Source of the DNA: an uncultured Serinicoccus sp. | Lineage (GTDB): Bacteria > Actinomycetota > Actinomycetes > Actinomycetales > Dermatophilaceae | DNA length: 64,000 bases | Reading direction: 5' to 3' | Assembly (NCBI RefSeq): GCF_947487915.1 | Contig: NZ_CANKYH010000011.1 | Location: 9,919 to 73,918 of the forward strand | Shown: positions 1-64,000 of the stretch, in pieces | Numbering within the stretch: the stretch's first letter is position 1 | How the letters are laid out: the number at the start of each line of letters is the position of its first letter | Notes under the pieces: model-generated | Database searches by the model: none | What the model was told of the DNA's origin: nothing | Seen by the model: the letters and a program-made list of their open reading frames with translations, nothing else | Translations under genes and position numbers: made by a program

Positions 1-84
1 GGCGATCTCGAGAGCGGCGGCGCGGGCGACCTCGACCGCCCCGGTCAGGACGGCGTCGCTCTTCGGGCTCCTGGCGGTCGGCAT
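1..84 (-). CDS. DUF3027-like protein, N-terminal fragment (runs off window)
   Basis: ATG at 84 reads MPTARSPKSDAVLTGAVEVARAAALEIA; directly downstream of the cold-shock gene, the usual position of DUF3027 in actinobacteria. Confidence 0.6.
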   Translation of the reverse strand, partial: MPTARSPKSDAVLTGAVEVARAAALEIA

Positions 85-89
85 CCGGT

Positions 90-491
90 CTACTTTCCCG
101 CCTCGAACTGGTCGGCGACCGCGCGCAGCGCCTTCGCCATGGCCGTGCCGTGCGGGCGGTCGGGGTAGTGCCCCCGGCGCAGCGACGTGGACGCCTGGTC
201 CAGCAGGGTGATGAGGTCCTCCACGACGACCACCATCTCCTCGGCCGGCTTGCGGTCCCGCATCGACAGGCCGCGGGAGACCGAGGGCGCCGGTTCCATG
301 AGCCGCACGTGCAGCGCCTGGTCACCGCGCTTGCCGGCGACGATGTCGAACTCGACCCTGCTGCCGCGCTCCAGGGCTCCGACGCCGTCGGGCAGCGCGG
401 AGCGGGGTACGTAGACGTCGTTGCCCTCGTCGCTGGACAGGAAGCCGAAGCCCTTGTCCTCGTCGAAGAACCTGACCTTGCCGGTAGGCAC
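90..491 (-). CDS. Cold-shock domain protein with C-terminal extension
   Basis: VPTGKVRFFDEDKGFGFL (RNP1) ... DVYV; GTG start at 491 chosen. Confidence 0.9.
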   Translation of the reverse strand: MPTGKVRFFDEDKGFGFLSSDEGNDVYVPRSALPDGVGALERGSRVEFDIVAGKRGDQALHVRLMEPAPSVSRGLSMRDRKPAEEMVVVVEDLITLLDQASTSLRRGHYPDRPHGTAMAKALRAVADQFEAGK

Positions 492-647
492 GGAGCACCT
501 CACGAAGGGTGTGGGGGATGAACGGGATCCACCGAGGATATCCCGCGTGACGGCGCGGGTCGAATGGCTTCCCCCGGGGCAGACCTCACCCCCGGTGCCG
601 GATGGGCGGCACCGGGGGTGAGGCGACTCGCGTGTCGCCCCGAGCGA

Positions 648-1913
648 CTAGACGCGGGCCTCCTCAGCGATGGGGTCGTAGGAGGCATCCCCCTCACTGA
701 AGGCATAGGCGGACTCGCTGTGCTCGGACAGGTCGATGCCGCGCTCCTCGTCCTCCGGGCTGACCCGGAAGCCGATGGTCCGGGCGATGACGAGCGCGAT
801 GAGCGTCGTCATGATGCCGGTGTAGAGCAGGGTGAACACGGTGGCCACGAGCTGGGCGACCATCTGGTCCATGCCGCCGCCGTAGAACAGGCCGCCGCCC
901 TCGCCCTCCACCGGCAGGGCCAGGAAGCCGAGCATGACGGTGCCGATGATGCCGGCCACGAGGTGCACGCCCACGACGTCCAGCGCGTCGTCGTAGCCGA
1001 ACCGGTACTTCAGGCCGACGGCGAGCGCCGAGCCGATCCCGGCGACCACGCCGAGGAGCAGCGCGCCCAGCGGGGAGACGCTGGCGCAGGCCGGGGTGAT
1101 GGCGACCAGACCGGCCACGACACCGGAGGCGGCGCCGATCGAGGTGGCGTGGCCGTCGCGGAGCTTCTCGGTGACCAGCCAGGCGAGCATCGCCGCGGCC
1201 GGGGCGGCCAGGGTGTTGACCCAGATGAGACCGGCCTCCTCCGCGGAGCCCGCGGCGCCGCCGTTGAAGCCGAACCAGCCGAACCACAGCAGGGCGGTGC
1301 CGATCATGACGAGCGGGATGTTGTGCGGCTTGTGGAAGCCCTTGGCGAAGCCGGCGCGCGAGCCGATCACGTAGACGAGGACGAGCGCGGCCAGCCCGGC
1401 GTTGATGTGGACGACCAGGCCGCCGGCGAAGTCGATGGCCTCGCCGAAGGTGCTGCCGATCCAGCCGTCGGCCGAGAGCAGACCGCCACCCCAGACCATG
1501 AAGGCCAGGGGGCAGTAGACGAGGGTGACCCAGACGGGGACGAAGACCATCCAGGACACGAAGCGGGTGCGGTCGGCGATGGCGCCGGAGATGAGGGCGA
1601 CCGTGATGATCGCGAAGGTCGCGCCGAAGCCGATGCCGATGAGGTCGCCGGTGCCGACGGAGCCGGCGAGCCCGAAGTCACCGGCCGGGTTGCCGACGAT
1701 GCCCCCGAGCAGCGGCGGGGCCGAGCTCATGCCGTAGCCCCACAGGACCCAGATGACGCCGACCAGGCCGATGGAGACGAAGGACATCATCACCATGTTG
1801 AGCGCGGCCTTGGCCCGGGCCATGCCGCCGTAGAAGAACGCGAGACCGGGGGTCATGAGCAGCACGAGCGCCGCGGACACCATGACCCAGACATCGCTTG
1901 TCGAGAGTTCCAT
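648..1913 (-). CDS. amtB: Ammonium transporter
   Basis: LLMTPGLAFFYGG, DFAGGLVVH, WFGWFGFNGG and DDALDVVGVH motifs; both pore His present; GGAGG RBS. Confidence 0.97.
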   Translation of the reverse strand: MELSTSDVWVMVSAALVLLMTPGLAFFYGGMARAKAALNMVMMSFVSIGLVGVIWVLWGYGMSSAPPLLGGIVGNPAGDFGLAGSVGTGDLIGIGFGATFAIITVALISGAIADRTRFVSWMVFVPVWVTLVYCPLAFMVWGGGLLSADGWIGSTFGEAIDFAGGLVVHINAGLAALVLVYVIGSRAGFAKGFHKPHNIPLVMIGTALLWFGWFGFNGGAAGSAEEAGLIWVNTLAAPAAAMLAWLVTEKLRDGHATSIGAASGVVAGLVAITPACASVSPLGALLLGVVAGIGSALAVGLKYRFGYDDALDVVGVHLVAGIIGTVMLGFLALPVEGEGGGLFYGGGMDQMVAQLVATVFTLLYTGIMTTLIALVIARTIGFRVSPEDEERGIDLSEHSESAYAFSEGDASYDPIAEEARV

Positions 1914-2037
1914 CGTTGTGCCTCCAGTGAGTGGTGCGGACGAGCGGCCTCCCTGGGGTCACGTCGTCGGGGTGGGAGGTCACGTCGCTGTGGGCACCAG
2001 TCAAGACCCGCCATGTTTCAGGACCAGGCGCATCCGC

Positions 2038-2073
2038 GTAACAACTGTGTTGCCGATGTTTCCGTCGCGTAAA
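2038..2073 (-). promoter_or_regulatory. Putative GlnR boxes upstream of amtB
   Basis: Minus strand TTTAC-N6-GAAAC-N4-GCAAC-N6-GTTAC, i.e. two AC-N9-AC units resembling gTnAc-n6-GaAAc; extra GAAAC at 2015-2019. Confidence 0.65.
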
Positions 2074-2102
2074 TCTTTCCCGATACCGCTGTCGCCCCGA
2101 CC

Positions 2103-3119
2103 TCACGGGGCTCGGAGGAGGGCGTGCGCGCGGGTCAGCCGCGCCCGCCACCAGGACTCGCGCCCCGCGTCCATCCGGTATGCCGTGAGCGCGGCCGGGT
2201 CGACCGAGGCCCGGGCCGCGTCGGCCCGGGCGACGGTGAGCCCGCCCCCCACCGGCACGAGCGGCTCGGCGACGACGTCGGCGGCCAGCAGGGCGCCGGT
2301 GCCCAGGCCGCAGTCGTGCTCCAGGACCGGCAGCGCCGCGGCGAGCCGCACCCCCAGGGCCAGCCCCACCGAGGTGTCCAGCGCGGAGGAGACCACGGCG
2401 GGCAACCCGGCCTGCTCGATGATCTCCAGCGCCCGCGCGACGCCGCCCAGCGGCGCCGCCTTGACCACGACCAGGTCGGCCGCCCCCCGCCGGGCGACCT
2501 CCAGCGGGTCCTCGGCGCGGCGCACCGACTCGTCCGCGGCGACGGGGACGTCGACCCCGGCCCGCGCCAGCGCCAGCCGGAGGGCGGCCAGCTCGGCGAC
2601 CGTGGCGCACGGCTGCTCGGCATACTCCAGCCCCGTCGGCGCGAGCGCCGTGAGCGCCCGGACGGCGTCCTCCACGGACCAGGCGCCGTTCGCGTCGACG
2701 CGGATCCGGGCGGCCGGGCCGAGGACGCGCCGCACCTCGCGGACCCGGGCGACGTCGTCGGTCAGCCCCTGGCCCTTCTCCGCCACCTTGACCTTGGCGG
2801 TCCGGCGCGCGTCGTACCGGGCGAGCACCTGCGCGACCTCGCGGGCGGCGACCGCCGGCACGGTCGCGTTGACCCCCACCGCGTCGCGCACCGGGGCCGG
2901 CAGCCCGCCCCAGCCGGCCTCCACCGCCGCTCCGAGCCAGCGCGCGGCGTCCGCGTCGGCATACTCGGTGAACGGTGCCCACTCGGCCCACCCGTGCGGC
3001 CCGCGCAGCAGCACCGCCTCCCGCTCGGTCACCCCGCGGAAGCGCACCCGCAGCGGCAGGACCACCACGTGCGCGGCTGCCAGCAGGTCGTCCAGGTCGG
3101 GGGTCGGCGTCGGGGGCAC
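2103..3119 (-). CDS. menC: o-succinylbenzoate synthase
   Basis: Enolase-family TAKVKVA, RIRVDANG, YAEQP, VAADES motifs; men cluster; TACCCT-N6-GTG. Confidence 0.95.
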   Translation of the reverse strand: MPPTPTPDLDDLLAAAHVVVLPLRVRFRGVTEREAVLLRGPHGWAEWAPFTEYADADAARWLGAAVEAGWGGLPAPVRDAVGVNATVPAVAAREVAQVLARYDARRTAKVKVAEKGQGLTDDVARVREVRRVLGPAARIRVDANGAWSVEDAVRALTALAPTGLEYAEQPCATVAELAALRLALARAGVDVPVAADESVRRAEDPLEVARRGAADLVVVKAAPLGGVARALEIIEQAGLPAVVSSALDTSVGLALGVRLAAALPVLEHDCGLGTGALLAADVVAEPLVPVGGGLTVARADAARASVDPAALTAYRMDAGRESWWRARLTRAHALLRAP

Positions 3120-3215
3120 GGCCCCAGGGTAGGCGTGACCACCAGCCCGGGCTCACGGACAGCGGCTGACCGGGTCCCAGAGCACACTGAGGTCCTCGAC
3201 AGAAAGGGACACCCC

Positions 3216-3626
3216 ATGGCACTGAAGTGGTACACCGTCGTCGTCGACTGCGCGGACCCCCAGGCGCTGGCCCGCTGGTGGGCGGAGGCGCTGGACTGGC
3301 TGGTGGTCTTCGACACCCCGGAGGAGGCGGTGGCGGTCCCGCGCCAGGCCATGGAGGCTCCGCAGCACGAGCCCGACCTCGAGGCGTGGATGCAGCGGGG
3401 CCAGGGCCTGGTCTTCGTCCCGGTCCCGGAGGGCAAGGAGGTCAAGAACCGGCTGCACCTCGACCTCGCCCCGCACACCAGCCAGGACCGCGACGCCGAG
3501 ATCCAGCGGCTCATCGACCTCGGCGCGACCCGCGTGGACGTGGGTCAGACCGAGGAGCACACCTGGACGGTGCTGGCCGACCCCGAGGGCAACGAGTTCT
3601 GCGTGCTGTCGACCCGCGACGGCTGA
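3216..3626 (+). CDS. VOC/glyoxalase-like protein
   Basis: VVVDCADPQALARWW, KNRLHLDL, VLADPEGNEFCV; RBS GAAAGGGA. Confidence 0.9.
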   Translation: MALKWYTVVVDCADPQALARWWAEALDWLVVFDTPEEAVAVPRQAMEAPQHEPDLEAWMQRGQGLVFVPVPEGKEVKNRLHLDLAPHTSQDRDAEIQRLIDLGATRVDVGQTEEHTWTVLADPEGNEFCVLSTRDG

Positions 3627-3648
3627 GCCGCGCGCCGACCGCGCCCTC

Positions 3649-4836
3649 TCAGCAGCCGTCGCCGGGGTGCACGTACCACTCCGGCAGGTCCCCGGCGTAC
3701 GCCTGTGCGACGTCCGGCGTCCCCGTGGCACGCCAGTCGACGACGGCGTCGACCTCAGGCTCGTGCTTGCGCCACTCGAACCAGTTGACCATCTGCAACC
3801 GGGGGAAGTCCCGGTGCACGGAGGGATCGACGAGCTGGGACCACCAGGCGCGCTTCACCGCCAGCTCGTCCGCGCCGGGCCCGCCCGGGCGGAAGAAGGC
3901 TGCTGTCTCGGGGATGCCGAGGGGTTTGCCGCGCTCCTCGGCGTAGTCCGCGTAGAAGTCGGGGACGGCACTCTCGTCACCGGCAGCCCCGACGTAGGTG
4001 CCGGTGAGCTGGTCGACGAACTTGTCCTCCTCCGGCACGACGTTGTCGCCCCACGGGTGGGAGTCGCCCCAGTGGTAGAGCGACATACCGACCCAGTCCA
4101 CGGCCTCGTCGCCGGGGTAGTACGGGGCATACGGGTCGTCACCCTCGTCGACCGTCCCGTCGGCGGAGGTGTCGAGGATCCCGTAGGCCTCGGACCCGGG
4201 TGGGGCGGCGTGCGCACCACCGGTGAAGGGGTACCCCCCGCCGTAGTTGGGCGCCCACATCATGGCGCTGCCCGGGGCCTCGCGGTGGACCGCCCCGGCG
4301 ACCCGGCGGAAGGCCTCCCGGAAAGCCTCCGGTTGCTGGCCCCAGGGGTACCAGGACCCGTTCATCTCGTGCGCGAAGCGCACGATGACGGGGACACCGT
4401 CGCGGTTGTAGCCGTCCAGCAGCGCGGCGAGGGCAGCGACCGCCTCGTCGGTGACGTCGTCGAGCCCCCCGTGCGGTTCGAGCGTGAGCAGCAGCATGCC
4501 GCCGTTGGCCCGGACCTGGTCCTTCGCCGCCGTGACGTGGGCCTCGTCCTGGGACTCCAGCGGGAAGCGCGAGAAGCTCACCGCCACGGCCGGCCGCTCG
4601 CCGAGCCGTTCGGCGTACTCCGCGAGGAGGTCACGCTCCCAGTCCAGGTTGACCCCGGCCAGGACGCCGGAGGCGGGTGCCAGTCCGTCCTCCAGCGGCA
4701 GGCACCCGGCCGCTGGCGGCGGGGTCGACACCGTCTCGTCCTCCGACCCCGGCCCGGTCAGAGGTGGCACCGCGCAGGCCCCCAGGAGCACGGTGGCGAC
4801 GACGGGGAGGGCGATGCGGCTCACTCGCGTGGACAC
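3649..4836 (-). CDS. Glycoside hydrolase family 26 lipoprotein
   Basis: Lipobox LLGAC; RFAHEMNGSWYPW (acid/base Glu) and KPLGIPET (nucleophile Glu); TACGTT-N6-GTG. Confidence 0.85.
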   Translation of the reverse strand: MSTRVSRIALPVVATVLLGACAVPPLTGPGSEDETVSTPPPAAGCLPLEDGLAPASGVLAGVNLDWERDLLAEYAERLGERPAVAVSFSRFPLESQDEAHVTAAKDQVRANGGMLLLTLEPHGGLDDVTDEAVAALAALLDGYNRDGVPVIVRFAHEMNGSWYPWGQQPEAFREAFRRVAGAVHREAPGSAMMWAPNYGGGYPFTGGAHAAPPGSEAYGILDTSADGTVDEGDDPYAPYYPGDEAVDWVGMSLYHWGDSHPWGDNVVPEEDKFVDQLTGTYVGAAGDESAVPDFYADYAEERGKPLGIPETAAFFRPGGPGADELAVKRAWWSQLVDPSVHRDFPRLQMVNWFEWRKHEPEVDAVVDWRATGTPDVAQAYAGDLPEWYVHPGDGC

Positions 4837-4905
4837 CGCCCCAACGTAACCGGACGCCTCGGTGCCCCGGCGGGCCGGGGTCGGCCACCGCCTAGGCTGA
4901 CCTGC

Positions 4906-5847
4906 GTGAACGATGAGAGCAGCCAGGCAGGCCACCCCTTCGACCCCGACCAGTGGGAGGCGGTCGAGGGCTTCGACCTCACCGACGTCACCTACCACCG
5001 GCACCGCGAGCTGGGCTGCGTCCGCATCGCCTTCGACCGACCGGAGGTCCGCAACGCCTTCCGCCCGCACACCGTCGACGAGCTCTACCGCACCCTCGAC
5101 CACGCCCGGATGACCCCGGACGTCGGCGTGGTCCTGCTCACCGGCAACGGACCCTCGCCCAGGGACGGGGGGTGGGCGTTCTGCTCCGGCGGCGACCAAC
5201 GGATCCGCGGCCGGAGCGGCTACCAGTACTCCTCCTCCCCCGGTGCCGACCCCACCCGCGACGGGGTGGACGAGGCCCGGGTCCGCGCCGAGGGCGGGCG
5301 GCTGCACATCCTGGAGGTGCAGCGGCTCATCCGCACCATGCCCAAGGTGGTCGTGGCGGTGGTCGGTGGCTGGGCGGCCGGAGGCGGGCACAGCCTGCAC
5401 GTCGTCTGCGACCTGACGATCGCCTCCCGGCAGCACGCCCGGTTCAAGCAGACCGACGCCGACGTCGGCAGCTTCGACGCCGGCTACGGATCGGCATACC
5501 TCGCCAAGATGGTGGGCCAGAAGAACGCGCGCGAGATCTTCTTCCTCGGCCGCGCCTACGACGCCGAGCAGATGCAGCGGATGGGGGCGGTCAACATCGT
5601 GGCCGACCACGCCGCGCTGGAGACCGAGGCGGTGCAGGCGGCCCGCGAGATCCTCGGCAAGAGCCCGACCGCCCAGCGGATGCTCAAGTTCGCGCTCAAC
5701 CTCACCGACGACGGCCTCATGGGCCAGCAGGTCTTCGCCGGCGAGGCGACCCGGCTGGCCTACATGACCGACGAGGCGGTCGAGGGCCGCGACTCCTTCC
5801 TGGAGAAGCGCGAGCCGGACTGGCGCGCCTACCCCTGGTACTTCTGA
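4906..5847 (+). CDS. menB: 1,4-dihydroxy-2-naphthoyl-CoA synthase
   Basis: AFCSGGDQRIRG, GWAAGGGHSLHVVCDL, GSFDAGYGS; TAGGCT-N7-GTG. Confidence 0.97.
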   Translation: MNDESSQAGHPFDPDQWEAVEGFDLTDVTYHRHRELGCVRIAFDRPEVRNAFRPHTVDELYRTLDHARMTPDVGVVLLTGNGPSPRDGGWAFCSGGDQRIRGRSGYQYSSSPGADPTRDGVDEARVRAEGGRLHILEVQRLIRTMPKVVVAVVGGWAAGGGHSLHVVCDLTIASRQHARFKQTDADVGSFDAGYGSAYLAKMVGQKNAREIFFLGRAYDAEQMQRMGAVNIVADHAALETEAVQAAREILGKSPTAQRMLKFALNLTDDGLMGQQVFAGEATRLAYMTDEAVEGRDSFLEKREPDWRAYPWYF

Positions 5848-5947
5848 GCTGCCTGCCCCCGGGGCGTCCGCGCCCAGGGGTGCCGGCGCCCCACCGTGAG
5901 AGGATGACGAGGCCGATCACGGCCGCGACCAGGGAGGACCTTCCGCG

Positions 5948-6583
5948 ATGCGACGCTCATTCATGGCTCTGCTGGCCGCCCCCGCCCTGTTCCTCACGGC
6001 CTGCGACGGCGGCGCGGAGGTCGTCGAGGCCACCTCGGAGGGCACGGACGACGCGGCCCTGACCAGCGGGGCCGGTGCCTCCGACGGGGACGTCGCCACC
6101 GCCGACCCGGACGACGCCGGCGACGACGCCGCGGTGACCAGCGCCGCGCCCGAGGGGGTGGAGGGCGGCGAGGCGGGTCAGGCCGCCGCCGACCGCGCCA
6201 AGGAGTTCCTGCTCGCCCTGGTCGACGCGGACCCGGCGGCCTGCGGCCTCATGCTCTCCTTCACCGACACCAGCCGGCCGATGGCCCAGGTGCCGGAGGA
6301 CCTCGAGCTCTGCGAGGAGCAGCTGCCCGAGACCATGTCGGCCGCCGTCGAGGCCCAGGGGCTCGGCGAGGAGGGCCGCGACATCCTCGGCGCGATGCAG
6401 CTGCGGGGCGCCGAGATCAGTGCCGAGGGCGACACGGCCCTCATCGACGAGGACAACTACTCCGAGCTCTTCGCCGAGTCGATGGGTGAGTCGACGATCA
6501 CCCTGGTCCGGATCGACGGCGAGTGGTTCGTCGACGTCGAGCGCTTCCTGCAGACCCCCGAGCCCGGTGGCGGCGGACGCTGA
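5948..6583 (+). CDS. Acidic hypothetical lipoprotein
   Basis: Signal peptide with lipobox LTAC, GGAGG RBS, GC3-biased codons. Confidence 0.7.
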   Translation: MRRSFMALLAAPALFLTACDGGAEVVEATSEGTDDAALTSGAGASDGDVATADPDDAGDDAAVTSAAPEGVEGGEAGQAAADRAKEFLLALVDADPAACGLMLSFTDTSRPMAQVPEDLELCEEQLPETMSAAVEAQGLGEEGRDILGAMQLRGAEISAEGDTALIDEDNYSELFAESMGESTITLVRIDGEWFVDVERFLQTPEPGGGGR

Positions 6584-7727
6584 CGACCTGGTCGTGCCGC
6601 CCGGCGCGACCTGGACCGACCTCGGGCCGCCGCTGCGACGGCTCATGACCGGTGCCCAGCAGCGGCCGGTCGTCGTGTCGACCTCCGGATCCAGCGGCAC
6701 GCCGAAGCGGGTGCGGCTGCCCGCGGCCGCGCTGCGCGCCTCGGGCACCGGCACCGCCGAGCGGCTCGGCGGGCACGGCCAGTGGGTGCTCGCCCTGCCC
6801 ACCCACCACGTCGCCGGGCTGCAGGTCCTCGCCCGGTCGGCGCTGGCCGGCACCGAGCCGGTCGAGCTGGATGCCGCGCGACCGTTCACCGCGGAGGTCC
6901 TCGCCGCGGCCGTCGGGAGGCTGGACCCCAACACCCGCCGCTACGCCTCGCTCGTCCCGACCCAGCTGCACCGGGCGCTCGCCGACCCCGAGGGCGTGGC
7001 CGCGCTGCGGGACCTGGACGCGGTCCTCGTGGGCGGTGCGGCCACCGACGACGCGCTGCTGGCGCGGGCCCGGGCGGCCGGCGCCCGCGTCGTCACGACG
7101 TACGGCATGTCCGAGACCTGCGGCGGCTGCGTCTACGACGGGGTGCCGCTGCCCGGGGTCCGGGTCGAGGTGACCGTGGAGGGCCGCGTCCGGCTGGGCG
7201 GGCCGGTGCTGGCGGAGGGTTACGTCGACGACGCGGACCGCACGGCGCGGTCCTTCGTCACCGACGCGTCCGGCCGGTGGTTCCTCACCGAGGACCGCGG
7301 GGTATGCCGTGCCGGCCGCCTCACCGTGCTCGGCCGGGTCGACGACGTCGTCCTCACGGGCGGGCACAAGGTCGAGCCGCGCGACGTGGAGACGGCGCTG
7401 CGGGCGCTGCCGGGCGTGCGGGACGCGCTGGTCGTCGGCGTGCCGGACGCCGAGTGGGGCCAGCGGGTGGCCGCCCTGGTCACCCTGGAGCACGGCCCGG
7501 GGCCGCCCGCCACCCGTCGCGACGCCGGCGCCGAGCAGCACCGCGGCGACCCCCCGACGGGTGCGGACCTGCGCGCCGCCCTGCGCCGGAGCCTGCCCGC
7601 GCACGCGGTGCCGCGGCAGGTCGAGGTGGTGGACGGCATACCTGCGCTGCCCACCGGCAAGCCGGACCGGGCGGCGGCGCGTCGACTGCTCGACGCGGGT
7701 GGCAGAATGAAGCCTCACCTGCACTGA
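6567..7727 (+). CDS. menE: o-succinylbenzoate-CoA ligase
   Basis: STSGSSGTPK P-loop, TTYGMSETCGG, TEDRG, GRVDD and TGKPDR adenylation motifs; start uncertain. Confidence 0.9.
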   Translation: MAADADDLVVPPGATWTDLGPPLRRLMTGAQQRPVVVSTSGSSGTPKRVRLPAAALRASGTGTAERLGGHGQWVLALPTHHVAGLQVLARSALAGTEPVELDAARPFTAEVLAAAVGRLDPNTRRYASLVPTQLHRALADPEGVAALRDLDAVLVGGAATDDALLARARAAGARVVTTYGMSETCGGCVYDGVPLPGVRVEVTVEGRVRLGGPVLAEGYVDDADRTARSFVTDASGRWFLTEDRGVCRAGRLTVLGRVDDVVLTGGHKVEPRDVETALRALPGVRDALVVGVPDAEWGQRVAALVTLEHGPGPPATRRDAGAEQHRGDPPTGADLRAALRRSLPAHAVPRQVEVVDGIPALPTGKPDRAAARRLLDAGGRMKPHLH

Positions 7728-7744
7728 CGTGGAAGGAGGCAGAC

Positions 7745-8023
7745 GTGCTCCGCGTCGTCGTCGCCGTAGCGCTCCTGGCGTTCGTCGTCTTCACCGTCGT
7801 CGACGCCGTGCAGACCGACAAGCACGAGGTGCGCGGTCTGCCCAAGCCGGTGTGGGTCGTCGTGTGCGTGATCCTCCCGGGCCTCGGCGGCCTGGCCTGG
7901 CTCGTCGCCGGGCGCCCCCGCAGCCTGCTCGACATCATCTTCGGGGACCGGGGCGGACGCTCCGGGCGCCCCCGCGGCCCGCTCGGGCCGGACGACGACC
8001 CCGACTTCCTGCGAGACCTGTAG
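7745..8023 (+). CDS. PLDc_N-type small membrane protein
   Basis: VRGLPKPVWVVVCVILPGLGGLAWL and C-terminal GPDDDPDFL; usual menE-menA neighbour. Confidence 0.85.
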   Translation: MLRVVVAVALLAFVVFTVVDAVQTDKHEVRGLPKPVWVVVCVILPGLGGLAWLVAGRPRSLLDIIFGDRGGRSGRPRGPLGPDDDPDFLRDL

Positions 8024-8033
8024 GAGCCCGCCG

Positions 8034-8909
8034 ATGGCCACCCTCGCCCAGTGGATCGAGGGCGCGCGACCGCGCACCCTCCCCGCCGCGCTCGCCCCCG
8101 TGCTCGTCGGCACCGCCGCCGCAGATGCCCTCGGCGCCGCGGACCTCGGTCTCGCGGTGCTGGCGCTGTGCGTCGCGCTCGGCTTCCAGATCGGCGTCAA
8201 CTACGCCAACGACTACTCAGACGGGATCCGCGGCACCGACGAGGACCGGGTCGGACCGGTCCGGCTGGTCGGGCAGCGGCTGGCCGACCCCGCCAACGTC
8301 CGGACCGCCGCGTTCGCCGCGTTCTTCGGCGCGGGCCTGTGCGGCCTGACGCTCGTGGCGCTGTCCGGGGCGTGGCTGCTCATCGTCCTCGGCGCGCTGG
8401 CCGTGTGGGCGGCCTGGCACTACACCGGGGGCGCCAAGCCCTACGGCTACCGCGGGCTCGGCGAGGTCATGGTCTTCGTCTTCTTCGGGCTCGTCGCCGT
8501 GCTCGGCACCACCTGGACCCAGGCGCAGGCCCTCGACCTCGCGGCCCTCGGCGGCGCGGTCGGCTGCGGCCTGCTGGCCAGCGCCATCCTCGTCACCAAC
8601 AACCTGCGCGACCTCGAGGGCGACCGGGCCGCGGGCAAGCGCACCCTCGCCGTCCGCATCGGCTTCCGGCGCACCCGCCGGCTCTACGCCGGGCTCCTCG
8701 TCGGCGCCTTCGCCGCGGTCCTGGTCGCTGCGCTGGCCCACCCCCTGGCGCTGCTCGGCCTGCTCGCCGCCCCGCTGGCCTGGCGCCCCTACCGCCTCGT
8801 CACCGACCCCGACGCCTACGGCCCGGCGCTGCTGCCCGCGCTGGCGCAGACCGGCGTCCTGCAGCTGGGGTATGCCGTCGCCCTCTCGGTCGGCCTCGTC
8901 CTGTCCTGA
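8034..8909 (+). CDS. menA: 1,4-dihydroxy-2-naphthoate polyprenyltransferase
   Basis: GARPRTL, NYANDYSDGIRGTD, NNLRDLEGD UbiA-family motifs. Confidence 0.96.
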   Translation: MATLAQWIEGARPRTLPAALAPVLVGTAAADALGAADLGLAVLALCVALGFQIGVNYANDYSDGIRGTDEDRVGPVRLVGQRLADPANVRTAAFAAFFGAGLCGLTLVALSGAWLLIVLGALAVWAAWHYTGGAKPYGYRGLGEVMVFVFFGLVAVLGTTWTQAQALDLAALGGAVGCGLLASAILVTNNLRDLEGDRAAGKRTLAVRIGFRRTRRLYAGLLVGAFAAVLVAALAHPLALLGLLAAPLAWRPYRLVTDPDAYGPALLPALAQTGVLQLGYAVALSVGLVLS

Positions 8910-8940
8910 GGCGCCCGCGGTCCGCGGCCGCAGCCCCGCC

Positions 8941-9851
8941 TGGAGGGCCCTGCGTGTGCGGTCATGGCCCCTGGAGGGCCACCACCGCGCACAGACCCAG
9001 CTTGGCCGGCGAGTGGCCAGCCTCGCATGGTGCCGTGCCACCCGTACAGCGACCTGCGTGTGCGGTCATGGCCCTCAGAGGGCCACCCCCGCGCACGGCC
9101 AGCCCACCGACCGCCTGACTAGCCTCGCCAAGCCCCTCCGTGTGCGGTCGTGGCCCCTGGAGGGCCACCACCGCACACAGCCAGCCACCCGACCGCTAAG
9201 GGTCCCCGGCGGGGCCTCTGGCCTTCGCGGGCCCCACGTGTGCGGTCGTGGCCCCCTGAGGGCCACCACCGCGCACAGCCCCAGCCTGGCCGGCGAGTGG
9301 CCAGTCTCGCATTGTGCCGTGCCACCCCTAGAGCGACCTGCGTGTGCGGTCATGGCCCCTGGAGGGCCACCACCGCGCACGGCCAGCCCACCGACCGCCT
9401 GACCAGCCTCCTCGCGCCTCCATGTGCAGTCGTGGCCCCTGGAGGGCCACCACCGCGCACAGCCAGCCACCCGACCGCCTGACCAGCCTCGCCAAGCCCC
9501 TTCGTGTGCGGTCATGGCCCTCAGAGGGCCACCACCGCGCACAGCCAACCCAGCGACCGCCTGACCAGCCTCGCCAAGCCCCTTCGTGTGCAGTCATGGC
9601 CGCTGGGGGGCCACCACCGCGCACGGCCAGCCCACCCGACCGCCTGACCAGCCTCGCCAAGCCCCTTCGTGTGCGGTCATGGCCGCTGGGGGGCCACCAC
9701 CGCGCACAAGCCAGCCCACCCGACCGCTAGGGTCCCCGGCGGGGTCCTTCCTGTGCCGCAGGGCCTTCGCAAGCCCCTTCGTGTGCGGTCATGGCCCTCA
9801 GAGGGCCACCACCGCGCACGGCCAGCCCACCCGACCGCCTGACCAGCCTCG
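8941..9851. repeat. Intergenic modular array of ten 40-bp hairpin units (REP/BIME-like)
   Basis: Core CGTGTGCGGTC(A/G)TGGCCC-N5-GGGCCACCACCGCGCAC at 8953, 9057, 9139, 9237, 9341, 9421, 9503, 9585, 9668, 9780; linkers of 40-72 bp fall into three recurring classes. Confidence 0.95.
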
Positions 9852-9869
9852 CTCTCCCTGCCCCCGGGC

Positions 9870-10118
9870 TCAGTCCTCCTCGTCGACCCGCTCGTCCTCG
9901 AGCTGGGCCCGACGGCGCTCCATGCGGTCCTCGACGCGCCGTTCGAGGCCGGCCGCGAGCCGCTCGCGGTCCGGCGCGAGGAGGAAGTAAGAGACGACCA
10001 TGGAAGCCACCGCCGCCAGCACGGCCGCCCACAGCACGTTCAGGGTGAGCAGCCGCCCCAGGGCGAAGAAGCCGATGAAGACGAGCAGCCGCATGGCGGT
10101 GTAGCGGGCGACGATCAA
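9870..10118 (-). CDS. DUF4229 family small membrane protein
   Basis: RYTAMRLLVF...SYFLLAPDRERLA; TTG start overlapping ccsB stop (TTGA). Confidence 0.8.
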   Translation of the reverse strand: MIVARYTAMRLLVFIGFFALGRLLTLNVLWAAVLAAVASMVVSYFLLAPDRERLAAGLERRVEDRMERRRAQLEDERVDEED

Positions 10119-11113
10119 TTCGCGACCCCCGAGTAGGAGTGCAGCCCGGTCATGAGCAGGTTGACCACGGTGTAGTTGACGACGATGCAGGCGAACCCGG
10201 CGATGGCGACCCAGGTCGCCCGACGCGTGGTCCACCCGGACGTCGCGCGGGCGTGCAGGTAGGCGGCATACACCACCCAGATGACGAAGCTCCAGGTCTC
10301 CTTGGGGTCCCAGCCCCAGTAGCGGCCCCAGGCCTGCTCGGCCCACACGGCGCCCGACATCACCGCGAAGGTCCACAGCGGGAAGGCCACGATGTGCACG
10401 CCGTAGGTGATCCGCTCGAGCTTCACCGCCTCCGGCAGCGCGGCCAGCCAGCCCCGCACCTCCCCCTTGCGCTGGGCGCTGTCGCGGAGCAGGTAGGCCG
10501 TCGCGACCGCCGCGCCCAGCAGGAACAGCGCGATGGAGAGGGTGGCGACGGTGACGTGGATGACCAGCCAGATGTTGTCCAGGGCCGGCATGAGCTGGGA
10601 GGCCTCGGTGTACCACCACAGCTTGGCGGCCCCGAGGATGAGCAGCACCGGCACCACGACGAAGGCACCCAGCCACAGCCGGTCCCTGCGCAGGCTCCAC
10701 GCGGAGTAGACCACCAGCGCGAAGGAGGCCGTGAACAGCGCGAACTCGTACATGTTGCCCAACGGGGCGCGGGTCACCGACAGCCCGCGCAGCACCGTCC
10801 CGGCCACGACGAGGAAGGTCGCCAGCCAGGTGAGCTGCAGGCCGACCACGCCCCAGCGGCGGGTGGGCGCGGGAGCGTCGGCTGCCGACGCGAGGACCGG
10901 GCCCGGCCCGGGACCGACGGAGGTCGGCGGCGCCGCGCCCCCGGCCCCGGCCGCCACCGGGACCTCCTCCCGCGCCGTGCGGTCGGCGCGACGGGTGCGC
11001 CTCGAACCGGTGACCGCGAGGTGCACCGAGAAGGCGACCATGGCCAGGGCCAGCACCACGATGGCGGCCCAGATCGCGAGGTCGCTGGCCTGGGCCAGGG
11101 AAGCGTTCGTCAT
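10115..11113 (-). CDS. ccsB: Cytochrome c biogenesis protein CcsB/ResC
   Basis: PLGNMYEF, WLVIHV, WGRYWGWDPKETW (WWD domain). Confidence 0.96.
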   Translation of the reverse strand: MTNASLAQASDLAIWAAIVVLALAMVAFSVHLAVTGSRRTRRADRTAREEVPVAAGAGGAAPPTSVGPGPGPVLASAADAPAPTRRWGVVGLQLTWLATFLVVAGTVLRGLSVTRAPLGNMYEFALFTASFALVVYSAWSLRRDRLWLGAFVVVPVLLILGAAKLWWYTEASQLMPALDNIWLVIHVTVATLSIALFLLGAAVATAYLLRDSAQRKGEVRGWLAALPEAVKLERITYGVHIVAFPLWTFAVMSGAVWAEQAWGRYWGWDPKETWSFVIWVVYAAYLHARATSGWTTRRATWVAIAGFACIVVNYTVVNLLMTGLHSYSGVAN

Positions 11114-12801
11114 ACCTCATCCTTGTCTCGCGCGTCGTCCCGCGCCGCGTCCGCGGCGTCACCGGTCGCCCGGTCGGGTTCGAGGACCCGGCCGCCGCTC
11201 GCCCCGACGATCTGCTCGACGAGCTCGTCGACCAGGTTGTCCAGGCCGGGGTCGGTGCCCTTGGGCAGGGCGGCGACGCTCAGTCCAGTATGCCGCGAGC
11301 CCGGGTCGGCCGGATCGCCCGCACCCGGGTGGACGCGGACGAAGACCCGGCGCCTCCGGACACCGAGCATGAGCACCAGCCCGACGAGGGCCGTGCCCGC
11401 GAAGAGCAGGGCCGGCAGCCGGCCCGGGTCGTGCCGCACGAGCATGCCGCCCCAGCGGATGACCGTCTCCATCTCGATGGTGCCCCGGTCGCCCGGGACC
11501 TCCAGAACGTCGCCCGGGCGCAGCAGCATCCGGCTGGGCTGCCCGTCGTCCTGCATCACCTGGTCCAGGGACTCAGTGGGCAGCGAGAAGACCGACTGCG
11601 AGCGGCCCTCCGGGAAGAGCTCGCCCTCGTAGGCGGTGAGCACCAGGGCCGGGTCGACCAGACCCGGGAAGGACGAGGTCATCCCGGCCTCGCTGATGTC
11701 CAGGGTCGGCAGGAAACCGCCGGCGAAGCCCAGCCCCGGGTCGGCGCCGGGCACCTTGATGACGCCGTCCGAGCCGTAGGTGTTGTCCTGCGGCAGGAAG
11801 GTCACGGCGTCGGAGAAGAGGATCTCCCCGGCCTCGTCCCGGACGGTGACGACCGGGGCGTAGCCGTTGCCGAGGAGGAACATCGAGGTGCGGTCGACAG
11901 ACAACGGGTCGTTGACCCCGAAGCCGACCTGACGCTCGGACCCGTCGGCCTCGATGGTGGCCACCCCCTGGAAGACGCGCGGCTGGCCGAACTGCGCGCC
12001 CTCGGCCTGCGCCTCGAACTGCACGTCGAGGTCGTCCAGTCGGACGGTGAAGGCGGGGATGTCGGACTCGTCGACGAGCGGGCCGAGGCTGAGGGTGTCG
12101 AAGGTGCCGGCCCCCGAGGTCCAGGACTCGCCCTCCTTGATGATGATCTCGCCGCGCCAGCCGAAGAGGTGGCCGACCGCGACGGCGACGATGATGCCGA
12201 GCAGGGCCAGGTGGAAGAGCAGGTTGCCGGTCTCCTTGGCGAAGCCCTTCTCGGCAGCCACGACGAGGGCGCCGTCCTCCTCCTCGCGCAGCCGGAAGCG
12301 CCGCGCGGCGAGCCGGGACCGGGCCGCCGCGACCACGTCGTCCGGCGCCGCGTCCAGCACGAGGTGGCGGTGCACCGGGAGCCGTCCGAGCCGCGCGGGG
12401 CTGCGGGGCGGCTGCGCCCGCACCGCCCGCAGGTGCTGGCGCATCCGCGGCAGCACGCACCCGACGAGGCTGACCATGAGCAGCAGGTAGATCGAGGCGA
12501 ACCAGGGCGAGGAGTAGACCTCGAACATCCCGAGCCGGTCCAGCCAGCGGGCCAGGCCGGGGTCGTCCTCGAAGTACTGCCGCACCCGGACCGGGTCGAC
12601 CCCGCGCTGGGGGAAGATCGACCCGGGCACGGCCGCGACCGCCAGCAGCAGCAGGAGGGCCAGCGCCGTGCGCATGCTGGTGAGCTGGCGCCAGGCCCAG
12701 CGCGCCCAGCCCACCGGGCCCAGCCGCGGGCCGCCGAGGGTGGTGCGGTCCTTGGGGTAGCTCGCCTCGATCCGCTGCCGGTCCTGCTGGTCGGTGGCCA
12801 T
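11110..12801 (-). CDS. resB: Cytochrome c biogenesis protein ResB/Ccs1
   Basis: WRQLTSMRTAL, VYSSPWF, GNLLFHLAL; operon context. Confidence 0.93.
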   Translation of the reverse strand: MATDQQDRQRIEASYPKDRTTLGGPRLGPVGWARWAWRQLTSMRTALALLLLLAVAAVPGSIFPQRGVDPVRVRQYFEDDPGLARWLDRLGMFEVYSSPWFASIYLLLMVSLVGCVLPRMRQHLRAVRAQPPRSPARLGRLPVHRHLVLDAAPDDVVAAARSRLAARRFRLREEEDGALVVAAEKGFAKETGNLLFHLALLGIIVAVAVGHLFGWRGEIIIKEGESWTSGAGTFDTLSLGPLVDESDIPAFTVRLDDLDVQFEAQAEGAQFGQPRVFQGVATIEADGSERQVGFGVNDPLSVDRTSMFLLGNGYAPVVTVRDEAGEILFSDAVTFLPQDNTYGSDGVIKVPGADPGLGFAGGFLPTLDISEAGMTSSFPGLVDPALVLTAYEGELFPEGRSQSVFSLPTESLDQVMQDDGQPSRMLLRPGDVLEVPGDRGTIEMETVIRWGGMLVRHDPGRLPALLFAGTALVGLVLMLGVRRRRVFVRVHPGAGDPADPGSRHTGLSVAALPKGTDPGLDNLVDELVEQIVGASGGRVLEPDRATGDAADAARDDARDKDEV

Positions 12802-13568
12802 CAGAGCACCGTCTCGAAGCCGCTGACCAGCTGTGCCTGCACCCACGCGGTCAGGCCCGCCCACACCCCGCTCAGCATGAGCAGCCCCAGCACGACGAGC
12901 AGGCCGCCGCCCACGCGCTGGATCACCAGGTAGTGGTCGCGCAGCCACCGGGAGGCCCGGCTCACCCAGCCGACCCCCGCCGCCACGAGGAGGAAGGGCA
13001 GGCCCAGACCCAGGCTGTATGCCGTGCCCAGCACCACCGCGCGGCCCACCTGGTCCTCCCCCGGGACGATCGAGGTGCCGAGGGTCTGGATCGCCGCGAG
13101 CGCCGGGCCGGTGCAGGCGGTGAAGCCCAGCCCGAAGGCCACGCCGAGCAGGGGCGCCCCGGCCAGGCCGGCCGCGGGTCGCCACCGCAGCTGCCAGGAG
13201 GCGCCGGGCTGCACGATCATCACGAGGCCGAGGACCAGCACGACCGCCCCGGCCACGCGCAGCAGCAGGCCCTGGTGCTGCACGAGCGCCAGCCCCAGCC
13301 CGGAGATCGCCACGCTCATCAGGAGGAAGACCGCGGTGAAGCCCAGGACGAAGAGCAGCGCGCCGAGCACCAGCCGGCCCCGCGCCGGCCCGGCGGCGCC
13401 GGCCGCCGACGCGTCCTCGCCCGGGCGACCGGGCGTCATACCCCCGAGGTAGCCGAGGAAGCCGGGCACGAGCGGGAGCACGCAGGGCGAGGCGAAGGAG
13501 ACCACGCCCGCGAGCGCGGCCACACCCACGGCCAGCAGCAGCGGCCCGGTGAGGACGAGGTCGCTCAC
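12801..13568 (-). CDS. ccdA: Cytochrome c biogenesis protein CcdA
   Basis: VSFASPCVLPLVPGFL and FTACTGP cysteine motifs. Confidence 0.93.
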   Translation of the reverse strand: MSDLVLTGPLLLAVGVAALAGVVSFASPCVLPLVPGFLGYLGGMTPGRPGEDASAAGAAGPARGRLVLGALLFVLGFTAVFLLMSVAISGLGLALVQHQGLLLRVAGAVVLVLGLVMIVQPGASWQLRWRPAAGLAGAPLLGVAFGLGFTACTGPALAAIQTLGTSIVPGEDQVGRAVVLGTAYSLGLGLPFLLVAAGVGWVSRASRWLRDHYLVIQRVGGGLLVVLGLLMLSGVWAGLTAWVQAQLVSGFETVL

Positions 13569-14254
13569 CCGGCCGCCCCCTCCCCGCCCGCCTCTACGGT
13601 GCCGTCGGCCAGGACGTCCTCGACCAGGCTGCGCAACGTGGTGGCGTCGACCTCGCCGCTGACCCGGGCCGCGAGCCGCCCCTCGCCGTCGACCACCAGG
13701 GTGGTCGGGGTGGCCACCGCCAGGCTCCCGAGCTGGGCACGGGTCCGACCGCCGTCGTCCTGCAGGGACGGGTAGGGGACGTCGTACCTCTTCTCGAAGG
13801 CCAGCGCGTTCGGGATGGTGTCGCGCGAGTTGAGGCCGATGAAGGTCACCGGCTCCCCCGCCTCGCGCAGCGCGGTCTCGACCTCGACGAGGTCCGGGAC
13901 CTCCGCGACGCAGGGCCCGCACCAGGAGCCCCAGACGTTGACCACGACCACCTCGCCGGTGTGATCGGCGCTGCTCCAGGGCTCGTCCTCCAGGGTGGTG
14001 CCCTCGAGCACCACCTCCTGGTCGCGCTCGCCGACGGCGACCTGCTGGATGGTGCCGTCGCCGGCGACGTAGCCCTTCTGGTCGCCCTGCCGCATCTGCT
14101 CGTTGATGCTCGTGCCGTCCTCCCCGGAGCAGCCGGCGAGGGCAGCCACCGCGGCGAGGGCGGGGACCAGGAGGGCCCGCGTCCGCCGCGGACCGCGAGT
14201 CCGCCGCGGACCGCTGGCCAGTCGCGGACCGCGGCCCGCCGACGCGGCGCTCAC
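13565..14254 (-). CDS. TlpA/ResA thiol-disulfide reductase lipoprotein
   Basis: Lipobox LAGC, VVNVWGSWCGPC, PTTLVVD. Confidence 0.92.
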   Translation of the reverse strand: MSAASAGRGPRLASGPRRTRGPRRTRALLVPALAAVAALAGCSGEDGTSINEQMRQGDQKGYVAGDGTIQQVAVGERDQEVVLEGTTLEDEPWSSADHTGEVVVVNVWGSWCGPCVAEVPDLVEVETALREAGEPVTFIGLNSRDTIPNALAFEKRYDVPYPSLQDDGGRTRAQLGSLAVATPTTLVVDGEGRLAARVSGEVDATTLRSLVEDVLADGTVEAGGEGAAG

Positions 14255-14961
14255 CTCGTCACCTCGCCGGCCTCGCCGGTCACGTCCACCGCGGCGTCGA
14301 GCAGGTGACCGGCCGGCTCGGCATACATGACCCGGACGGGCAGCGGGCCGTGGAAGAGGATGGTGGTCACCGAGGCCAGGCTGCACCGGCGCCGCCGCGG
14401 GTGGTGCCACAGCCGCTCCCCCTGCACGGCGCGGCGCAGCGTCCAGATCGGCAGCTGGTGGCTGACCACGACGCCCTCGTGGCCCTTGACCTGATGGCGC
14501 AGGGCGTCCAGCCCGGCCCGCATCCGGGTGGCGATCTCGGCGTAGGGCTCGCCCCAGGAGGGGCGGAAGGGGTTGACGTAGAGCGGCCAGTGCCGGGGGT
14601 CGGCCAGCATGCGCCGGTCCACCCGCTCGCCCTCGAAGGCGTTGCCGCTCTCCACGAAGCGCTCGTCGACGTCGACCTCCACGCCGTGGACGCCCGCGAT
14701 CGGCTCGGCCGTCTCCCGGGCCCGCTCGAGCGGGGAGCTCACGACCCGTCGGACGTCCCGGTCGGCCAGGTGCTCCGCGGTGGCGTGCGCCATCCGTCGA
14801 CCGAGGTCGGAGAGGTGGTAGCCGGGCAGCCGACCGTAGAGGATGCGCTCGGGGTTGTGCACCTCGCCGTGCCGCACGACGTGCACGAGGGTGACGGGAG
14901 TGCCGTCGTGGAGGGTCCGTGGGGTGCCCTCGCTGGGGGGCAGACCGTCGGCTCCAGACAT
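14251..14961 (-). CDS. Histidine phosphatase family protein
   Basis: VVRHGEVHNP (RHG motif), SSPLERARET, VVSHQLPI; GAGAAT-N6-ATG. Confidence 0.92.
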   Translation of the reverse strand: MSGADGLPPSEGTPRTLHDGTPVTLVHVVRHGEVHNPERILYGRLPGYHLSDLGRRMAHATAEHLADRDVRRVVSSPLERARETAEPIAGVHGVEVDVDERFVESGNAFEGERVDRRMLADPRHWPLYVNPFRPSWGEPYAEIATRMRAGLDALRHQVKGHEGVVVSHQLPIWTLRRAVQGERLWHHPRRRRCSLASVTTILFHGPLPVRVMYAEPAGHLLDAAVDVTGEAGEVTR

Positions 14962-15006
14962 ACGCACATTCTCCCACGGCTCGCTGGGCGGGCGCTGGGA
15001 CGGCCC

Positions 15007-16329
15007 TCAGGCGATCTCGGCGGCGCTCTGCCCGATCGCCCGCACCGCGTGCTCGACCGCCTCGTCGTCGTGCGCGGCGGAGACGAACCACGACTCGAAA
15101 CAGCTCGGCGGCAGGTGCACCCCCCGGCGCAGCATGGCGTGGAAGAAGCGGCCGAAGAGCGCGGTGTCCTGGTCCTTGGCCTGCTCGTAGCCGGTGACCT
15201 GGCCCTCCCGGAAGAACACGCTGAACATCGAGCCCGCCCACTGGATGCGGTGGGGTATGCCGTGGCGCGTGAAGGCGTCGGTGACGGCGCCGGCGAGCGC
15301 CTCGCTCACCTCGTCGAGACGCTGGTAGACCTCGTCCGTGCACCGCTGCAGGGTGGCGAGACCGGCGGCCGAGGCGACCGGGTTCCCCGACAGCGTCCCG
15401 GCCTGGTAGACGGGGCCGTCCGGGGCGAGCCGGGCCATGACGTCGGCCCGGCCCCCGAAGGCCGCCGCGGGGAAGCCGCCGCCCATGACCTTGCCGAAGG
15501 TGAACAGGTCGGGAGCCCCACCCTCGGGCACGCCCTCCAGCCCGAGCCAGCCCGAGGCCGAGCAGCGGAAGCCGGTCATGACCTCGTCGCTGACGAGCAG
15601 GGCGCCGTGCTCGCGGGTGAGCCGCCGCAGCGCGTCGGTGAAACCGGGCGCCGGCGGCACCACCCCCATGTTGCCCGCGGCGGCCTCGGTGATGACCGCG
15701 GCGATCTCCGACCCCCGTTCGGCGAAGGCGGCCTCGAGCGCGGGGACGTCGTTGTAGGGCAGGACCACCGTCTCGCCGGCCGCGCTGGCCGGGACACCCG
15801 GGCTGTCCGGCAGCCCGAAGGTCGCCACCCCGGACCCGGCCGAGGCGAGCAGCGCGTCGACGTGCCCGTGGTAGCAGCCGGCGAACTTCACCACGACCGA
15901 CCGGTCGGTGAAACCCCGGGCCAGCCGGATGGCGCTCATGGTGGCCTCGGTGCCCGAGCTGACCAGACGCACCTGCTCGACCGGCTCCACCCGGGCCACG
16001 ATCTCCTCGGCGAGGGCGACCTCCCGGGCGGTGGGCATACCGAAGGAGAAGCCCTGCGCGGCGGCCTCGGTCACCGCGGCGCGGACCTCCGGGTGCGCGT
16101 GGCCGAGGATCATCGGGCCCCACGAGCAGACGAGGTCGAGGTAGCGGCGCCCGTCGGCGTCCCACAGCCAGGGGCCCTGCGCCCGCTCCATGAACCTCGG
16201 CGTGCCACCGACCGAGCGGAAGGCACGCACCGGCGAGTTGACGCCGCCGGGGATGACGGACTGCGCGCGGGCGAGGAGGGCGTCGGAGGCCGGGGCGGTG
16301 TCCGGGTGAGTCACGGGTTCGGCGGTCAT
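15007..16329 (-). CDS. hemL: Glutamate-1-semialdehyde 2,1-aminomutase
   Basis: [45 protein letters not shown]. Confidence 0.98.
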
Positions 16330-16377
16330 GTCGACCAGCCTACGAGTGGACCGCGGCGCGTCGGCCCGGCGGGCGCC

Positions 16378-16851
16378 TCAGACGGCGTCGAGCGCCTCGT
16401 CCTCGCCGTGCCGGATCGCCAGCACCACCCGCCGCATGAGGTCGCCATGGGCGATGAGCTCCTCGCGGGTGAGGTGGTCCAGCAGCGCCGAGCGCACGCT
16501 CTGCACGTGCACCGGCGCGAGCTTGCGCAGCTGCGCCTGCCCGGTCTCGGTGAGCACCAGCACGACGCCGCGGCGATCCTGGGGGGCGCGCACCCGCTCC
16601 ACCCAGCCGCGCTTCTCGAGCCGGTTGGCGGTGTGGCTCACCCGGCTGCGCGACTGCACCACCAGGTGGGCCAGCTCGGCCATCCGCATCCGGCCCCCCG
16701 GCGCCTCCGAGACCATGCTCATCAGCTCGTACTCACCGAGGGAGACCCCCAGCTCGTCCAGCGCCTCCTCCATGAGGAGTCGCACGAGGTGCGAGCCGCG
16801 CAGGATCGAGCGCCAGGCCCGCTGCTCCTCGTCGTCCAGCCAGCGCACCAT
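16378..16851 (-). CDS. MarR family transcriptional regulator
   Basis: WLDDEEQRAWR, SRSRVSHTANRLEKRGWVER, DRRGVVLVLT. Confidence 0.92.
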   Translation of the reverse strand: MVRWLDDEEQRAWRSILRGSHLVRLLMEEALDELGVSLGEYELMSMVSEAPGGRMRMAELAHLVVQSRSRVSHTANRLEKRGWVERVRAPQDRRGVVLVLTETGQAQLRKLAPVHVQSVRSALLDHLTREELIAHGDLMRRVVLAIRHGEDEALDAV

Positions 16852-16857
16852 GCCCCG

Positions 16858-17846
<989 letters not shown>

Positions 17847-17850
<4 letters not shown>

Positions 17851-19490
17851 CGGCGCGACCGCGCACGCCGCGGCGCCGGCTTGCGGCGGCTCGGGCGCAC
17901 GAACTCCTCGCCCTGGGCGTGGGCCTGGGCCATCAGCTCCCGGGTGTGCTCCGCGAGCGCGTCGACCAGGCTGGTCGAGCTGGGCTCGGGGGCCACGACG
18001 TCGACCCGCAGGCCGTGCTCCTCGGCCGCCCTCGCGGTGGCCGGCCCGATGCACGCGACCACGGTGTGGGGATGCGGCTTGCCGGCGATCCCCACGAGAT
18101 TGCGGACGGTCGAGGAAGAGGTGAAGCAGACGGCGTCGAAGGCTCCGCCCTTGATCGCCTCACGGACCGAGGCGGCGGGCGGCGCGGCGCGGACGGTGCG
18201 GTAGGCGGTCACGTCGTCGACCTCCCAGCCCATGGCCTCCAGCCCCGCCACGAGGGTGTCGGTCGCGATGTCCGCGCGCGGCAGGAAGACCCGGTTGATC
18301 GGGTCAAGCACGTCGTCGAAGGGGGGCCAGGACTCCAGCAGGCCCTGGGCCGACTGCTCGCCGTCCGGGACGAGGTCGGGCTCCAGGCCCCACTCGCGCA
18401 GCGCCTGGGCGGTGACCCCGCCCACGGCCGCGAGCTTGAGGCCGGCGAAGGCCCGCGCGTCGAGCCCGAGCGCCTCGAACTTCTCACGGACCGCCCGCAC
18501 GGCGTTGACGGAGGTGAAGCCGATCCACTCGTAGCGGCCGGTCACCAGGCCCTTGACCGCGCGGTCCATCTGCTGCGGGGTCCGTGGCGGCTCCACGCTG
18601 ATGGTGGGGACGACCGAGGCGCTGGCCCCGTAGCCGGCGATCCGGTCGGCCATCGGCCCGGACTGCTCCTTGGTCCGCGGCACGAGGATGGACCAGCCGA
18701 ACAGCGGCTTGGACTCCCACCAGGACAGCTCGGCCTGGAGCTCCACCGGGTGGCCGACGACGGCGACCGTGTCCTCGCCCAGCTCTGCGGCCTCCTCCAG
18801 CGCCTCCTGCAGGGTCGTCACCCGGGTCTGCTGGGTGGTGGTGGTGCCGTGCTCGGTGAGGGCGGTGGGGCTGTCCCCGGGACGACCCGCCTGCAGCAGC
18901 TGCTGCAGGGCGCGCTGCAGGCGCCCCTGGGCGCCGCGCACGACGACCGTCACCTCCTCGGCGACCGAGTGCGACCAGTCGACCCCGGTGTCGGCCGCGT
19001 CGACGACGTGGACCTGACCGCGCTGGCCGTCGGGCAGCACGCCGGCGTAGGCCGGCACCGCCCAGGCGGCGCTCACCCCCGGGACGATCTCGAAGGCGAC
19101 CCCGGCGTCGTGGCACGCGCGGGCCTCCTCCACCAGCGACCCGCCGGAGACGTCGTCGGCGAGCAGCCGGACCACCAGGTGGGTGGCGTCGTCGAAGCCG
19201 CGGGCGGTCCGCACGAGCAGCTTGGACCGGGCGGCGGGGGTCAGGGCCGGGCCCTCCTCACCACGGACGGTGCGGACGATCTCGGTGTGCTCCCCCACCC
19301 AGGAGCGCACGTCCTGCTCCTGGTGGGCCGCGTCGACGACGACGACGTCGGCGACCGCGAGGTAGTCCCGCGCCCGCACGGTGAGCAGCCCCGGGTCACC
19401 GGGACCGGCACCGACGAAGGCGACGCGGGCGGCGGCGCTCGTGGGCAGCGGGGCGTGGGTCAGGTGGACGGGGGCGGCGTCGGTGCTCAC
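17847..19490 (-). CDS. hemD: Bifunctional uroporphyrinogen-III C-methyltransferase-like/synthase
   Basis: N-terminal [14 protein letters not shown]-terminal Hem[13 protein letters not shown]. Confidence 0.92.
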
Positions 19491-20494
19491 AGGTCGGACT
19501 CCGGGGTGTGTGACCCGGCAGCGACGAGGCCGGTCGGGTCGGGACGGTTCAGCAGGAGCGCGGCCATGGCACGGCCCAGCTCCTCCGGCGCGTCGACCGC
19601 GCCGGATGTCACGCGTCGCTGGGCCCCGGTGTCCAGGGCGGCGAAGGCGTGCAGGATGAGGGTGGCGGACGGCGGACCGTCGGCGGGGTGGTGCTCGCCC
19701 GACGGGCCCGGCTCGGCCAGGGCGCCCACGGGGGCGGTGCACCCCGCCTCGAGCGCGGCGAGCGCAGCGCGCTCGGCGCTGACCTGGGCCCGGGTGGCCG
19801 GGTGGTCGAGGATCTCGGCCAGCTCGGCCGCGAGCCCGGTGTCGTCGGCCCGGCACTCGACGGCCAGGGCCCCCTGGCCGGCGGCCGGCACCATGTCCTC
19901 GGTGTCGAGCACCTCGGTGGCCTCGTCGAGCCGGCCCAGCCGGGCCAGTCCGGCCCGGGCCAGGACGACGGCGTCCAGCACCTGGTCACGGACCATCCGG
20001 ATGCGGGAGTCGACGTTGCCGCGGATGTCGCGGATCTCCAGGTCAGGGCGCAGCAGCCCCAGCTGGGCGGCTCGTCGCGGTGACCCGGTGCCGACCACCG
20101 CGCCGGCGGGCAGGTCCCTGAGGGCGAGACCGTCGCGGGCGACCAGGACGTCGTGCGGGTCCTCCCGCTCGGGGACCGCCGCGACCACCAGGCCGTCGGC
20201 CGCTGCGGTGGGCAGGTCCTTGAGGGAGTGGACGGCCAGGTCGATGCGCCCGTCGAGCAGCGCTCCGCGCAGGGCGGAGGCGAAGACACCCGTGCCGCCG
20301 ATCTCGGTGAGGCTGCGGCGCGAGGTGTCGCCCTCGGTCGTGACGAGCACCAGCTCGATCTCGCGCCCGGCCGCCCGCAGCCGGTCCGCGACCCAGCCGG
20401 ACTGGCTGGTGGCGAGCGCGCTGCGGCGGGTCCCGAGCCGCAGCGGAGGAGTGGCGGAGGCCGGAGTGGTGGTTCCCGTGCCCGGGTCAGTCAT
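19487..20494 (-). CDS. hemC: Hydroxymethylbilane synthase
   Basis: LRLGTRRSALA, AVHSLKDLP, GTGSPRR, IRGNVDSR. Confidence 0.97.
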   Translation of the reverse strand: MTDPGTGTTTPASATPPLRLGTRRSALATSQSGWVADRLRAAGREIELVLVTTEGDTSRRSLTEIGGTGVFASALRGALLDGRIDLAVHSLKDLPTAAADGLVVAAVPEREDPHDVLVARDGLALRDLPAGAVVGTGSPRRAAQLGLLRPDLEIRDIRGNVDSRIRMVRDQVLDAVVLARAGLARLGRLDEATEVLDTEDMVPAAGQGALAVECRADDTGLAAELAEILDHPATRAQVSAERAALAALEAGCTAPVGALAEPGPSGEHHPADGPPSATLILHAFAALDTGAQRRVTSGAVDAPEELGRAMAALLLNRPDPTGLVAAGSHTPESDL

Positions 20495-21857
20495 CGCCGC
20501 CCCCGTCCACCGAGGGGTCCGCGGCTCTCTCGACCACGCCGAGCGGCGGCGTCGACACGCTCGCGACCTCGCGGCTGTCGAGGTCGAAGAGCTCACGCAG
20601 GGCGTGTGCGTAGTCGGCGGGGACCTCGTCGTAGCCGGCCTGCAGCTGCTTGACCCGGGTGGTCGGCGTGTGCAGGAGCTTGTCGACGACCCGCTGGACG
20701 GTCTGCCTGACCTCCGCACGCTCGTCGTCCGGCAGGTGGGGCAGCCGGTGGTCCAGCCGGCTCATCTCCGCGTCGACGACCCGGGCGGCGCTGGTGCGCA
20801 GGGCGGCCAGCGTGGGCCCCAGCCGCGCCGCGTGGCGCTCCGCGAGGTAGCCGGCGACCTCGCTGGTCACCAGGCCGCGGACGGCCTCGACGGCACCGGG
20901 CTCCCCCGTGCCGGGGTCGGTGCGCTCCTGCGCGGGGCGCTGGAGGTCGGCCAGACCCCACAGGTGGACGCCGCGCAGGCGGGCCACCGCCGGGTCGACG
21001 TCACGCGGGAGGGCGAGATCGAGCAGGACGGTCGGCGCACCGGTCCGGCCGGCGTGGCTCCGGGCCCGGGCGACGTGGGGCTCGTCGAGGACGTGACCCA
21101 CGGCGCCGGTGCAGGTGAGCACCAGGTCGGCGGACCCGACCGCGGCACCGAGGCCGGCCCAGGGCAGGGCGCGCACGCCGTGCTGCTCCGCCAGCCGCTC
21201 GGCGCGGGCCGGGGTGCGGTTGACCACGACGACGTCGCCGACGCCCTCCCGCACGAGGGTGGCGACGGCCAGTCCGGACATCGCGCCGGCGCCGATGACC
21301 ACGGCGCGCGCGGCACCCAGGTCGCCGAGCACCGTCCGGGCGTGGTCGAGACCGAGGGTGACCAGGGACCGGGAGACCCCGTCGATCCCGGTCTCGGCGT
21401 GCGCCCGCTTGCCGACCCGCAGGGCCTGCTGGACGAGGGGGTTGAGCGAGGCCCCCAGGTGCCCGTGCCGCTGGGCCTGCGCGAGCGCCTGGCGGAGCTG
21501 GCCGAGCACCTGGCTCTCACCGACGGCCATGGAGTCCAGCCCGCAGGCCAGCTCGAAGAGGTGGGCGACCGCGCGGTCGTCGTAATGGACGAAGAGGTGC
21601 TCGGTCAGCTGGTCCCGGGTGAGGCCCCCGACCTCGGTCAGGGCCGCACCGATCTCCTCGAGCGCCCCGTGGAAGGTGCCGGCCTCGACGACGACCTCCA
21701 ACCGGTTGCAGGTCGAGAGGACCAGCGCCTCGTGGACGTGGTCGCCGGCGCGGAGCCGAGCCGCGAGCCGGTGCGACGCCTCGTCGTCCAGGACGACCTG
21801 CTCGAGCAGCGAGATGGGGGCCGAACGGTGGGACAGCCCCACCACGAGCGCACTCAC
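20487..21857 (-). CDS. hemA: Glutamyl-tRNA reductase
   Basis: GLSHRSAP, LSTCNRLE, GLDSMAVGESQVLGQ. Confidence 0.97.
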   Translation of the reverse strand: MSALVVGLSHRSAPISLLEQVVLDDEASHRLAARLRAGDHVHEALVLSTCNRLEVVVEAGTFHGALEEIGAALTEVGGLTRDQLTEHLFVHYDDRAVAHLFELACGLDSMAVGESQVLGQLRQALAQAQRHGHLGASLNPLVQQALRVGKRAHAETGIDGVSRSLVTLGLDHARTVLGDLGAARAVVIGAGAMSGLAVATLVREGVGDVVVVNRTPARAERLAEQHGVRALPWAGLGAAVGSADLVLTCTGAVGHVLDEPHVARARSHAGRTGAPTVLLDLALPRDVDPAVARLRGVHLWGLADLQRPAQERTDPGTGEPGAVEAVRGLVTSEVAGYLAERHAARLGPTLAALRTSAARVVDAEMSRLDHRLPHLPDDERAEVRQTVQRVVDKLLHTPTTRVKQLQAGYDEVPADYAHALRELFDLDSREVASVSTPPLGVVERAADPSVDGGGDD

Positions 21858-22519
21858 GAGACCTCCTCCACGCCCGACCCGGAGACCGCCACCGCACGCT
21901 GGTGCTGGTGGAAGGTCAGGATCTGCAGCTCGGTGGCGAGGTCCACGCGGCGGACGTCCACGTCCGAGGGGACCTCGAGGACCCCCGGGGCGAAGGTGAG
22001 CAGGGAGTGCACCCCCAGCCCGACCAGGACGTCGGCGACCTCCTGGGCGGCGTGCGGCGGGGTCGTGATGACGCCCACCCCCACCGGACCGTCGCGGTGC
22101 AGGTCCCCCAGCGCCTGCACCGTCATGCCCTCGACGCGGCTCCCGACGACAGCGGGGTCGTTGTCGGCCAGGGCGACGACGTGGAACCCCCGGGTCGCCA
22201 GACCCTCGTAGCTCGCCAGCGCACGCCCGAGGTTGCCCATCCCCACGATGACCACCGGCCAGTCCCTGCTCAGCCCGAGCTCGGCCGAGATCTGCTCGGC
22301 GAGCCGGGCGACGTCATACCCCACACCCCGCACGCCGTAGGTCCCCAGGCGGGAGAGGTCCTTGCGCACCTGCGCCGACCGCACCCCCGCAAGGCCGGCC
22401 AGCTCCTCGCTGGAGATCGAGGCCCGCCCCTGCTCGGCCAGGGTGGACAGCGCCTGCAGGTAGCCCGGGAGTCTGCCGACGGTGGCCTCTGGCACACCTC
22501 GCCGGTTCGACTCAGCCAT
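21854..22519 (-). CDS. rex: Redox-sensing transcriptional repressor Rex
   Basis: PEATVGRLPGY, SAQVRKDLS, VGMGNLGRAL Rossmann motif. Confidence 0.97.
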   Translation of the reverse strand: MAESNRRGVPEATVGRLPGYLQALSTLAEQGRASISSEELAGLAGVRSAQVRKDLSRLGTYGVRGVGYDVARLAEQISAELGLSRDWPVVIVGMGNLGRALASYEGLATRGFHVVALADNDPAVVGSRVEGMTVQALGDLHRDGPVGVGVITTPPHAAQEVADVLVGLGVHSLLTFAPGVLEVPSDVDVRRVDLATELQILTFHQHQRAVAVSGSGVEEVS

Positions 22520-22674
22520 CACGGCGGCACCGGCTCCTCTCTGGATGGGCAGCGCCGACCCGGTGGGGGCTTATATCAGACCCTCGTGCACCGATCGGCG
22601 CGGACCCCATCAACTCTAGGCTCGGACCCCGTCTTCCTCCAAAACGGCGCCGGGCCCCGGGCTCCCGCGGAGCG

Positions 22675-22956
22675 CTACCGACGCCGCCCGGAGGACAGGG
22701 CGGCCCGCAGGTCGGCCGGGTCGATCTCCCAGCGGGCGACGGGCTCCCCGTCGACGAGCAGCACGGGGACCTGGGTGGTCCAGCCGTCGTGCTCGCGCTC
22801 GCCCATGACCCCGGCCCGACGTTCCGCGTCGATGTCCCGGACGACCACCTCGGGCACCTGCTGCGAGACCACCTGGAGCATCTGCTCGCACAGGTGGCAC
22901 CCCGGGCGCGACAGCATCTCGACGTGCGGCGTCCGGGCTCGGCGTGGCAGGCGCAT
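22675..22956 (-). CDS. Glutaredoxin-like protein (DUF836)
   Basis: RPGCHLC CxxC and VPVLLVDG. Confidence 0.9.
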   Translation of the reverse strand: MRLPRRARTPHVEMLSRPGCHLCEQMLQVVSQQVPEVVVRDIDAERRAGVMGEREHDGWTTQVPVLLVDGEPVARWEIDPADLRAALSSGRRR

Positions 22957-22978
22957 GGGCCCTCCCTCCGGAGACGAC

Positions 22979-23005
22979 GAGGCGCCCCGGTGGACGGGGC
23001 GCCTC
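22979..23005. terminator. 11-bp stem-loop downstream of the bS22 gene
   Basis: GAGGCGCCCCG-GTGGA-CGGGGCGCCTC perfect inverted repeat. Confidence 0.6.
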
Positions 23006-23036
23006 GGTCGGGTCGTCGGCGGTGTCGCCGGACGTC

Positions 23037-23135
23037 CTACTTCTTGTTGCGACGCTGGTGACGCGTCTTGCGCAGCAGCTTGCGGTGCTTCTTCTTGGCC
23101 ATCCGCTTGCGGCGCTTCTTGATCACAGAGCCCAT
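23037..23135 (-). CDS. 30S ribosomal protein bS22 (AURKAIP1/COX24 family), 32 aa; not in ORF track
   Basis: [32 protein letters not shown] read from sequence; upstream AGAAGGA RBS. Confidence 0.95.
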
Positions 23136-23304
23136 GGGGCCATCCTTCTCGTCGTCGGTCCGGGTGGTGCAGCCAGCGGCCCGGTCCCTGAGGACCTCGG
23201 GCGGCGCTGCACAGCCACGTCAGCGTAGCGCGAGGGGCGCCGGGCCCCCAAAAGTCGGGGCCGCCCGACCGGCGGGACCCCGGTGGCGACCGGCGCGGAC
23301 GGGG

Positions 23305-23505
23305 TCACGCGGTGCCGTGGTAGGACTCCTCCAGGTAGGCGTGCACCGCCTTCTCGGGCACCCGGAAGGACCGACCGACGCGCACCGCGGGCAACTCACC
23401 CGAGTGCACCAGCCGGTACACGGTCATCTTCGACACACGCATGACGGCAGCCACCTCGGCCACGGTCATGAACGTCATCTCAGCGAGCTGGCGCTCATCT
23501 GCCAT
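23305..23505 (-). CDS. Excisionase-like HTH DNA-binding protein (Rv0500A/BldC-like)
   Basis: FMTVAEVAAVMRVSKMTVYRLVHSGELPAVRVGRSFRVPE. Confidence 0.93.
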   Translation of the reverse strand: MADERQLAEMTFMTVAEVAAVMRVSKMTVYRLVHSGELPAVRVGRSFRVPEKAVHAYLEESYHGTA

Positions 23506-23729
23506 AGGACGCATCCCGTCTCTCAAATATGGGCAGGCAGCGCGCGCGGCTTCCCCTCCGGCATGCTGCCTGCCTCCGTTGTCGGGCTAACACTAGGGGC
23601 AGGAGTGCAGGTTGCGAAAGTCGTGACGACAAATTTGTCCAGCGCGACACGCCGAGCGTGACCAAAGATGCAGGTGGGCGCCATGTGCCTCGATGGGGCT
23701 GGAGTGCGGACACGCCGCGCGACCGGCCC

Positions 23730-24917
23730 TCAGTCGAGGTAGGGGTCCAGTCCCCAGCCCGGGAAGCAGGCCCGCCGGGTCGCCATGACGGCCAGGTCGA
23801 CCGGGTCGTCGAGGTCGTGACCGCCCTCCCACCGACCCACCCTGATCTCACGGCCACCCCGGTCCCCCATGGTCCGCGGGGCGTCCTGGCCGTAGACCTC
23901 CTCGACGTGGCGCCGCCAGGTCTCGGGGACGGGGGTGGTGGGGTCGACCGGCCGGCCCGTCACCACTCCGATGAGGTGGCTCCAGGCGCGGGGGACCACC
24001 TCCACCAGCTCGTACCCGCCGCCGCCGAGGGCGACCCAGCGGCCCTCCGTCAGGTCGTCGGCCAGGTCCCGCACCCAGCCGTAGGCGACCGCCAGCGCCT
24101 CCATCGACACGGCGAGGTGGGCCAGCGGGTCGGCGTAGTGGCAGTCACACCCGTGCTGGCTCACGACGATCTGCGGGTCGAAGGCGCGGGCGAGGGTGGG
24201 GACCACGGCCTGGTAGGCCCGCAGCCACCCCTCGTCCCCGGTGCCCGGGGGGAGGGCGATGTTGACCGCCGTGTCCGGGGCCCGGGGGCCGCCGGTGTCG
24301 CCCGGGAAGCCGGTGCCGGGGAACAACGCCCGGCCCGTCTCGTGGATCGACACCGTCATGACCCTCGGGTCGTTCCAGAAGCAACGCTCGACGCCGTCGC
24401 CGTGGTGGACGTCGAGGTCGAGGTAGAGGACGCGTTCGGCGCCGGAGTCCAGCAGGTGCTGGATCCCGACGGCGATGTCGTTGTAGACGCAGAACCCGGA
24501 GGCGGCCTGGGGCATGGCGTGGTGCAGCCCACCGGCGATGTTGCACGCCCGCACGGTCTCGCCCGACCACACCGCCCGGCAGGCCTCCAGCGTCGCCCCC
24601 ACCGCCAGCGTGGAGGCGTCGTGCATGCCGTCGAAGGCGGGGGTGTCCTCGGTGCCCACCCCCTGCCGCCCCCGGGCGGCGGACGGGTCGGCGGACGCCT
24701 CGCGCACCACCTCGACGAGATCGCGGGTGTGCACCGTGAGCAGCTCGTCGTCCGTGGCGTGCCGGGCCGGCACGAGCCGCACGTCCTCGTGGCCCAGCAG
24801 CCCGAGGTCCAGCGCCAGGCGGTGGGTGAGGAGGAGGCGGCTGGGGTGCATCGGGTGCCCCAGGCCGAAGTCGTAGGCGGCGTAGCGCTCGTCCCACATC
24901 ACCCACGACGACGTCAT
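23730..24917 (-). CDS. acuC: AcuC-like Zn-dependent deacetylase (HDAC family)
   Basis: GGLHHA, SGFCVYND, LDLDVHHGDG, SQHGCD, GGGGY; TAGCGT-N6-ATG. Confidence 0.93.
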   Translation of the reverse strand: MTSSWVMWDERYAAYDFGLGHPMHPSRLLLTHRLALDLGLLGHEDVRLVPARHATDDELLTVHTRDLVEVVREASADPSAARGRQGVGTEDTPAFDGMHDASTLAVGATLEACRAVWSGETVRACNIAGGLHHAMPQAASGFCVYNDIAVGIQHLLDSGAERVLYLDLDVHHGDGVERCFWNDPRVMTVSIHETGRALFPGTGFPGDTGGPRAPDTAVNIALPPGTGDEGWLRAYQAVVPTLARAFDPQIVVSQHGCDCHYADPLAHLAVSMEALAVAYGWVRDLADDLTEGRWVALGGGGYELVEVVPRAWSHLIGVVTGRPVDPTTPVPETWRRHVEEVYGQDAPRTMGDRGGREIRVGRWEGGHDLDDPVDLAVMATRRACFPGWGLDPYLD

Positions 24918-24947
24918 GGGCACACGCTAGACCACGCGGACCGCGGG

Positions 24948-25487
24948 TCAGAGCGAGGTGGGCACCCCGGCGGCGTCACCGAGCGGGTAGACCATCATCA
25001 TCTCCTCGGACTCGGCGTCCTCCTCGTCCACCCCGCGGATGCGCATGGGGCGCCGGTCGTCCGTCGGCCGGAAGCCGAAGCTCGACGCGAAGGCGACGGC
25101 GCGCCCGTTGTCGGTCCCCACCCAGTAGACGAGCTGGCGCAGACCGATCTCGCGCCCCACCTTGGCGGCCTTCTCGAGCAGGCGTCGGGCCACGCCGCTA
25201 CCCCGGCGGGCCGGTGCCACCCACAGACCGAACAGCTCCCCGGCCCCCGGGATGTTGGTCCGGTGCCCGGTGCCGACGCTGACGACGCCGACGACCTCGT
25301 CACCGTCGTGGGCCAGGACCCGGCGCGAGCGCTCCATGCGCTCCTGCCAGCGGGAGTCGGGGAAGGCCTCCTCCTCCTCCGCCGAGGCGACGAAGGCCTC
25401 CGGGGACTCACGCAGGGCACGCAGCCTGACGTCCTTGTACGACGCCCACTCATCAGGGCCCAGCACGCGTACGTGAATCTCGCTCAT
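24948..25487 (-). CDS. GNAT family N-acetyltransferase
   Basis: LWVAPARRGSGVARRLL acetyl-CoA binding motif A. Confidence 0.88.
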   Translation of the reverse strand: MSEIHVRVLGPDEWASYKDVRLRALRESPEAFVASAEEEEAFPDSRWQERMERSRRVLAHDGDEVVGVVSVGTGHRTNIPGAGELFGLWVAPARRGSGVARRLLEKAAKVGREIGLRQLVYWVGTDNGRAVAFASSFGFRPTDDRRPMRIRGVDEEDAESEEMMMVYPLGDAAGVPTSL

Positions 25488-25562
25488 AGCTGCCTACTCT
25501 TTCACACGCGCCGCCCGGGCCCCGCCGTCACGGGTGAACACTCGGTGACACGGCACCGAGGC

Positions 25563-26366
25563 TCATTCCTCGCGCGGCGACAGCTCGTGCGACCTCCTCG
25601 CGGCCGCCTCCATGGCGGTCAGGAAGGCGGCCCTGACCTTGTGATCCTCCAGCGCCCGTAGGGCGGCGACACTGGTGCCGCCCGGACTGGAGACCTGTTC
25701 CCGCAGCACCGTCGGGTGGGTCCCGGTCTCCCGGATCATCGTGGCCGCACCATACAACGTCTGCACGACGAGCTCGGTGGACGTGTCGCGCGGGAGCCCG
25801 AGCAGCACCCCCGCCTCGATCATCGCCTCCACCACGTAGAAGATGTAGGAGGGTCCGCTGCCGCTGATCGCCGTCACCGCGTCCTGGTGCCCCTCGTCGA
25901 GCACGACGACCCGGCCGACGTGCTCCATCAGGGCGCGCGCCCGCTCCACCTGCTCCGGCGTGCAGTGCCGGCCCGGGCTCATGGCCGACATGCCCTGGTC
26001 GACCAGCGCCGGGGTGTTGGGCATGACACGCACCACCGAGGTGCCCTCCGGCAGGCGGCGCTCGAGGAAGTCGGTGGTGATGCCCGCGGCGATGGACACC
26101 ACGAGGGCCTCGGGGCGCACCTGGTCACGGATCTCGGCGACCAGGGCGGCCATGTCCTGCGGCTTGACCGCCAGCACCACGACGTCGGCGGCCGCCGCCG
26201 CGGCCGCCGGCGTGTCGTGCCGGGTGCCGTGCTGGGCCGCGACCTGCTCGGCTCGGGCGGTGACGCGGTCGCTGAGGACGAGGTCGGCAGGGTCGTGACC
26301 GGAGCGGATGAGCGCCGCGGCGAGCGTGCTGCCCATCACGCCAGCCCCGAGGAGAGCGATCGGCAC
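25563..26366 (-). CDS. proC: Pyrroline-5-carboxylate reductase
   Basis: LLGAGVMG, LAVKPQ, RVMPNTP, SGSGPSY, SSPGGT. Confidence 0.97.
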   Translation of the reverse strand: MPIALLGAGVMGSTLAAALIRSGHDPADLVLSDRVTARAEQVAAQHGTRHDTPAAAAAAADVVVLAVKPQDMAALVAEIRDQVRPEALVVSIAAGITTDFLERRLPEGTSVVRVMPNTPALVDQGMSAMSPGRHCTPEQVERARALMEHVGRVVVLDEGHQDAVTAISGSGPSYIFYVVEAMIEAGVLLGLPRDTSTELVVQTLYGAATMIRETGTHPTVLREQVSSPGGTSVAALRALEDHKVRAAFLTAMEAAARRSHELSPREE

Positions 26367-26371
26367 CGCGG

Positions 26372-27337
26372 TCAGCCCTTGGTCGCGAGGCTGCGCAGGA
26401 AGAAGGTCAGGTTGGCCGGGCGCTCGGCCATCCGGCGCACGAGGTAGCCGTACCAGTCCTCGCCGTAGGGCAGGTACACCCGCATGCGGGACCCGGCACC
26501 GGCCAGCCGCAGCTGCTCGTCCGGGCGGATGCCCAGCAGCATCTGGAACTCGTAGCTGTCGGCGTCGCGCTGGGCCTTGGCGGCGAGCACCGAGGCGATC
26601 TCGACCAGGCGGGGGTCGTGCGTGGCGATCATCGGGTACCCCTGACCCTCGACGAGGATCTTGAGGCATCGGACGTAGGCTTTGTCGACGTCGTCCTTGT
26701 CCTGGAAGGCGACCGACTCCGGCTGCTTGTACGCGCCCTTGCACAGCCGGATGCGCGATCCCTCGTGGGCGAGGTCGCGGCAGTCCTGCTCGGTGCGGTG
26801 CAGGTATGCCTGCAGCGCGACACCCACCCACGGCCAGTCCTGGCGCAGCTCGGCGAGGGCGGACAGCGTCGGGTCGGTGGTGGTGTGGTCCTCCATGTCG
26901 AGGGTGACCGTGGTGCCGGCGTTGGCCGCCGCCTGGCAGATGGCCCGGGCGTTGTCCAGCGCGATGGCATGGCCGTCGCGGCCCAGGAACTGGCCGAGGG
27001 CCGAGAGCTTGAGGCTGACCTCTGCCGCGCCGCCCTGGGTCAGGCCCGCCTCGGACAGGGCCGCGATCAGCCTGAGATAGGCGTCCCGCGTGGCCTCGGC
27101 CTGCGCCGGGTCGGTCGTGTCCTCGCCGAGGTAGTCGATGGTCACCTGCCGGTGCGTGTCGACGAGCTCGCCCGTCACGCGCACGGCGTCGGGGGTGCTG
27201 TCACCGGCGACGAACCGCTTGACGACGTCCCGGCTCACCGGAGCCTGCTCGATCACCTGGCGCAGGGTCGTGTTGCGGCTGACGCCCAGCAGCGTCTGGC
27301 GCATCAGGGCGGAAGGATTGAGGTCGGCGAGCTCCAT
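26372..27337 (-). CDS. Monofunctional proline dehydrogenase
   Basis: KRFVAG, SLKLSALG, LDME, RLCKGAY, IATHD, YLPYGEDWYGYLVRRMAERPAN; TAGCCT-N6-ATG. Confidence 0.96.
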   Translation of the reverse strand: MELADLNPSALMRQTLLGVSRNTTLRQVIEQAPVSRDVVKRFVAGDSTPDAVRVTGELVDTHRQVTIDYLGEDTTDPAQAEATRDAYLRLIAALSEAGLTQGGAAEVSLKLSALGQFLGRDGHAIALDNARAICQAAANAGTTVTLDMEDHTTTDPTLSALAELRQDWPWVGVALQAYLHRTEQDCRDLAHEGSRIRLCKGAYKQPESVAFQDKDDVDKAYVRCLKILVEGQGYPMIATHDPRLVEIASVLAAKAQRDADSYEFQMLLGIRPDEQLRLAGAGSRMRVYLPYGEDWYGYLVRRMAERPANLTFFLRSLATKG

Positions 27338-27353
27338 GGCCACAGGCTACGCC

Positions 27354-28088
27354 TCACGGGGTGCGCCGTCGCAGGGTGAGCGAGGCGAGCGCGAGCGAGC
27401 CCGCGAAGAAGGCGGCGAGCACCGCCAGATCGGGGCTCAGCTCGGCGGCCGGCGCGACGGTGGTGGCCACCGCGCCCAGGGCGTCGACGGCGTAGGACAG
27501 GGGGACGGCGGCCGAGAGGAGCTCGAGCGCGCGCGGCATCTGGTCCCGCGGCACGAACAGGCCGCAGAGCAGCAGCTGCGGCAGGACGAAGGCGGGCATG
27601 AACTGGACCGCCTGGAACTCGGTGCGGGCGAACGCGCTGGCGAGCAGGCCCAGGGCGGTGCCCAGCAGCCCGCTCGCGACGGCGACGACCACCAGCCAGC
27701 CCACCGGTCCCTGCACCTCCAGGCCGCACACCCAGACCGCGAACCCGGTGGCCACCAGCGCCTGCAGGACCGCCATGGCGCCGAAGGCCAGGGCGTACCC
27801 GCCCAGGAAGTCGGTCCTGCCCAGCGGGGTGGACAGCAGCCGTTCCAGCGTGCCGGAGGTCCGCTCGCCCAAGGTCGTCACGCTGGTCACGACGAACATC
27901 ACGACGAGCGGGAAGAGCCCGAGCAGCTGGGCCCCCGAGCGGTCGAAGAGCGGGGCGTCCTGGCTCATCCACGCGAGCAGCCCCAGCAGGACGCAGGGGA
28001 CCACGAGCATGAGCGCCAGGGTGCGCCGGTCGGCGCGCAGCTGGGCCAGCACGCGTCCGGCGGTCGCGGCGGTACGGGTGGGGTTCAT
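27354..28088 (-). CDS. ABC-2 type transporter permease
   Basis: ERTSGTLERLLSTP, TEFQAVQFMP; six hydrophobic segments. Confidence 0.92.
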   Translation of the reverse strand: MNPTRTAATAGRVLAQLRADRRTLALMLVVPCVLLGLLAWMSQDAPLFDRSGAQLLGLFPLVVMFVVTSVTTLGERTSGTLERLLSTPLGRTDFLGGYALAFGAMAVLQALVATGFAVWVCGLEVQGPVGWLVVVAVASGLLGTALGLLASAFARTEFQAVQFMPAFVLPQLLLCGLFVPRDQMPRALELLSAAVPLSYAVDALGAVATTVAPAAELSPDLAVLAAFFAGSLALASLTLRRRTP

Positions 28089-28852
28089 CGATGCCTCCGG
28101 TGGGGTGCGGTCCCGGGCGCCGACGAGCCGGTCCGGGCGGCCGTCGCGTCGTCGACCAGGCGGAGGAAGGCCCCCTCGGCGTCGTCGGCCCCGGTCCGGT
28201 CGAGCAGGGCCGGGAGGGTGTCGTCGGCGAGGATGCGCCCCTCGCGCAGCAGCACCAGCCGGTCGCACCGGGCGGCCTCGTCCATGACGTGGCTGCTGAC
28301 GAGCACCGTGGTGCCGGACGCGGCGAGCGCGGCGAAGAGCCGCCACAGGCTGCGGCGCAGCACCGGGTCCAGGCCCACGGTGGGCTCGTCGAGGACGAGC
28401 AGGTCGGGGCTGCCCACGAGGGCGGCCGCGAGCGAGACCCGGGAGGCCTGGCCGCCGGAGAGGTCGGCCACCCGTCGGTCGACCTGCGCGTCCAGGTCGA
28501 CCTGCCCGAGGACCTGCACGACCCGATCTCCGTCCGCGCCGACGAGGGTCGCGAAGTAGCGCAGGTTCTGGCCGACGGTGAGGTCCCGGTAGATGCTCGG
28601 GCTCTGGGTGACGTAGCCGACCCGGCGGCGCAGCACCGCCGAGCCGGCCGGTTCCCCGAGCACCTCGACCGTCCCCGAGACCCGCTCCTGCACCCCGACG
28701 ACGGAGCGCATCAGGGTGGACTTGCCTCCGCCGCTGGGCCCCAGCAGACCGACCACCTGCCCGACCGGGACGGCGAGGTCGATGTCCCGGAGGACGTCGT
28801 GCCGTCCGCGACGGACGCTCAGCCCGTCGGTCCGCACAGCATATTTCATCAT
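28085..28852 (-). CDS. ABC transporter ATP-binding protein
   Basis: GPSGGGKST Walker A, LSGGQ, LLVLDEPT. Confidence 0.95.
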   Translation of the reverse strand: MMKYAVRTDGLSVRRGRHDVLRDIDLAVPVGQVVGLLGPSGGGKSTLMRSVVGVQERVSGTVEVLGEPAGSAVLRRRVGYVTQSPSIYRDLTVGQNLRYFATLVGADGDRVVQVLGQVDLDAQVDRRVADLSGGQASRVSLAAALVGSPDLLVLDEPTVGLDPVLRRSLWRLFAALAASGTTVLVSSHVMDEAARCDRLVLLREGRILADDTLPALLDRTGADDAEGAFLRLVDDATAARTGSSAPGTAPHRRHR

Positions 28853-28861
28853 CTGATGAAA
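28844..28861. promoter_or_regulatory. Putative TetR operator overlapping the ABC gene start and abutting its -10
   Basis: Perfect inverted repeat TTTCATCA-TC-TGATGAAA. Confidence 0.7.
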
Positions 28862-28911
28862 CTACTCCTGCGCGGTGCGGCCCGGCAAGGGCCGTCGCGC
28901 CGGGATCGGTC

Positions 28912-29514
28912 TCAGCGGGGCAGCAGGTAACCCTGGAGCACCGGCCCCACGCGCTGCACGAGAGTCTCCGGGTCCGCGTCCGCGACCCCCGGCAGCCGCA
29001 CCACGTAGCGCCCCATCGCCAGGCCCATCGCGGCGGCGGCGGCGAGACCGGCCCGCAGGTCGCGCTCCTGCTCCTCCAGCCCCGGCTCGAGCCCCGAGAC
29101 CACCCGCCCGAAGATCTCCTGGGTGAGGAACTCGCGCACCGCCCGCGCCACCTCCTCGCTGGTGACGATGCTGCGCAGCAGCGCCTCGAAGCTCGACCTG
29201 CGGGCCTCCCACACCCCCAGGAAGGTCCGTACCGCCCGCAGCCCCACCTCCTCGCGCGACCCCTCCATCACCTGCGACGCCAGCGACGCCGGAGGCCCGG
29301 GCAGCGAGACCAGCACCACCGACTGCGCGAAGAGGTCGTCCTTGCCCTCGAAGTAGTGGTGCACCAGCGCCGGGTCCACCCCGGCCGCCCGGGCGACACC
29401 TCGCAGGCTGGTCGCGGCATACCCGGTCCGGGCGAACTCGCCCCGGGCGGCCTCCAGGATCGCCGCCCGGGTGTCCTCGCCCCGCCGCGGGCCCCGTCTG
29501 GCCTCGGCACCCAC
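28912..29514 (-). CDS. TetR family regulator
   Basis: GYAATSLRGVARAAGVDPALVHHYFEGKDDLF HTH. Confidence 0.95.
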   Translation of the reverse strand: MGAEARRGPRRGEDTRAAILEAARGEFARTGYAATSLRGVARAAGVDPALVHHYFEGKDDLFAQSVVLVSLPGPPASLASQVMEGSREEVGLRAVRTFLGVWEARRSSFEALLRSIVTSEEVARAVREFLTQEIFGRVVSGLEPGLEEQERDLRAGLAAAAAMGLAMGRYVVRLPGVADADPETLVQRVGPVLQGYLLPR

Positions 29515-29520
29515 GGCCGG

Positions 29521-30330
29521 TCAGACCCCCCGGGCGCCCGGGAGGTCGTGCTGTCCGAGGTGCTCGCGGGCGAAGGCCAGCGACTCGGCCAACGCGGCCT
29601 CGCGCTCGGCGGTCTTCATGGTGCGCGTCCCGACCTCCAGGCTCACCACCCCCGGGAAGCTGGTGGCGACGAGGTGTTCCAGCACCTCGCGGCAGCGCTG
29701 GTCACCACGTCCGGGGACGAGGTGCTCGTCGCGGAAGGAGCCGAAGGAGTCCCCCAGGTGCACGTGCCGCACCCGGTCGCCCAGGTCGCGCACCATGTCG
29801 AGGGCGTCCTCCCCGGCGGTGGCGGCGTGGCTGATGTCGAAGGTCACGTCGCTGTAGGGGTAGTCGCGGGGGTCGGGTCCGGGGAGGTAGGCCTGCATGG
29901 CCGAGCCTCCGGTACGCCAGGGGAACATGTTCTCGACCGCGATGGGGATGCCCCAGCGCTCCTGCCGCTGCGCCACCCCCTCGACGAAGCCCTCGGCATA
30001 CCCGCGCTGCCAGCGGAACGGCGGGTGCACGACCACGCACTGCGCCCGCACGTCGTGGGCGAGGTCCAGCGCGCGCTCGATCTTGCCCCAGGGCTCCCAG
30101 CCCCACAGCCGCTGCGCGAGCAGCAGGGTCGGCGCGTGGATCGCGCCGATCTGCAGCTGGTGCAGGGCGGCCAGGGCGCTGAGCGCGCCGGCCTCCTGCG
30201 TCACCGGGTCGGTCCAGACCATGATCTCGACCCCGTCGTAGCCGAGCCGTTCGGCCAGGTCGAAGGCGTAGGCGGCGTTCTCGGGGTAGACCGAGGACGT
30301 CGACAGGTGGACGGGGATGCGGGGGGTCAC
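29521..30330 (-). CDS. Sugar phosphate isomerase/epimerase (xylose-isomerase-like TIM barrel)
   Basis: [39 protein letters not shown]. Confidence 0.9.
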
Positions 30331-30437
30331 CGGCCGAGCCCGTCCAGGGAGGGCCGCGTCGGGTGGCCGCCGGGATGGGCGTCCACGACCAGCAGGTGGA
30401 CCGTGCTCGATCCGACGTCGATGACTCCCAGGCGCAT
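30327..30437 (-). pseudogene. Ppx/GppA-family phosphatase remnant, 36 codons
   Basis: [36 protein letters not shown] read from sequence; N-terminus matches the Ppx/GppA phosphate-1 motif; stop overlaps next GTG. Confidence 0.8.
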
Positions 30438-30564
30438 GCGGGCCATGATGCCGCACCCAGCCGGGTACCTGCCCACAGGCGTGCGGCAGACCGTCGGCCG
30501 GACCCGCCGTCGGGCCGCGTCCCGTCTCGGCGGGACTGTCGGGACCGACGCCTACCCTGGGGGC

Positions 30565-31971
30565 GTGGCCAAGGCGAACAGGACGGCATACCGCTGCACG
30601 GAGTGCGGCTGGCAGGGCGTGAAGTGGGCGGGGCGGTGCCCGCAGTGCCAGGCGTGGGGCACCGTGTCCGAGAGCGGTGGGGCCGCCACGGTCCGCACCA
30701 GCGCGGTGCGCCCCTCCCGGCCGGCCGTGCCCATCGCGACGGTGGACGCCGACGCCGCGCAGGCGCGCCCGACCGGGGTCGGCGAGTTCGACCGCGTGCT
30801 GGGGGGTGGGATCGTGCCGGGCGCGGTCGTGCTCATGGCGGGCGAGCCCGGCATCGGCAAGTCGACCCTCGCGCTGGACGTCGCCGCCCGTGCGGCCCGT
30901 GAGGGCCGGTCGGTGCTCTACGTCTCCGGGGAGGAGTCCGCCGCCCAGGTCAAGCTGCGGGCCGAACGCATCGGTGCCGTGGCCGACACCTTGTACCTCG
31001 CCTCGGAGACCGACCTCGCGACGATCCTCGGTCAGCTCGAGCAGACCGACCCCGACCTGCTCGTCGTCGACTCGGTGCAGACGGTGGCGAGTGCCGAGGT
31101 CGAGGGGGCGCCCGGCAACGTCGGGCAGGTGCGCGAGGTCGCCTCGGCCCTCATCCAGGCGGCCAAGACCCGCGGCACCGCCGCCGTCCTCATCGGGCAC
31201 GTCACCAAGGACGGCGGCATCGCCGGACCCCGGGTCCTGGAGCACCTCGTGGACGTCGTCGTGGCCTTCGAGGGCGAGCGGCACAGCCGGCTGCGCATCG
31301 TCCGCGCGGTCAAGAACCGGTTCGGCCCCACCGACGAGGTGGGCTGCTTCGACCTCGGCGACTCCGGCATCTCGGGCCTCGCGGACCCCAGCAACCTCTT
31401 CCTGTCCAGCCGCGACCGCCCGGTGCCCGGCACCTGCGTGACGGTGACCCTCGAGGGCAGGCGGCCGCTCGTCGCGGAGGTGCAGGCCCTGGTCAGCGAG
31501 GCGGTCGCCGGGTCGGCCCGGCGGACGACGAGCGGGCTGGACCCAGCCCGGTTGGCGATGGTCCTCGCCGTGCTGGGGCAGCGTGGCGGGGTGCCCCTGG
31601 CCAAGGACGACTGCTACGCCGCGACCGTCGGCGGGGTGCGCCTCTCCGAGCCGGCCGCAGACCTGGCCCTGGCCCTGGCCCTCACCAGCGCCAAGGCCGA
31701 TCTGGCGCTGCCGGTCAGCACGATCGCGGTGGGCGAGGTGGGCCTGTCCGGCGACCTGCGCCCGGTGACGGGTGCGCCGCGCCGGTTGGCCGAGGCCTCC
31801 CGGATCGGCTTCACCGAGGCGGTCATCCCGGTGGGCTCGCTCACCGAGGGTCGTCCGCCCGCGGGCATGCGCGTGCACGAGGTCGCGACGCTGAGTGACG
31901 CGGTCGCGCTGGTGCTCGCGGCGGCGCAGGCGAGCACCAGCGCGACCGCGACGGTCTCACCGGGTCCCTGA
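30565..31971 (+). CDS. radA: DNA repair protein RadA/Sms
   Basis: CTECG...GRCPQC Zn finger, GEPGIGKST, KNRFG; TACCCT-N6-GTG. Confidence 0.97.
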   Translation: MAKANRTAYRCTECGWQGVKWAGRCPQCQAWGTVSESGGAATVRTSAVRPSRPAVPIATVDADAAQARPTGVGEFDRVLGGGIVPGAVVLMAGEPGIGKSTLALDVAARAAREGRSVLYVSGEESAAQVKLRAERIGAVADTLYLASETDLATILGQLEQTDPDLLVVDSVQTVASAEVEGAPGNVGQVREVASALIQAAKTRGTAAVLIGHVTKDGGIAGPRVLEHLVDVVVAFEGERHSRLRIVRAVKNRFGPTDEVGCFDLGDSGISGLADPSNLFLSSRDRPVPGTCVTVTLEGRRPLVAEVQALVSEAVAGSARRTTSGLDPARLAMVLAVLGQRGGVPLAKDDCYAATVGGVRLSEPAADLALALALTSAKADLALPVSTIAVGEVGLSGDLRPVTGAPRRLAEASRIGFTEAVIPVGSLTEGRPPAGMRVHEVATLSDAVALVLAAAQASTSATATVSPGP

Positions 31972-32090
31972 TCAAGAATCCATAACGGTCTGACCGGCTC
32001 GGCGGAGCGAGCCGCGCGGCGGCCTAGGATCGGCTCAGTGCCCCACCGGCACGCGAGCACCGCCGGCTGCGCTACAGGAGGGAGGTGGGC

Positions 32091-33173
32091 ATGCCTGAGC
32101 GCAACGACGAGGCTCTGCTGCGCGCCACCCTGGGCGCGGTCGCACCGGGCACCGACCTGCGGGACGGGTTGGAGCGCATCCTGCGCGGTCGGACGGGGGC
32201 GCTCATCGTCCTGGGGAGCGACCGCACGGTCGACTTCATCAGCACCGGTGGCTTCGAGCTCGACGTCGAGTTCTCCGCCACCCGGCTGCGGGAGCTGGCC
32301 AAGATGGACGGCGGCATCGTGCTGAGCCGGGACGGCACCCGCATCGTGCGGGCGGCCACCCAGCTGGCCCCGGACCGCACCATCGAGACCCGCGAGAGCG
32401 GCACCCGGCACCGCACCGCCGAGCGCACGGCCAAGCAGACCGGCTTCCCCGTCATCTCGGTGAGCCAGTCCATGTCGCTCATCGCGCTCTACGTCGGCGA
32501 CATCCGCCACGTCCTCGAGGACCGCAGCCAGCTGCAGGCACAGGCCAACCAGGCCCTGCAGACGCTCGAGCGCTACCGCTCGCGCCTCGACGAGGTGGCC
32601 GGCACGCTGTCCGCGCTCGAGATCGAGGACCTTGTCACCGTGCGTGATCTCGCCTCGGTGCTGCAGCGGCTGGAGATGGTGCGCCGGATCAGCGCCGAGA
32701 TCGAGCAGTACGTCGTCGAGCTGGGCGTGGACGGGCGGCTCATTGGCCTCCAGCTGGAGGAGATGACCGGCGGGGTCGAGCGCGAGCGCGGCCTCGTGGT
32801 CCGCGACTACATCGGCGCCTCCGACGCGGGCCGGGACCCCGTCCAGGTGCAGGCGGCACTCGGTGCGCTGGACAGCACCGAGCTGCTGGACCTCGCGGCC
32901 GTCGCCCGCTGCCTGGGCATCACGGTCGTGGGCGACGGCATGGACCACCAGCAGCTCAGCCCGTCCGGGTACCGGCTGCTGCACCGCATACCTCGACTCC
33001 CTGGGGCGATCGTCGACCGGCTGGTGGTGCACTTCGGCACCTTCCAGCAGCTGCTCTCGGCCGGCCTCGAGGACCTCATGCAGGTCGACGGGGTCGGCGA
33101 GGCCCGGGCGCGCGCGGTGCGCGAGGGGCTGTCGAGGCTCGCGGAGAGCTCGATCCTCGAGCGCTACTCCTGA
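32091..33173 (+). CDS. disA: DNA integrity scanning diadenylate cyclase
   Basis: DGGIVL, ESGTRHRTAER, C-terminal HhH QVDGVGEARAR. Confidence 0.97.
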   Translation: MPERNDEALLRATLGAVAPGTDLRDGLERILRGRTGALIVLGSDRTVDFISTGGFELDVEFSATRLRELAKMDGGIVLSRDGTRIVRAATQLAPDRTIETRESGTRHRTAERTAKQTGFPVISVSQSMSLIALYVGDIRHVLEDRSQLQAQANQALQTLERYRSRLDEVAGTLSALEIEDLVTVRDLASVLQRLEMVRRISAEIEQYVVELGVDGRLIGLQLEEMTGGVERERGLVVRDYIGASDAGRDPVQVQAALGALDSTELLDLAAVARCLGITVVGDGMDHQQLSPSGYRLLHRIPRLPGAIVDRLVVHFGTFQQLLSAGLEDLMQVDGVGEARARAVREGLSRLAESSILERYS

Positions 33174-33174
33174 C

Positions 33175-34086
33175 GTGCCGGCCCCCGAGGTCCTGCACGA
33201 CCGTCTGCTGCCCTGGTATGCCGCCCACCAGCGTGACCTGCCCTGGCGGGGTCCGGACCGCTCGCCGTGGGGGGTGCTCGTCTCCGAGGTCATGCTGCAG
33301 CAGACACCGGTGTCGCGGGTCCTGCCCGTCTGGGAGCGGTGGATGAGCAGGTGGCCGACCCCGTCGGCGCTGGCGGCCGCGCCGACGGGTGACGCCGTGC
33401 GGGAGTGGGGCCGGCTGGGCTACCCGCGCCGCGCCCTGCGCCTGCACGCCGCCGCGACCGCCGTCCGCGACGCCCACGACGGCGAGGTGCCCGCGGACGA
33501 GGCGGTCCTGCGCACCCTGCCGGGGGTCGGCGACTACACGGCGGCGGCCGTCGCCGCGTTCGCCTTCGGGCGGCGGGCGACCGTCGTCGACACCAACGTG
33601 CGGCGGGTGCTGGCGCGCTCGGTCAGCGGACTCGCCCTGCCGGCCCCGGCCCTCACCCGGGCCGAGACCACCCTCGCCGCCGGGTTGCTGCCCGAGGACG
33701 ACGCGGTGGCCGCGAGGTGGAGCGTGGCGGTCATGGAGCTGGGCGCGCTCGTCTGCACGGCCCGCGCACCCCGGTGCACCGAGTGCCCCCTCGCCGACTT
33801 GTGCGCCTGGCGTGCGGCCGGGTCACCGCCTCCCACCGGCCCCCCGCGTCGCGGCCAGCGCTGGACCGGGACGGACCGGCAGTGCCGGGGCACCCTCCTG
33901 CAGGTCCTGCGCGACTCCGCGGGGCCGGTCCCCGCCCACCGGCTGGAGGCCGCCTGGCCGGTGCCCGGGGCATCGGAGGAGCAGGCCCAGGCCGCGCGGC
34001 AGCGGGAGCGCTGCCTCGACGCGCTGGTCGCCGAGGGTCTGGTCGAGCCCCTGCCCGGCGCCCGGTTCCGTCTTCCCGGCACCTGA
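33175..34086 (+). CDS. mutY: A/G-specific adenine glycosylase
   Basis: RDLPWR, VSEVMLQQTPV, LPGVGDYTA, VDTNVRRV, C-x6-C-x2-C-x5-C Fe-S motif. Confidence 0.95.
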   Translation: MPAPEVLHDRLLPWYAAHQRDLPWRGPDRSPWGVLVSEVMLQQTPVSRVLPVWERWMSRWPTPSALAAAPTGDAVREWGRLGYPRRALRLHAAATAVRDAHDGEVPADEAVLRTLPGVGDYTAAAVAAFAFGRRATVVDTNVRRVLARSVSGLALPAPALTRAETTLAAGLLPEDDAVAARWSVAVMELGALVCTARAPRCTECPLADLCAWRAAGSPPPTGPPRRGQRWTGTDRQCRGTLLQVLRDSAGPVPAHRLEAAWPVPGASEEQAQAARQRERCLDALVAEGLVEPLPGARFRLPGT

Positions 34087-34149
34087 CCGACGCCGGTCGG
34101 GGCGGGTCGCGGACCGGTGGCGGGGGACCCCGTCGATACGATGCCTGCC

Positions 34150-35196
34150 ATGACGCTGCGCTGGGACACCTATCAGTCGGCCGAGCAGTGGCGCGCGCGC
34201 CTGCTGCAGACGCCGGGACGCCCCTCGATGTTCCAGACCCCGGAGTTCGCCCAGGTCAAGAGCCTGGCCGGATGGACCCCGAGGTATGCCGACGTCGACG
34301 GCTTCCCCCTCACCGTGCACGAGCGCCGGGCGCCCGGTTTCGGGAAGGTCTGGTACCTCCCCAAGGGGCCCGGGGTGGCGTCCGTCCAGGGTCTGGCCGC
34401 GCTGCTCCCCGACCTGCGCACCGCTGCCCACGACGCGGGGGTCTTCCTCGTCAAGATCGAGCCCGAGCTGGTCGAGTCGCCGGAGACGCTGCAGGCGTTG
34501 GAGCGCCTGGGACTGCTGCCCGCCGGACGGATCCAGACCAACAAGTCCACCGTCTTCGTCGACGTGACCGGCACGCCCGACGAGCTCATGGCGCGCCTGC
34601 CGTCCAAGACCCGCAACACCATCCGCCGCGGCCTCAAGCAGGGTGTCGCCACGGAGGCGGCACCCTTGGAGGAGTCGACCTACGAGCGCATGTGGGCCCT
34701 GTGGATGGAGGTCGTGCAGGACCAGGGCATCGCCCCGCGCTCCCACGAGTACCAGGTGGCGATGTGGCGCACGTTCTGCGACGCCGGTCTCGGGCGCGTC
34801 TTCCTCGCCCAGCACGAGGGCCGGGACGTGGCCGGGGCCTTCGTCACCGTCGTCGGCGACGTCGCGTGCTACCGCGACGGCGCCAGCGTGCGGGAGCGCC
34901 CGGTGCGCGGCGGCAGCCACGCCCTGCAGTGGGAGGCCATGCAGTGGGCGCAGGCGCAGGGCGCCACCACCTACGACATGGCGGGGACCCCGCACTCCAC
35001 CAAGGTCGACGACACGACCGACCCCTACTTCGGGATCGGCGAGTTCAAGCGGAGCTTCAGCAAGGAGGTCACCGACTTCGTCGGCGCCTACGACCTCGTG
35101 CTGCGCCCCCGACGGTATGCCGCGTGGCAGCGGGTCGGGCACCGCGTCACGGCCAAGGTCGTGTCCGGGGGCCGTGCCGGCGCGACGTTCTACTGA
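34150..35196 (+). CDS. FemX/FemAB-family peptidoglycan aminoacyltransferase
   Basis: KTRNTIRRGLKQGV, LQWEAMQWAQAQGATTYDM, FKRSF; TACGAT-N7-ATG. Confidence 0.88.
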   Translation: MTLRWDTYQSAEQWRARLLQTPGRPSMFQTPEFAQVKSLAGWTPRYADVDGFPLTVHERRAPGFGKVWYLPKGPGVASVQGLAALLPDLRTAAHDAGVFLVKIEPELVESPETLQALERLGLLPAGRIQTNKSTVFVDVTGTPDELMARLPSKTRNTIRRGLKQGVATEAAPLEESTYERMWALWMEVVQDQGIAPRSHEYQVAMWRTFCDAGLGRVFLAQHEGRDVAGAFVTVVGDVACYRDGASVRERPVRGGSHALQWEAMQWAQAQGATTYDMAGTPHSTKVDDTTDPYFGIGEFKRSFSKEVTDFVGAYDLVLRPRRYAAWQRVGHRVTAKVVSGGRAGATFY

Positions 35197-35199
35197 GCC

Positions 35200-36477
35200 T
35201 CAGAAACCGGTGGCCGACGGGCGGGGGTAGAACCTCGCGAGCTTCTTGGCGTGGTTGAGCCGGTTGGCCATGACGTAGCCCCGACGACGCCAGTTGCCGC
35301 GTTCGTAGAGCAACGGGTGGACGATCCCCCGTCGGGCCGCGCGCAGGACGCGCCGTCGCAGGGCGCCGTCCCGGACGTAGTAGGGCAGGACGGCGGGGCT
35401 GACGATGCTGTAGAGCACCTCCCGGGTGCCACGGACCGGCTCGCGCTCGACCCCCCGCACCAGGTCGTCCACCATCGCCCCGGCGAGGTCGGCGCCGGCG
35501 GCGGTGGCGTAGAAGCTGTTGCGGCCCATCCGGGGGTTGACCTCCATGTAGTAGATCGTCCCGGTCCGCGGGTCGCGCTTGGCGTCGATGTTGGCGAAGC
35601 CCCAGTAGTCGACCGCGCCGAGGATGCGCTCGGCCGCGTCCATGAGCTCGGGCATGGGCGTGGTGATCATGGCGATCGGGTTGCCGATCGTGGTCGGGTC
35701 GTGCTCGCCCAGCAGGACCTGCGCGGTGGCGACCGCGGTCAGCCGACCGGTGCGGTCGACATACCCCACGATGGAGAGCTGGTGGGTGTCGTCGCCGGGG
35801 ATGTGCTCCTGGACGAGGAAGTCCTGGCGCACGCCGCCGGACACCAGCACCTTGACCAGCTCCTGCCAATCCTGCGGGCTCTGCAGGAACCACACCTTCT
35901 GCGCTCCGGGGAACTTGAGGTTCTCGAAGTGCGCGCTGTTGGCCGGCTTGGCCACGACGGGGTAGGTGATCTCGATCGGCTCCGGGGTCCACCCCGGCTG
36001 GTCGGCGTCGCCGAAGTGCACGACCGTCGTGCGGGGGGTCGGCAGGCCCAGCCGCTCGCAGATCTGGCCGAACTGGTGCTTGTCCGCGATCTGTTCCAGC
36101 GTCTCCGGCGACATCCGCGGGAACGCGAAGGAGGCAGAGAGCTCCTCGGCGTGCTGCGCGATGAGGTCGGTGTGCGAGTCGGAGTTGCAGCCCAGCACGA
36201 GCGTGACGTCGGGGTCGCGCTCCTTGGCGGTCCTCCCCTCGGCGAGGAGCGTCGCGAGGAGCTGGGCGCGGCCGGTGTCGTGGCCCGCCTCGACGGGCCG
36301 CAGGATGCGCGAGTGCGCGATCGCGCCGGTCTGTCCGCGGGAGACGAGGGTCGTCTCGACGCCGTAGCTCTCGTGCAGCGCGCGGGCCAGGCCGTAGGTC
36401 CCCGGGTCGGTGCCGAGGAAGACCGGTCGGAAGGCGACGTCTGGGGCAGGCGAGGGCACAGGGGCGACCGAGGGCAT
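35200..36477 (-). CDS. ATP-grasp carboxylate-amine ligase (D-aspartate ligase Aslfm/YxbA-like)
   Basis: DKHQF, YPVVAKPANS, LVQEHIPGDD, GFANIDAKRDPR, YMEVNPRMGR; TAGCAT-N7-ATG. Confidence 0.85.
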   Translation of the reverse strand: MPSVAPVPSPAPDVAFRPVFLGTDPGTYGLARALHESYGVETTLVSRGQTGAIAHSRILRPVEAGHDTGRAQLLATLLAEGRTAKERDPDVTLVLGCNSDSHTDLIAQHAEELSASFAFPRMSPETLEQIADKHQFGQICERLGLPTPRTTVVHFGDADQPGWTPEPIEITYPVVAKPANSAHFENLKFPGAQKVWFLQSPQDWQELVKVLVSGGVRQDFLVQEHIPGDDTHQLSIVGYVDRTGRLTAVATAQVLLGEHDPTTIGNPIAMITTPMPELMDAAERILGAVDYWGFANIDAKRDPRTGTIYYMEVNPRMGRNSFYATAAGADLAGAMVDDLVRGVEREPVRGTREVLYSIVSPAVLPYYVRDGALRRRVLRAARRGIVHPLLYERGNWRRRGYVMANRLNHAKKLARFYPRPSATGF

Positions 36478-36527
36478 ACCGCGAATGCTACGTCACGGAC
36501 CCTCGGCCGCCGGGCCGGCGAGACCGC

Positions 36528-37985
36528 TCAGCCGACCCCGTCGACGCGCCCGTAGCCGGACACCCCGCTGAAGATCACGCGGTACTGCGTGGGCACTCCG
36601 GGCCGACCGGTGTCGTACATCATGCCGTCGCCGGCGTAGATGCCCACGTGGTAGGCCGGGGAGCCGTGGAAGACCAGGTCACCGGGCTGCGGGTTGCTCA
36701 CCGGGGTGGTGGCCGCCTGTTGCATCGCCGCTGTGCGCGGGAGGGTCAGACCCACCTCGGCGAAGACGTACTTCGTGTACCCGGAGCAGTCGAAGCCCTC
36801 CTGCGGGCTGTTGCCGCCCCACTTGTAGGGCGTCCCGAGGTACTTCGCCGCGGTGTCGAGGATCAGCTGCCGGGTGGCGGTGGGCGCCGGATCCGGAGCC
36901 GGGGCGGGCGCGGGGGCCGGCGTACTGCCGGAACCGGGGTCGCTGGCGGTGAGGACCGAGGAGGCCATGTACTGCGACCCGGCCATCTTCAGCCAGCCGT
37001 TGCTCGTGAGTGTGCCGGTGACCTTCGTCCCCCGGGCCTTGCTCCCGACGACGGAGTATGACGTGGACGGCCCGGAACGCACGTTGGCGAGGGAGGGGGT
37101 GACCCAGCGGGTCACCTCGCTCGGCGAGGGGTCCGGCTGCTCGCCACCGCCACCGCCCCCACCGGGGTTGGTCCCGGTGAGGATGGTGCCGGAGATGAAC
37201 CGGCCGCCGCTGATCTCGAGCCAGCCGTTGCTGGTCCAGGTGCCCTGCACCTTGGTGCCCTTGCGCATCGTCGTGACGACCGAGTGGCCCAGACCCGGAC
37301 CGGAGCGGACGTTGCCGATCGAGGCCTCCATCCACTGGGTGACCTCCTGGGCACCGCCACCGCCACCGCCACCGCCGCCACCGCCGCCGGGGTCGGTGCT
37401 GGTGAGGATGGTGCCGGAGACGAACTTGCCGCTGCTGATCTTGAGCCAGCCGTTGTTGGTCCAGGTGCCTTGCACCTTGGTGCCCTTGCGCATCGTCGTG
37501 ACGACCGGGTGACCCAGGCCCGGGCCGGAGCGGATGTTGCCGATCGAGGCGTCCATCCAGCGCGTGACCTCCTGGGTGCCACCGCCGCCACCGCCGCCCT
37601 CGGAGCCGACCCGGGTGAGGTTCCAGGCGGCGACGAAGCGGTTCTCCCCGATCTTCAGCCAGTTGTTGGAGGTCAGGGTCCCGGTGAGCTGCTTGCCCCG
37701 GGCGTAACCGCCGACGACGCCGTAGGAGGTCGACGGGCCGCTGCGGACGTTGACGCCCGCGGAGGCGCTCACCTCCATGGTGACCGTGCTCGTCGGCGCC
37801 GGGGTCGGCAGGATCCGGGGCTGGGCCACCGGGGTGGTGGGTGCGTTCGGCAGCAGGGGCTGCTGCGGCAGCTGTGGGGTGCTCGCGGGCGCGGCCTGCA
37901 CGGCCGGAGCGAGAGTGACGACGGGGGCGGCCGCCGCGGTGACGGCGATCATGGTGCGAGACAGGCGCCGGGTGCTCAGGGTCAT
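36528..37985 (-). CDS. Secreted NlpC/P60 peptidoglycan endopeptidase with four SH3b domains
   Basis: Signal peptide; four NVR/NIRSGP repeats; GTPYKWGG, FDCSG (Cys), LPRTA, HVGIY (His). Confidence 0.93.
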   Translation of the reverse strand: MTLSTRRLSRTMIAVTAAAAPVVTLAPAVQAAPASTPQLPQQPLLPNAPTTPVAQPRILPTPAPTSTVTMEVSASAGVNVRSGPSTSYGVVGGYARGKQLTGTLTSNNWLKIGENRFVAAWNLTRVGSEGGGGGGGTQEVTRWMDASIGNIRSGPGLGHPVVTTMRKGTKVQGTWTNNGWLKISSGKFVSGTILTSTDPGGGGGGGGGGGGAQEVTQWMEASIGNVRSGPGLGHSVVTTMRKGTKVQGTWTSNGWLEISGGRFISGTILTGTNPGGGGGGGEQPDPSPSEVTRWVTPSLANVRSGPSTSYSVVGSKARGTKVTGTLTSNGWLKMAGSQYMASSVLTASDPGSGSTPAPAPAPAPDPAPTATRQLILDTAAKYLGTPYKWGGNSPQEGFDCSGYTKYVFAEVGLTLPRTAAMQQAATTPVSNPQPGDLVFHGSPAYHVGIYAGDGMMYDTGRPGVPTQYRVIFSGVSGYGRVDGVG

Positions 37986-38156
37986 GGATGTTCCGTACGT
38001 GTGGTGGGACAGGCCGTGGTGTCCGGGTCGCCGGACGGGTGCTTCGGGACGACCCGCGGGCGGGCCAGGAGCAATCAAACCCACCCGCGCGAGCCCGTGC
38101 AACCCCCACCCCTACCCGGCGAGTGCATTTCTCGGGGGCACCACAAGCGTGTAATT

Positions 38157-38172
38157 CGTGATGTTCGTCACA
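38157..38172. promoter_or_regulatory. Putative CRP/GlxR site upstream of the NlpC/P60 gene
   Basis: CGTGA-TGTTCG-TCACA, 9/10 match to TGTGA-N6-TCACA, in an AT-richer intergenic region. Confidence 0.6.
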
Positions 38173-38326
38173 CGCTCTCAGGGTTTTCGCAGGTCAGGCC
38201 GGATATCACATCCATGTAGTTCTCTGACCTGCAGTTTTCTCGATTTTCACACGTCTCACGGCTGTCTCGGAGGCCACGTGACGGCTGTGACTGAGGCGTT
38301 GCCGAGTGGCGACTGTGGGAGCACAA

Positions 38327-38362
38327 AGGGCGGGGAACGGCATCCCTGCCGTTCCCCGCCCT
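38327..38362 (-). terminator. Terminator hairpin after clpC
   Basis: AGGGCGGGGAACGGCA-TCCC-TGCCGTTCCCCGCCCT 16-bp perfect stem, 20 bp past stop. Confidence 0.85.
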
Positions 38363-38382
38363 CTGTCGCGTGCGGGAGCGCC

Positions 38383-40908
38383 TCAGCCGGCCTGCTCCTC
38401 CACCGGCACCGTGTCGGGCACCTCTGCGGGCTTCTCCTGGCCGCGGAAGGTGAAGACCTTGTCGCGGTTCTTGTCGTTGCCCACGGGGTCCTCGACGTCG
38501 ACGATCACGATCTGACCGGTGCCGATCTCGCCGAAGAGGATCTTCTCCGAGAGCTGGTCCTCGACCTCGCGCTGGATCGCCCGGCGCAACGGCCGTGCAC
38601 CCAGCACCGGGTCGTAGCCGCGCTTGGCGAGCAGTTCCTTGGCGGACGAGGTCAGCTCGATGGCCATGTCCTTGTCCTTGAGCCGCTCGTCGAGGCGGGC
38701 GATCATCAGGTCGACGATCGCGACGATCTCCTCCTGGCTGAGCTGCGGGAAGACGATGGTGTCGTCCACCCGGTTGAGGAACTCGGGACGGAAGTGCTGC
38801 TTGAGCTCGTCCGTGACCTTGTTCTTCATCCGCTCGTAGGAGCTCTGGGTGTCCGGCCCGGCGGAGAAGCCGAGCGAGACGCCCTTGGCGATGTCGCGGG
38901 TGCCGAGGTTCGTCGTCATGATGATGACGGTGTTCTTGAAGTCGACCACCCGGCCCTGGGAGTCGGTCAGACGACCGTCCTCCAGGATCTGCAGCAGGCT
39001 GTTGAAGATGTCCGGGTGGGCCTTCTCGATCTCGTCGAAGAGGACGACCGAGAACGGCTTGCGCCGCACCTTCTCGGTGAGCTGGCCACCCTCTTCATAC
39101 CCGACGTAGCCAGGGGGCGAACCGAACATCCGCGAGACGGTGTGCTTCTCGGAGTACTCCGACATGTCCAGCGTGATGAGGCTGTCCTCATCACCGAAGA
39201 GGAACTCGGCCAGCGCCTTGGCCAGCTCGGTCTTGCCGACCCCCGTGGGCCCGGCGAAGATGAACGAGCCACCGGGACGACGCGGGTCCTTCAGGCCGGC
39301 CCTCGTGCGCCGGATCGCCTGGGACAGGCCCTTGATCGCGTCGTCCATGCCGATGATCCGCTTGTGCAGCTCCTGCTCCATGTTGAGCAGGCGCGAGGAC
39401 TCCTCCTCGCTCAGCTTGAAGACCGGGATACCGGTGGCAGCGGCGAGGACCTCGGCGACCAGCTCCTCGTCGACCTCGGCGACGACGTCCATGTCACCGT
39501 TCTTCCACTCCTTCTCCCGCTCGGCGCGCGCCTGCGTGAGCTTGTGCTCCTCGTCGCGCAGCCGGGCCGCCTTCTCGAAGTCCTGGCCGTCGATGGCCGA
39601 CTCCTTCTCGCGCTTGGCGTGCGCGATCTTGTCGTCGAACTCGCGCAGGTCCGGCGGCGCGGTCATCCGGCGGATCCGCAACCGCGCCCCGGCCTCGTCG
39701 ATCAGGTCGATCGCCTTGTCCGGCAGGAAGCGGTCGTTGATGTAGCGGTCGGCCATCGTGGCGGCCCCCACGAGGGCGCCGTCGGTGATGGTCACCCGGT
39801 GGTGTGCCTCGTAGCGGTCGCGCAGCCCCTTGAGGATCTCGATGGCGTGCTTGAGCGTCGGCTCGGCGACCTGGATGGGCTGGAAGCGGCGCTCGAGAGC
39901 GGCGTCCTTCTCGATGTGCTTGCGGTACTCGTCCAGCGTCGTGGCGCCGATGGTCTGCAGCTCGCCACGGGCCAGCATGGGCTTGAGGATGCTGGCGGCG
40001 TCGATGGCTCCCTCGGCGGCACCCGCCCCGACGAGGGTGTGGATCTCGTCGATGAACAGGATGATGTCGCCGCGGGTGCGGATCTCCTTGAGGACCTTCT
40101 TGAGCCGCTCCTCGAAGTCTCCGCGGTAGCGCGAGCCCGCGACCAGCGCGCCGAGGTCGAGGGTGTAGAGCTGCTTCTCCTTGAGCGTCTCCGGCACGTC
40201 GCCGCGGACGATGTCCTGGGCCAGGCCCTCGACGACGGCGGTCTTGCCGACGCCGGGCTCGCCGATGAGGACCGGGTTGTTCTTGGTCCGGCGGGAGAGG
40301 ACCTGCATGACCCGCTCGATCTCGGTCTCCCGGCCGATGACCGGGTCGAGCTTGCCCTCCCGCGCGGCCTGGGTGAGGTTGCGGCCGAACTGGTCGAGCA
40401 CCAGGGAGCCGGACTGCTGGCCCTCCTGCTGGCTCCCGGCGCCGACGCCCGCCGTGGCGGACTCCTTGCCCTGGTAGCCGGAGAGCAGGGTGATGACCTG
40501 CTGACGGACCCGGTTCAGGTCGGCGCCCAGCTTGACCAGCACCTGGGCGGCGACGCCCTCGCCCTCGCGGATGAGGCCGAGCAGCAGGTGCTCGGTACCG
40601 ATGTAGTTGTGCCCCAGCTGCAGCCCCTCGCGGAGCGAGAGCTCCAGGACCTTCTTGGCGCGGGGCGTGAACGGGATGTGGCCGGTGGGGCTCTGCTGGC
40701 CCTGGCCGATGATCTCCTGCACCTGCTGGCGCACGGCGTCCAGCGAGATGTCCAGCGACTCCAGCGCCTTGGCGGCTACGCCCTCACCCTCGTGGATCAG
40801 GCCCAGCAGCAGGTGCTCGGTGCCGATGTAGTTGTGGTTGAGCATGCGCGCCTCTTCCTGCGCGAGCACCACCACACGTCGAGCCCGGTCGGTGAACCGT
40901 TCGAACAT
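38383..40908 (-). CDS. clpC: ATP-dependent Clp protease ATP-binding subunit ClpC1
   Basis: [29 protein letters not shown] and GPTGVGKT Walker A motifs. Confidence 0.98.
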
Positions 40909-41043
40909 GCTCTTCTCCTCCACTGTGGGCTACCACCCACTGTACGTGCGTCTGGTCGGTGTCAACGTCCTCGTCCACCACCGATGTTCCGTGTTCGCCC
41001 CCGGCGCAATGGCCCGGGGTGCGCCCCTCTTCAGGTGCCCGAC

Positions 41044-41123
41044 GACGGGCACGACGCGGCATACCGGGCGTGACATGCACGACGGGAGCCCGTGCCGCCC
41101 GTCCGACGGCACGCGGGTATGCC
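41044..41123. repeat. Left copy of palindromic direct repeat flanking the DUF559 gene
   Basis: GACGGGCACGACGCGGCATACCGGGCG...GAGCCCGTGCCGCCCGTCCGACGGCACGCGGGTATGCC; abuts the gene stop codon. Confidence 0.85.
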
Positions 41124-42035
41124 TCAGCGCAGCCGCCCCGGCATGCGCGGCGGGGCGGGTACGGGGTGGCCGTCCCGGGCGCGGACCCACGAGCGGATCG
41201 CCCACCGGACGAAGTCGGGCTGCAGCATGACGTCCTCCCAGGAGAAGCGCAGCACCGTCCAGCCGAACACGACCATCTCGGTGTAGCGGCGGACGTCCTT
41301 GCGGAACCCCCTCCTCGTGGCGTGGAACTCGTGGCTGTCCGCCTCGATGACCAGCCGGCGCGAGGTGTCGACCAGGTCGGCCTGCGCCCACAGTCCGTGC
41401 GCGACCACCTGGTGCTGGCAGACGACGTCGAGTCCTTCCTCCAGGCAGATCGCTCGCAAGACCGACTCGAAGGGGTTGGCGGCACGTCCGTCGGCGAGCA
41501 GGGCCACCCGCCGCAGCTGCCGTGTGCCTGCACCCCTGGCAACGCGCGCGGCCTCGAGCAGCCGGCTGCGGTCGACCTGCCCGGACCGCAGCGCCGAGTC
41601 AGCCACCGCGAGCGCCTCGTCGAAGGGCAGGTCCCGCCCGCAGTCGAGGGCGGTCCGCAGGGGCGTCGTCACCCCGTCCTCCGCGTCGGCGTCTCCCAGG
41701 TGACGCCACCGCACCAGGGCCTCACGCTGGTCCTCCGCGGAGACGTTGCGGTTGCGCGGCACGACCACCTCGGGCCACTCCGGGTCCTGCTTGACCGGCC
41801 ATCCGCGCTGCACGCACGCGGAGCGGTGGGAGAGCACGGCGCTCATCCGGTGGGCGATCGCGGCGTGGGTCTGCAGGGAGGACAGCCGGTAGCGGCCGCG
41901 CCGGGCCCGCACCAGCCGTCCCTCCTGCACGGCAGCCCCGACGTCCCGCGCCCGCGCGCCCGCGCCGCGCAGCTGTCGTGTCGTGGCGCAGCCCCCGAGC
42001 TGGGCGATGACGGCGACGGGGTCGGGTCCGGACAT
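41124..42035 (-). CDS. AbiEi-like HTH plus DUF559 (Vsr-like) endonuclease-domain protein
   Basis: N-terminal GGCATTRQL...GRLVRARRGRY; middle TTPLRTALD, GRAANPFESVLR; C-terminal ADLVD...LVIEADSHEFH, GWTVLRFSWEDV; CAGGCT-N6-ATG. Confidence 0.88.
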   Translation of the reverse strand: MSGPDPVAVIAQLGGCATTRQLRGAGARARDVGAAVQEGRLVRARRGRYRLSSLQTHAAIAHRMSAVLSHRSACVQRGWPVKQDPEWPEVVVPRNRNVSAEDQREALVRWRHLGDADAEDGVTTPLRTALDCGRDLPFDEALAVADSALRSGQVDRSRLLEAARVARGAGTRQLRRVALLADGRAANPFESVLRAICLEEGLDVVCQHQVVAHGLWAQADLVDTSRRLVIEADSHEFHATRRGFRKDVRRYTEMVVFGWTVLRFSWEDVMLQPDFVRWAIRSWVRARDGHPVPAPPRMPGRLR

Positions 42036-42161
42036 ACCTGCAGCCTGCCGCGCCAGGCCACCCGTCCGTCGAGACTGTCCACAGGCCGCTGCGACCCTCC
42101 GCTCCGGGCGGTGCCCGCCCCGGGGAGCGCACCGCGACCGGCGACGTGGGTGGTGGCGCGA

Positions 42162-42262
42162 GACGGGCACGACGCGTGCATACCGGGCGCATCGTGCGGG
42201 ACGTGAGCCCGTGCCGCCCGTCCGACGGGCCGTGCCGCCCGTCCGGCGGCACGAGGTATGCC
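42162..42262. repeat. Right copy of palindromic direct repeat flanking the DUF559 gene
   Basis: GACGGGCACGACGCGTGCATACCGGGCG...GAGCCCGTGCCGCCCGTCCGACGGGCCGTGCCGCCCGTCCGGCGGCACGAGGTATGCC, with an internal ~20-bp duplication. Confidence 0.85.
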
Positions 42263-42273
42263 TGTGCCGCCGG

Positions 42274-43248
42274 TCAGCCCGCCTTCTTGGACCTCGTGCC
42301 CGACGACTTCGTGCCCGACGACTTCGTGGACGCCTTCTTCGAGGTCGACGAGGACGTGCCTGCCGAGGACTTCTTCGTCGAGGAGGACGAGCCTCCGGAG
42401 GACTTCTTCGCCGAGGACGTGCCCCCCGACCCGCTGCCACCCCCGGAGCTCTCGCCCCGGCCCGTCTTGGCCCGGTCCACCGAGCGCTGCAGCGCGGCCA
42501 GCAGGTCGACCACCTCCCCGCTGTCGGCCTCGTCCTCCTCGTCCGGGCTCTCGGTGACCTCTCCGCCGCTGATCTTCTTCTCCACCAGCGCGTCGACGGC
42601 CTCCTTGAAGTCGTCGACGTGCCCCTCAGGCTCGAAGTCGCCGGACATCGAGTCCACGAGCATCCGCGCCATCGCGACCTCGTCCTTCTTGGGCTCGCTC
42701 ACCTCGTCGAGGTGGTCGAGCTGCTCGGAGGTCCGGATCTCGTCGGGCCAGAGCAGGGTCTGCAGGACGATCGCGGCGTCGTCCTCCCGCACCCGCAGCA
42801 CCGCCATCGTCATCCGGCTGCGGACCGAGACGGTGACCACGGCGACGCGGTCGGACTCGCGCAGCGCCTCGCGCAGCAGCCCGTAGGCCTTGGCCCCCAT
42901 GGCGTCGGGCTCGAGGTAGTAGGCCTTGTCGTAGAGGATCGGGTCGATCTGCTCGCGCGGCACGAACTGCTCGACCGATATCTCCTTGCTGCTGCGGTTG
43001 GGCAGGCTCGCGAGGTCCTCGTCGGTGAGCACGACCGTCTTGCCGTCGTCGGTCTCGTAGGCCTTGGCGATGTCCTTGTAGGCCACCTCCTCGCCGTCGG
43101 CCTGCGCCACCCGCTTGTAGCGGATGCGGCTGCCGTCGCTGCGGCGGACCTGGTGGAAGCTCAGGTCGTGGTTCTCGGTGGCGGAGTACAACCGCACGGG
43201 TACGTTGACCAGCCCGAACGAGACGGCACCCTTCCAGATCGCTCTCAC
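42274..43248 (-). CDS. ku: NHEJ DNA end-binding protein Ku
   Basis: RAIWKGAVSFGLVNVPVRLYSATE, YDKAYYLEP, VVDLLAALQRSV; S/K-rich tail. Confidence 0.97.
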   Translation of the reverse strand: MRAIWKGAVSFGLVNVPVRLYSATENHDLSFHQVRRSDGSRIRYKRVAQADGEEVAYKDIAKAYETDDGKTVVLTDEDLASLPNRSSKEISVEQFVPREQIDPILYDKAYYLEPDAMGAKAYGLLREALRESDRVAVVTVSVRSRMTMAVLRVREDDAAIVLQTLLWPDEIRTSEQLDHLDEVSEPKKDEVAMARMLVDSMSGDFEPEGHVDDFKEAVDALVEKKISGGEVTESPDEEDEADSGEVVDLLAALQRSVDRAKTGRGESSGGGSGSGGTSSAKKSSGGSSSSTKKSSAGTSSSTSKKASTKSSGTKSSGTRSKKAG

Positions 43249-43266
43249 GCACCCCAGGATGGACCC

Positions 43267-44262
43267 ATGCGCCCCATGCTCGCCACCCCGGGAGGGGTCC
43301 CGGCCCTCCCCCCGACGGGCCCGGGGTGGGTGCACGAGATCAAGTGGGACGGGATCCGGCTGCTGGCCGACGTCACCGGGGGCCGGCTGCGGCTGCTGAC
43401 CCGGGGCGAGCGCGACATCGCGCACGCCTTCCCCGAGCTCGCCGGTCTGGGTGGGGTCGCGGAGGACCTGCTGCTGGACGGCGAGGCGGTCTGCCTGGTC
43501 GAGGGCCGTCCCTCCTTCAGCCACGTCGTCGAGCGGGTCCACGTGGGCCGAGGTGCCGCCGCGGAGCGCCTGGCCGCCGCCCGCCCCGCCACCTACGTCG
43601 CCTTCGACCTGCTGCGTCTGGACGGGCTCGACCTCACCGCACTCCCCTGGTCGGCGCGCCGGGAGGCGCTGGAGCAGATCGTGGAGGACGTGCCGGGCAT
43701 CCAGCTCTCCCCCGTCTACGACGACGGCGCGATGCTGCTCGCCGCCACCCGCGAGCAGCACCTCGAGGGGGTGGTGAGCAAGCGTCGGGACGCGGCATAC
43801 CAACCGGGGAGGCGCAGCGCCGTCTGGGTGAAGTTCCCGCACCGCGAACGGGTGTCGGTGGTCGTCGGCGGGTGGCGGCCCGAGACCGACCGCCCGGGCC
43901 GCATCGGCGCGGTGCACGTCGGCCTGCCGCTGCGCGGCCCCGACGGTATGCCGCAGCTCGCCGCGGACGGGTCGTTGCGGCTGCGGTACCGCGGCCGGGT
44001 CGGCAGCGGGCTGGCCGGGCGCGCCGGTGAGCACCTCCAGCGGCTCCTGGCCGGGGTGCCTGCCGGGGACTACCCCTTCGACGCCCCGATCCCGCCCGTC
44101 GAGGCGCGCGGCTCCACCTGGCTGCGACCACAGGTGGTCGTCGACGTCGCCGCGCTGGGCGCCGACGGCACGGCCGGCCGGCTGCGACAGCCGTCGTTCC
44201 AGGGCGTCCGCCCCGATCTGGCAGCGGCCGACCTGGCCGGGCCCGCCGAGGAGGCCCCATGA
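43267..44262 (+). CDS. ATP-dependent DNA ligase (LigD ligase domain)
   Basis: MRPMLAT, HEIKWDG (KxDG), LDGE, YVAFD, EGVVSK, YRGRVGSG. Confidence 0.92.
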   Translation: MRPMLATPGGVPALPPTGPGWVHEIKWDGIRLLADVTGGRLRLLTRGERDIAHAFPELAGLGGVAEDLLLDGEAVCLVEGRPSFSHVVERVHVGRGAAAERLAAARPATYVAFDLLRLDGLDLTALPWSARREALEQIVEDVPGIQLSPVYDDGAMLLAATREQHLEGVVSKRRDAAYQPGRRSAVWVKFPHRERVSVVVGGWRPETDRPGRIGAVHVGLPLRGPDGMPQLAADGSLRLRYRGRVGSGLAGRAGEHLQRLLAGVPAGDYPFDAPIPPVEARGSTWLRPQVVVDVAALGADGTAGRLRQPSFQGVRPDLAAADLAGPAEEAP

Positions 44263-45107
44263 GCAGCCAGCAGGTGAGCGTGGCCGGGCGCACCCTGCGG
44301 GTGAGCAACCTGGACAAGGTCCTCTACCCCGCCACCGGGACCACCAAGGGGGAGGTGCTCACCTACTACGTCACCCACGCCGAGCAGATCCTGCCTGAGC
44401 TCGCGGACCGGCCGGTGACCCGCATCCGGTGGCCGGAGGGGGTGACCGGGGCGCACTTCTTCGAGAAGAACCTGCCCTCCGGGGCGCCGGACTGGCTGCC
44501 CCGGGTGACCCTGCCGACACCCGGGTCCTCCCGGGGCCACACCCACCTCACCTTCCCCCTGGTGACCGATCTGGCCGTGCTGGTCTACCTCGTCAACCTC
44601 GGCAGCCTGGAGCTGCACGTCCCCCAGTGGCGGGTCGACGACGACGGTGCCGCGCTGCCGCCGGACCGGCTCGTGGTCGACCTGGACCCCGGGCCCGGCG
44701 CCGGCCTGCAGGAGTGCTCCCGGGTGGCCCTCCTCGTCCGGGAGCGCCTGGAGGCCGTGGGCCTGGAGTCGCGGCCGGTGACGAGCGGGTCCAAAGGCAT
44801 GCAGCTGTATGCCGGGCTCGAGGGCACCCGTGGTGCCGACGAGGTGAGCGCCGTCACCAAGGCCCTCGCCGAAAAGCTAGCCGAGGACCATCCGGACCTC
44901 GTGACCGCACGCATGAGCAAATCTCTGCGCTCACACAAGGTCTTTCTGGACTGGAGCCAGAACAATGGCGCCAAGACCACCATCTGCCCGTGGTCGCTGC
45001 GGGCCCGGGAACGACCCCAGGTGGCCCTGCCCCGGGAGTGGGGCGAGGTCGAGGCCGCGGCCTCGGGCGACGCCGATCTCGAGCAGATCACGATGGACCG
45101 GGTCTGA
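44259..45107 (+). CDS. LigD primase-polymerase domain protein
   Basis: SNLDKVLYP, FFEKN, DRLVVDLDPG, TSGSKGMQLY, FLDWSQN; ATGA overlap. Confidence 0.93.
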   Translation: MSSQQVSVAGRTLRVSNLDKVLYPATGTTKGEVLTYYVTHAEQILPELADRPVTRIRWPEGVTGAHFFEKNLPSGAPDWLPRVTLPTPGSSRGHTHLTFPLVTDLAVLVYLVNLGSLELHVPQWRVDDDGAALPPDRLVVDLDPGPGAGLQECSRVALLVRERLEAVGLESRPVTSGSKGMQLYAGLEGTRGADEVSAVTKALAEKLAEDHPDLVTARMSKSLRSHKVFLDWSQNNGAKTTICPWSLRARERPQVALPREWGEVEAAASGDADLEQITMDRV

Positions 45108-45128
45108 GGGCGCAGGGAGTGGGCAGCG

Positions 45129-45170
45129 AGAAAGGGCTGACACCCCCGCACGGGGATGCCAGCCCTTTCT
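45129..45170. terminator. Bidirectional terminator between ligD-pol and lsr2
   Basis: AGAAAGGGCTG...CAGCCCTTTCT inverted repeat with inner CCCC/GGGG stem, between convergent genes. Confidence 0.8.
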
Positions 45171-45186
45171 GCAGGCCTCGAAGAGG

Positions 45187-45522
45187 TCAGTGGGCCGCCG
45201 CGTAGGCGTCCTGGAGCTCCTGCGAGACGCGGCCACGGGCGCTGACCTTGTAGCCGTTCTCCCGGCCCCACTCACGGACCTTCGCGAGCTCGTCGCTGCG
45301 ACCTCCGGCCGCCGCGGTGGTGCCGCGCCGCCGGGTCTGGCGACGACCGCCGGCCCGACGGGCCTGACCGATCCACGTCGCGAAGTCCTCACGTAGCTTC
45401 GCGGCGTTCTCGTCGCTGAGGTCGATCTCGTAGTGAACCCCGTCCAAGGCGAACTCCACGGTCTGGTTCGCCTCCCCACCACTGAGGTCATCCACCAGGA
45501 TGACCTGCACTCGCTGTGCCAT
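45187..45522 (-). CDS. lsr2: Nucleoid-associated protein Lsr2
   Basis: MAQRVQVILVDDL, YEIDLS, VREWGRENG, SARGRV. Confidence 0.97.
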   Translation of the reverse strand: MAQRVQVILVDDLSGGEANQTVEFALDGVHYEIDLSDENAAKLREDFATWIGQARRAGGRRQTRRRGTTAAAGGRSDELAKVREWGRENGYKVSARGRVSQELQDAYAAAH

Positions 45523-45667
45523 TTCTTCTCCTTTGTGCCGAGCATGCGCCGCTACAGGTTGCGCCGCAGGAGAAGACTAGCGCTATTTCCTCGCCGTGCG
45601 AAAGTCAGCACATTTCATTCGGGAATTCTTGAGAAATCCTGGCAATGCGGTCGCCCGGAGAGGATGC

Positions 45668-45907
45668 TCAGGAGCGGTCGGCAGGGTCGGCGCCCTGCCC
45701 GGGGTCGGTCACCGCACGACCCGGCCCACCTCCGTCGCCCGGGTCCACAGCACGGTCCGCCTCGCGGTCCGCCGCCCGCTGGGCCGCGCGTTCCCGACGG
45801 TCGCCCTCCACCATGTGCTTCATCACGACGTAGAAGAGGTAGAGCAGCCCGGCCGAGGGAAGCAGCGCGGCCAGGATCATCCATCCCTCGTGCAGGATCT
45901 CGCCCAT
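45668..45907 (-). CDS. Small membrane-anchored hypothetical protein coupled to lysS
   Basis: [42 protein letters not shown]; start overlaps lysS stop. Confidence 0.7.
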   Translation of the reverse strand: MGEILHEGWMILAALLPSAGLLYLFYVVMKHMVEGDRRERAAQRAADREADRAVDPGDGGGPGRAVTDPGQGADPADRS

Positions 45908-47409
45908 CAGGCCTCCGGCTTGAGGAAGGGGAAGAGGATGGTCTCGCGCACACCGCTGCCGGTGAGCAGCATGAGCACCCGGTCGAGCCCCATACCGAGG
46001 CCCCCCATCGGCGGGGCGGCGTACTCCAGCGCCCGCAGGAAGTCCTCGTCCAGCTGCATGGCGTCGGCGTCCCCACCGGCCGCCAGGAGGGACTGCTCGG
46101 TGAGCCGGGCCCGCTGGATCTCGGGGTCGACCAGCTCGGAGAAGGCGGTGCCCCGCTCGATCCCGCCGATGATGAGGTCCCAGGCCTCGACCAGCCCGGG
46201 CCGGTCGCGGTGCGGACGGGCCAGCGGCTGGGCGATCGCCGGGTAGTCGCAGACGAAGGTCGGCTGGACGAGGGTCGGTTCGACGACGTCGCCGAAGATC
46301 TCCAGGGCGATCTTGTCCGCGCCCCAGCCGGGCTGGACCGGCACCTCGTGGACGGCCGCCAGCCGCCGCAGGTCGTCGACCGGCGTCTCGACGTCGACCC
46401 GCTCCCCCATCGCCGCGGACAGACCGTCGTAGAAGGACAGCCACGCCCACTCGGCGTCCAGGTCGATGGTCCCGGCCGCGCTCTCCACCTGCCGGCTCCC
46501 GATCTCGTCCGCGGCCGCCAGGATCATCCGCCGCATGAGGTCGGCCATGGTGAACTGGTCGCCGTAGGACTGGTAGCACTCCAGCATGGTGAACTCGGGC
46601 GAGTGGGTGGAGTCGATGCCCTCGTTGCGGAAGATGCGCCCGATCTCGTAGACCCGCTCCACCCCGCCGACCACGGCCCGCTTGAGGTGCAGCTCCAGCG
46701 CGATGCGCAACGTCATCGGCAGGTCGAAGGCGTTGAGGTGGGTGTTGAAGGGGCGGGCGTTGGCACCGCCGTGCAGGGCCTGCAGGACCGGCGTCTCGAC
46801 CTCGACGTAGCCGTCGCCCTCGAGCACCCGGCGCACCGCGCGGGTCAGGGCCGCCCGCTTCAGCACCATCTGGCGCGCGTCCTCGCGCACCAGCAGGTCG
46901 ACGTACCGCTGGCGCACGCGCTGCTCCTCGGAGAGCTCCTTGTGCAGCACCGGCAGCGGCCGCAGGGCCTTGGACGCCATGCGCCAGGAGGTGGCCATGA
47001 CCGACAGCTCACCGCGACGCGAGCTGATGACGCGGCCCTCGACGAAGACGTGGTCGCCCAGGTCCACCCACGCCTTCCACCGGTCCAGGGCCTCCTGGCC
47101 GACCTCGGCGAGGGAGAGCATGGCCTGCAGGCGGGTGCCGTCCCCGGACTGCAGCGAGGCGAAGCAGAGCTTCCCGGTGTTGCGGACGAACATCACCCGG
47201 CCGGCGACACCGACCACGTCGTCGGTCTCCTCACCGGTCTCCAGGTGCACCCAGCCCTCGCGGACCTGGGCGAGGGTGTGCGTGACCGGCACCTCGACGG
47301 GGTAGGGGTCCACCCCGGCGTCGAGCATGGCCTGACGCTTGCCCTGGCGGACCGCGATCTGCTCGGGCAGGTCGGTCTCGGGCACGCTCGGTCGGGTCGG
47401 CTCGCTCAC
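45907..47409 (-). CDS. lysS: Lysine-tRNA ligase
   Basis: [41 protein letters not shown]; TACCCT-N6-GTG. Confidence 0.98.
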
Positions 47410-47481
47410 CCTTCCAGGGTAGTCGGCGGCGGGCGTGCCCCCCGCACCGCGTCGAGCCGCGACCGCGGTGACGGCCAGCGG

Positions 47482-47985
47482 TCAGACGGGCAGCGTGGGC
47501 GCGGTCCGTGACCGTTCCAGGTCCAGGAGCACCTGCTTGCGCTCGACCCCGCCGCCGTAGCCGGTGATCGAGCCGTCCGCCCCCACCACCCGGTGGCAGG
47601 GCACGACGATGGACAGCGGGTTGCGGCCGTTGGCGAGCCCGACGGCGCGGGAGGCACCGGGGGCCCCCAGAGCGCGGGCGAGCTCGCCGTAGGACCAGGT
47701 CCGGCCGTAGGGGATGGCCCGCAGCTGGGCCCAGACCCGCTGCTGGAAGTCGGTGCCCGGCGCGTCCGTCGGCAGGTCGAACCCGGTGCGGTCACCCGCG
47801 AAGTACTCCTGCAGCTGACGGGCGGTCTCCCGCAGCACCGGCGGCGCCAGGGCCCCGTCGACCGCCTCGCCCAGGTCGTCGGGCGCGTGCCGGTGCTCGA
47901 CGAAGAACACCCCGGTGAGGTGCTCGCCGTCGCTGCGCAGGCGGAGGGGTCCGACCGGGGAGTCGGTCGTGAGGTGGACGGTCAT
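47482..47985 (-). CDS. ogt: Methylated-DNA-protein-cysteine methyltransferase
   Basis: FQQRVW, RAVGLANGRNP, VVPCHRV active site. Confidence 0.96.
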   Translation of the reverse strand: MTVHLTTDSPVGPLRLRSDGEHLTGVFFVEHRHAPDDLGEAVDGALAPPVLRETARQLQEYFAGDRTGFDLPTDAPGTDFQQRVWAQLRAIPYGRTWSYGELARALGAPGASRAVGLANGRNPLSIVVPCHRVVGADGSITGYGGGVERKQVLLDLERSRTAPTLPV

Positions 47986-49571
47986 GGGGTCTCCTTGCTG
48001 GCCGGGGGTATGCCGTCGCCCCGGCGGGGCGAGGGCGCTGGGGTGGCGGGCAGTGTCGCGGCGGCGTGGTCGGAGGCCGCCCACAGGACGGCGGTGGCGT
48101 AGCTGCGCCAGGGGCGCCAGGCCTCGGCGTGCTGCAGCAGACCCGCGCCGGCCGGCACCCCGGCCGCGGCCGCCGTGACCTTGACGCCCAGGTCGGTGGA
48201 CGGGAAGGCGTCGGGGTCGCCCAGGCCGCGCAGCAGGACCATCTCCGCCGTCCACGGGCCGACGCCGGGCAGCGCGAGCAGCCCCTCGCGCGCCTCCTGC
48301 CGGTCGGCCCCCGGCCCGAGCCGCAGGTCGCCCTCGGCGAGCGCCCGGGCGACCGTCCGCAGGGTGCGCTGGCGCGACGCCGGCATGGCGGGCATCTGCT
48401 CGGCGGACGCGTCCGCGACAGCCTCCGGCGTGGGGAAGAGGTGGGTCACCTGCCCGGTCATCGGCTCCGGCAGCGGCTCCCCCAGCGCCTGGACGAGACG
48501 GGCCGCGTGGGTGCCGGCCGCGGCGGTGGAGACCTGCTGGCTCAGGACCACCCGCAGGGCCAGCTCGTCGGCGTCCACGGCCCCGGGGAGCCGGACGCCG
48601 GGGTGCGCGTGCACGAGCGGGGCCAGCCTCGGATCGGCCCCGAGGTGCTCGTCGACGGCGACCGGGTCGGCGTCGAGGTCCAGCAGCCGTCGGCAGCGTC
48701 CGATGGCGGCCGCCAGGTCGGCGACGTCGGTGAGCCGCAGGGTGACGCCGACGTGCCGCTCCCCCTCCGCACCGGGGCGCAGCACGAGCAGGGCCGGTCC
48801 GCCCGGCAGCCGCACCGCGCGGGTCAGGGCCCCGTCGGACCACGCCTCCGGGCCCCGGACGGACGTCGCCACGAGGTGGCCGAAGAGGCTGGGCACGTGC
48901 AGCGGCGGCCGGAACGGCAGCCGCAGGGTGATGCTGACCGGGGCGGGACCGCCCGGCCGGTCCCCCGCGGACGACCCCGGAGCCGGACGACGCCGCCTCG
49001 CGGCGGCGCGCAGCTCGGAGGGCGCGGCGGCATACACCTCACGCACCGTGGCGTTGAAGGAGCGGGTGCTGGAGAAGCCGGCGGCGTGGGCGACGTCGAC
49101 CATCGCCAGCGTGGTCCCCTCGATGAGCAGCCGTGCGGCCTGGGCCCGCTGCGCCCGGGCGAGGGCGAGCGGCCCCGCGCCGAGCTCGGCCTGCACGAGC
49201 CGCTCGAGCTGACGCACCGAGTACCCCAGCCGGGCCGCCAGTCCGGAGACACCCTCCCGGTCCACCACCCCGTCGGCGACGAGCCGCACCGCCCGGGCCA
49301 CGACATCACCCCGCACGTGCCACTGCGGGGACCCCGGCGTCGCGTCCGGGAGGCAGCGTTTGCAGGCCCGGAAGCCGGCGCCCTGGGCGGCCGCCGCGCT
49401 CGGGTAGAAGCGCATGTTGCGCACCTGCGGCGTGATGGCCGGACAGCTGGGGCGGCAGTAGATCCTCGTGCTCAGCACCCCGGTGACGAACCAGCCGTCG
49501 AACCGGGGGTCCTTGCTGCGCACGACCGCGGCGCAGCGGTCGTGGTCGAGGTGGAGGTGGGTGGTGCGCAC
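47982..49571 (-). CDS. alkA: Ada(N)-AraC/AlkA fused DNA-3-methyladenine glycosylase
   Basis: IYCRPSC, FRACKRC Zn site; AraC HTH; LPGVGPWTAE HhH and DAFPSTDLG. Confidence 0.94.
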   Translation of the reverse strand: MRTTHLHLDHDRCAAVVRSKDPRFDGWFVTGVLSTRIYCRPSCPAITPQVRNMRFYPSAAAAQGAGFRACKRCLPDATPGSPQWHVRGDVVARAVRLVADGVVDREGVSGLAARLGYSVRQLERLVQAELGAGPLALARAQRAQAARLLIEGTTLAMVDVAHAAGFSSTRSFNATVREVYAAAPSELRAAARRRRPAPGSSAGDRPGGPAPVSITLRLPFRPPLHVPSLFGHLVATSVRGPEAWSDGALTRAVRLPGGPALLVLRPGAEGERHVGVTLRLTDVADLAAAIGRCRRLLDLDADPVAVDEHLGADPRLAPLVHAHPGVRLPGAVDADELALRVVLSQQVSTAAAGTHAARLVQALGEPLPEPMTGQVTHLFPTPEAVADASAEQMPAMPASRQRTLRTVARALAEGDLRLGPGADRQEAREGLLALPGVGPWTAEMVLLRGLGDPDAFPSTDLGVKVTAAAAGVPAGAGLLQHAEAWRPWRSYATAVLWAASDHAAATLPATPAPSPRRGDGIPPASKETP

Positions 49572-49620
49572 CCCTCCATGGTGGGACACGCGACGCGCCG
49601 GGTCTAGCAGGAAAACGACA

Positions 49621-50745
49621 TCACGGCACGGGCTCCCCGTCGGCCACCTTCTGCCGCACCCGACGTCGCTCGGCCAGCACGCCGGCCTCGAAGGTGGCGG
49701 TGACGATGAGGGTGAGCGCGACGAGGGGCAGCACAAAGATCACCATGACGATCTCGAAGCCCTGGAGCGCCTCGTGCCGGGTCGCGTTGAGGACCACGAA
49801 GGCGGTGTAGGCGGCATACAGCAGCACGAAGAGACCGCCCTCCCAGCGGGCGACCGTGAAACCGGTGAAGACGACCGGCGCGAGCGCCACGGTGCAGGCG
49901 ACCATGAGCGGGATGTCGAAGGCGATCGCCGGGAAGGGCACCGGCAGCCCGCCGGAGGAGATGATCGCAGGCACCCCGAGCACCAGACCGATGTTGGCGA
50001 TGCAGCTGCCGACGACATTGCCGACCGCGAGGTCGCGCTCGCCGCGGACCGCGGCGATGACGGAGGCCGCCAGCTCCGGCAGCGAGGTACCCACGGCCAC
50101 CACGGTCAGCCCGACGACGAGACCGCTGACGCCGAGCGCCGCGGCGATGTTCACCGCGCCCGCGACCAGGAGGTTGGCACCGAGCACGAGCAGCGCCACC
50201 CCCCCGACCACGAGACCGAGGGCCGGCAGGACCCCCATCGGCTCCCCCTCGCGGGCCGCGGGGGCCCGACGTTTGCGCAGCTCCCGGCGCTGCTTCCTCC
50301 TGCCGACGACGACGGTGAGGACGGTGTGGGCGACCATGACGCCCAGCAGGAGCAGCCCCTCCACGGTCGAGATCACCCCGTCGAGAACCACCAGCAGCAG
50401 CGCCACCGACAGACCGACCATCACCGGCACGTCGATCTTGACCAGCTGCTCGCGCACCACGAGCGGCAGCACGAGTGCCGCGATCCCCAGGATGAGCAGG
50501 ATGTTGGCGATGTTGGAGCCCACGACATTGCCCACCGCGAGCTCGGGCTGCCCGTCCAGGACCGCCCCGACGGTGACCGCGAACTCCGGCGCCGAGGTCG
50601 CGACGGACACCACGGTCAGGCCCACCACCAGGGGGCTGAGGCCGAGGCGGGTGGCGAGGTTGGAGGCCCCGCGTACCAAGAACTCCCCGCCCACGACGAG
50701 CAGGACGAGGCCGCCCAGGATCCGGGCGATGTCGAGAAGGTCCAC
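49621..50745 (-). CDS. Calcium/sodium antiporter (CaCA/YrbG family)
   Basis: Duplicated alpha motifs ATSAPE...GNVVGSNI and GTSLPE...GNVVGSCI. Confidence 0.93.
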   Translation of the reverse strand: MDLLDIARILGGLVLLVVGGEFLVRGASNLATRLGLSPLVVGLTVVSVATSAPEFAVTVGAVLDGQPELAVGNVVGSNIANILLILGIAALVLPLVVREQLVKIDVPVMVGLSVALLLVVLDGVISTVEGLLLLGVMVAHTVLTVVVGRRKQRRELRKRRAPAAREGEPMGVLPALGLVVGGVALLVLGANLLVAGAVNIAAALGVSGLVVGLTVVAVGTSLPELAASVIAAVRGERDLAVGNVVGSCIANIGLVLGVPAIISSGGLPVPFPAIAFDIPLMVACTVALAPVVFTGFTVARWEGGLFVLLYAAYTAFVVLNATRHEALQGFEIVMVIFVLPLVALTLIVTATFEAGVLAERRRVRQKVADGEPVP

Positions 50746-50764
50746 GATGGGGCACCCTAGTGGG

Positions 50765-51823
50765 ATGAGCGCCCCGGCACCTCCGCACGGGACCACGGGC
50801 TGGGAGCCGGCCTGGCAGCAGGCGCTCTACGGCCCCGGCGGCTTCTACCGCGCGAGCGCTCCGTCCGCCCACTTCGCGACCTCGGCCCAGGGCATCCCCG
50901 GGGGTGGGGAGCTGCTGGCCGCCGCGGTCGTCGCCCTCGCGCGCCGGCACGGATGCCGGCGCGTCGTCGACCTCGGGTGCGGCCGCGGCGAGCTGCTCAC
51001 GCAGCTCCGGCGGCTGGACCCGTCGTTGCACCTGACCGGGGTCGATGTCGTCGCGCGACCCACGGGGCTCGACGTCGACGCGTGGCTGGTCTCCCCCGGC
51101 GGCGCGGCGCTGCCCGACGAGCTGCGCGACCTCCCGCAGACCCTGGTCCTCGCGCACGAGTGGCTCGACGTCGTCCCGTGCCCCGTGGTGGCCCGCGACG
51201 CGACAGGGGTGTGGCGCTCCCTCGCCGTCGCCCCGGACGGCACCGAGCATCTCGGCCCGGTGCTGCGCGGCGACGACCTCGCCTGGGTGCGCCGCTGGCT
51301 CGACGACGACGACGGGTCGGACCGGCGGGGCGAGGTGGGCCGGCCCCGGGAGGCTGCGCTCGCCGACCTCGTGGGCCGGGTCCGCAGCGGCCTGGTGGTG
51401 ATGGTCGACTACGGCCACACGGCGGAGGACCGGCCGCCGCACGGCACCCTCACCGGCTTCCGCGGCGGTCGCGAGGTCCCCCCCGTGCCGGACGGCAGCT
51501 GCGACCTGACGGCGCACGTCGCCGTGGACGCCCTCCTCGCCCACCTCCGCATCGGACGCGCGGGAGGCGAACCGGACACCGGACGCGCGGGAGGCAGGCC
51601 CCGGCTGGCCCGCCAGCGCGACCTGCTGCGCGACCTCCTCGGTGATCCCGGGACCAAGGTGCCGCACGCGCTGTCGCGGACCGACCCACCGGCATACCTC
51701 GCAGGACTCGCCCGGCGGGCCGCCCTGACGACGCTCACCGGCGCAGCCCTGGGCGACTTCTGGTGGCTGCTCGTGCCGGTGGGACCAGCGCCCGGCGACG
51801 CCTCGGCCCCGGGCATAGGGTGA
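50765..51823 (+). CDS. SAM-dependent methyltransferase, MidA/NDUFAF7 family
   Basis: [39 protein letters not shown]. Confidence 0.85.
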
Positions 51824-51827
51824 GGGC

Positions 51828-52997
51828 GTGAGCACCCGAGACGTGGACGTGACCCTGGGTGCCGCCGGCGTGGGTGGGCTCTCCACCACCGAGATGGTGC
51901 TCAACATCGGCCCGCAGCACCCGGCGACCCACGGCGTGCTGCGGCTGCGGATCACCGCCGACGGCGAGCGCATCACGGCCGCCGAGCCGGTCATCGGCTA
52001 CATGCACCGGGGCGCGGAGAAGCTCTTCGAGGTCCGCGACTACCGGCAGATCATGGTGCTCGCCAACCGCCACGACTGGCTCTCGGCGTTCAACAACGAG
52101 GTGGGGGTCGCGCTCACCGTCGAGCACCTGCTCGGCATGGAGGTGCCCGAGCGGGCGACCTGGACGCGGACCCTGCTCAGCGAGCTCGGCCGGGTGCTCA
52201 ACCACCTCATGTTCCTCGGGTCCTACCCGCACGAGCTCGGCGCCATCACCCCGATGTTCTACTCCTTCCGCGAGCGGGAGGAGATCCAGGCGGTCATGGA
52301 GGAGTTCTCCGGCGGCCGGATGCACTTCATGGCCACCCGGGTCGGCGGGCTGCTGCACGACCTGCCCGAGGGGTGGCTGGACCGGGTCGACGCCGCGGTC
52401 GCGACGGTCCGCGGCCGGATGCCGGCCCTCACCGGCCTGGTGCTGGGCAACGAGATCCTGCAGGGGCGTACCCGCGGGGTCGGCGTGCTCGACCTCGAGA
52501 CGGTGCTGGGGTATGGCGTGTCCGGCCCGATCGCGCGCGCGTCCGGGCTCGACGTGGACCTGCGCCGCGACGAGCCCTACCTCGCCTACGCCGAGCTCTT
52601 CACCGAGGGCGGTCCCGGGCGGGTGGTGACCCGCGAGGCCGGCGACTGCTATGCCCGGCTCGAGGTGCTGGCCGAGCAGATCGAGGTCAGCCTCGACCTC
52701 GTCGAGGCGTGCACGGCCCGGTTGCGCGAGCTGGGCGAGGGCCCGGTGAGCAGCAAGCTGCCGAAGAAGCTCAAGGTGCCGGCCGGGGAGCACTGGTTCG
52801 CGTCGGAGAACCCGCTCGGCTTCAACGGCTACTACCTCGTCAGCCGCGGCGACACCGTGCCGCACCGGCTCAAGCTGCGCTCGGCGTCCTTCAACAACGT
52901 GCAGGTGCTGCACGAGATGCTGCCCGGCACCGTCGTCGCCGACATGGTGGCGATCCTCGGCTCGATGTTCTTCGTCGTCGGGGACATCGACAAGTAG
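51828..52997 (+). CDS. nuoD: Orphan NADH-quinone oxidoreductase subunit D-like protein
   Basis: [26 protein letters not shown]-terminal [14 protein letters not shown]. Confidence 0.9.
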
Positions 52998-53082
52998 TTC
53001 TGGACATCGGACTCTGGGGCCCGCTCCCCAGAATCCGATGTCCCGAAGGGAAGATGGGCCGGGCCGCCGCGCTCGCCTGGTC

Positions 53083-53586
53083 TCAGCCGTAGGCGAGGTC
53101 GCCGTCGCTCACGCCGTCGTCGTCATCGTCGTCGTGCTCGGTCGGGGGGATCCGGCACCACGCCTGACCGAGGTAGCCGGACGCCGACAGGCCCAGCGCC
53201 ACCGCAGCATGCACGAGCCCCCACACCAGCTGCACGCGCTCGCTCGGGACATCGGCGTTGGGCAGGTGGACCAGGGCGTTCGCGGCATACCACCCCAGCA
53301 GCGCGGCGCCACCCAGCGCGGCCGCCTGCGCCCCCACGAGGGTGCCCCGGCCGCGCTGCGGGGAGGGGCGGACGCTGCCGCGCCCGAGGAGGTAGCGCCG
53401 GATCTGCCAGCACATGACCAGCACGAGCAGCGCCACGGCGACCAGCGGGACGAGCCCGATCCAGGAGATCGCCGGGTAGCCGCCGCCGAGCGAGCGCACC
53501 ACCTGCAGCAGCAGCCAGCTGGCCATCGCGGTGAGCACGGAGAGGACCGCGCCCGTGCCGACCCGCACCCCGTCCTGCGTGCTCAC
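53083..53586 (-). CDS. DUF3180 family membrane protein
   Basis: Four hydrophobic segments, C-terminal WCRIPP-DDDD; typical position after folK. Confidence 0.85.
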   Translation of the reverse strand: MSTQDGVRVGTGAVLSVLTAMASWLLLQVVRSLGGGYPAISWIGLVPLVAVALLVLVMCWQIRRYLLGRGSVRPSPQRGRGTLVGAQAAALGGAALLGWYAANALVHLPNADVPSERVQLVWGLVHAAVALGLSASGYLGQAWCRIPPTEHDDDDDDGVSDGDLAYG

Positions 53587-54482
53587 CGCGGGTCCTCGAC
53601 CGGCACTACGGCCTGCCCGGCCAGGTCCGGTATGAGGTCGCGCACGGCCGCCGCCCGGTCACCGACGCGCAGGGTCGCGGCGGGGTCGACCTCGTCCCAG
53701 GGCACGAGCACGAAGGCGCGCTCGTGGGCGCGCGGGTGCGGCAGCGTGAGGTCCGGGTCGGCGCTGCGCACGTCGGCGTCGGTCGCGGGGTCGCCGTACT
53801 GCACGAGGTCGAGGTCCACGGTCCGGGCCTCCCAGCGCACGTCGCGGGTGCGGCCCAGGTCGGCCTCCACCCGGTGCAGGGACGCGAGGAGCGAGGCGGG
53901 AGCGAGGCTGGTGCGGGCCACCGCGACGGCGTTGGCGTAGTCCGGCTGCCCGGCGACCGCCTCACCACCCACCGGGGCCGTCCGGAAGGAGCGGGAGACC
54001 CGGACGCGGTGCAGGCCGCGCATCCGGCGCAACCGGCGCGCGGCGCGGGCCACGGTCTCCGACGGCTCCGACCCGTCCGGGCCGGGGAGGTTGGCGCCCA
54101 GCGCGATGACCACGGGCACGTCCGTGCGCCGGCGCACCACGACGGCGACGTCGTCGAAGGGCACCCCCACGGGTGCCTGCGGCTTGTGCACGGTGACCTC
54201 GACCGCCTCGACGAGGGGGTGCACCAGCACGCGGGCGGCGATCTCCTCGGCGACGGTCTCGACGAGGTCGCGCGGCTCGCCCTCGACCACGGCGACGACC
54301 TCGGCGGCCACCGCGCCGTAGTCCACCGTCCGGGACAGGTCGTCGCTCGCACCCGCGTCGGCGAGGTCGACCTCCAGGGTGACGTCGACGACGAAGTCCT
54401 GCCCGTCACGCCGCTCGTGCGCGAAGACCCCGTGGTGCCCGCGGGCCCGGACCCCGGTGAGGCGGATCAGGTCACCGCGCAC
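53583..54482 (-). CDS. folK: Fused dihydroneopterin aldolase / HPPK (FolB-FolK)
   Basis: GHHGVFAHERRDGQDF, VHKPQAP then IALGANL, RWEARTVDLD, LPHPRAHERAFV. Confidence 0.95.
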   Translation of the reverse strand: MRGDLIRLTGVRARGHHGVFAHERRDGQDFVVDVTLEVDLADAGASDDLSRTVDYGAVAAEVVAVVEGEPRDLVETVAEEIAARVLVHPLVEAVEVTVHKPQAPVGVPFDDVAVVVRRRTDVPVVIALGANLPGPDGSEPSETVARAARRLRRMRGLHRVRVSRSFRTAPVGGEAVAGQPDYANAVAVARTSLAPASLLASLHRVEADLGRTRDVRWEARTVDLDLVQYGDPATDADVRSADPDLTLPHPRAHERAFVLVPWDEVDPAATLRVGDRAAAVRDLIPDLAGQAVVPVEDPR

Positions 54483-55314
54483 CGGCAGCCCCCTGCGTCA
54501 GCTCCCACACCGCGAGCGCGTCTCGGGTCGGTCCCACCTCGTGCACCCGCACCGCCCAGGCACCCGCCTGCGCGGCGAGCAGGCTCGTGGCAGCCGTCGC
54601 GACGTCGCGCTCCTGGGGTGCGGTGGGCTCGTCGGGCACCGGCGCACCGGGGCGCGCGGGCAGCCGGCCGAGGAAACGCTTGCGCGAGGCCCCGACGAGC
54701 ACCGGCAGCCCGAGCGCGACGACCCGGTCCAGCCCGGCCAGCAGCGTCCAGTTGTGGCCCGCGTCCTTGGAGAAGCCGAGGCCCGGGTCCAGCACCAGCT
54801 GCTCCTCGCGCACGCCCAGCCCGACCAGCGCGTCCACCCGGTCGGCGAGCTCGGCGCAGACCTCGCCCACGACGTCGTCGTAGTGGTGGGTGGCGGTGGG
54901 GTCGCTCAGCAGCCCCCGCCAGTGCATGACGACGTAGCGGGCACCGGTCTGCGCGACCATCGGCCCCATCTCGGGGTCGCCCAGCCCACCGGACACGTCG
55001 TTGACGAGGACCGCTCCGGCCTCCAGGGCCGCCTGCGCGACGGACGCGCGCATGGTGTCGATCGACACGGCATACCCCTCCTGCGCGAGTGCGGAGACGA
55101 CCGGCAGCACGCGTCCGCGCTCCTCGTCCTCCGACGGACGGCTGCTGCCGGGCCGTGTCGACTCACCGCCGACGTCGATGAGCTCGGCGCCCGCCGCCGC
55201 GAGGTCGCGTCCGCGGGCGACCGCGGCCGCGGGGTCGACGAAGCGGCCGCCGTCGCTGAAGGAGTCGGGCGTGACGTTGACGACGCCCATGATCGAGGTA
55301 TGCCGGTGGCTCAC
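54472..55314 (-). CDS. folP: Dihydropteroate synthase
   Basis: MGVVNVTPDSFSDGG, GGESTRPG, LDPGLGF, GASRKRF, VRVHE. Confidence 0.97.
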   Translation of the reverse strand: MSHRHTSIMGVVNVTPDSFSDGGRFVDPAAAVARGRDLAAAGAELIDVGGESTRPGSSRPSEDEERGRVLPVVSALAQEGYAVSIDTMRASVAQAALEAGAVLVNDVSGGLGDPEMGPMVAQTGARYVVMHWRGLLSDPTATHHYDDVVGEVCAELADRVDALVGLGVREEQLVLDPGLGFSKDAGHNWTLLAGLDRVVALGLPVLVGASRKRFLGRLPARPGAPVPDEPTAPQERDVATAATSLLAAQAGAWAVRVHEVGPTRDALAVWELTQGAAGAR

Positions 55315-55321
55315 GACGCCC

Positions 55322-55939
55322 TCAGCGCCCGGTGATGAGGCTCATCGCCTCGGCGCGGGTGGCCGGGTTGCGCAGCTGGCCGCGGACGGTGGACGTCACG
55401 GTGCGGGCCCCGGGGCGGCGCACGCCGCGCATGGACATGCACAGGTGCTCGGCCTCGACGACGACGAGGACCCCACGGGGGGCGAGGTGCTCGACCAGGG
55501 CGTCGGCGACCTGGGTGGTCAGCCGCTCCTGGACCTGGGGCCGGCGGGCGTAGACGTCGACGAGCCGGGCCAGCTTGGACAGCCCGACGACCCGACCGTC
55601 CCGCCCGGGGATGTAGGCGACGTGGGCCGAGCCGTGGAAGGGCACGAGGTGGTGCTCGCAGACGCTGTAGAGCTCGATGTCCTTGACGAGGATCATCTCG
55701 TCGTGGTCGACGTCGAAGGTGGTGCCGAGGACCTCCCGGGCGTCCTGCTGCAACCCGCCGAAGATCTCGGCGTAGGAGCGGGCCACCCGGGCCGGGGTGC
55801 CCTGCAGCCCGTCGCGGTCCGGGTCCTCGCCGACCGCGAGCAGGATCTCCCGGACCGCGGCCTCGATCCGGGCGTGGTCGACGGGCCCGCTCGCGGGCGG
55901 CTCGCCCGCCCCCGACTCAGGCGTGACCGGGGTCGACAT
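55322..55939 (-). CDS. folE: GTP cyclohydrolase I
   Basis: [30 protein letters not shown]. Confidence 0.97.
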
Positions 55940-57962
55940 GGCCGCCCTCGGGCACCTGGACCACCTCGGCCGGGGGGTTCTCCTCCCCGGCCTCGGTCAG
56001 CGGGTGGTGGCCGTTGGACATGGCCCGCCGCTCCGCGTCGGTGAGCACCGGGCCCGCCTCGTGGATCGTGCGGGCGTCCGAGGAGAGCCACACCGGGCGC
56101 ACCGGACGCCTCCGGATGTCGGTGAAGACCGCGGCGATCGCGTCGGCGTTCAGGGTCTCCTTCTCCAGCAGCTCGAGCACGAGGGCGTCGAGGATGTCGC
56201 GGTTGTCGTTGAGCGCGTGCCAGGCCTCGTCGTGCGCGGCCTCGATGAGCCGGCGCACCTCCTGGTCGACGACGCCGGCGAGGTTCTCGGAGTAGTCGCG
56301 CTCGTGGCCCATGTCGCGCCCGAGGAAGACCTCGCCCCCCGCCGAGCCCAACTTGACCGCACCGATCCGCTCGGACATCCCGAACTGCGTGACCATCTTG
56401 CGCGCGAGGCCGGTCGCCTTCTCGATGTCGTTGGCGGCGCCGGTGGTGGGGTCGTGGAAGACCAGCTCCTCGGCCACCCGGCCACCGAGCGCGTAGGCGA
56501 GCTGGTCCAGCAGCTCGTTGCGGGTGGTGGAGTACTTGTCGTCGGTGGGCAGCACCATGGTGTAGCCGAGCGCCCGGCCGCGGGGCAGGATGGTCACCTT
56601 GCTCACCGGGTCGGTGTGGTTCATCGCCGCGGCGACGAGGGCGTGGCCGCCCTCGTGGTAGGCGGTGATCTTCTTCTCCTTCGCGCTCATGACCCGGGTC
56701 CGCTTCTGCGGGCCGGCCATGACGCGGTCGATCGCCTCGTCGAGGTCGGCGTCGGTGATGACCTGCTCGTTCTTGCGGGCGGTGAGCAGGGCGGCCTCGT
56801 TGAGCACGTTGGCCAGGTCGGCACCGGAGAAGCCCGGCGTGCGCCGCGCGATCGCCATGAGGTCGACGTCGGCCAGCGGCTTGCCCTTCCCGTGCACCTG
56901 CAGGATGTGCAGGCGACCGAGCATGTCGGGGGCCTCGACCGCGATCTGCCGGTCGAAGCGGCCCGGGCGCAGGAGCGCCGGGTCGAGGATGTCGGGCCGG
57001 TTGGTGGCGGCGATGAGGATGACGTTGGTCTTGACGTCGAAGCCGTCCATCTCGACGAGCAGCTGGTTGAGCGTCTGCTCCCGCTCGTCGTGCCCGCCAC
57101 CCATGCCGGCGCCGCGGTGGCGGCCGACGGCGTCGATCTCGTCGACGAAGATGATCGCCGGGGCGTTCTCCTTGGCCTGCTCGAAGAGGTCGCGGACGCG
57201 GGAGGCACCCACGCCGACGAACATCTCGACGAAGTCCGAGCCGGAGATGGAGTAGAACGGCACCCCGGCCTCGCCGGCGACAGCCCGGGCGAGGAGGGTC
57301 TTGCCGGTGCCGGGCGGGCCGTAGAGCAGCACGCCCTTGGGGATCTTGGCGCCCACCTCCAGGAACTTGCGGGGCTCGGAGAGGAACTCCTTGATCTCGT
57401 GCAGCTCCTCCACGGCCTCGTCGGAGCCGGCGACGTCGGCGAAGGTGACCTTGGGCATGTCCTTCGTCGCGAGCTTGGCCTTGGACTTGCCGAACTGCAT
57501 GACGCCTCGCCCGCCGCCCTGCATCCGGGTCATCAGCCACAGGAAGAGCGCCAGGATGAGCAGCAGCGGCAGGAAGTTGACCAGGATGGAGACGAAGACG
57601 TTCTGACGGGCCGGGTCGTCGGTCCACCGCTCCGACGGCGGGTTGGCGTCGAGCGTCTCGATGACCTGCGGGCCGCGGGCGTCGACGTAGAACGCCTGCA
57701 CCTGGTCGGTCTCCCGGACGTCGTCGCTGGAGAAGGTCTCCCCTTCCCGCAGGGTGAGGTCGATGCGGTCCGGCGTCACGACCGCCTCGGCGACCTGTCC
57801 GTCCTCGATCAGCTGGAGCGCGTCAGCGGTGTCGATCCTGCTGTAGGGGCTCTGCGACAGCAGCGAGTACCACAGGATCCCCAGGCCGAGGAAGAGGAAG
57901 ACCCACATCCACGGGCTGGGCTTGGGCCGCTTGCTGGGCCTCTTGGTCGGGGCAGTGCTCAT
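55917..57962 (-). CDS. ftsH: ATP-dependent zinc metalloprotease FtsH
   Basis: Two TM segments, [26 protein letters not shown]; start placed at ATG 57962 (uncertain). Confidence 0.97.
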
Positions 57963-58065
57963 ATCAATGACGTTCGGGGGCCCACGGGAGCCCCCGGTCC
58001 TCCTGGTCGGTGGTCCGGCAGTGATTCTTCTGCCCGTCAACGCGCGGCAGATGGACAGTGTTCCA

Positions 58066-58207
58066 CCTCACCCAGGGGCTCCGCCCCCGGGCACCCCCCG
58101 CTGGGGCTGCGCCCCAGACCCCCCTCACCCAGGGGCTCCGCCCCCGGGCACCCCCCGCTGGGGCTGCGCCCCAGACCCCCCTCACCCAGGGGCTGCGCCC
58201 GACACCC
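58066..58207. repeat. 57-bp tandem repeat, about 2.5 copies, with GC hairpins
   Basis: Unit CCTCACCCAGGGGCTCCGCCCCCGGGCACCCCCCGCTGGGGCTGCGCCCCAGACCCC at 58066 and 58123, partial copy at 58180. Confidence 0.92.
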
Positions 58208-58240
58208 TGCGCCGCTCCCGCCGGGGCTACGGTGACGCGT

Positions 58241-59062
58241 ATGACGCCCCTCGGCCTGATCTTCCCGCCCGACCAGCCCCCGGAGCGGCTGCGGGAGGTG
58301 GCCCGGGCCGCGGAGGCCGCCGGGGTGGACGAGCTGTGGCTGTGGGAGGACTGCTTCAAGGAGAGCGGGGTCGCGCCCGCGGCGGCCGCCCTCGCGTGGA
58401 CCTCGACCCTGCGGGTGGGGATCGCCCTCATGCCGGTGCCGCTGCGCAACGTGGCGCTCACCGCCATGGAGATCGCGACCCTCGCCCGGCTCTTCCCCGG
58501 GCGCTTCCTGCCGGCGGTCGGTCACGGGGTGCAGGGCTGGATGGGACAGACCGGCGCCCGGGTCGACTCACCCATGACGCTGCTGCGTGAGCAGGTCGAG
58601 GCGCTGCAGTGCCTCCTGCACGGGGAGCAGGTGTCGCGGCAGGGGCGCTACGTCGCCCTCGAGGAGGTGGCGCTGGACTGGCCGCCGGAGCAGGTGCCCC
58701 CGCTGCTCGTGGGCGCGCAGGGACCGCGGACCCTGGCCCTGGCCGGCGAGCTCGGCGACGGGGTGGTCGTCGACGTGGCGGAGCACCTGCCGCGAGCCGT
58801 GGCCGCGGTGCGCGAGGCGAGGGCCCGCGCGGGACGGGAGGGGGAGCCCGATGTGCTCGTCTTCCAGACCGTGGCCGTCGGGACCCCGCCCGAGGAGGTC
58901 GCCGAGCAGGTGCGCGCCCGGGTCGCCGAGGGCGCACGGCGGGTGGCCGTCACCGTGGTGACGGCCACGGGCGGCCCCCCGGAGCCGGGCCCGGCGCTGC
59001 TGGACGCCGTCCCGACGCTGGGCCGCGCCCGGGAGCTCCTGGCGCGGACCGACCCGTCCTAG
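58241..59062 (+). CDS. LLM-class flavin-dependent oxidoreductase
   Basis: AEAAGVDELWLWED, LFPGRFLPAVGHG, LVGAQGPRTLALAGELGDG; TACGGT-N7-ATG. Confidence 0.88.
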   Translation: MTPLGLIFPPDQPPERLREVARAAEAAGVDELWLWEDCFKESGVAPAAAALAWTSTLRVGIALMPVPLRNVALTAMEIATLARLFPGRFLPAVGHGVQGWMGQTGARVDSPMTLLREQVEALQCLLHGEQVSRQGRYVALEEVALDWPPEQVPPLLVGAQGPRTLALAGELGDGVVVDVAEHLPRAVAAVREARARAGREGEPDVLVFQTVAVGTPPEEVAEQVRARVAEGARRVAVTVVTATGGPPEPGPALLDAVPTLGRARELLARTDPS

Positions 59063-59113
59063 CGGCCGGCGCGCAGGGGGTGTCCCGCCCCGCCGACGGG
59101 CCGACCGTCCTGC

Positions 59114-59665
<552 letters not shown>

Positions 59666-59735
59666 GCAGCCTGCTCCTTCGTCGTCCGGCGCTGACGACC
59701 CGGGCGGTCACGCACCCGCGTCCGGGACCATCCAA

Positions 59736-60734
59736 CTATGCCTCACCCTGCAGCCGCACCCCCTCCCCCGTCCGGGAGGCCCGGACCCCGCCGGGCAGGT
59801 GCAGCGGTCCCTGCCCGCGCCAGTCGGTGACGAGGGTGTCGACGGCCCGCAGGTGCTCCCCGGTGAGGTCGGTGCCCGGGCTGCCCTGCTCGAGCGCCAC
59901 CCGCCGCCACAGCCGGGTGCGGACCGCCCGGGGCAGCGCCGCCAGAGCCGGGGCACCCCACGGCTGCTCGCCCAGGTCGAGGTATGCCGTGTCCGCCAGC
60001 GCGTCCAGCGCGTCGGCGTCGTCGCGCAGCAGGTCGGCGGAACGCGCCAGGTTGCCGGCCAGGCCCGGGCCGAGGTCGCTCTCGAGCCCCGCGAGCGCCT
60101 GCCGGGCCCGCACCCGCGCGAAGCGGCGGTCCTCGTTGTGCGGGTCGCGGTGGGGCGCCAGGCCCAGCGCCGCGCAGGCGTCCGAGGTCTGCTGCCGGGA
60201 GAGCCCGAGCAGGGGCCGGCCGAGCAGCACACCCTCGCCCAGGGGCCGCCGGCCGACCATGCCGGCCAGCGAGCGGGCGCCGGACCCGCGGGCCAGGCCG
60301 AGCAGGACCTGCTCGGCCTGGTCGTCGCGGGTGTGCCCCAGCAGCACCGCCGCGGCGCCGAGCCGTCGCGCCCCGTCGGCCAGCGCGGCGTACCTCGCCC
60401 TCCGCGCGTCCGCCTCCGGACCGGCGCCCGAGGACGCGACCGCCACCCGTACCACCTCGACGGACGACCCGTCGGGGAGCAGCGACCGGCACCGGTCCAC
60501 AGCCTCCCGGGCCACGTCCGCCGACCCGGGCTGCAGCCCGTGGTCCACGACGACGGCACCGACGGCATACCCGGCGCGGGGGGCGACGAAGCCGGTCGCC
60601 GCCGTCAGCGCCAGCGAGTCGGCCCCGCCGGAGCACGCGAGCAGCACCAGCGACCCCCGCTCCAGGCCGCTGCCGTCCAGCCACCGGCGCACCGCGACGC
60701 GCGCGTCCGCCAGGGCCGGGGGCGGTCCGGGCAC
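59736..60734 (-). CDS. tilS: tRNA(Ile)-lysidine synthase
   Basis: ACSGGADS PP-loop, DHGLQ, ARRARY, GHTRDDQAE, DPHNED. Confidence 0.96.
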   Translation of the reverse strand: MPGPPPALADARVAVRRWLDGSGLERGSLVLLACSGGADSLALTAATGFVAPRAGYAVGAVVVDHGLQPGSADVAREAVDRCRSLLPDGSSVEVVRVAVASSGAGPEADARRARYAALADGARRLGAAAVLLGHTRDDQAEQVLLGLARGSGARSLAGMVGRRPLGEGVLLGRPLLGLSRQQTSDACAALGLAPHRDPHNEDRRFARVRARQALAGLESDLGPGLAGNLARSADLLRDDADALDALADTAYLDLGEQPWGAPALAALPRAVRTRLWRRVALEQGSPGTDLTGEHLRAVDTLVTDWRGQGPLHLPGGVRASRTGEGVRLQGEA

Positions 60735-60738
60735 CGGC

Positions 60739-61872
60739 TCAGCCGTGGACGCGGGCGACCCACGCCTGCGGGTCGGCGATCTCGGTCGGCCGGGGCAGGG
60801 TCTGCGGCGAGGTCCAGACGCGGTTGAACCCCTCCACGCCGACCTGGTCCTGGACCGCCCGGACGAAGATCGCGCCGTCCTTGTACTGCCTCATCTTCGC
60901 CTCCATGCCGAGCAGCCGGCGCAGCAGCTTGTCGACGTTGCCGGCGCCCTTGCGCCGCTGCGTGAACCGGCGGCGGATCTCGGCCACCGAGGGGATGACG
61001 CTGGGCCCGACCTCGTCCATGACCACGTCGGCATGACCCTCGAGCAGGGACATGACAGCGGTGACCTCGGCGAGCTTCTCCCGCTGCTCGGGCGTGGCGA
61101 CGACCTGCGTGATGTCCGCCTCGCCGCGGATGACGTCGGGGAGGGCGCCGGCGATCTCCCTGAGCCGCTGCCCGAGGTCCTCCGGCTCGGGCATGATCCG
61201 GGTGCCCATGCTGCGGGCCCGCTCGATGACGTGCTCGCGCAGCCAGGGCACCGCGGTGAACTGCACCCGGTGGGTCTCCTCGTGCATGGCGACCCACAGG
61301 CGGAAGTCCCCGGGGTCCACGCCGAGCTCGCGCTCGGCCGCGAGGATGTTGGGGGCGACGAACATCAGGGAGGGGGTGCCCTGCGGGGAGAGGTCGTACT
61401 GGCCCAGCACCTTGGTCGAGATCCACGACAGCAGACCCGCGACCTCGGTGCCCGTGACCTTGGCCGAGATGGCCTGCGAGGTGGCGCCCAGGTCCGGCAG
61501 CTCCCGGCCGGCCCGCTGTGCCCGGGCCCGGTCGGCGGCCCGCTTCTTGCGCACCACCTCGTCGAGGACGGGGGCGAGCATGGCGTCCATCGAGGCGCAG
61601 TTGGCGCGGATCCAGCCGGCCCGGTCGACCACCAGCGCCTCGGGGGTGCCGGGCGGGGTGGACAGCCGGGCGGTCGTGGCGACCGGGTCCACGGCCCGCG
61701 CGGCGGCGGACCGCAGGTCGGTGACCAGCTCGGTGATCTCGCGCCGGCTCGCCCGCGGCCCGGGGGGCGCCAACCGCGCGGCGGCCGCGGCGGCGAAGTC
61801 CCAGTCCACGAGGGCGCTGCCCCGCACGTCGTCGAGGGGAACGTCGTCGGTGGGGGCGGGATGCTCGCTCAT
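60739..61872 (-). CDS. Zinc-dependent metalloprotease (DUF2342-type)
   Basis: VLGQYD, FRLWVAMHEETHRVQF (HExxH), MSLLEGHAD, KMRQY; TACCGT-N6-ATG. Confidence 0.9.
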   Translation of the reverse strand: MSEHPAPTDDVPLDDVRGSALVDWDFAAAAAARLAPPGPRASRREITELVTDLRSAAARAVDPVATTARLSTPPGTPEALVVDRAGWIRANCASMDAMLAPVLDEVVRKKRAADRARAQRAGRELPDLGATSQAISAKVTGTEVAGLLSWISTKVLGQYDLSPQGTPSLMFVAPNILAAERELGVDPGDFRLWVAMHEETHRVQFTAVPWLREHVIERARSMGTRIMPEPEDLGQRLREIAGALPDVIRGEADITQVVATPEQREKLAEVTAVMSLLEGHADVVMDEVGPSVIPSVAEIRRRFTQRRKGAGNVDKLLRRLLGMEAKMRQYKDGAIFVRAVQDQVGVEGFNRVWTSPQTLPRPTEIADPQAWVARVHG

Positions 61873-61918
61873 GCGGTGACGGTATGCGCTCGCTCGCCCC
61901 CGCGGCGACCCGGGATGC

Positions 61919-63436
61919 TCAGCAGCCGCACCGGGCGAGGTCGGCGACCACCTCGTCCAGCACCGAGGCCGCCTCGATCGCGGCGGAGCCCCGGTCGATG
62001 TCGTCGGCCGTCAGGGCGTAGACGAGCAGCCGCCCGTCGCGGGTCACGACCGTGCCGGCGAGCGAGCTGACCCCGGGCAGGGTGCCGGTCTTGGCGCGGG
62101 CGTTGCCGACGGCCGGGTCGTGGACCTCGAGGTGGAACCGGGTGGCGAGGGTGCCGGTGTAGCCGGCGATCGGCAGGCCGCCCGCGGCGAGCACCTCCTG
62201 CAACCGGGGGTGGGAGCCGTCGGCGCCGGCCACGAGGACGTCGGCGACGGCGGCGACCGGGATGAGGGTGCCTTCGGACAGCCCGCTGGCGTCCGTGAGG
62301 CGGACCCCCGTCATGTCCAGCCCGTAGTCGTCGACCATCGTCTGCCGGATCCAGGCGGTGACCGACTCCTGGTCGGCCGCCTCGCCGTCGGCCACCGCGG
62401 CCTGTCGGGCCAGCTGCTCGACCATGGCGTTGTCACTGGTCGCCAGCGCCAGCGCCAGCACGTCGCGGGCCGCCGCGGACTCCACCGTGGCGAGCTCGCG
62501 GGCGTCCGGCGCCACCTGCACCTCCTCCGCCCGGGCGTCGTCGTCCCCGGCGCCCTCGACCTCGACGCCTTCCTCCGCGAGCGCCTCGCGGAACACCCGG
62601 GCCACCTGCTGCTCGGGCGCGCGGGGCGAGGGGTTGAAGGGTCGGGCGCGGTCGGCCGAGCGGCCGATCTGCACGATGCGGCCGGCGTAGCCCTCGTCGA
62701 GCCAGCGGTCGATCCACGTGGGCATGGCGTGCGGACCCTCGACGTAGGTCAGGTCCAGGCTCACCCGGACCGGTCCGTCGGGAGCGGCCTCGCCGGCCTC
62801 CTGCGCGGACCCGAGCGAGGCCGCGGTCTGCGCCGCCAGGTCGCTGATCCCGGCGTGCCCGGCCACGGCCTCCGGGTCGCCGGCGCCGTCGGCGAGCAGC
62901 ATGTCCCCCCCGGCGACGAGCACCACCTCACCCGGGTCGGCGCCCGCGACCACCCGCGTGGTGAAGGTGTGGTCCCCCGGCAGCCCGGTGACGACGGCCG
63001 CGGCGGCGAGCAGCTTGGTCGTCGAGGCCGGGGTGACCAGACGGGAGGAGTAGCGGTCGCCCAGCGGCTCACCGGTGAGGGCGTCGCGGATGGCGACGGC
63101 GCGGCGGGTGGTGCCGCCCAGCCAGGTGCTGTCGAGCTCGTCGCTGATCTGCCCGGACACGGCGCCGCGGTCCGGCACCGGCGCCGTGGTGACCGGCCGC
63201 AGGGGCTCCGTGGCGGGCGCGATCCGCGGGCGCACCTCGCCCGGGGACGGCGCGGCGTCCGTCGTGGTGGTGGCCCGGTCCTGCGCCGGCGCGTCCTCCG
63301 TGGCGCCGACCTGCTCGGAGGCGGCGGCGCGCGGGCCGGCCGTCCCGGGCGCGAGCGAACCGAGGGCGACCGCGAGCGCGGTGACCCCGGCGAGGGCATA
63401 CCGTGTGCTGCGGGGGGTGCTGCGCAGACCTTCCAC
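61919..63436 (-). CDS. dacB: D-Ala-D-Ala carboxypeptidase/endopeptidase (peptidase S13, PBP4)
   Basis: PASTTK (SxxK), SDN, KTGTL; start uncertain. Confidence 0.93.
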   Translation of the reverse strand: MEGLRSTPRSTRYALAGVTALAVALGSLAPGTAGPRAAASEQVGATEDAPAQDRATTTTDAAPSPGEVRPRIAPATEPLRPVTTAPVPDRGAVSGQISDELDSTWLGGTTRRAVAIRDALTGEPLGDRYSSRLVTPASTTKLLAAAAVVTGLPGDHTFTTRVVAGADPGEVVLVAGGDMLLADGAGDPEAVAGHAGISDLAAQTAASLGSAQEAGEAAPDGPVRVSLDLTYVEGPHAMPTWIDRWLDEGYAGRIVQIGRSADRARPFNPSPRAPEQQVARVFREALAEEGVEVEGAGDDDARAEEVQVAPDARELATVESAAARDVLALALATSDNAMVEQLARQAAVADGEAADQESVTAWIRQTMVDDYGLDMTGVRLTDASGLSEGTLIPVAAVADVLVAGADGSHPRLQEVLAAGGLPIAGYTGTLATRFHLEVHDPAVGNARAKTGTLPGVSSLAGTVVTRDGRLLVYALTADDIDRGSAAIEAASVLDEVVADLARCGC

Positions 63437-63527
63437 CGACGTGCTCGACCTCCGTCGTCCCGGACCCCCCGGATGAGGGACACTGGGGGCCGAGCCTATG
63501 CCGTCCCCGAGCCGAAGAGAGCAGCAG

Positions 63528-64000
63528 ATGCAGTTCGACGTGACGATCGAGATCCCGCAGGGCAGCCGCAACAAGTACGAGGTCGACCACGCGACCGGCC
63601 GGATCCGGCTGGACCGCATGCTCTTCACCGCGACCCGCTACCCCGCCGACTACGGCTACATCGAGGAGACCCTCGGCGAGGACGGCGACCCGCTGGACGC
63701 GCTGGTGCTCCTCGACGAGCCGACCTGGCCCGGCTGCCTGGTGCTCGCCCGACCGATCGGCATGTTCCACATGCGCGACGAGGCCGGTGGTGACGACAAG
63801 ATCATCTGCGTGCCCGCCGAGGACCCGCGCAAGCTGGGCATCCAGAACCTGGACGACATCGGCACCCACACCCGGCTGGAGATCCAGCACTTCTTCGAGG
63901 TCTACAAGGACCTCGAGCCGGGCAAGTCCGTCGAGGGCGCCCACTGGGCCGGCCGGGAGGAGGCCGAGCAGTGCTACCTCGAGTCCGTGAAGCGCGCCAA
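63528..64000 (+). CDS. ppa: Inorganic pyrophosphatase (runs off window; not in ORF track)
   Basis: [56 protein letters not shown]. Confidence 0.96.

What the first reader, a model, noticed from the sequence alone, without database searches (positions are those of the whole stretch)
2178..63401. Highly iterated non-palindromic heptamer GGCATAC/GTATGCC throughout the window
Seen: by eye I count 39 exact copies (about 22 GGCATAC and 17 GTATGCC on the + strand), about 28 of them as the octamer GGCATACC/GGTATGCC, plus about 18 more CATAC/GTATG cores. I saw only 3 GATAC/GTATC. A zero-order model at about 74% GC predicts roughly 5 copies. The motif occurs in several reading frames and uses codons that are very rare in such genomes: ATA-Ile in menE (GGC ATA CCT, 7635), hemL (15255) and alkA (48008), and GTA-Val in menE (7302), as well as TAT-Tyr and GCA-Ala. 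It also overlaps a start codon (36477). Exact copies are absent from 17.85-26.8 kb and from clpC, lysS and ftsH. Established: HIP1 in cyanobacteria, DNA-uptake sequences in Neisseria/Pasteurellaceae and Chi/KOPS are the known classes of iterated oligomers; Chi and KOPS are strand-skewed, which this motif is not within the window. Inference: a lineage-specific motif that is actively made or selected (methyltransferase/mismatch-repair driven as proposed for HIP1, an uptake signal, or a nucleoid/condensin-loading site). The octamer is the half-way hybrid of the palindromes GGCATGCC and GGTATACC. I know of no description of it in actinobacteria, but cannot search.
Basis: partly seen in the sequence, partly recalled or inferred. 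Interest (0 to 1): 0.85.

Follow-up and report, generated by a model that had tools for sequence, protein, structure and literature searches.

The report
Strand-alternating hyper-abundant DNA word in Dermatophilaceae
A short DNA word (GGCATAC, fuller form CGGCATACC) occurs about once per 1.8 kb across this actinobacterial genome and most of its family, against codon preference and with neighbouring copies on alternating strands; it resembles the "self-DNA" tags of Neisseria and Haemophilus, I found no report of it in this phylum, and what reads it is unknown.

Summary
The window holds 40 exact copies (22 on +, 18 on -) against about 2 expected, and the genome holds 2,053. After a shuffle that keeps protein sequence and codon usage, 1,370 copies are seen in genes against 164 expected. 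The excess holds in all six frame and strand classes, and all seven positions are favoured at synonymous sites. The word has no strand skew. It is scarce in low-GC islands and marks only one family among 61 actinobacterial families sampled, where it has been lost at least 8 times.

The key finding is that same-orientation copies avoid each other below about 750 bp. The same/opposite ratio at 20-500 bp is 0.31, while 150 control words give 1.42 (minimum 0.87). Opposite-orientation copies do not avoid each other. This recurs in other genera. The force on a site therefore depends on its neighbours, which argues against a repair-driven, HIP1-like origin. This genome also has no Vsr and no C5 methyltransferase.

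The best reading is a self-DNA signal read one strand at a time and acting on DNA fragments, like an uptake sequence or Chi. RecBCD, AdnAB, ComEC, Tad ATPases, TraB, DUF559 and three methylation or repair families do not track the word. At least 14 earlier notes of this scan describe the same word.

The parts
2177..2185 (-). 9-mer CGGCATACC
2618..2625 (+). 8-mer CGGCATAC
2957..2964 (+). 8-mer CGGCATAC
4126..4132 (+). 7-mer GGCATAC only
5492..5500 (+). 9-mer CGGCATACC
7301..7309 (-). 9-mer, inside menE (GTA codon)
7634..7642 (+). 9-mer, inside menE, read GGC ATA C (rare Ile codon)
8869..8877 (-). 9-mer CGGCATACC
10264..10271 (+). 8-mer CGGCATAC
11288..11295 (-). 8-mer CGGCATAC
13017..13024 (-). 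8-mer CGGCATAC
14319..14326 (+). 8-mer CGGCATAC
15254..15262 (-). 9-mer, inside hemL
16034..16041 (+). 8-mer GGCATACC
17385..17392 (+). 8-mer CGGCATAC
17839..17846 (-). 8-mer CGGCATAC; last copy before the 9-kb copy-free stretch
26803..26810 (-). 8-mer GGCATACC; first copy after the copy-free stretch
29415..29423 (+). 9-mer
29994..30002 (+). 9-mer
30584..30592 (+). 9-mer
33215..33223 (-). 9-mer
34283..34291 (-). 9-mer
35114..35122 (-). 9-mer
36473..36480 (+). 8-mer GGCATACC overlapping the ATG of ORF 35200-36477 (-)
41057..41065 (+). 9-mer; left arm of the hairpin-like element 41044-41123, just 3' of the DUF559 gene
41116..41123 (-). 8-mer GGCATACC; right arm of the same element (inverted pair, 59 bp apart)
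41127..42035 (-). AbiEi_4-HTH / DUF559 (Vsr-like fold) gene with no copy of the word inside it, bracketed by direct repeats 41044-41123 and 42162-42262 that carry the word
   Evidence: Pfam PF04480, PF13338; repeats 88% identical over 67 bp and found only at this locus
42255..42262 (-). 8-mer GGCATACC; end of the second copy of the flanking repeat (its other arm is degenerate, TGCATAC)
43793..43801 (+). 9-mer
43945..43953 (-). 9-mer; opposite-orientation neighbour 152 bp from the previous copy
44807..44814 (-). 8-mer CGGCATAC
48007..48015 (-). 9-mer, inside the Ogt/Ada-type gene
49028..49035 (+). 8-mer CGGCATAC
49812..49819 (+). 8-mer CGGCATAC
51690..51698 (+). 9-mer
53283..53291 (+). 9-mer
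55068..55076 (+). 9-mer
55297..55305 (-). 9-mer; opposite-orientation neighbour 229 bp from the previous copy
59981..59989 (-). 9-mer
60563..60571 (+). 9-mer
63395..63402 (+). 8-mer GGCATACC

Best explanation
GGCATAC (core CGGCATAC across the family, CGGCATACC in this genus) is a family-specific 'self-DNA' signal. It is read as a whole word, on one strand at a time, by a still unidentified factor that acts on DNA fragments or single strands during DNA exchange or recombination. That could be import of DNA, as with an uptake sequence, or processing of DNA ends, as with Chi. One copy per strand per roughly 1 kb is enough. Copies therefore accumulate up to that spacing by molecular drive or weak selection, overriding codon preference. 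A second copy in the same orientation close by gains nothing and decays. Copies on the other strand behave as an independent series. Shown here: the excess at the DNA level, favouring of the whole word, absence of skew, neighbour-dependent exclusion, scarcity in foreign DNA, restriction to one family and repeated loss. Inferred: the process (exchange or recombination) and the way the word accumulates.
For: (1) Observed/expected is 8.4 after a shuffle that preserves amino acids and codon usage, and 4-12 fold in each of the six frame and strand classes. (2) Every position is favoured at synonymous sites, with odds ratios from about 6 to 58 in nine of ten contexts tested. ATA is 28% of Ile codons in GGC-ATH-C against 1.2% overall, and 164 of 305 ATA codons lie in the word. 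(3) Forward and reverse counts are balanced on every contig, with no consistent link to GC skew or gene orientation. The same balance holds in 400 kb of a complete chromosome of the genus. (4) Same-orientation pairs are depleted to 0.19-0.47 of expectation up to 500 bp and 0.67 at 500-750 bp. Opposite-orientation pairs stay at about 1.1-1.5 beyond the first 25 bp. Adjacent pairs are 1,231 opposite against 802 same. 150 control 7-mers give a same/opposite ratio of 1.42 +- 0.82 (minimum 0.87) against 0.31 for the word. The exclusion holds within and between genes. It recurs in G115, G017, 33 other genera (41 same, 83 opposite) and 16 hemL loci (65 and 123). (5) Copy-free stretches are low-GC islands, for example a metal-resistance island on C4 and the small contigs C15, C17 and C18. 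(6) Only one of 61 families sampled has the word. On a ComEC tree the state changes 11 times, at least 7-8 of them on well-supported branches, and word-poor lineages nest inside word-rich clades. (7) Sites turn over at permissive Tyr-Ala and Ala-Tyr positions: 28 of 42 aligned sites are species-specific. (8) Density is 1.5-2.1 fold higher in the first 100 bp after stop codons, and some inverted pairs form perfect hairpins, as with DUS and USS terminators. (9) ComEC is intact in all 67 genera, and comEA was found next to it in most.
Against: No reader was found. RecC (7 of 34 word-rich genera, 11 of 26 word-poor), AdnAB-type nucleases (67 of 67), ComEC (67 of 67), Tad/T2SSE ATPases (66 of 67), FtsK/TraB-like translocases and DUF559 (60 of 67) do not track the word. 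I know of no report of natural competence in this family. Known uptake sequences act regardless of orientation (PMC1939737), so the strand alternation is not a DUS/USS property. Known Chi sites are co-oriented with replication, and this word is not. The exclusion pattern would equally fit any oriented signal with a range of about 0.7 kb, such as a nucleation site for a protein that spreads in one direction, or a strand-specific nick site.
Confidence: 0.45

Rival explanations
1. An oriented chromosome-maintenance signal kept by selection for coverage. Examples are a nucleation or loading site for a protein that spreads or tracks in one direction for about 0.7 kb, or a strand-specific nick or mark used for strand discrimination in repair. 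Each orientation would serve one strand or one direction, so about one copy per kb per orientation is selected for.
For: The same-orientation exclusion to about 750 bp, with the opposite orientation independent, is what redundancy of an oriented short-range signal predicts. Density in spacers between genes is only about 1.4 fold that in genes, as if coverage saturates. In this genus the 5' side of the word is richer in GC than the 3' side over the same 100-700 bp range (z 6.8 in G000, z 4.3 in G017), which shows that something directional happens there.
Against: No candidate protein is known. The GC asymmetry is absent in G115 and in the pooled other genera, and it lies in codon positions 1 and 2, not 3. 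An essential maintenance signal would not be expected to be lost at least 8 times within one family, nor to be missing from resident islands. MutS/MutL and MutH-like partners were not searched for.
Confidence: 0.25
2. A HIP1-like by-product of a sequence-specific methyltransferase plus biased very-short-patch or mismatch repair, which converts near-matches into the word site by site.
For: The word is maintained against codon bias and is lineage-specific, as HIP1 is. One N6/N4-type methyltransferase gene exists in this genome (C7:66998-67672).
Against: This genome has no Vsr and no C5 methyltransferase. None of the three families tracks the word: Vsr 13 of 34 word-rich and 6 of 26 word-poor genera, C5 methyltransferase 18 of 34 and 11 of 26, N6/N4 methyltransferase 10 of 34 and 9 of 26. 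All seven positions are favoured, not a single mismatch position. A site-autonomous bias cannot produce exclusion that depends on neighbours and on orientation. The word is not palindromic. Type I/IIG methyltransferases (PF02384) were not tested.
Confidence: 0.05
3. A classical polar signal: Chi for RecBCD, or a KOPS/AIMS-type sequence that orients FtsK.
For: It is an asymmetric, over-represented 7-9-mer at a Chi-like density.
Against: There is no skew on any contig and no consistent relation to GC skew. RecC is present in 7 of 34 word-rich and 11 of 26 word-poor genera. The excess is far above what codon usage explains.
Confidence: 0.03
4. Footprints of a mobile element: REP/MITE-like units or insertion scars, perhaps of the AbiEi-DUF559 cassettes.
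For: Some inverted pairs form perfect hairpins. DUF559 cassettes are unusually often followed by a hairpin built from the word (6 of 40 loci against 0.3-6.5% of ordinary genes) and are flanked by repeats that carry the word.
Against: About two thirds of copies lie inside called genes, in all frames, created by single synonymous changes at permissive dipeptides. Only 7-10 bases are conserved around a copy. The 80-bp unit in the window is unique to that locus. DUF559 is present in word-poor genera too.
Confidence: 0.02

Closest known systems
DNA uptake sequences: DUS of Neisseriaceae (GCCGTCTGAA and dialects) and USS of Pasteurellaceae (AAGTGCGGT core)
   Same: A short non-palindromic word at about one copy per 1-2 kb, equal on both strands with no replication skew, present in genes in all frames at a cost in codon choice. 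It is restricted to one family, and its flanking bases differ by genus: C before the core in 78% of copies and C after it in 71% here, against 98% and 49% in G115. It is scarce in foreign islands, enriched just after stop codons, and sometimes forms inverted-pair hairpins.
   Different: The phylum is Actinomycetota, for which I know of no report of competence in this family. No type IV pilus or ComP-like receptor was identified. The only import parts checked (ComEC, comEA and Tad-type ATPases) are equally present in word-poor genera. Copies alternate between strands, and same-orientation copies exclude each other, whereas uptake of DUS/USS DNA is reported to be independent of orientation (PMC1939737). 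I could not test whether DUS or USS show the same orientation-specific spacing.
Chi sites (RecBCD/AddAB recombination hotspots)
   Same: An asymmetric 5-8 nt word that is read on one strand and depends on orientation, and that marks self DNA against degradation. The two orientations are functionally independent, and a second copy nearby gives diminishing returns.
   Different: There is no co-orientation with replication. RecBCD does not track the word. AdnAB is universal in the family and no Chi is known for it (the second point is my own knowledge). The excess is much stronger than codon usage explains.
HIP1 (GCGATCGC) of cyanobacteria
   Same: A hyper-abundant, lineage-specific octamer written into genes.
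   Different: HIP1 is a palindrome and has been linked to methyltransferases. This word is asymmetric, alternates between strands, and this genome has neither Vsr nor a C5 methyltransferase.

Membership tests
DNA uptake sequences (DUS/USS) | Hyper-abundant short non-palindromic word, about one per kb, equal on both strands, with no replication skew | tested here: met
   2,053 copies in 3.70 Mb; forward and reverse balanced on every contig
DNA uptake sequences (DUS/USS) | Present in coding DNA in several frames, beyond what codon and amino-acid usage explain | tested here: met
   1,370 against 163.5 expected; all six frame and strand classes enriched; favouring of each position
DNA uptake sequences (DUS/USS) | Restricted to one lineage, with dialects | tested here: met
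   Only family f1 of 61 families; flanking positions differ between genera
DNA uptake sequences (DUS/USS) | Under-represented in recently acquired DNA | tested here: met
   Copy-free stretches are low-GC islands, including a metal-resistance island
DNA uptake sequences (DUS/USS) | Biased uptake or transformation by DNA that carries the word | not testable with these tools
   Needs transformation assays
DNA uptake sequences (DUS/USS) | A dedicated receptor on a competence pilus (ComP in Neisseria) | tested here: inconclusive
   ComEC 67 of 67 and T2SSE ATPases 66 of 67, neither tracking the word; no word-specific gene beside comEA-comEC
DNA uptake sequences (DUS/USS) | Action independent of orientation | tested here: not met
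   Exclusion is specific to copies in the same orientation, which implies that the two orientations are separate signals. This is indirect: it is inferred from spacing, not from uptake.
Chi | Co-orientation with replication (leading-strand skew) | tested here: not met
   No skew and no consistent relation to GC skew
Chi | Read by RecBCD or AddAB | tested here: not met
   RecC in 7 of 34 word-rich and 11 of 26 word-poor genera; AdnAB-type nuclease in all 67, so uninformative
Chi | Attenuates nuclease and loads RecA in an orientation-dependent way | not testable with these tools
   Needs biochemistry or mapping of end resection
HIP1-type / methyltransferase-VSP driven words | Palindromic word containing a methyltransferase target | tested here: not met
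   The word is asymmetric; no C5 methyltransferase in this genome
HIP1-type / methyltransferase-VSP driven words | A cognate methyltransferase or Vsr co-occurs with the word | tested here: not met
   Vsr, C5 and N6/N4 methyltransferases are sporadic and uncorrelated. PF02384-type methyltransferases were not tested.
KOPS / AIMS | Strong strand skew that switches at origin and terminus | tested here: not met
REP / BIME / MITE | Intergenic imperfect palindromes of 20 bp or more, spread as units | tested here: not met
   Most copies are in genes; only 7-10 bases are conserved; the 80-bp unit in the window is unique

The most novel reading that the evidence does not exclude
The word is the first known 'self-DNA' signal that is read strand by strand and is not tied to the direction of replication. 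It would be a Chi-like stop or loading signal for end resection (by AdnAB or an unknown nuclease) at two-ended breaks, or a signal on imported single strands, in a phylum where no Chi or uptake sequence is known. It would spread by molecular drive and so set one copy per strand per roughly 1 kb. One link worth testing is with the two-ended breaks that NucS/EndoMS mismatch repair is thought to make in Actinobacteria.
Probability: 0.3. Interest if true: 0.9.

Novelty: new variant of a known kind. Interest (0 to 1): 0.78.

Why it matters
Hyper-abundant genomic words are rare, and each understood case (DUS, USS, Chi, KOPS) revealed a machine that tells self DNA from foreign DNA or gives the chromosome direction. 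This case lies in a Gram-positive, high-GC phylum. It has a clean natural experiment, with at least 8 independent losses inside one family. It also has a new quantitative signature: exclusion of same-orientation copies over about 0.75 kb. That signature restricts the mechanism to something that acts on fragments or single strands, not on single sites. The family includes the wastewater phosphorus-removing Tetrasphaera/Phosphoribacter group and several culturable genera, so pull-downs and transformation tests are feasible. In practice, the word is a ready marker of native versus acquired DNA in these genomes, and may be needed for efficient genetic manipulation of these organisms.

Tried and rejected
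(1) Codon or dipeptide artefact: rejected by the shuffle that preserves amino acids and codon usage.

(2) Strand skew (Chi, KOPS): absent. The all-'+' rows were a listing artefact.

(3) Gene presence or absence across 67 genus representatives, or 21 contrast genomes: RecC, DUF559, ComEC, N6/N4 methyltransferase, T2SSE ATPases, FtsK/TraB, AdnAB-type PDDEXK_1, Vsr and C5 methyltransferase. None tracks the word.

(4) A word-specific extra gene beside comEA-comEC: none found.

(5) The idea that word-poor relatives simply use another spelling. G038 has its own over-represented word, CCGCATCG, but it does not alternate between strands. G081 and four Janibacter loci have no strong word.

(6) GC-biased conversion tracts 5' of the word. 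An oriented GC asymmetry exists in this genus, but it is not in third codon positions and is absent from G115, so I did not build on it.

(7) An upstream/downstream asymmetry of one-mismatch variants around perfect copies: not significant.

(8) The 80-bp repeat around the DUF559 gene as a genome-wide element: it is unique to that locus.

(10) Literature: no paper describes this word in Actinobacteria.

My own gene calls cover only about 72% of the genome, so comparisons of coding and non-coding density are approximate.

Full report
**Observation.** GGCATAC/GTATGCC occurs 40 times in the window (22 on +, 18 on -), between 2178 and 63401. Dinucleotide-preserving shuffles give 1.95 +- 1.35, with a maximum of 7. 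CGGCATAC occurs 33 times, and 22 copies are the 9-mer CGGCATACC. The window is C11:9919-73918 of a 3.70-Mb assembly with 72.7% GC and 65 contigs. Genome-wide there are 2,053 copies, one per 1.8 kb. C precedes the word in 78% of copies and follows it in 71%. GGCATA is the most over-represented hexamer under a maximal-order Markov model. The best hemL matches place the organism next to Ornithinimicrobium (80-83% identity).

**Not a coding artefact.** I shuffled synonymous codons within each gene, which keeps the protein sequence and the gene's codon usage. This gives 163.5 +- 12 copies in called genes, against 1,370 observed. The excess is 4-12 fold in each of the six frame and strand classes. 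With the other six bases fixed, each position is favoured at synonymous third positions, with odds ratios from about 6 to 58 in nine of the ten contexts that could be scored. ATA makes up 28% of Ile codons in GGC-ATH-C against 1.2% overall, and 164 of the 305 ATA codons in called genes lie in the word. The whole word is therefore maintained at the DNA level.

**No polarity.** Forward and reverse counts are balanced on every contig above 40 kb, and motif skew has no consistent relation to GC skew or gene orientation. The same balance holds in 400 kb of a complete chromosome of the same genus. Rows that showed only '+' matches were a listing artefact.

**Strand alternation.** This is the most informative result.
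- Adjacent copies are in opposite orientation 1,231 times and in the same orientation 802 times. By my own normal approximation that is about 9.5 standard deviations from equality.
- Same-orientation pairs are at 0.19-0.47 of expectation up to 500 bp, 0.67 at 500-750 bp and 0.88 at 750-1000 bp, with a slight overshoot at 1.5-2 kb.
- Opposite-orientation pairs, both convergent and divergent, are not depleted beyond the first 25 bp (about 1.1-1.5).
- For 150 random asymmetric 7-mers of similar abundance, the same/opposite ratio at 20-500 bp is 1.42 +- 0.82 with a minimum of 0.87. For the word it is 0.31 (107 against 340).
- The effect holds within genes and across gene boundaries.
- It recurs in another genus (G115: 460 copies in 320 kb, same-orientation ratio 0.06-0.67 below 750 bp), in a second species of this genus (G017: 102 same, 157 opposite), in comEC loci of 33 other word-rich genera (41 and 83) and in 16 hemL loci (65 and 123).

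The force on a site therefore depends on whether a copy in the same orientation lies within about 0.75 kb. The two orientations behave as independent series.

**Distribution.** In 151 genomes of the family the 9-mer count is bimodal: 250 to 2,700 copies, or fewer than about 45, with a few in between. Twelve other families of the order are at background. In 401 genomes from 61 families of the class, only members of this family exceed about 400 copies of CGGCATAC. Named word-rich genera include Ornithinimicrobium, Terrabacter, Intrasporangium, Flexivirga, Arsenicicoccus, Tetrasphaera, Phycicoccus, Pedococcus, Knoellia and Humibacillus. Four Janibacter loci have almost none. On a ComEC tree of 66 genera the state is clustered but needs 11 changes, at least 7-8 of them on well-supported branches, and word-poor lineages are nested in word-rich clades. 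That means repeated loss.

**Where copies are missing.** Within this genome the long copy-free stretches are mostly low-GC islands. One on C4 carries P-type metal ATPases and multicopper oxidases. The small contigs C15, C17 and C18 are nearly free of the word.

**Turnover.** In eight gene families around hemL, 28 of 42 aligned sites are specific to one species, and a few are shared by up to seven. Sites sit at permissive Tyr-Ala and Ala-Tyr dipeptides, where word-poor species keep TAC-GCC or GCC-TAC.

**Gene ends.** Density is 1.5-2.1 fold higher in the first 100 bp after stop codons in four independent data sets, and some inverted pairs are perfect hairpins. Convergent spacers are not favoured over tandem or divergent ones.

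**What this excludes.**
- A site-autonomous repair bias, the mechanism proposed for HIP1, cannot give neighbour-dependent, orientation-specific exclusion. It also should not favour all seven positions.
- This genome has no Vsr and no C5 methyltransferase.
- Across genus representatives, Vsr (13 of 34 word-rich, 6 of 26 word-poor), C5 methyltransferases (18 of 34, 11 of 26) and N6/N4 methyltransferases (10 of 34, 9 of 26) do not track the word.
- Polar signals such as classical Chi and KOPS are excluded by the absence of skew, and RecC is present in 7 of 34 word-rich against 11 of 26 word-poor genera.
- REP/MITE-type spread is excluded, because most copies arise by single synonymous changes inside genes.

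**What remains.** The signal must be read on one strand or in one direction, and its benefit must saturate at one copy per roughly 1 kb of that strand. The known analogues are uptake sequences, which accumulate by molecular drive at the level of fragments, and Chi, which is read on single-stranded DNA in an orientation-dependent way. The size of the excess, the scarcity in islands, the genus-level differences in flanking bases and the hairpins after stop codons resemble DUS and USS. The strand specificity resembles Chi. Reported uptake of DUS/USS DNA does not depend on orientation (PMC1939737), so this is at most a variant of that kind. A rival that fits the spacing equally well is an oriented chromosome-maintenance signal under selection for coverage.

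All results were negative. ComEC is intact in 67 of 67 genera. Tad/T2SSE ATPases are in 66 of 67. AdnAB-type nucleases are in 67 of 67. FtsK and EccC-like proteins are in all 21 contrast genomes searched, with only sporadic small TraB-like genes. DUF559 is in 60 of 67. There is no word-specific gene beside comEA-comEC.

**Two side results.**
- In this genus the 100-700 bp on the 5' side of the word is richer in GC than the 3' side: +0.0050 (z 6.8) in G000, with control words giving z values with a standard deviation of 1.45 and a maximum of 3.7, and +0.0085 (z 4.3) in G017. The difference vanishes beyond 700 bp. It is absent in G115 and lies in codon positions 1 and 2, not 3. It shows some directionality over the same range as the exclusion, but I cannot explain it.
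- AbiEi_4-HTH/DUF559 (Vsr-like fold) cassettes are poor in the word inside the gene (0.36 per kb against 0.95). They are unusually often followed by a hairpin built from the word: 6 of 40 loci in other genera, against 0.3-6.5% of ordinary genes. In this genome two of five are flanked by direct repeats that carry the word: window 41044-41123 and 42162-42262, and a 13-bp GCGGCATACCGCC on both sides at the C8 locus. These cassettes may target, or hitch-hike on, sites carrying the word.

**Prior knowledge.** Full-text searches found no description of this word in Actinobacteria. At least 14 earlier notes of this scan report the same word in other Dermatophilaceae. Several note the strand alternation and the dialects, and none names a reader. 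I re-derived those points here. New in this report are the control-calibrated range of the exclusion, the favouring of each position, the class-wide restriction to one family, the count of repeated losses, nine negative gene-presence tests, the absence of Vsr and C5 methyltransferase, the oriented GC asymmetry and the DUF559 association.

**Verdict.** The methyltransferase or repair-driven version is disfavoured. The mechanism is unresolved. I put 0.45 on a strand-read self-DNA signal in DNA exchange or recombination, 0.25 on an oriented maintenance signal, and the rest on the minor rivals or on something not considered here.

Noticed in passing
window 41044-42262: An AbiEi_4-HTH/DUF559 gene (about 41127-42035, - strand) lies between two direct copies of an 80-100 bp hairpin-like unit whose ends are the word in inverted orientation. 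The unit occurs nowhere else in the genome. In 40 DUF559 loci of other word-rich genera the gene bodies are poor in the word, but 6 have an inverted pair right after the stop codon.
   Followed up: partly
L102-L111 (G038:C1:500001-700000): A word-poor relative (genus g21, 2.6 Mb) has its own over-represented word, CCGCATCG: 0.93 per kb against 0.12-0.19 per kb in four other genomes. It shares the GCAT core but shows no strand alternation (122 same, 132 opposite adjacent pairs).
   Followed up: partly
genome-wide in G000, and L188-L207 (G017): The 100-700 bp on the 5' side of GGCATAC is richer in GC than the 3' side (z 6.8 and 4.3), in codon positions 1 and 2 but not 3. The difference is absent in genus g38 (G115) and is unexplained.
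   Followed up: partly
G000 contig C4, about 13.7-92 kb (outside the window): About 80 kb almost free of the word, with lower GC. It carries several P-type heavy-metal ATPases and duplicated multicopper oxidases, so it is probably an acquired metal-resistance island.
   Followed up: partly
G000 C2:350080-350160 (outside the window): Five tandem 18-bp units (GTATGCCTGCCGCCGCCG) break the same-orientation exclusion rule. They lie in an ORF that encodes a repeated GGGRHT peptide.
   Followed up: no
window 17841-22211, 23529-25661, 55693-57627: The long ORFs I chose in these stretches gave no NCBIfam match at E <= 1e-10. They are probably wrong-frame ORFs of this high-GC DNA, so I did not establish the gene content of the copy-free stretch 17.8-26.8 kb.
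   Followed up: no
G000 C4:336140-337600 (outside the window): A second AbiEi-type cassette is bounded by 16-19 bp terminal inverted repeats. It lies just after three same-orientation copies of CCACGGCATACCTCCTGG, the first of which includes the stop codon of an IMP-dehydrogenase-like gene. Another copy lies 28 bp beyond the far inverted repeat.
   Followed up: partly

What the first reader, a model, noticed from the sequence alone, without database searches (positions are those of the whole stretch)
8941..9851. 0.9-kb modular array of ten 40-bp hairpins between convergent menA and DUF4229
Seen: ten same-orientation cores GTGTGCGGT-cat-GGCCC-N5-GGGCC-acc-ACCGCGCAC with conserved arms and a variable loop (CTGGA, TCAGA, CCTGA, CTGGG). 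Linkers fall into classes: A (64 bp, twice), B (40-43 bp, five times plus a terminal partial copy) and C (58/72 bp, twice), in the order A-B-C-A-B-B-B-C-B. This suggests block duplication followed by single-unit expansion. It looks like CRISPR in dimensions, but the spacers are not unique and no cas gene is present. Established: enterobacterial BIMEs are mosaics of REP hairpins and recurring linkers that affect mRNA stability and termination. Inference: an actinobacterial BIME-like element, possibly the gene-less footprint of a nuclease-repeat cassette of the kind at 41-42 kb (the sequences differ), or a processed structured RNA.
Basis: partly seen in the sequence, partly recalled or inferred. 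Interest (0 to 1): 0.68.

Follow-up and report, generated by a model that had tools for sequence, protein, structure and literature searches.

The report
Hairpin repeat array tied to nuclease gene
The ten-hairpin array is a locally amplified cluster of a Serinicoccus-specific REP-like palindrome (about 42 copies at 16 intergenic sites), and the same hairpin brackets a nearby DNA-binding nuclease gene that seems to have brought it into the genome, which suggests a REP-like repeat system that does not use the usual RAYT transposase.

Summary
Ten same-strand 39-nt hairpin cores lie at window 8954-9819, between convergent menA (UbiA family) and a DUF4229 gene. The array was built by a 284-bp block duplication followed by expansion of an 82-bp unit.

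The core is not unique to this locus. It is a near-perfect 17-bp palindrome with about 42 copies at 16 intergenic loci in this genome. It is found only in one Serinicoccus subclade. Linkers are locus-specific, so the hairpin dispersed alone and the clusters grew locally. Copy number at the menA site is 10, 8, 7, at least 4, and 2 in five species. Hairpin-free relatives have only a 27-124 bp spacer there.

It is not CRISPR (no Cas1, repeated spacers), not a canonical REP/BIME (no RAYT, no GTAG/CGTC tag, all copies in direct orientation), and shows no RNA covariation.

The same hairpin flanks both ends of a gene ("pA") for a wHTH(AbiEi)-DUF559-like nuclease 11.6 kb upstream. This hairpin-gene-hairpin block is a 1.66-kb insertion compared with two relatives, and the empty site has no hairpin. 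Distant homologues carry their own co-diverged hairpins. In two other genomes those hairpins also occur as gene-less copies, and only in the genome that holds the matching gene.

That the nuclease mobilises the hairpins is inferred, not shown. No transcript data could be obtained.

The parts
8034..8909 (+). menA-like UbiA-family prenyltransferase gene. Its stop codon is 44 nt before the first hairpin core.
   Evidence: ORF. PF01040, E 1.1e-28. Orthologue found in 40 of 41 genomes of the genus.
8941..9851 (+). Whole array: ten 39-nt hairpin cores plus linkers. Non-coding.
   Evidence: No codon periodicity (GC by codon position 0.73-0.75, against GC3 of 0.93-0.97 in the flanking genes). No unit length is a multiple of 3.
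8954..8992 (+). Hairpin core 1 (loop CTGGA), followed by linker A (65 nt).
   Evidence: Folds at -27.7 kcal/mol, z -4.6.
9058..9096 (+). Hairpin core 2 (loop TCAGA), followed by linker B (43 nt).
9140..9178 (+). Hairpin core 3 (T4-A36 variant, -31.6 kcal/mol), followed by linker C (59 nt).
9238..9276 (+). Hairpin core 4, followed by linker A' (65 nt).
9342..9380 (+). Hairpin core 5, followed by linker B (41 nt).
9422..9460 (+). Hairpin core 6 (3 mismatches to the consensus), followed by linker B (43 nt).
9504..9542 (+). Hairpin core 7, followed by linker B (43 nt).
9586..9624 (+). Hairpin core 8 (GGCCG...GGGCC apical variant), followed by linker B (44 nt).
9669..9707 (+). Hairpin core 9, followed by linker C' (73 nt).
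9781..9819 (+). Hairpin core 10, followed by a partial linker B.
8945..9410 (+). 284-bp block (core-A-core-B-core-C) present twice. The 182-nt segments 8945-9126 and 9229-9410 are 91% identical.
   Evidence: the repeat finder family D3. TRF period 284 x2.0.
9337..9727 (+). Run of 82-bp units (core + linker B), 4.8 copies. This expansion is specific to this lineage.
   Evidence: TRF period 82. G022 and S. chungangensis instead expanded a 62-63-bp unit at the same site.
9870..10094 (-). DUF4229 gene, convergent with menA.
   Evidence: PF14012, E 3.2e-10. The menA/DUF4229 pairing is conserved across the genus.

Best explanation
The array is a locally amplified, VNTR-like cluster of a lineage-specific, REP-like palindromic element. 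The element is a 39-nt near-perfect inverted repeat with 17-bp arms, a 5-nt spacer and two recurrent asymmetries (T.G at positions 4/36 and C.C at 10/30). This genome holds about 42 copies at 16 intergenic sites, mostly next to gene 3' ends.

Shown: only the hairpin is shared between loci. Each cluster repeats its own linker, so the hairpin dispersed alone and clusters then grew by tandem duplication of core + local linker. Here that was a 284-bp block duplication followed by expansion of an 82-bp unit. The menA-DUF4229 spacer was short (27-124 bp) in the ancestor. The hairpin entered it once, in the ancestor of one Serinicoccus subclade, and then expanded independently in each lineage (2 to 10 copies).

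Also shown: the same hairpin flanks both ends of a gene ('pA') 11.6 kb upstream, outside the window at G000:C11:6246-7253. pA has an AbiEi-type winged-helix N-terminal domain and a DUF559/Vsr-like PD-(D/E)XK C-terminal domain. The hairpin-gene-hairpin block is a 1.66-kb insertion relative to two close relatives, and their empty site holds no hairpin. Homologues elsewhere carry their own hairpins, which diverge as the protein diverges. In two other genomes those hairpins also have gene-less copies, only in the genome that holds the matching gene.

Inferred: the family entered the genome with the pA cassette. The pA protein binds the palindrome and, by nicking or cleaving at it, seeded copies elsewhere and promotes break-induced unequal recombination that changes copy number. 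This would resemble a REP/RAYT partnership but use a different enzyme. A secondary effect at this site is that the strong hairpins, which fold on both strands, probably act as factor-independent barriers or 3'-end stabilisers for the two convergent transcripts. This is also inferred.
For: Array and chance expectation.
Genome census: (42 copies, 16 loci).
Locus-specific linkers.
Intergenic, 3'-end-proximal or convergent context.
Taxonomic restriction: the degenerate core occurs only in Serinicoccus among about 185,000 species genomes. CM hit counts (each near-palindromic copy usually scores on both strands) were G000 82, G022 65, G049 41, and at most 7 or zero in the other 38 genomes of the genus.
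Orthologous sites with variable copy number.
Ancestral short spacer.
pA bracketed by hairpins in G000, G022 and G049.
Hairpin CM score falls with protein identity: 61-68 bits at 100%, 31-34 at 62%, 23-24 at 61%, none at 56% or below. The homologues below that limit show distinct flanking hairpins in the direct palindrome scan, on both sides in L055 and L057.
Empty site without a hairpin in G017 and G020.
Independent replicates: G048's hairpin type is at 2 flanking + 3 other loci only in G048. G002's type is at 2 flanking + 3 other loci only in G002.
pA domains: AbiEi_4 in 6 of 10 and DUF559 in 3 of 10 homologues. The E-x-D-G...H...D-R-x-R-D-R motif is invariant. AF2 pLDDT is 83. Foldseek matches AbiEi 6y8q at E 8e-7 and the DUF559-type 3hrl at probability 0.95.
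pA is under purifying selection: dN/dS 0.14-0.36.
[quoted passage not shown] DUF559 is grouped with Vsr and a homing endonuclease (PMC3424549).
Against: No activity of pA on the hairpin has been shown.
All hairpin loci of G022 and G049 map to G000 hairpin loci. No insertion newer than the clade's ancestor was seen, only copy-number change.
The co-occurrence of pA and the hairpin family within the G000/G022/G049 clade is confounded by shared descent.
G012 keeps one hairpin at an orthologous site without a close pA.
Other AbiEi/DUF559 paralogues in G000 show little or no dispersal of their flanking hairpins.
The C-terminal nuclease assignment for pA itself is weak. Pfam DUF559 is not significant for pA alone, and the Foldseek E-value is 0.09.
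No terminator-type T tract follows any hairpin, and no transcript data were available.
Confidence: 0.68

Rival explanations
1. The hairpins are host-selected terminator or insulator elements: bidirectional, U-tract-less 'I-shaped' terminators or mRNA 3'-end stabilisers. They spread and are kept because they are useful. The pA cassette merely sits between two such terminators, with no enzymatic link.
For: Most loci are intergenic and next to gene 3' ends, and many lie between convergent genes. Both strands fold strongly (-27.7 and -29.7 kcal/mol). Sites have been kept at orthologous positions across five species. G012 retains one copy without pA. Hairpin-free relatives often have a small, unrelated hairpin in the same spacer.
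Against: One hairpin would suffice, and ten add no obvious benefit. This view does not explain why each distant pA homologue has its own co-diverged hairpin on both sides. It does not explain why those types occur elsewhere only in the genome that carries that gene. It does not explain why the family appears together with the cassette insertion. No compensatory covariation was found.
Confidence: 0.17
2. The hairpins are operator or decoy binding sites for the pA winged-helix domain. AbiEi-type proteins autoregulate through inverted repeats. The dispersed copies and arrays would then titrate or position the protein, and no nuclease-driven mobility is involved.
For: The N-terminal domain matches the AbiEi antitoxin fold. 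Hairpins fill the whole 230-bp spacer directly upstream of the pA start. The site is a 17-bp-arm palindrome suited to a dimer. That AbiEi binds inverted repeats in its own promoter is from my own knowledge and was not checked here.
Against: This does not explain how the sites came to be at 16 loci, or why they lie at 3' ends rather than promoters. A downstream copy is also conserved in homologues. The invariant nuclease-type motif is under purifying selection.
Confidence: 0.08
3. The array encodes a structured or processed small RNA, or is an orphan CRISPR-like array.
For: Its dimensions resemble CRISPR: 39-nt repeats with 41-73-nt spacers. The hairpins are thermodynamically strong.
Against: Spacers recur within the array. 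The genome has no Cas1, while control genomes were positive. The repeat is dispersed as single copies at other loci. Covariation is no better than in shuffles: 87% of cells are paired, and 471 of 500 shuffles reach that value. Both strands fold equally well. There is no Rfam match.
Confidence: 0.04
4. The array is a simple locus-specific VNTR or an assembly artefact.
For: Copy number varies between species at this site.
Against: The core occurs at 15 other loci and in at least five genomes. Units are 76-93% identical, not identical. The single-contig genome G022 has 8 copies at the same site.
Confidence: 0.02

Closest known systems
REP elements with their RAYT (REPtron / REPIN-RAYT systems of Proteobacteria)
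   Same: A short (about 40 nt) imperfect palindrome that is extragenic and biased to 3' ends. It occurs as singletons and as clusters reiterated in tandem with flanking DNA (PMC3733652). One gene is flanked by copies of the same palindrome. Gene and repeat co-diverge, and inheritance within a lineage is mostly vertical.
   Different: The genome has no Y1/RAYT gene. The partner gene encodes a wHTH(AbiEi)-DUF559-like PD-(D/E)XK protein instead. There is no GTAG or CGTC tag. Flanking and clustered copies are in direct, not inverted, orientation. Copy number is low (about 42, against hundreds). The host is actinobacterial.
BIMEs of enterobacteria
   Same: Mosaic clusters of hairpins and recurring linkers in intergenic DNA between genes.
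   Different: BIMEs alternate REP orientation and share linker motifs between loci (PMC2817692 abstract). Here all copies are direct, and linkers recur only within a locus.
MIRU-type VNTRs of mycobacteria (from my own knowledge)
   Same: Intergenic tandem units of 40-100 bp in an actinobacterium, dispersed at several loci, with copy number varying between lineages.
   Different: MIRUs are not strong palindromes and are often in frame with the flanking ORFs. Here unit lengths are never a multiple of 3, and the conserved part is a 17-bp-arm hairpin.
The AbiEi-HTH/DUF559 gene bracketed by palindromes at 41-42 kb of this window (earlier finding e1-5226377)
   Same: The same gene architecture and the same hairpin-gene-hairpin layout.
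   Different: The palindrome sequence is unrelated. That cassette's hairpin is not dispersed (1 copy each), whereas pA's hairpin family has 42 copies, including this array.
Free-standing homing endonuclease genes with a Vsr/DUF559-type catalytic domain (I-Bth0305I)
   Same: The PD-(D/E)XK catalytic domain belongs to the same clade (PMC3424549), with a weak Foldseek match to 3r3p. The gene is selfish and dispensable, and absent from close relatives.
   Different: No intron or intein context, and no evidence of homing into a defined target. The empty site lacks the hairpin.

Membership tests
REP (RAYT-associated repetitive extragenic palindrome) | Imperfect palindrome of 20-40 nt located outside genes | tested here: met
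   39-nt core with 16 of 17 arm positions pairable. 87% of cells are paired across 42 copies. All loci are intergenic.
REP (RAYT-associated repetitive extragenic palindrome) | A RAYT (Y1 transposase, PF01797) gene in the genome, flanked by the REPs | tested here: not met
   No PF01797 match in the 100%-complete genome. Controls were positive in 6 of 14 genomes.
REP (RAYT-associated repetitive extragenic palindrome) | Conserved GTAG or CGTC tetranucleotide tag at one end | tested here: not met
   Copies start with GTG(T/C)GC and end with GC(G/A)CAC (alignment A1). The tags are defined in PMC3733652.
REP (RAYT-associated repetitive extragenic palindrome) | High copy number (typically over 100 per genome) | tested here: not met
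   About 42 copies in G000, about 35 in G022 and about 22 in G049.
BIME | Regularly spaced REPs in alternating orientation | tested here: not met
   All ten cores are on the + strand. Other clusters are also unidirectional.
BIME | Linker motifs shared among loci | tested here: not met
   Linkers recur within a locus but differ between loci. They share only C-richness.
CRISPR array | Unique spacers between identical repeats | tested here: not met
   Linker classes A, B and C recur within the array.
CRISPR array | cas genes (Cas1) in the genome | tested here: not met
   No PF01867 match. Controls were positive in 7 of 14 genomes.
Structured non-coding RNA family | Compensatory base changes that support a strand-specific fold | tested here: not met
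   The covariation score is 0.066, against a shuffled mean of 0.076. Only 2 pairs have double changes. Both strands fold equally well. There is no Rfam hit.
Structured non-coding RNA family | Transcription and processing | not testable with these tools
VNTR / minisatellite | Tandem units whose copy number differs between lineages at an orthologous site | tested here: met
   10, 8, 7, at least 4, and 2 copies at the menA-DUF4229 site in five genomes. Other loci also vary.
Hairpin-gene-hairpin wHTH/DUF559 cassette (provisional class from earlier finding e1-5226377) | AbiEi-type wHTH + DUF559-like gene bracketed on both sides by the same hairpin | tested here: met
   pA is bracketed in G000, G022 and G049. 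Homologues are bracketed on both sides in G046, G048, G002 and G003. G017 and G053 showed only one flanking hairpin, and G020 none, in the palindrome scan. Domains.
Hairpin-gene-hairpin wHTH/DUF559 cassette (provisional class from earlier finding e1-5226377) | The protein acts on (binds or cuts) its hairpin | not testable with these tools
   This needs biochemistry.

The most novel reading that the evidence does not exclude
The wHTH(AbiEi)-DUF559-like protein pA is the trans-acting enzyme that seeds and amplifies its own palindrome. This would be a RAYT-independent REP-type system in Actinobacteria, in which a PD-(D/E)XK nuclease gene and its hairpins form a co-evolving, vertically persisting partnership. 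Arrays such as the one between menA and DUF4229 would be its amplified satellites.
Probability: 0.35. Interest if true: 0.85.

Novelty: new variant of a known kind. Interest (0 to 1): 0.6.

Why it matters
REP-type repeats are common in Proteobacteria, where their spread is attributed to RAYT transposases. High-GC Gram-positive bacteria have no comparable, mechanistically anchored repeat system. In this case a REP-like hairpin family appears together with a gene of a very common but uncharacterised actinobacterial class. That class is annotated only as 'AbiEi antitoxin domain' or 'DUF559'.

If the link is enzymatic, three things follow. A large orphan gene family gets a function. There is a second, independent route to palindromic repeat families. 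A known class of false CRISPR-like arrays in actinobacterial genomes is explained.

In practical terms, the arrays are VNTR markers for typing Serinicoccus and a source of assembly breaks.

Tried and rejected
(1) Link to the 41-42 kb DUF559 cassette. Its palindromes (GGCATACC...CCGTGCCGCCCGTCCGACGGCACG) share no sequence with this core.
(2) Rfam scan of window 8000-11000 at E<=1. Only a chance miRNA-family hit outside the array.
(3) Covariation. None above shuffles.
(4) RAYT search and Cas1 search. Both absent from the genome.
(6) Precise insertion boundaries or target-site duplication for a single-copy hairpin (C4:111687). Only G020 holds the flanking gene, and its downstream neighbour differs, so there is no clean empty site.
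(7) Presence/absence polymorphism among G000, G022 and G049. Every hairpin locus is shared, so no recent insertion could be captured.
(8) Large indels beside hairpins in S. sediminis and S. chungangensis. These are ordinary gene-content differences (a MerR-like gene and two small ORFs), not cassettes.
(9) Other AbiEi/DUF559 paralogues of G000. My gene boundaries were crude. Some share a hairpin on both sides (for example C12:81k, 7 copies at 6 loci), but most hairpins are single-copy. Dispersal is therefore not a general property of the gene class.
(10) Profile search of pA homologues against PDB sequences. No hit, so a fold search was needed.
(11) Consensus terminator scan. No hairpin is followed by a T tract.
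(12) Earlier-findings look-up by sequence. Nothing found.

Full report
OBSERVATION. The region 8941-9851 holds ten cores matching GTGTGCGGTCATGGCCC-N5-GGGCCACCACCGCGCAC with at most 3 mismatches. All are on the + strand, at 8954, 9058, 9140, 9238, 9342, 9422, 9504, 9586, 9669 and 9781, and none is expected in shuffled sequence.

TRF and the repeat finder show a 284-bp block present twice (182 nt at 91% identity) and an 82-bp unit present 4.8 times. The flanking genes are a UbiA-family MenA-like gene (+) and a DUF4229 gene (-), and they are convergent. The array has no codon periodicity, and no unit length is a multiple of three, so the long ORFs across it are GC artefacts.

THE ELEMENT. Read closely, the core is a near-perfect palindrome with 17-bp arms and a 5-nt spacer. 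It has two recurrent asymmetries, T.G at positions 4/36 and C.C at 10/30. The A/G variation at position 11 decides whether 11/29 pairs. Both strands fold about equally well (-27.7 and -29.7 kcal/mol; z about -4.6 to -5).

Across 42 copies, 87% of pair cells are standard pairs, but covariation does not exceed shuffles. Rfam has nothing, and no T tract follows any hairpin. This profile fits a conserved DNA palindrome or a bidirectional hairpin, not a strand-specific structured RNA.

NOT UNIQUE TO THE LOCUS. A pattern search and an nhmmer census of the whole assembly (3.70 Mb, 65 contigs; the window is C11:9919-73918) find 42 copies at 16 loci. Eight loci hold single copies. Eight hold clusters of 2-10 tandem copies: C2 (2), C5:792 (4), C5:282.7k (3), C6:204.5k (2), C9 (5, period 73), C11:5.9k (4), C11:7.3k (3), this array (10) and C13 (3).

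All loci are intergenic. By a crude GC3-based gene call, most abut a gene's 3' end, and at least six lie between convergent genes.

Only the hairpin, plus a few flanking bases (cc-GTG...CAC-ag), is shared between loci. Each cluster repeats its own linker. The hairpin therefore dispersed on its own, and clusters grew by tandem duplication of core plus local DNA. Di Nocera et al. describe this pattern for REP clusters (PMC3733652).

An unexplained regularity is that all 26 linkers in 7 clusters are C-rich on the hairpin's reference strand (C/(C+G) 0.54-0.77, overall 0.67), while flanks of single copies are barely biased. The caveat is that orientation calls partly use the flanks.

TAXONOMIC SPREAD AND HISTORY. 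An exact scan of about 185,000 species genomes with a degenerate core hits only Serinicoccus: S. chungangensis, S. sediminis and an uncultured Serinicoccus. A covariance model (R1) was run over 41 genomes of the GTDB genus, which merges Serinicoccus and Ornithinimicrobium. It gives many matches only in G000, G022 and G049 (= S. sediminis). A few matches occur in G048, G012, G054 and G046, and none elsewhere.

Hairpin loci of the other hairpin-bearing genomes map onto G000's hairpin loci, with different copy numbers. No insertion newer than the clade's ancestor was found.

At the menA-DUF4229 site the counts are 10 (G000), 8 (G022, 62-63-bp units), 7 (S. chungangensis, 62-63-bp units), at least 4 (2B2-67, where the locus is cut) and 2 (S. 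sediminis). Linker A is shared by G000 and G022, and the 82-bp B expansion is specific to G000's lineage.

In hairpin-free relatives the same two genes are separated by only 27-124 bp, often with one small unrelated hairpin. So the hairpin entered this spacer once and expanded independently in each lineage. Because five assemblies show arrays here, one of them a single-contig genome, and because units are 76-93% identical to each other, an assembly artefact is unlikely.

THE PARTNER GENE. Two of the clusters (C11:5883-6212 and C11:7268-7485) bracket one gene, pA (C11:6246-7253, minus strand, 336 aa). It lies 11.6 kb upstream of the array and just outside the window.

pA and nine homologues share an AbiEi_4 winged-helix N-terminus (6 of 10 members) and a DUF559-type C-terminus (3 of 10 members), with an invariant E-x-D-G...H...D-R-x-R-D-R motif. 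An AlphaFold model (pLDDT 83) matches AbiEi antitoxin 6y8q (E 8e-7) and Rv2827c in its first two-thirds. In its last domain it matches the DUF559-type endonuclease-like protein 3hrl (probability 0.95, E 0.09) and, weakly, the I-Bth0305I homing-endonuclease domain.

DUF559 is classed with Vsr and that homing endonuclease in the PD-(D/E)XK survey (PMC3424549). Databases call these proteins 'hypothetical', 'AbiEi antitoxin domain' or 'DUF559'. pA is under purifying selection (dN/dS 0.14-0.36), but it is about ten times more relaxed than the adjacent permease (0.01-0.05) at similar dS.

EVIDENCE THAT GENE AND HAIRPIN BELONG TOGETHER.
(i) The genomes rich in this hairpin are exactly those with a close pA orthologue: 96% identity in G022, 85% in S. 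sediminis, and 84-85% in S. chungangensis and 2B2-67. In G000, G022 and S. sediminis, where the flanks were examined, the gene is bracketed by the hairpins. This alone is confounded by shared descent.
(ii) More distant homologues at other genomic positions are each flanked, usually on both sides and in direct orientation, by their own 40-50-nt hairpin. The hairpin diverges with the protein. CM scores are 61-68 bits at 100% identity, 31-34 at 62%, 23-24 at 61% and undetectable at 56% or below, where the flanking hairpins have a clearly different sequence.
(iii) In the two next-closest relatives (G017, G020), the permease and the MarR/MFS genes that flank pA are adjacent. The whole 1.66-kb block [3 hairpins - pA - 4 hairpins] is missing, and the 13-32-bp empty site has no hairpin. 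The cassette therefore arrived with its hairpins, on the same branch on which the family appears genome-wide.
(iv) Two independent replicates exist. The hairpin type flanking G048's homologue occurs at three further loci in G048 and nowhere in G046, G000 or G017. G002's type occurs at three further loci in G002 and nowhere in G003, G000 or G017.

CAVEATS. No enzymatic activity is shown. No recent transposition event was captured. G012 keeps one hairpin at a site orthologous to G000's C7 copy but has no close pA. Most other AbiEi/DUF559 paralogues of G000 do not have dispersed hairpins.

WHAT IT IS NOT.
- CRISPR: spacers recur, and there is no Cas1.
- Canonical REP/BIME: no RAYT, no GTAG/CGTC tag, copies in direct rather than alternating orientation, and linkers not shared between loci.
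- A locus-specific VNTR: the core is at 15 other loci.
- A coding repeat.

MECHANISM (best estimate). Shown: a palindromic element dispersed to about 16 intergenic sites in one ancestor. Clusters grew by tandem duplication. Copy number now drifts between lineages. The element is physically and evolutionarily tied to a wHTH/DUF559-like gene cassette.

Inferred: the protein's winged-helix domains recognise the two arms, and the PD-(D/E)XK domain nicks or cleaves at or near the (possibly extruded) hairpin. Repair of such breaks seeds copies and drives unequal recombination within clusters. At this site the hairpins probably also stop or stabilise the two convergent transcripts.

I put 0.68 on the overall reading (a REP-like satellite cluster of the pA cassette's hairpin) and about 0.35 on the specific claim that pA is the mobilising enzyme.

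NOVELTY. No paper in the searched library links DUF559 or AbiEi-domain genes to flanking or dispersed palindromes. This report adds a paralogue whose hairpin has proliferated, a clean empty site, a co-divergence series and two cross-genome replicates. I class it as a new variant of a known kind: a REP-like repeat system with a different partner enzyme.

Noticed in passing
G000:C11:5883-7485 (about 2.4-4.0 kb before the window start): A 336-aa gene with an AbiEi-type wHTH and a DUF559-like domain, bracketed by 4 + 3 copies of the same hairpin as the array. Hairpins fill the whole 230-bp spacer between the upstream permease stop and the gene's start codon.
   Followed up: yes
All hairpin clusters of G000 (e.g. 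window 8993-9780; C9:260175-260506; C13:75623-75855): Every one of the 26 linkers is C-rich on the hairpin's reference strand (overall C/(C+G) 0.67), although linker sequences differ between loci. Flanks of single copies are nearly unbiased. This is unexplained. The possibilities are a rut-like constraint, a longer mobile unit, or a bias in the orientation calls.
   Followed up: partly
L066 (G021:C1:534800-537000), menA-DUF4229 spacer: In a hairpin-free relative the same spacer is about 450 bp. It is filled with a different short repeat (ccgaacgcgcgc...ggtcgcc) in both orientations. This intergenic site seems to attract repeats in more than one lineage.
   Followed up: no
L022 (G012:C1:2961086-2961124), orthologous to G000 C7:208391-208429: G012 holds a single copy of the hairpin at an orthologous site but has no close pA orthologue (best 31% identity). 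It may be a relic or an exapted copy.
   Followed up: partly
L028:2740-3310 (uncultured Serinicoccus 2B2-67), orthologous to G000 C6:204480-204587: The two-copy cluster of G000 has 6-7 copies in 2B2-67. Two of them are directly preceded by GGTATGCC, the heptamer motif flagged elsewhere in this window. In G000 only 3 of 42 copies have a similar (A/C)TGCC 5' flank.
   Followed up: no
G000:C12:80960-82115: Another DUF559-type paralogue (C12:81767-81916 hit) has ...GCGTTC-acgt-GAACGC... hairpins on both sides. That hairpin occurs 7 times at 6 loci in the genome, so it is a second, smaller gene-plus-satellite family.
   Followed up: partly
L029 (2B2-67) against G000 C11:93097-99023 and C5:130-2369: Synteny shows that the end of contig C11 joins the start of contig C5 in G000. 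The assembly break lies beside the C5:792-1082 hairpin cluster, and a 668-bp S. sediminis contig also ends in a hairpin. These repeats probably fragment short-read assemblies.
   Followed up: no
window 8872-9990, both strands: Several ORFs of 110-176 aa run across the array. They are artefacts of high GC content: there is no GC3 signal, and the repeat units shift frame.
   Followed up: yes

What the first reader, a model, noticed from the sequence alone, without database searches (positions are those of the whole stretch)
41044..42262. AbiEi-HTH/DUF559 endonuclease gene between two palindromic direct repeats that carry the iterated motif: candidate mobile or repeat-generating element
Seen: the gene is bracketed by about 80-bp (41044-41123) and 100-bp (42162-42262) copies of one sequence in direct orientation. 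Each copy has internal inverted arms (GACGGGCACG / CGTGCCGCCCGTC, and GCATACC...GGTATGCC). The left copy abuts the stop codon exactly, and the gene's own ATG lies in GGTATGTC, a near-copy of the motif. Established: DUF559 is a Vsr-like nuclease fold; Vsr nicks at G:T mismatches; REP elements flank and are mobilised by their cognate RAYT nuclease; lsr2 and clpC are normally close neighbours in actinobacteria, so this is an insertion position. Inference: a REP/RAYT-like arrangement using a Vsr-like nuclease rather than an HUH transposase. The cassette may move or excise through the direct repeats, and its nuclease could be linked to the genome-wide GGCATAC excess.
Basis: partly seen in the sequence, partly recalled or inferred. 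Interest (0 to 1): 0.78.

Follow-up and report, generated by a model that had tools for sequence, protein, structure and literature searches.

The report
Nuclease gene bracketed by its palindromes
A dispensable gene for a DNA-binding nuclease sits between two copies of its own hairpin-forming repeat, as do most of its 12 relatives in this genome, which points to an undescribed selfish gene cassette; the proposed link to the genome-wide GGCATACC motif does not hold.

Summary
An 80-nt copy (41044-41123) and a 101-nt copy (42162-42262) of one palindromic sequence bracket a 303-aa gene (41124-42035, minus strand). These are the only two copies in the 3.7-Mb genome.

The protein is a whole AbiEi-like module fused to a Vsr/I-Bth0305I-type nuclease. 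It is under purifying selection (dN/dS 0.2-0.3).

The layout is a family trait. Nine of the 13 paralogues here are flanked by their own locus-specific palindromes, against about 7 of 2,988 other genes (p = 3e-12). Eight or nine also carry a DnaA-box-like TTGTCCACA upstream.

Across Serinicoccus species the clpC-Ku site is filled, decayed, reduced to one repeat, or free of gene and repeat. Two other cassette loci behave likewise, and their gene-free sites lack the repeat. So the palindromes belong to the inserted DNA.

Relatives 51-61% identical, at other loci, carry palindromes whose arms are variants of one core (AACGGGCAC, ACGTGCAC and others).

The motif link fails. CGGCATACC is genus-wide (about 190-1,320 per genome) whether or not the gene is present, is equally dense in coding DNA, and occurs in only two of nine cassette repeats.

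Mobility and cleavage remain inferences. I found no published description.

The parts
41044..41123 (.). Downstream (left) copy of the cognate palindromic repeat, 80 nt. It ends exactly at the stop codon of the nuclease gene and lies upstream of the clpC leader.
   Evidence: The orthologous copy is present in G043, G071 and G047, and as the only copy in G054.
41044..41103 (.). Palindrome A of the left copy. The arms are GACGGGCACG (41044-41053) and CGTGCCGCCCGTC (41091-41103). This is the inferred recognition element of the winged-helix domain.
   Evidence: G047 carries GACGTGCAC/GTGCACGTC in both of its copies. Arms of relatives are variants of the same core.
41058..41123 (.). Inverted pair of the genus-wide motif inside the left copy: GGCATACC (41058-41065) and GGTATGCC (41116-41123). 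This second helix is interleaved with palindrome A.
   Evidence: The pair is conserved in orthologous copies but absent from 7 of 9 cassette repeats in this genome.
41124..42035 (-). Cassette gene, 303 aa. Residues about 1-195 form an AbiEi-like winged helix plus AbiEi C-terminal domain. Residues about 195-290 form a DUF559/Vsr/I-Bth0305I-type nuclease domain. D220, E231, H238, D247 and R250 are invariant in 53 homologues.
   Evidence: dN/dS is 0.21-0.31.
42042..42047 (-). Conserved CAGGCT, about 7 nt upstream of the ATG. It is a candidate -10 element of a leaderless or short-leader transcript (inference).
   Evidence: The sequence is conserved in G000, G012, G041, G042 and G047. The simple sigma-70 scan finds nothing.
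42076..42083 (-). DnaA-box-like element. It reads TGTCCACA on the + strand and CTGTGGACAG in gene sense, 48 nt upstream of the ATG.
   Evidence: Nine of the genome's 41 exact 8-mers lie upstream of the 13 family genes (p about 2e-13). Two more lie beside dnaA.
42162..42262 (.). Upstream (right) copy of the repeat, 101 nt, with an internal 21-nt duplication of the 3' arm (about 42209-42229 and 42230-42250). It lies 127 nt upstream of the ATG and 11 nt downstream of the Ku stop codon.
   Evidence: The orthologous copy is present in G020, G047 and G071 (decayed), internally deleted in G043, and half-length in G022.
38383..40923 (-). clpC, the left neighbour. It is not part of the cassette.
42274..43248 (-). 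Ku, the right neighbour. It is not part of the cassette.

Best explanation
The locus is one copy of a large, apparently undescribed actinobacterial family of single-gene cassettes.

Each cassette has the same order of parts:
- a cognate palindrome;
- a DnaA-box-like TTGTCCACA and a promoter;
- a gene for a fusion of a whole AbiEi-type DNA-binding module to a Vsr/I-Bth0305I-type nuclease;
- a second direct copy of the same palindrome at or just after the stop codon.

Shown:
- The anatomy recurs in 9 of 13 paralogues here and in relatives elsewhere.
- Both palindromes are absent from the repeat-free sites at three loci, so they belong to the inserted DNA and are not duplications of a pre-existing target.
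- The unit is dispensable. It is gained, lost or decayed as a block between species.
- The intact genes are under purifying selection, with the nuclease core residues conserved.
- Palindrome arms vary together with protein divergence around one core.

Inferred:
- The winged helix binds the palindrome arms, as AbiEi binds inverted repeats in its own promoter.
- This binding gives autoregulation and tethers the nuclease domain to the cassette ends.
- Cutting or nicking there promotes copying, exchange or loss of the unit by host recombination. That would make it selfish, in the manner of homing-endonuclease genes or REP/RAYT pairs.

The two GGCATACC copies inside this repeat are a feature of this lineage, overlaid by a genus-wide motif. 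They are not the basis of the system.
For: - Repeats: real, and unique to the locus.
- Genome-wide flank screen: 13 of 3,001 genes have matching flanks and 6 of them are family members (hypergeometric p = 2.9e-12). A family HMM finds 13 members, 9 with flanking palindromic direct repeats. The upstream copy ends about 45-130 nt before the start. The downstream copy begins at -12 to +40 from the stop.
- DnaA-box-like 8-mer: 9 of the genome's 41 copies lie upstream of family genes (Poisson p about 2e-13). Two copies lie beside dnaA.
- Fold: pLDDT 91.7. The N-terminal 195 aa match AbiEi (6y8q) and Rv2827c (1zel). The C-terminal 97 aa match I-Bth0305I (3r3p, TM 0.78) and Vsr. PADLOC AbiEi models cover aa 10-170.
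- Conserved residues: D220, E231, H238, D247 and R250 are invariant in 53 homologues. D220 is kept in 13 of 13 paralogues and E231 in 12 of 13.
- Selection: dN/dS 0.21-0.31.
- clpC-Ku site: filled in G000, G043, G047 and G071; remnant in G020; single repeat in G054; half repeat in G022; no repeat and no gene in G050, G005 and G003.
- C6 and C10 loci: the empty sites in G020, G047 and G050 carry unrelated sequence or none of the cassette palindrome.
- Arm co-variation: relatives 51-61% identical, at other loci, have palindromes with arms AACGGGCAC, ACGTGCAC, AACGTGCGC, AACATGCAC or GGCGTGCAC. G057 has AACATGCGAT upstream and AACCTGCGAT downstream, a compensatory difference between its two copies.
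- Other genera: 19 of 56 loci show flanking direct repeats.
Against: - No binding, cleavage, excision or transposition was observed. All mobility is inferred from species comparisons.
- The 13 paralogues are only 26-56% identical. There is no sign of recent transposition in this genome.
- Four of 13 paralogues, and 37 of 56 loci in other genera, show no flanking repeat by BLAST.
- Covariation within the focal repeat rests on one base pair in one lineage and is not significant against shuffles.
- The empty sites come from the more distant species, where intergenic DNA may have diverged beyond recognition.
- The G054 single copy can be read either as a deletion product or as a pre-insertion state.
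- In G043 the stop codon is lost and the frame runs on for 75 codons. In G071, G020 and G022 the gene is broken or gone. So selection for the gene is not uniform.
Confidence: 0.6

Rival explanations
1. This is an ordinary host gene with regulatory palindromes, not a mobile or selfish unit. The upstream palindrome is the autoregulatory operator of an AbiEi-like repressor. The downstream copy is a terminator or second operator, for example for looping or insulation. The nuclease serves repair or defence. Presence and absence between species reflect ordinary gene loss.
For: - AbiEi proteins autoregulate through inverted repeats in their promoters (established knowledge), and the N-terminal 195 aa match AbiEi.
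- The right copy lies 11 nt after the Ku stop and the left copy directly after the cassette stop. Both are terminator positions.
- Gene-less copies of other paralogues' palindromes sit between convergent stop codons.
- The paralogues are old (26-56% identity).
- The orthologue is vertically consistent with Ku divergence.
Against: - This reading does not explain why both palindromes are missing, together with the gene, from the repeat-free sites at three loci.
- It does not explain why the two copies in each genome share lineage-specific changes.
- It does not explain why subfamily members sit at different loci in different species.
- It does not explain why the cassette gene at the C5 locus is only 72-83% identical while its flanks are 93-95% identical.
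- No canonical terminator is predicted. Some palindromes are perfect and loop-less (C12:81158), which suits protein binding better than termination.
Confidence: 0.25
2. The flanking repeats come from the target. The gene inserts into a pre-existing hairpin, either a terminator or a scattered solo palindrome. That hairpin is then duplicated by staggered cuts and fill-in, or by recombination of a gene-plus-hairpin circle with a resident solo copy.
For: - Repeat sequences are locus-specific.
- Solo palindromes of four types exist at terminator positions.
- G054 has one copy at the clpC-Ku site.
- At the C10 locus the repeat unit starts with CTGA, which is the stop codon both of the upstream neighbour and of the cassette gene.
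Against: - The repeat-free sites at the clpC, C6 and C10 loci (G050, G005, G003; G020, G047; G050, G020) carry no copy of the respective palindrome.
- clpC and the ancestral lipoprotein gene are divergent, so no terminator is expected there.
- The focal repeat has no solo copy in any of 60 genomes of the genus outside this locus.
- Arms of palindromes track protein relatedness across loci. This is expected if the palindromes travel with the gene.
Confidence: 0.1
3. The cassette nuclease generates or maintains the genome-wide GGCATACC excess, for example by Vsr-like mismatch nicking in GGYATRCC, with the flanking repeats as its REP-like substrates.
For: - Both repeat copies carry an inverted pair of the motif, conserved in orthologous copies.
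- The ATG lies in GGTATGTC, and in a full GGTATGCC in G047 and G020.
- The motif or its 7-mer also occurs in the palindromes of G012, G021a and G021b, and in one other cassette here, C6.
Against: - CGGCATACC counts are about 190-1,320 in all 25 genomes of the genus sampled, and below 50 in 16 other families.
- Genomes without the orthologue (G017 with 1,323 copies, G022 with 994) are among the richest.
- Genomes of other families with 42-45% identical homologues have almost no motif copies.
- Motif density is 0.38 per kb in coding DNA and 0.43 per kb in non-coding DNA.
- Seven of 9 cassette repeats lack the motif.
Confidence: 0.03

Closest known systems
REP/RAYT units (REPtrons, REPINs) of Proteobacteria
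   Same: A single-copy enzyme gene is bracketed by copies of its own lineage-specific palindromic repeat. Different paralogues pair with different repeat families. For some paralogues here (C3, C5, C6 and C10 types), gene-less copies occupy intergenic or terminator positions.
   Different: The enzyme is unrelated: an AbiEi winged helix plus a Vsr-fold PD-(D/E)xK nuclease, not an HUH tyrosine transposase. Copy numbers are tiny, from 0 to 7 solos rather than hundreds. The focal repeat has none. The flanking copies are direct repeats of a whole palindrome. A DnaA-box-like site is part of the unit.
Free-standing and intron-borne homing endonuclease genes, especially the Vsr-like EDxHD enzyme I-Bth0305I (PDB 3r3p)
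   Same: The nuclease domain superposes on the I-Bth0305I catalytic domain (TM 0.78, rmsd 2.7 A, 22% identity). The gene is dispensable and patchily distributed, and decays where it is present.
   Different: There is no intron or intein, and no host gene is interrupted. The putative recognition sites are kept intact on both sides of the gene instead of being destroyed by insertion. The DNA-binding module is AbiEi-like.
AbiEi antitoxin-repressors of type IV AbiE toxin-antitoxin systems (S. agalactiae AbiEi, PDB 6y8q; M. tuberculosis Rv2827c, PDB 1zel)
   Same: Residues about 1-195 have the AbiEi fold and hit PADLOC AbiEi models. Inverted repeats lie upstream of the gene, as in AbiEi operators.
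   Different: No AbiEii nucleotidyltransferase toxin gene is adjacent; the neighbours are clpC and Ku. A nuclease domain is fused instead. A second copy of the palindrome lies downstream of the gene.
IS200/IS605-family elements
   Same: They are small units whose two ends carry similar subterminal hairpins in the same orientation, and they lack long terminal inverted repeats.
   Different: There is no HUH TnpA or TnpB. No target tetranucleotide or circular junction was seen. There is no evidence of recent transposition.

Membership tests
DUF559 / Vsr-like PD-(D/E)xK nuclease superfamily | Sequence match to PF04480 above its gathering score | tested here: met
   27.6 bits against a cut-off of 20.6, aa 219-280. 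PF18741 scores 25.3, below its cut-off of 38.2.
DUF559 / Vsr-like PD-(D/E)xK nuclease superfamily | Vsr-type fold of the C-terminal domain | tested here: met
   The AF2 model has pLDDT 91.7. Foldseek finds 3r3p (TM 0.78, rmsd 2.7 A), 1vsr, 1cw0 and 3hrl.
DUF559 / Vsr-like PD-(D/E)xK nuclease superfamily | Conserved acidic and histidine core residues | tested here: met
   D220, E231, H238, D247 and R250 are invariant in 53 homologues. D220 is kept in 13 of 13 paralogues, E231 in 12 of 13 and D233 in 10 of 13.
DUF559 / Vsr-like PD-(D/E)xK nuclease superfamily | Nuclease or nickase activity | not testable with these tools
   Needs purified protein.
AbiE type IV toxin-antitoxin system (AbiEi antitoxin) | AbiEi winged-helix N-terminal domain plus AbiEi C-terminal domain | tested here: met
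   PADLOC AbiEi models cover aa 10-170 (E = 1e-9). Foldseek finds 6y8q (E = 1.4e-5) and 1zel. Pfam AbiEi_4 scores 24.5 bits, just under its cut-off of 25.
AbiE type IV toxin-antitoxin system (AbiEi antitoxin) | Adjacent AbiEii nucleotidyltransferase toxin gene | tested here: not met
   The neighbours are clpC and Ku. The cassette holds one gene.
REP/RAYT (REPtron) | Enzyme is an HUH (Y1) transposase related to IS200/IS605 TnpA | tested here: not met
   Pfam, PADLOC and fold search give AbiEi plus Vsr-like domains only.
REP/RAYT (REPtron) | Gene flanked by its cognate palindromic repeats | tested here: met
   (9 of 13 paralogues).
REP/RAYT (REPtron) | Many scattered gene-less copies of the same repeat in the genome | tested here: not met
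   The focal repeat has no other copy in this genome, and none outside this locus in 60 genomes of the genus. Other paralogues' palindromes have 1-7 solos.
Homing endonuclease gene | Lies in an intron or intein, or next to a cleavable cognate site that insertion disrupts, with copying into empty alleles | tested here: inconclusive
   There is no intron or intein. Both putative sites are intact. Filled and empty alleles exist between species, but copying was not observed.
Insertion sequence / MITE | Transposase gene, terminal inverted repeats and a short target-site duplication | tested here: not met
   There is no transposase domain. The ends are direct copies of a palindrome. No short duplication is discernible.

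The most novel reading that the evidence does not exclude
The AbiEi-winged-helix/Vsr-fold protein is itself the mobilising enzyme of an unrecognised class of actinobacterial mobile element. It recognises the lineage-specific palindromes at both ends of its own gene and cuts or nicks there, possibly on extruded hairpins and perhaps timed by DnaA through the conserved DnaA box. It thereby drives copying, exchange or excision of the whole cassette, and seeds gene-less palindrome copies at terminator positions. This would be a functional analogue of REP/RAYT or of homing, built on an unrelated enzyme.
Probability: 0.3. Interest if true: 0.85.

Novelty: new variant of a known kind. Interest (0 to 1): 0.6.

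Why it matters
Proteins annotated 'DUF559' or 'AbiEi family antitoxin domain-containing' are very numerous in Actinomycetota. More than 4,000 clusters matched this one query at E = 1e-20 or better. They have no assigned biology.

Three points matter if the reading is right:
- The unit is a fixed package of palindrome, DnaA box, gene and palindrome, gained and lost as a block. That gives the family a testable function and a defined DNA substrate.
- If the nuclease acts on its own palindromes, this is a second, independently evolved enzyme-plus-repeat partnership besides REP/RAYT. It would also be a source of programmable long-site nucleases.
- The Serinicoccus series (intact, read-through, internally deleted, single-repeat, repeat-free) is a ready-made natural experiment for dating and junction analysis.

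The negative result is also useful. It separates this cassette from the striking genus-specific CGGCATACC motif, which needs its own explanation.

Tried and rejected
1. Genome-wide REP element. Rejected: the focal repeat occurs only twice in the genome and only at this locus in the genus.
2. Known RNA family. Rfam finds nothing in 36000-48000.
3. Canonical promoter or intrinsic terminator. The simple scans find none.
4. Covariation support for the two interleaved helices. Only one double change, not significant against shuffles. I therefore call the repeat palindromic and make no claim of a selected RNA structure.
5. Motif as Chi- or KOPS-like. Rejected: strand counts are equal (714 and 755), and neighbouring copies alternate in orientation more often than they agree.
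6. Motif as the terminal repeat of the cassette family. Rejected: 7 of 9 cassette repeats lack it.
7. Solo palindromes as remnants of dead cassettes. Not supported in this genome: none of 17 solos has a DnaA box nearby, and most sit tightly between convergent stop codons. G054 at the C6 locus, however, is such a remnant.
8. A second family gene in the extra 1.1-1.6 kb between two C5-type hairpins in G012 and G050. None found: it is an AraC-type regulator, plus an epoxide-hydrolase fragment in G050.
9. Sequence search of PDB with the protein. No useful hit. The fold search was needed.
10. NCBIfam. No model matched.
11. Read-level evidence for excision or transcription.
12. Literature. 'DUF559' (25 papers) and AbiEi/endonuclease/palindrome searches gave no description of this arrangement. 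The only related item is a table row listing DUF559 proteins as enriched among predicted inversion targets (PMC9881135).
Full report
**1. The observation**

Reading 40700-42600 and running the repeat finder confirm two direct copies of one sequence.
- The left copy is 41044-41123 (80 nt).
- The right copy is 42162-42262 (101 nt).
- They match at 88% over 67 nt and 87% over 45 nt.
- The extra length of the right copy is an internal 21-nt tandem duplication of the 3' arm.

Each copy contains two interleaved inverted pairs. One is GACGGGCACG with CGTGCCGCCCGTC. The other is (G/T)GCATACC with GGTATGCC.

The gene between the copies is 41124-42035 on the minus strand (303 aa).
- The left copy ends one base before its stop codon.
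- Its ATG lies in GGTATGTC.
- Its codon-position GC is typical of the genome's genes.

blastn-short against the whole assembly finds the repeat nowhere else. The assembly is 3.70 Mb, 72.7% G+C, in 65 contigs, and the window is C11:9919-73918. Rfam finds no known RNA in the region.

**2. Context**

- The left neighbour is clpC.
- The right neighbour is Ku, not lsr2.
- Beyond Ku lie a LigD ligase gene, a LigD PrimPol gene, lsr2 (45187-45522) and lysS.

The organism is a Serinicoccus. The GTDB genus also holds Ornithinimicrobium. Named relatives are:
- G043, S. chungangensis;
- G047, S. kebangsaanensis;
- G020, Serinicoccus sp. LYQ92;
- G012, S. hydrothermalis;
- G041, O. avium.

**3. The protein**

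- Pfam gives DUF559 above its threshold, and AbiEi_4 just below its threshold.
- PADLOC AbiEi models cover residues 10-170.
- NCBIfam has no model.
- An AlphaFold2 model built on 53 homologues has mean pLDDT 91.7.
- Foldseek matches residues about 1-195 to the AbiEi antitoxin (6y8q) and to Rv2827c (1zel).
- It matches the last ~97 residues to the catalytic domain of the Vsr-like homing endonuclease I-Bth0305I (3r3p, TM 0.78, rmsd 2.7 A). Vsr itself and NGO0050 also match.
- D220, E231, H238, D247 and R250 are invariant in the 53 homologues.

No AbiEii toxin gene is adjacent. Among the intact orthologues of G000, G043 and G047, dN/dS is 0.21-0.31.

**4. The layout is a family trait**

I made 3,001 crude gene calls from codon-position GC. 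I then compared each gene's left 350-nt flank with its right flank.
- Only 13 genes had matching flanks. Six of those have the same winged-helix plus DUF559-like architecture (hypergeometric p = 2.9e-12).
- An HMM built from those six finds 13 members in the genome. They are 26-56% identical to one another.
- Nine of the 13 are bracketed by direct repeats of a palindrome, and each locus has its own sequence.
- The upstream copy ends about 45-130 nt before the start. The downstream copy begins between -12 and +40 of the stop.
- Only two of the nine, this one and C6:13977, contain GGCATACC.
- Among 56 loci from other genera, 19 show flanking direct repeats at E = 1e-3 or better. This is an undercount, because pairs with compensatory changes escape BLAST (for example G057).

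**5. A DnaA-box-like element is part of the unit**

TGTGGACA/TGTCCACA occurs 41 times in the genome, and 33 of these are intergenic.
- Nine lie within 200 nt upstream of the 13 family genes (Poisson p about 2e-13).
- Two lie on the dnaN side of dnaA, where oriC is expected.
- In this cassette the box is at 42076-42083, 48 nt before the ATG.
- It lies 27-28 nt upstream of a conserved CAGGCT that sits about 7 nt before the ATG. That is too far for a -35 element.
- Twelve of the 56 loci from other genera have the exact 8-mer 24-52 nt before the start.

The box is shared by paralogues whose palindromes differ. It is therefore more likely a host-factor site than the protein's own site (inference).

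**6. Comparative series at the clpC-Ku site**

I fetched the clpC 5' flank from 30 genomes of the genus.

| State | Genomes |
|---|---|
| Repeat, gene, repeat | G000; G047 (intact; ATG in a full GGTATGCC) |
| As above, partly damaged | G043 (stop lost, frame runs on 75 codons; right copy internally deleted); G071 (two internal deletions; right copy decayed) |
| Gene remnant | G020: gene remnant, right repeat, then a lipoprotein gene, then Ku. Only GGTATGC is left of the downstream copy. |
| Half a repeat | G022: half repeat, then the lipoprotein gene |
| One full repeat, no gene | G054. The copy is left-type by sequence and by left flank. It has no lipoprotein gene. |
| Trace only | G012: GAGGTATGCGC beside the Ku stop |
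| No repeat, no gene | G050, G005, G003: just the lipoprotein gene, divergent from clpC. G017 has an unrelated tandem repeat. |

Three points follow.
- The repeat is seen only where the gene is or was.
- The repeat-free sites lie between divergent genes, where no terminator is expected.
- Both copies in one genome share lineage-specific states. G000 has CGTGCCGCCCGTC in both. G047 has GACGTGCAC/GTGCACGTC in both.

**7. Two more loci behave the same way**

C6 cassette:
- It is filled in G043, G022, G071, G012, G017 and partly in G050.
- The sites in G020 and G047 hold unrelated hairpins between the convergent stop codons.
- G054 keeps the upstream palindrome, a TTGTCCACA box and half of the downstream palindrome. 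That is a deletion remnant.

C10 cassette:
- It is filled in six relatives and partly deleted in G017.
- It is absent, without any C10-type palindrome, in G050 and G020.
- There the repeat unit begins with CTGA, which serves as the stop codon both of the upstream neighbour and of the cassette gene.

C5 locus:
- The flanks are 93-95% identical in G054, G017 and G043, but the cassette gene is only 72-83% identical.
- In G012 and G050 an AraC-type gene lies between two copies of the C5-type palindrome. It is missing in G000.

**8. Palindromes track the protein**

Members of the focal subfamily sit at other loci in other species. Their own palindromes have arms that are variants of one core.

| Genome (identity to the focal protein) | Arm |
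|---|---|
| G042 (61%), G073 (58%) | AACGGGCAC (the focal arm is GACGGGCAC) |
| G047, G021a | ACGTGCAC |
| G021b | AACGTGCGC |
| G074 | AACATGCAC |
| G012 | GGCGTGCAC |
| G057 | AACATGCGAT upstream, AACCTGCGAT downstream |

This is what a protein-site partnership predicts. It was not tested with phylogenetic control.

Within the nine copies of the focal repeat, pairing is high: 84.7% of cells pair, against 22-44% when the partners are slid. Only one pair shows a double change, and this is not significant.

**9. Scatter**

- The focal repeat has no gene-less copy in this genome. In 60 genomes of the genus it occurs only at this locus, in G043, G054 and G071, apart from three weak partial matches.
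- Palindromes of the C3, C5, C6 and C10 cassettes have 1-7 gene-less copies. Most sit tightly between convergent stop codons, and none has a DnaA box.
- The C6 type is also scattered in close relatives.

The REP-like aspect is therefore real for some paralogues but weak, and it is absent for this one.

**10. The motif**

- GGCATACC occurs 1,469 times (about 120 expected from base composition). CGGCATACC occurs 1,148 times (44 expected).
- Both strands carry it about equally (714 and 755). Neighbouring copies alternate in orientation slightly more often than not.
- Its density is 0.38 per kb in coding DNA and 0.43 per kb in non-coding DNA.
- All 25 sampled genomes of the genus have about 190-1,320 copies of CGGCATACC. 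All 16 sampled genomes from other families of the order have fewer than 50.
- Counts do not follow the presence of the orthologue: G017 has 1,323 and G022 has 994, and neither has the gene. Genomes of other families that carry 42-45% identical homologues have almost no copies.

The cassette nuclease is therefore not a credible cause of the motif. The motif pair is nonetheless conserved inside orthologous copies of this repeat. The motif, or its 7-mer, also appears in the palindromes of several subfamily members. I take this as the genus-wide pressure acting on these sequences as well. That is unexplained rather than shown.

**11. Interpretation**

The best-supported reading is a single-gene cassette whose two palindromes belong to the unit and are the protein's recognition sites.
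- Shown: the anatomy, its recurrence, the absence of repeats at repeat-free sites, dispensability, purifying selection on intact copies, and arm variation with protein divergence.
- Inferred: binding by the winged helix, autoregulation, cutting at the ends, and any form of mobility.

The paralogues are old, and no event was caught in the act.

The regulatory-only reading remains a serious rival (0.25). Target-derived duplication is less likely (0.1). The motif-generator idea is nearly excluded (0.03).

**12. Novelty**

I found no description of this arrangement in the searchable literature. The nearest item is a table row listing DUF559 proteins as enriched among predicted inversion targets. 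That follows naturally if each flank is a palindrome.

Earlier notes of this scan report the same layout in about 35 other genomes. I reached the family-wide pattern before reading them and treat them as agreement, not as evidence.

Noticed in passing
whole window and genome (for example window 41058-41065, 41116-41123, 42255-42262): CGGCATACC is a genus-specific, hyper-abundant 9-mer. It occurs 1,148 times here (44 expected) and about 190-1,320 times in every Serinicoccus/Ornithinimicrobium genome sampled, but fewer than 50 times in 16 other families of the order. It is equally dense in coding and non-coding DNA and equal on both strands. Some inverted pairs form hairpins after genes. The pattern resembles DNA-uptake sequences more than Chi or REP. 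The cause is unknown.
   Followed up: partly
window 42076-42083; also upstream of 8 other family genes in the genome: The DnaA-box consensus TTGTCCACA(G) is a fixed part of the cassettes, about 17-131 nt before the start. Many of the remaining intergenic copies of the 10-mer CTGTGGACAA/TTGTCCACAG lie elsewhere and were not examined. They might mark undetected relatives or remnants.
   Followed up: partly
window 42274-45522: A non-homologous end-joining block (Ku, LigD ligase, LigD PrimPol) lies between lsr2 and clpC. In most of the genus a small lipoprotein gene also lies between Ku and clpC. That gene is missing here and in G043, G071, G047, G054 and G012.
   Followed up: partly
G000:C11:5880-7481, just left of the window start: Another family member (C11:6243-7253) is flanked on both sides by tandem arrays of a palindromic unit of about 84-93 nt. 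There are three units upstream and at least four partial units downstream.
   Followed up: no
L023 (G017), upstream of clpC: In place of the cassette, G017 has three tandem copies of a ~32-nt unit (CCGACCGGGCGTCGTAGATGGTCGCTCCCAGA) followed by an inverted partial copy.
   Followed up: no
L123 (G012:C1:1794500-1796100) and L124 (G050:C1:237300-239250): An AraC-family regulator gene, plus an epoxide-hydrolase fragment in G050, lies between two copies of the C5-type palindrome next to that cassette. G000 lacks it and keeps one copy. The palindromes may mediate deletion of neighbouring genes.
   Followed up: partly
G000:C2:350078-350150: Five tandem copies of an 18-nt unit, each containing the motif (CCGGTATGCCTGCCGCCG).
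   Followed up: no
G000:C8:29613-30137: A 175-aa gene of unknown family is also flanked by 62-nt direct repeats (85% identity), with an inverted motif pair at C8:30151.
   Followed up: no
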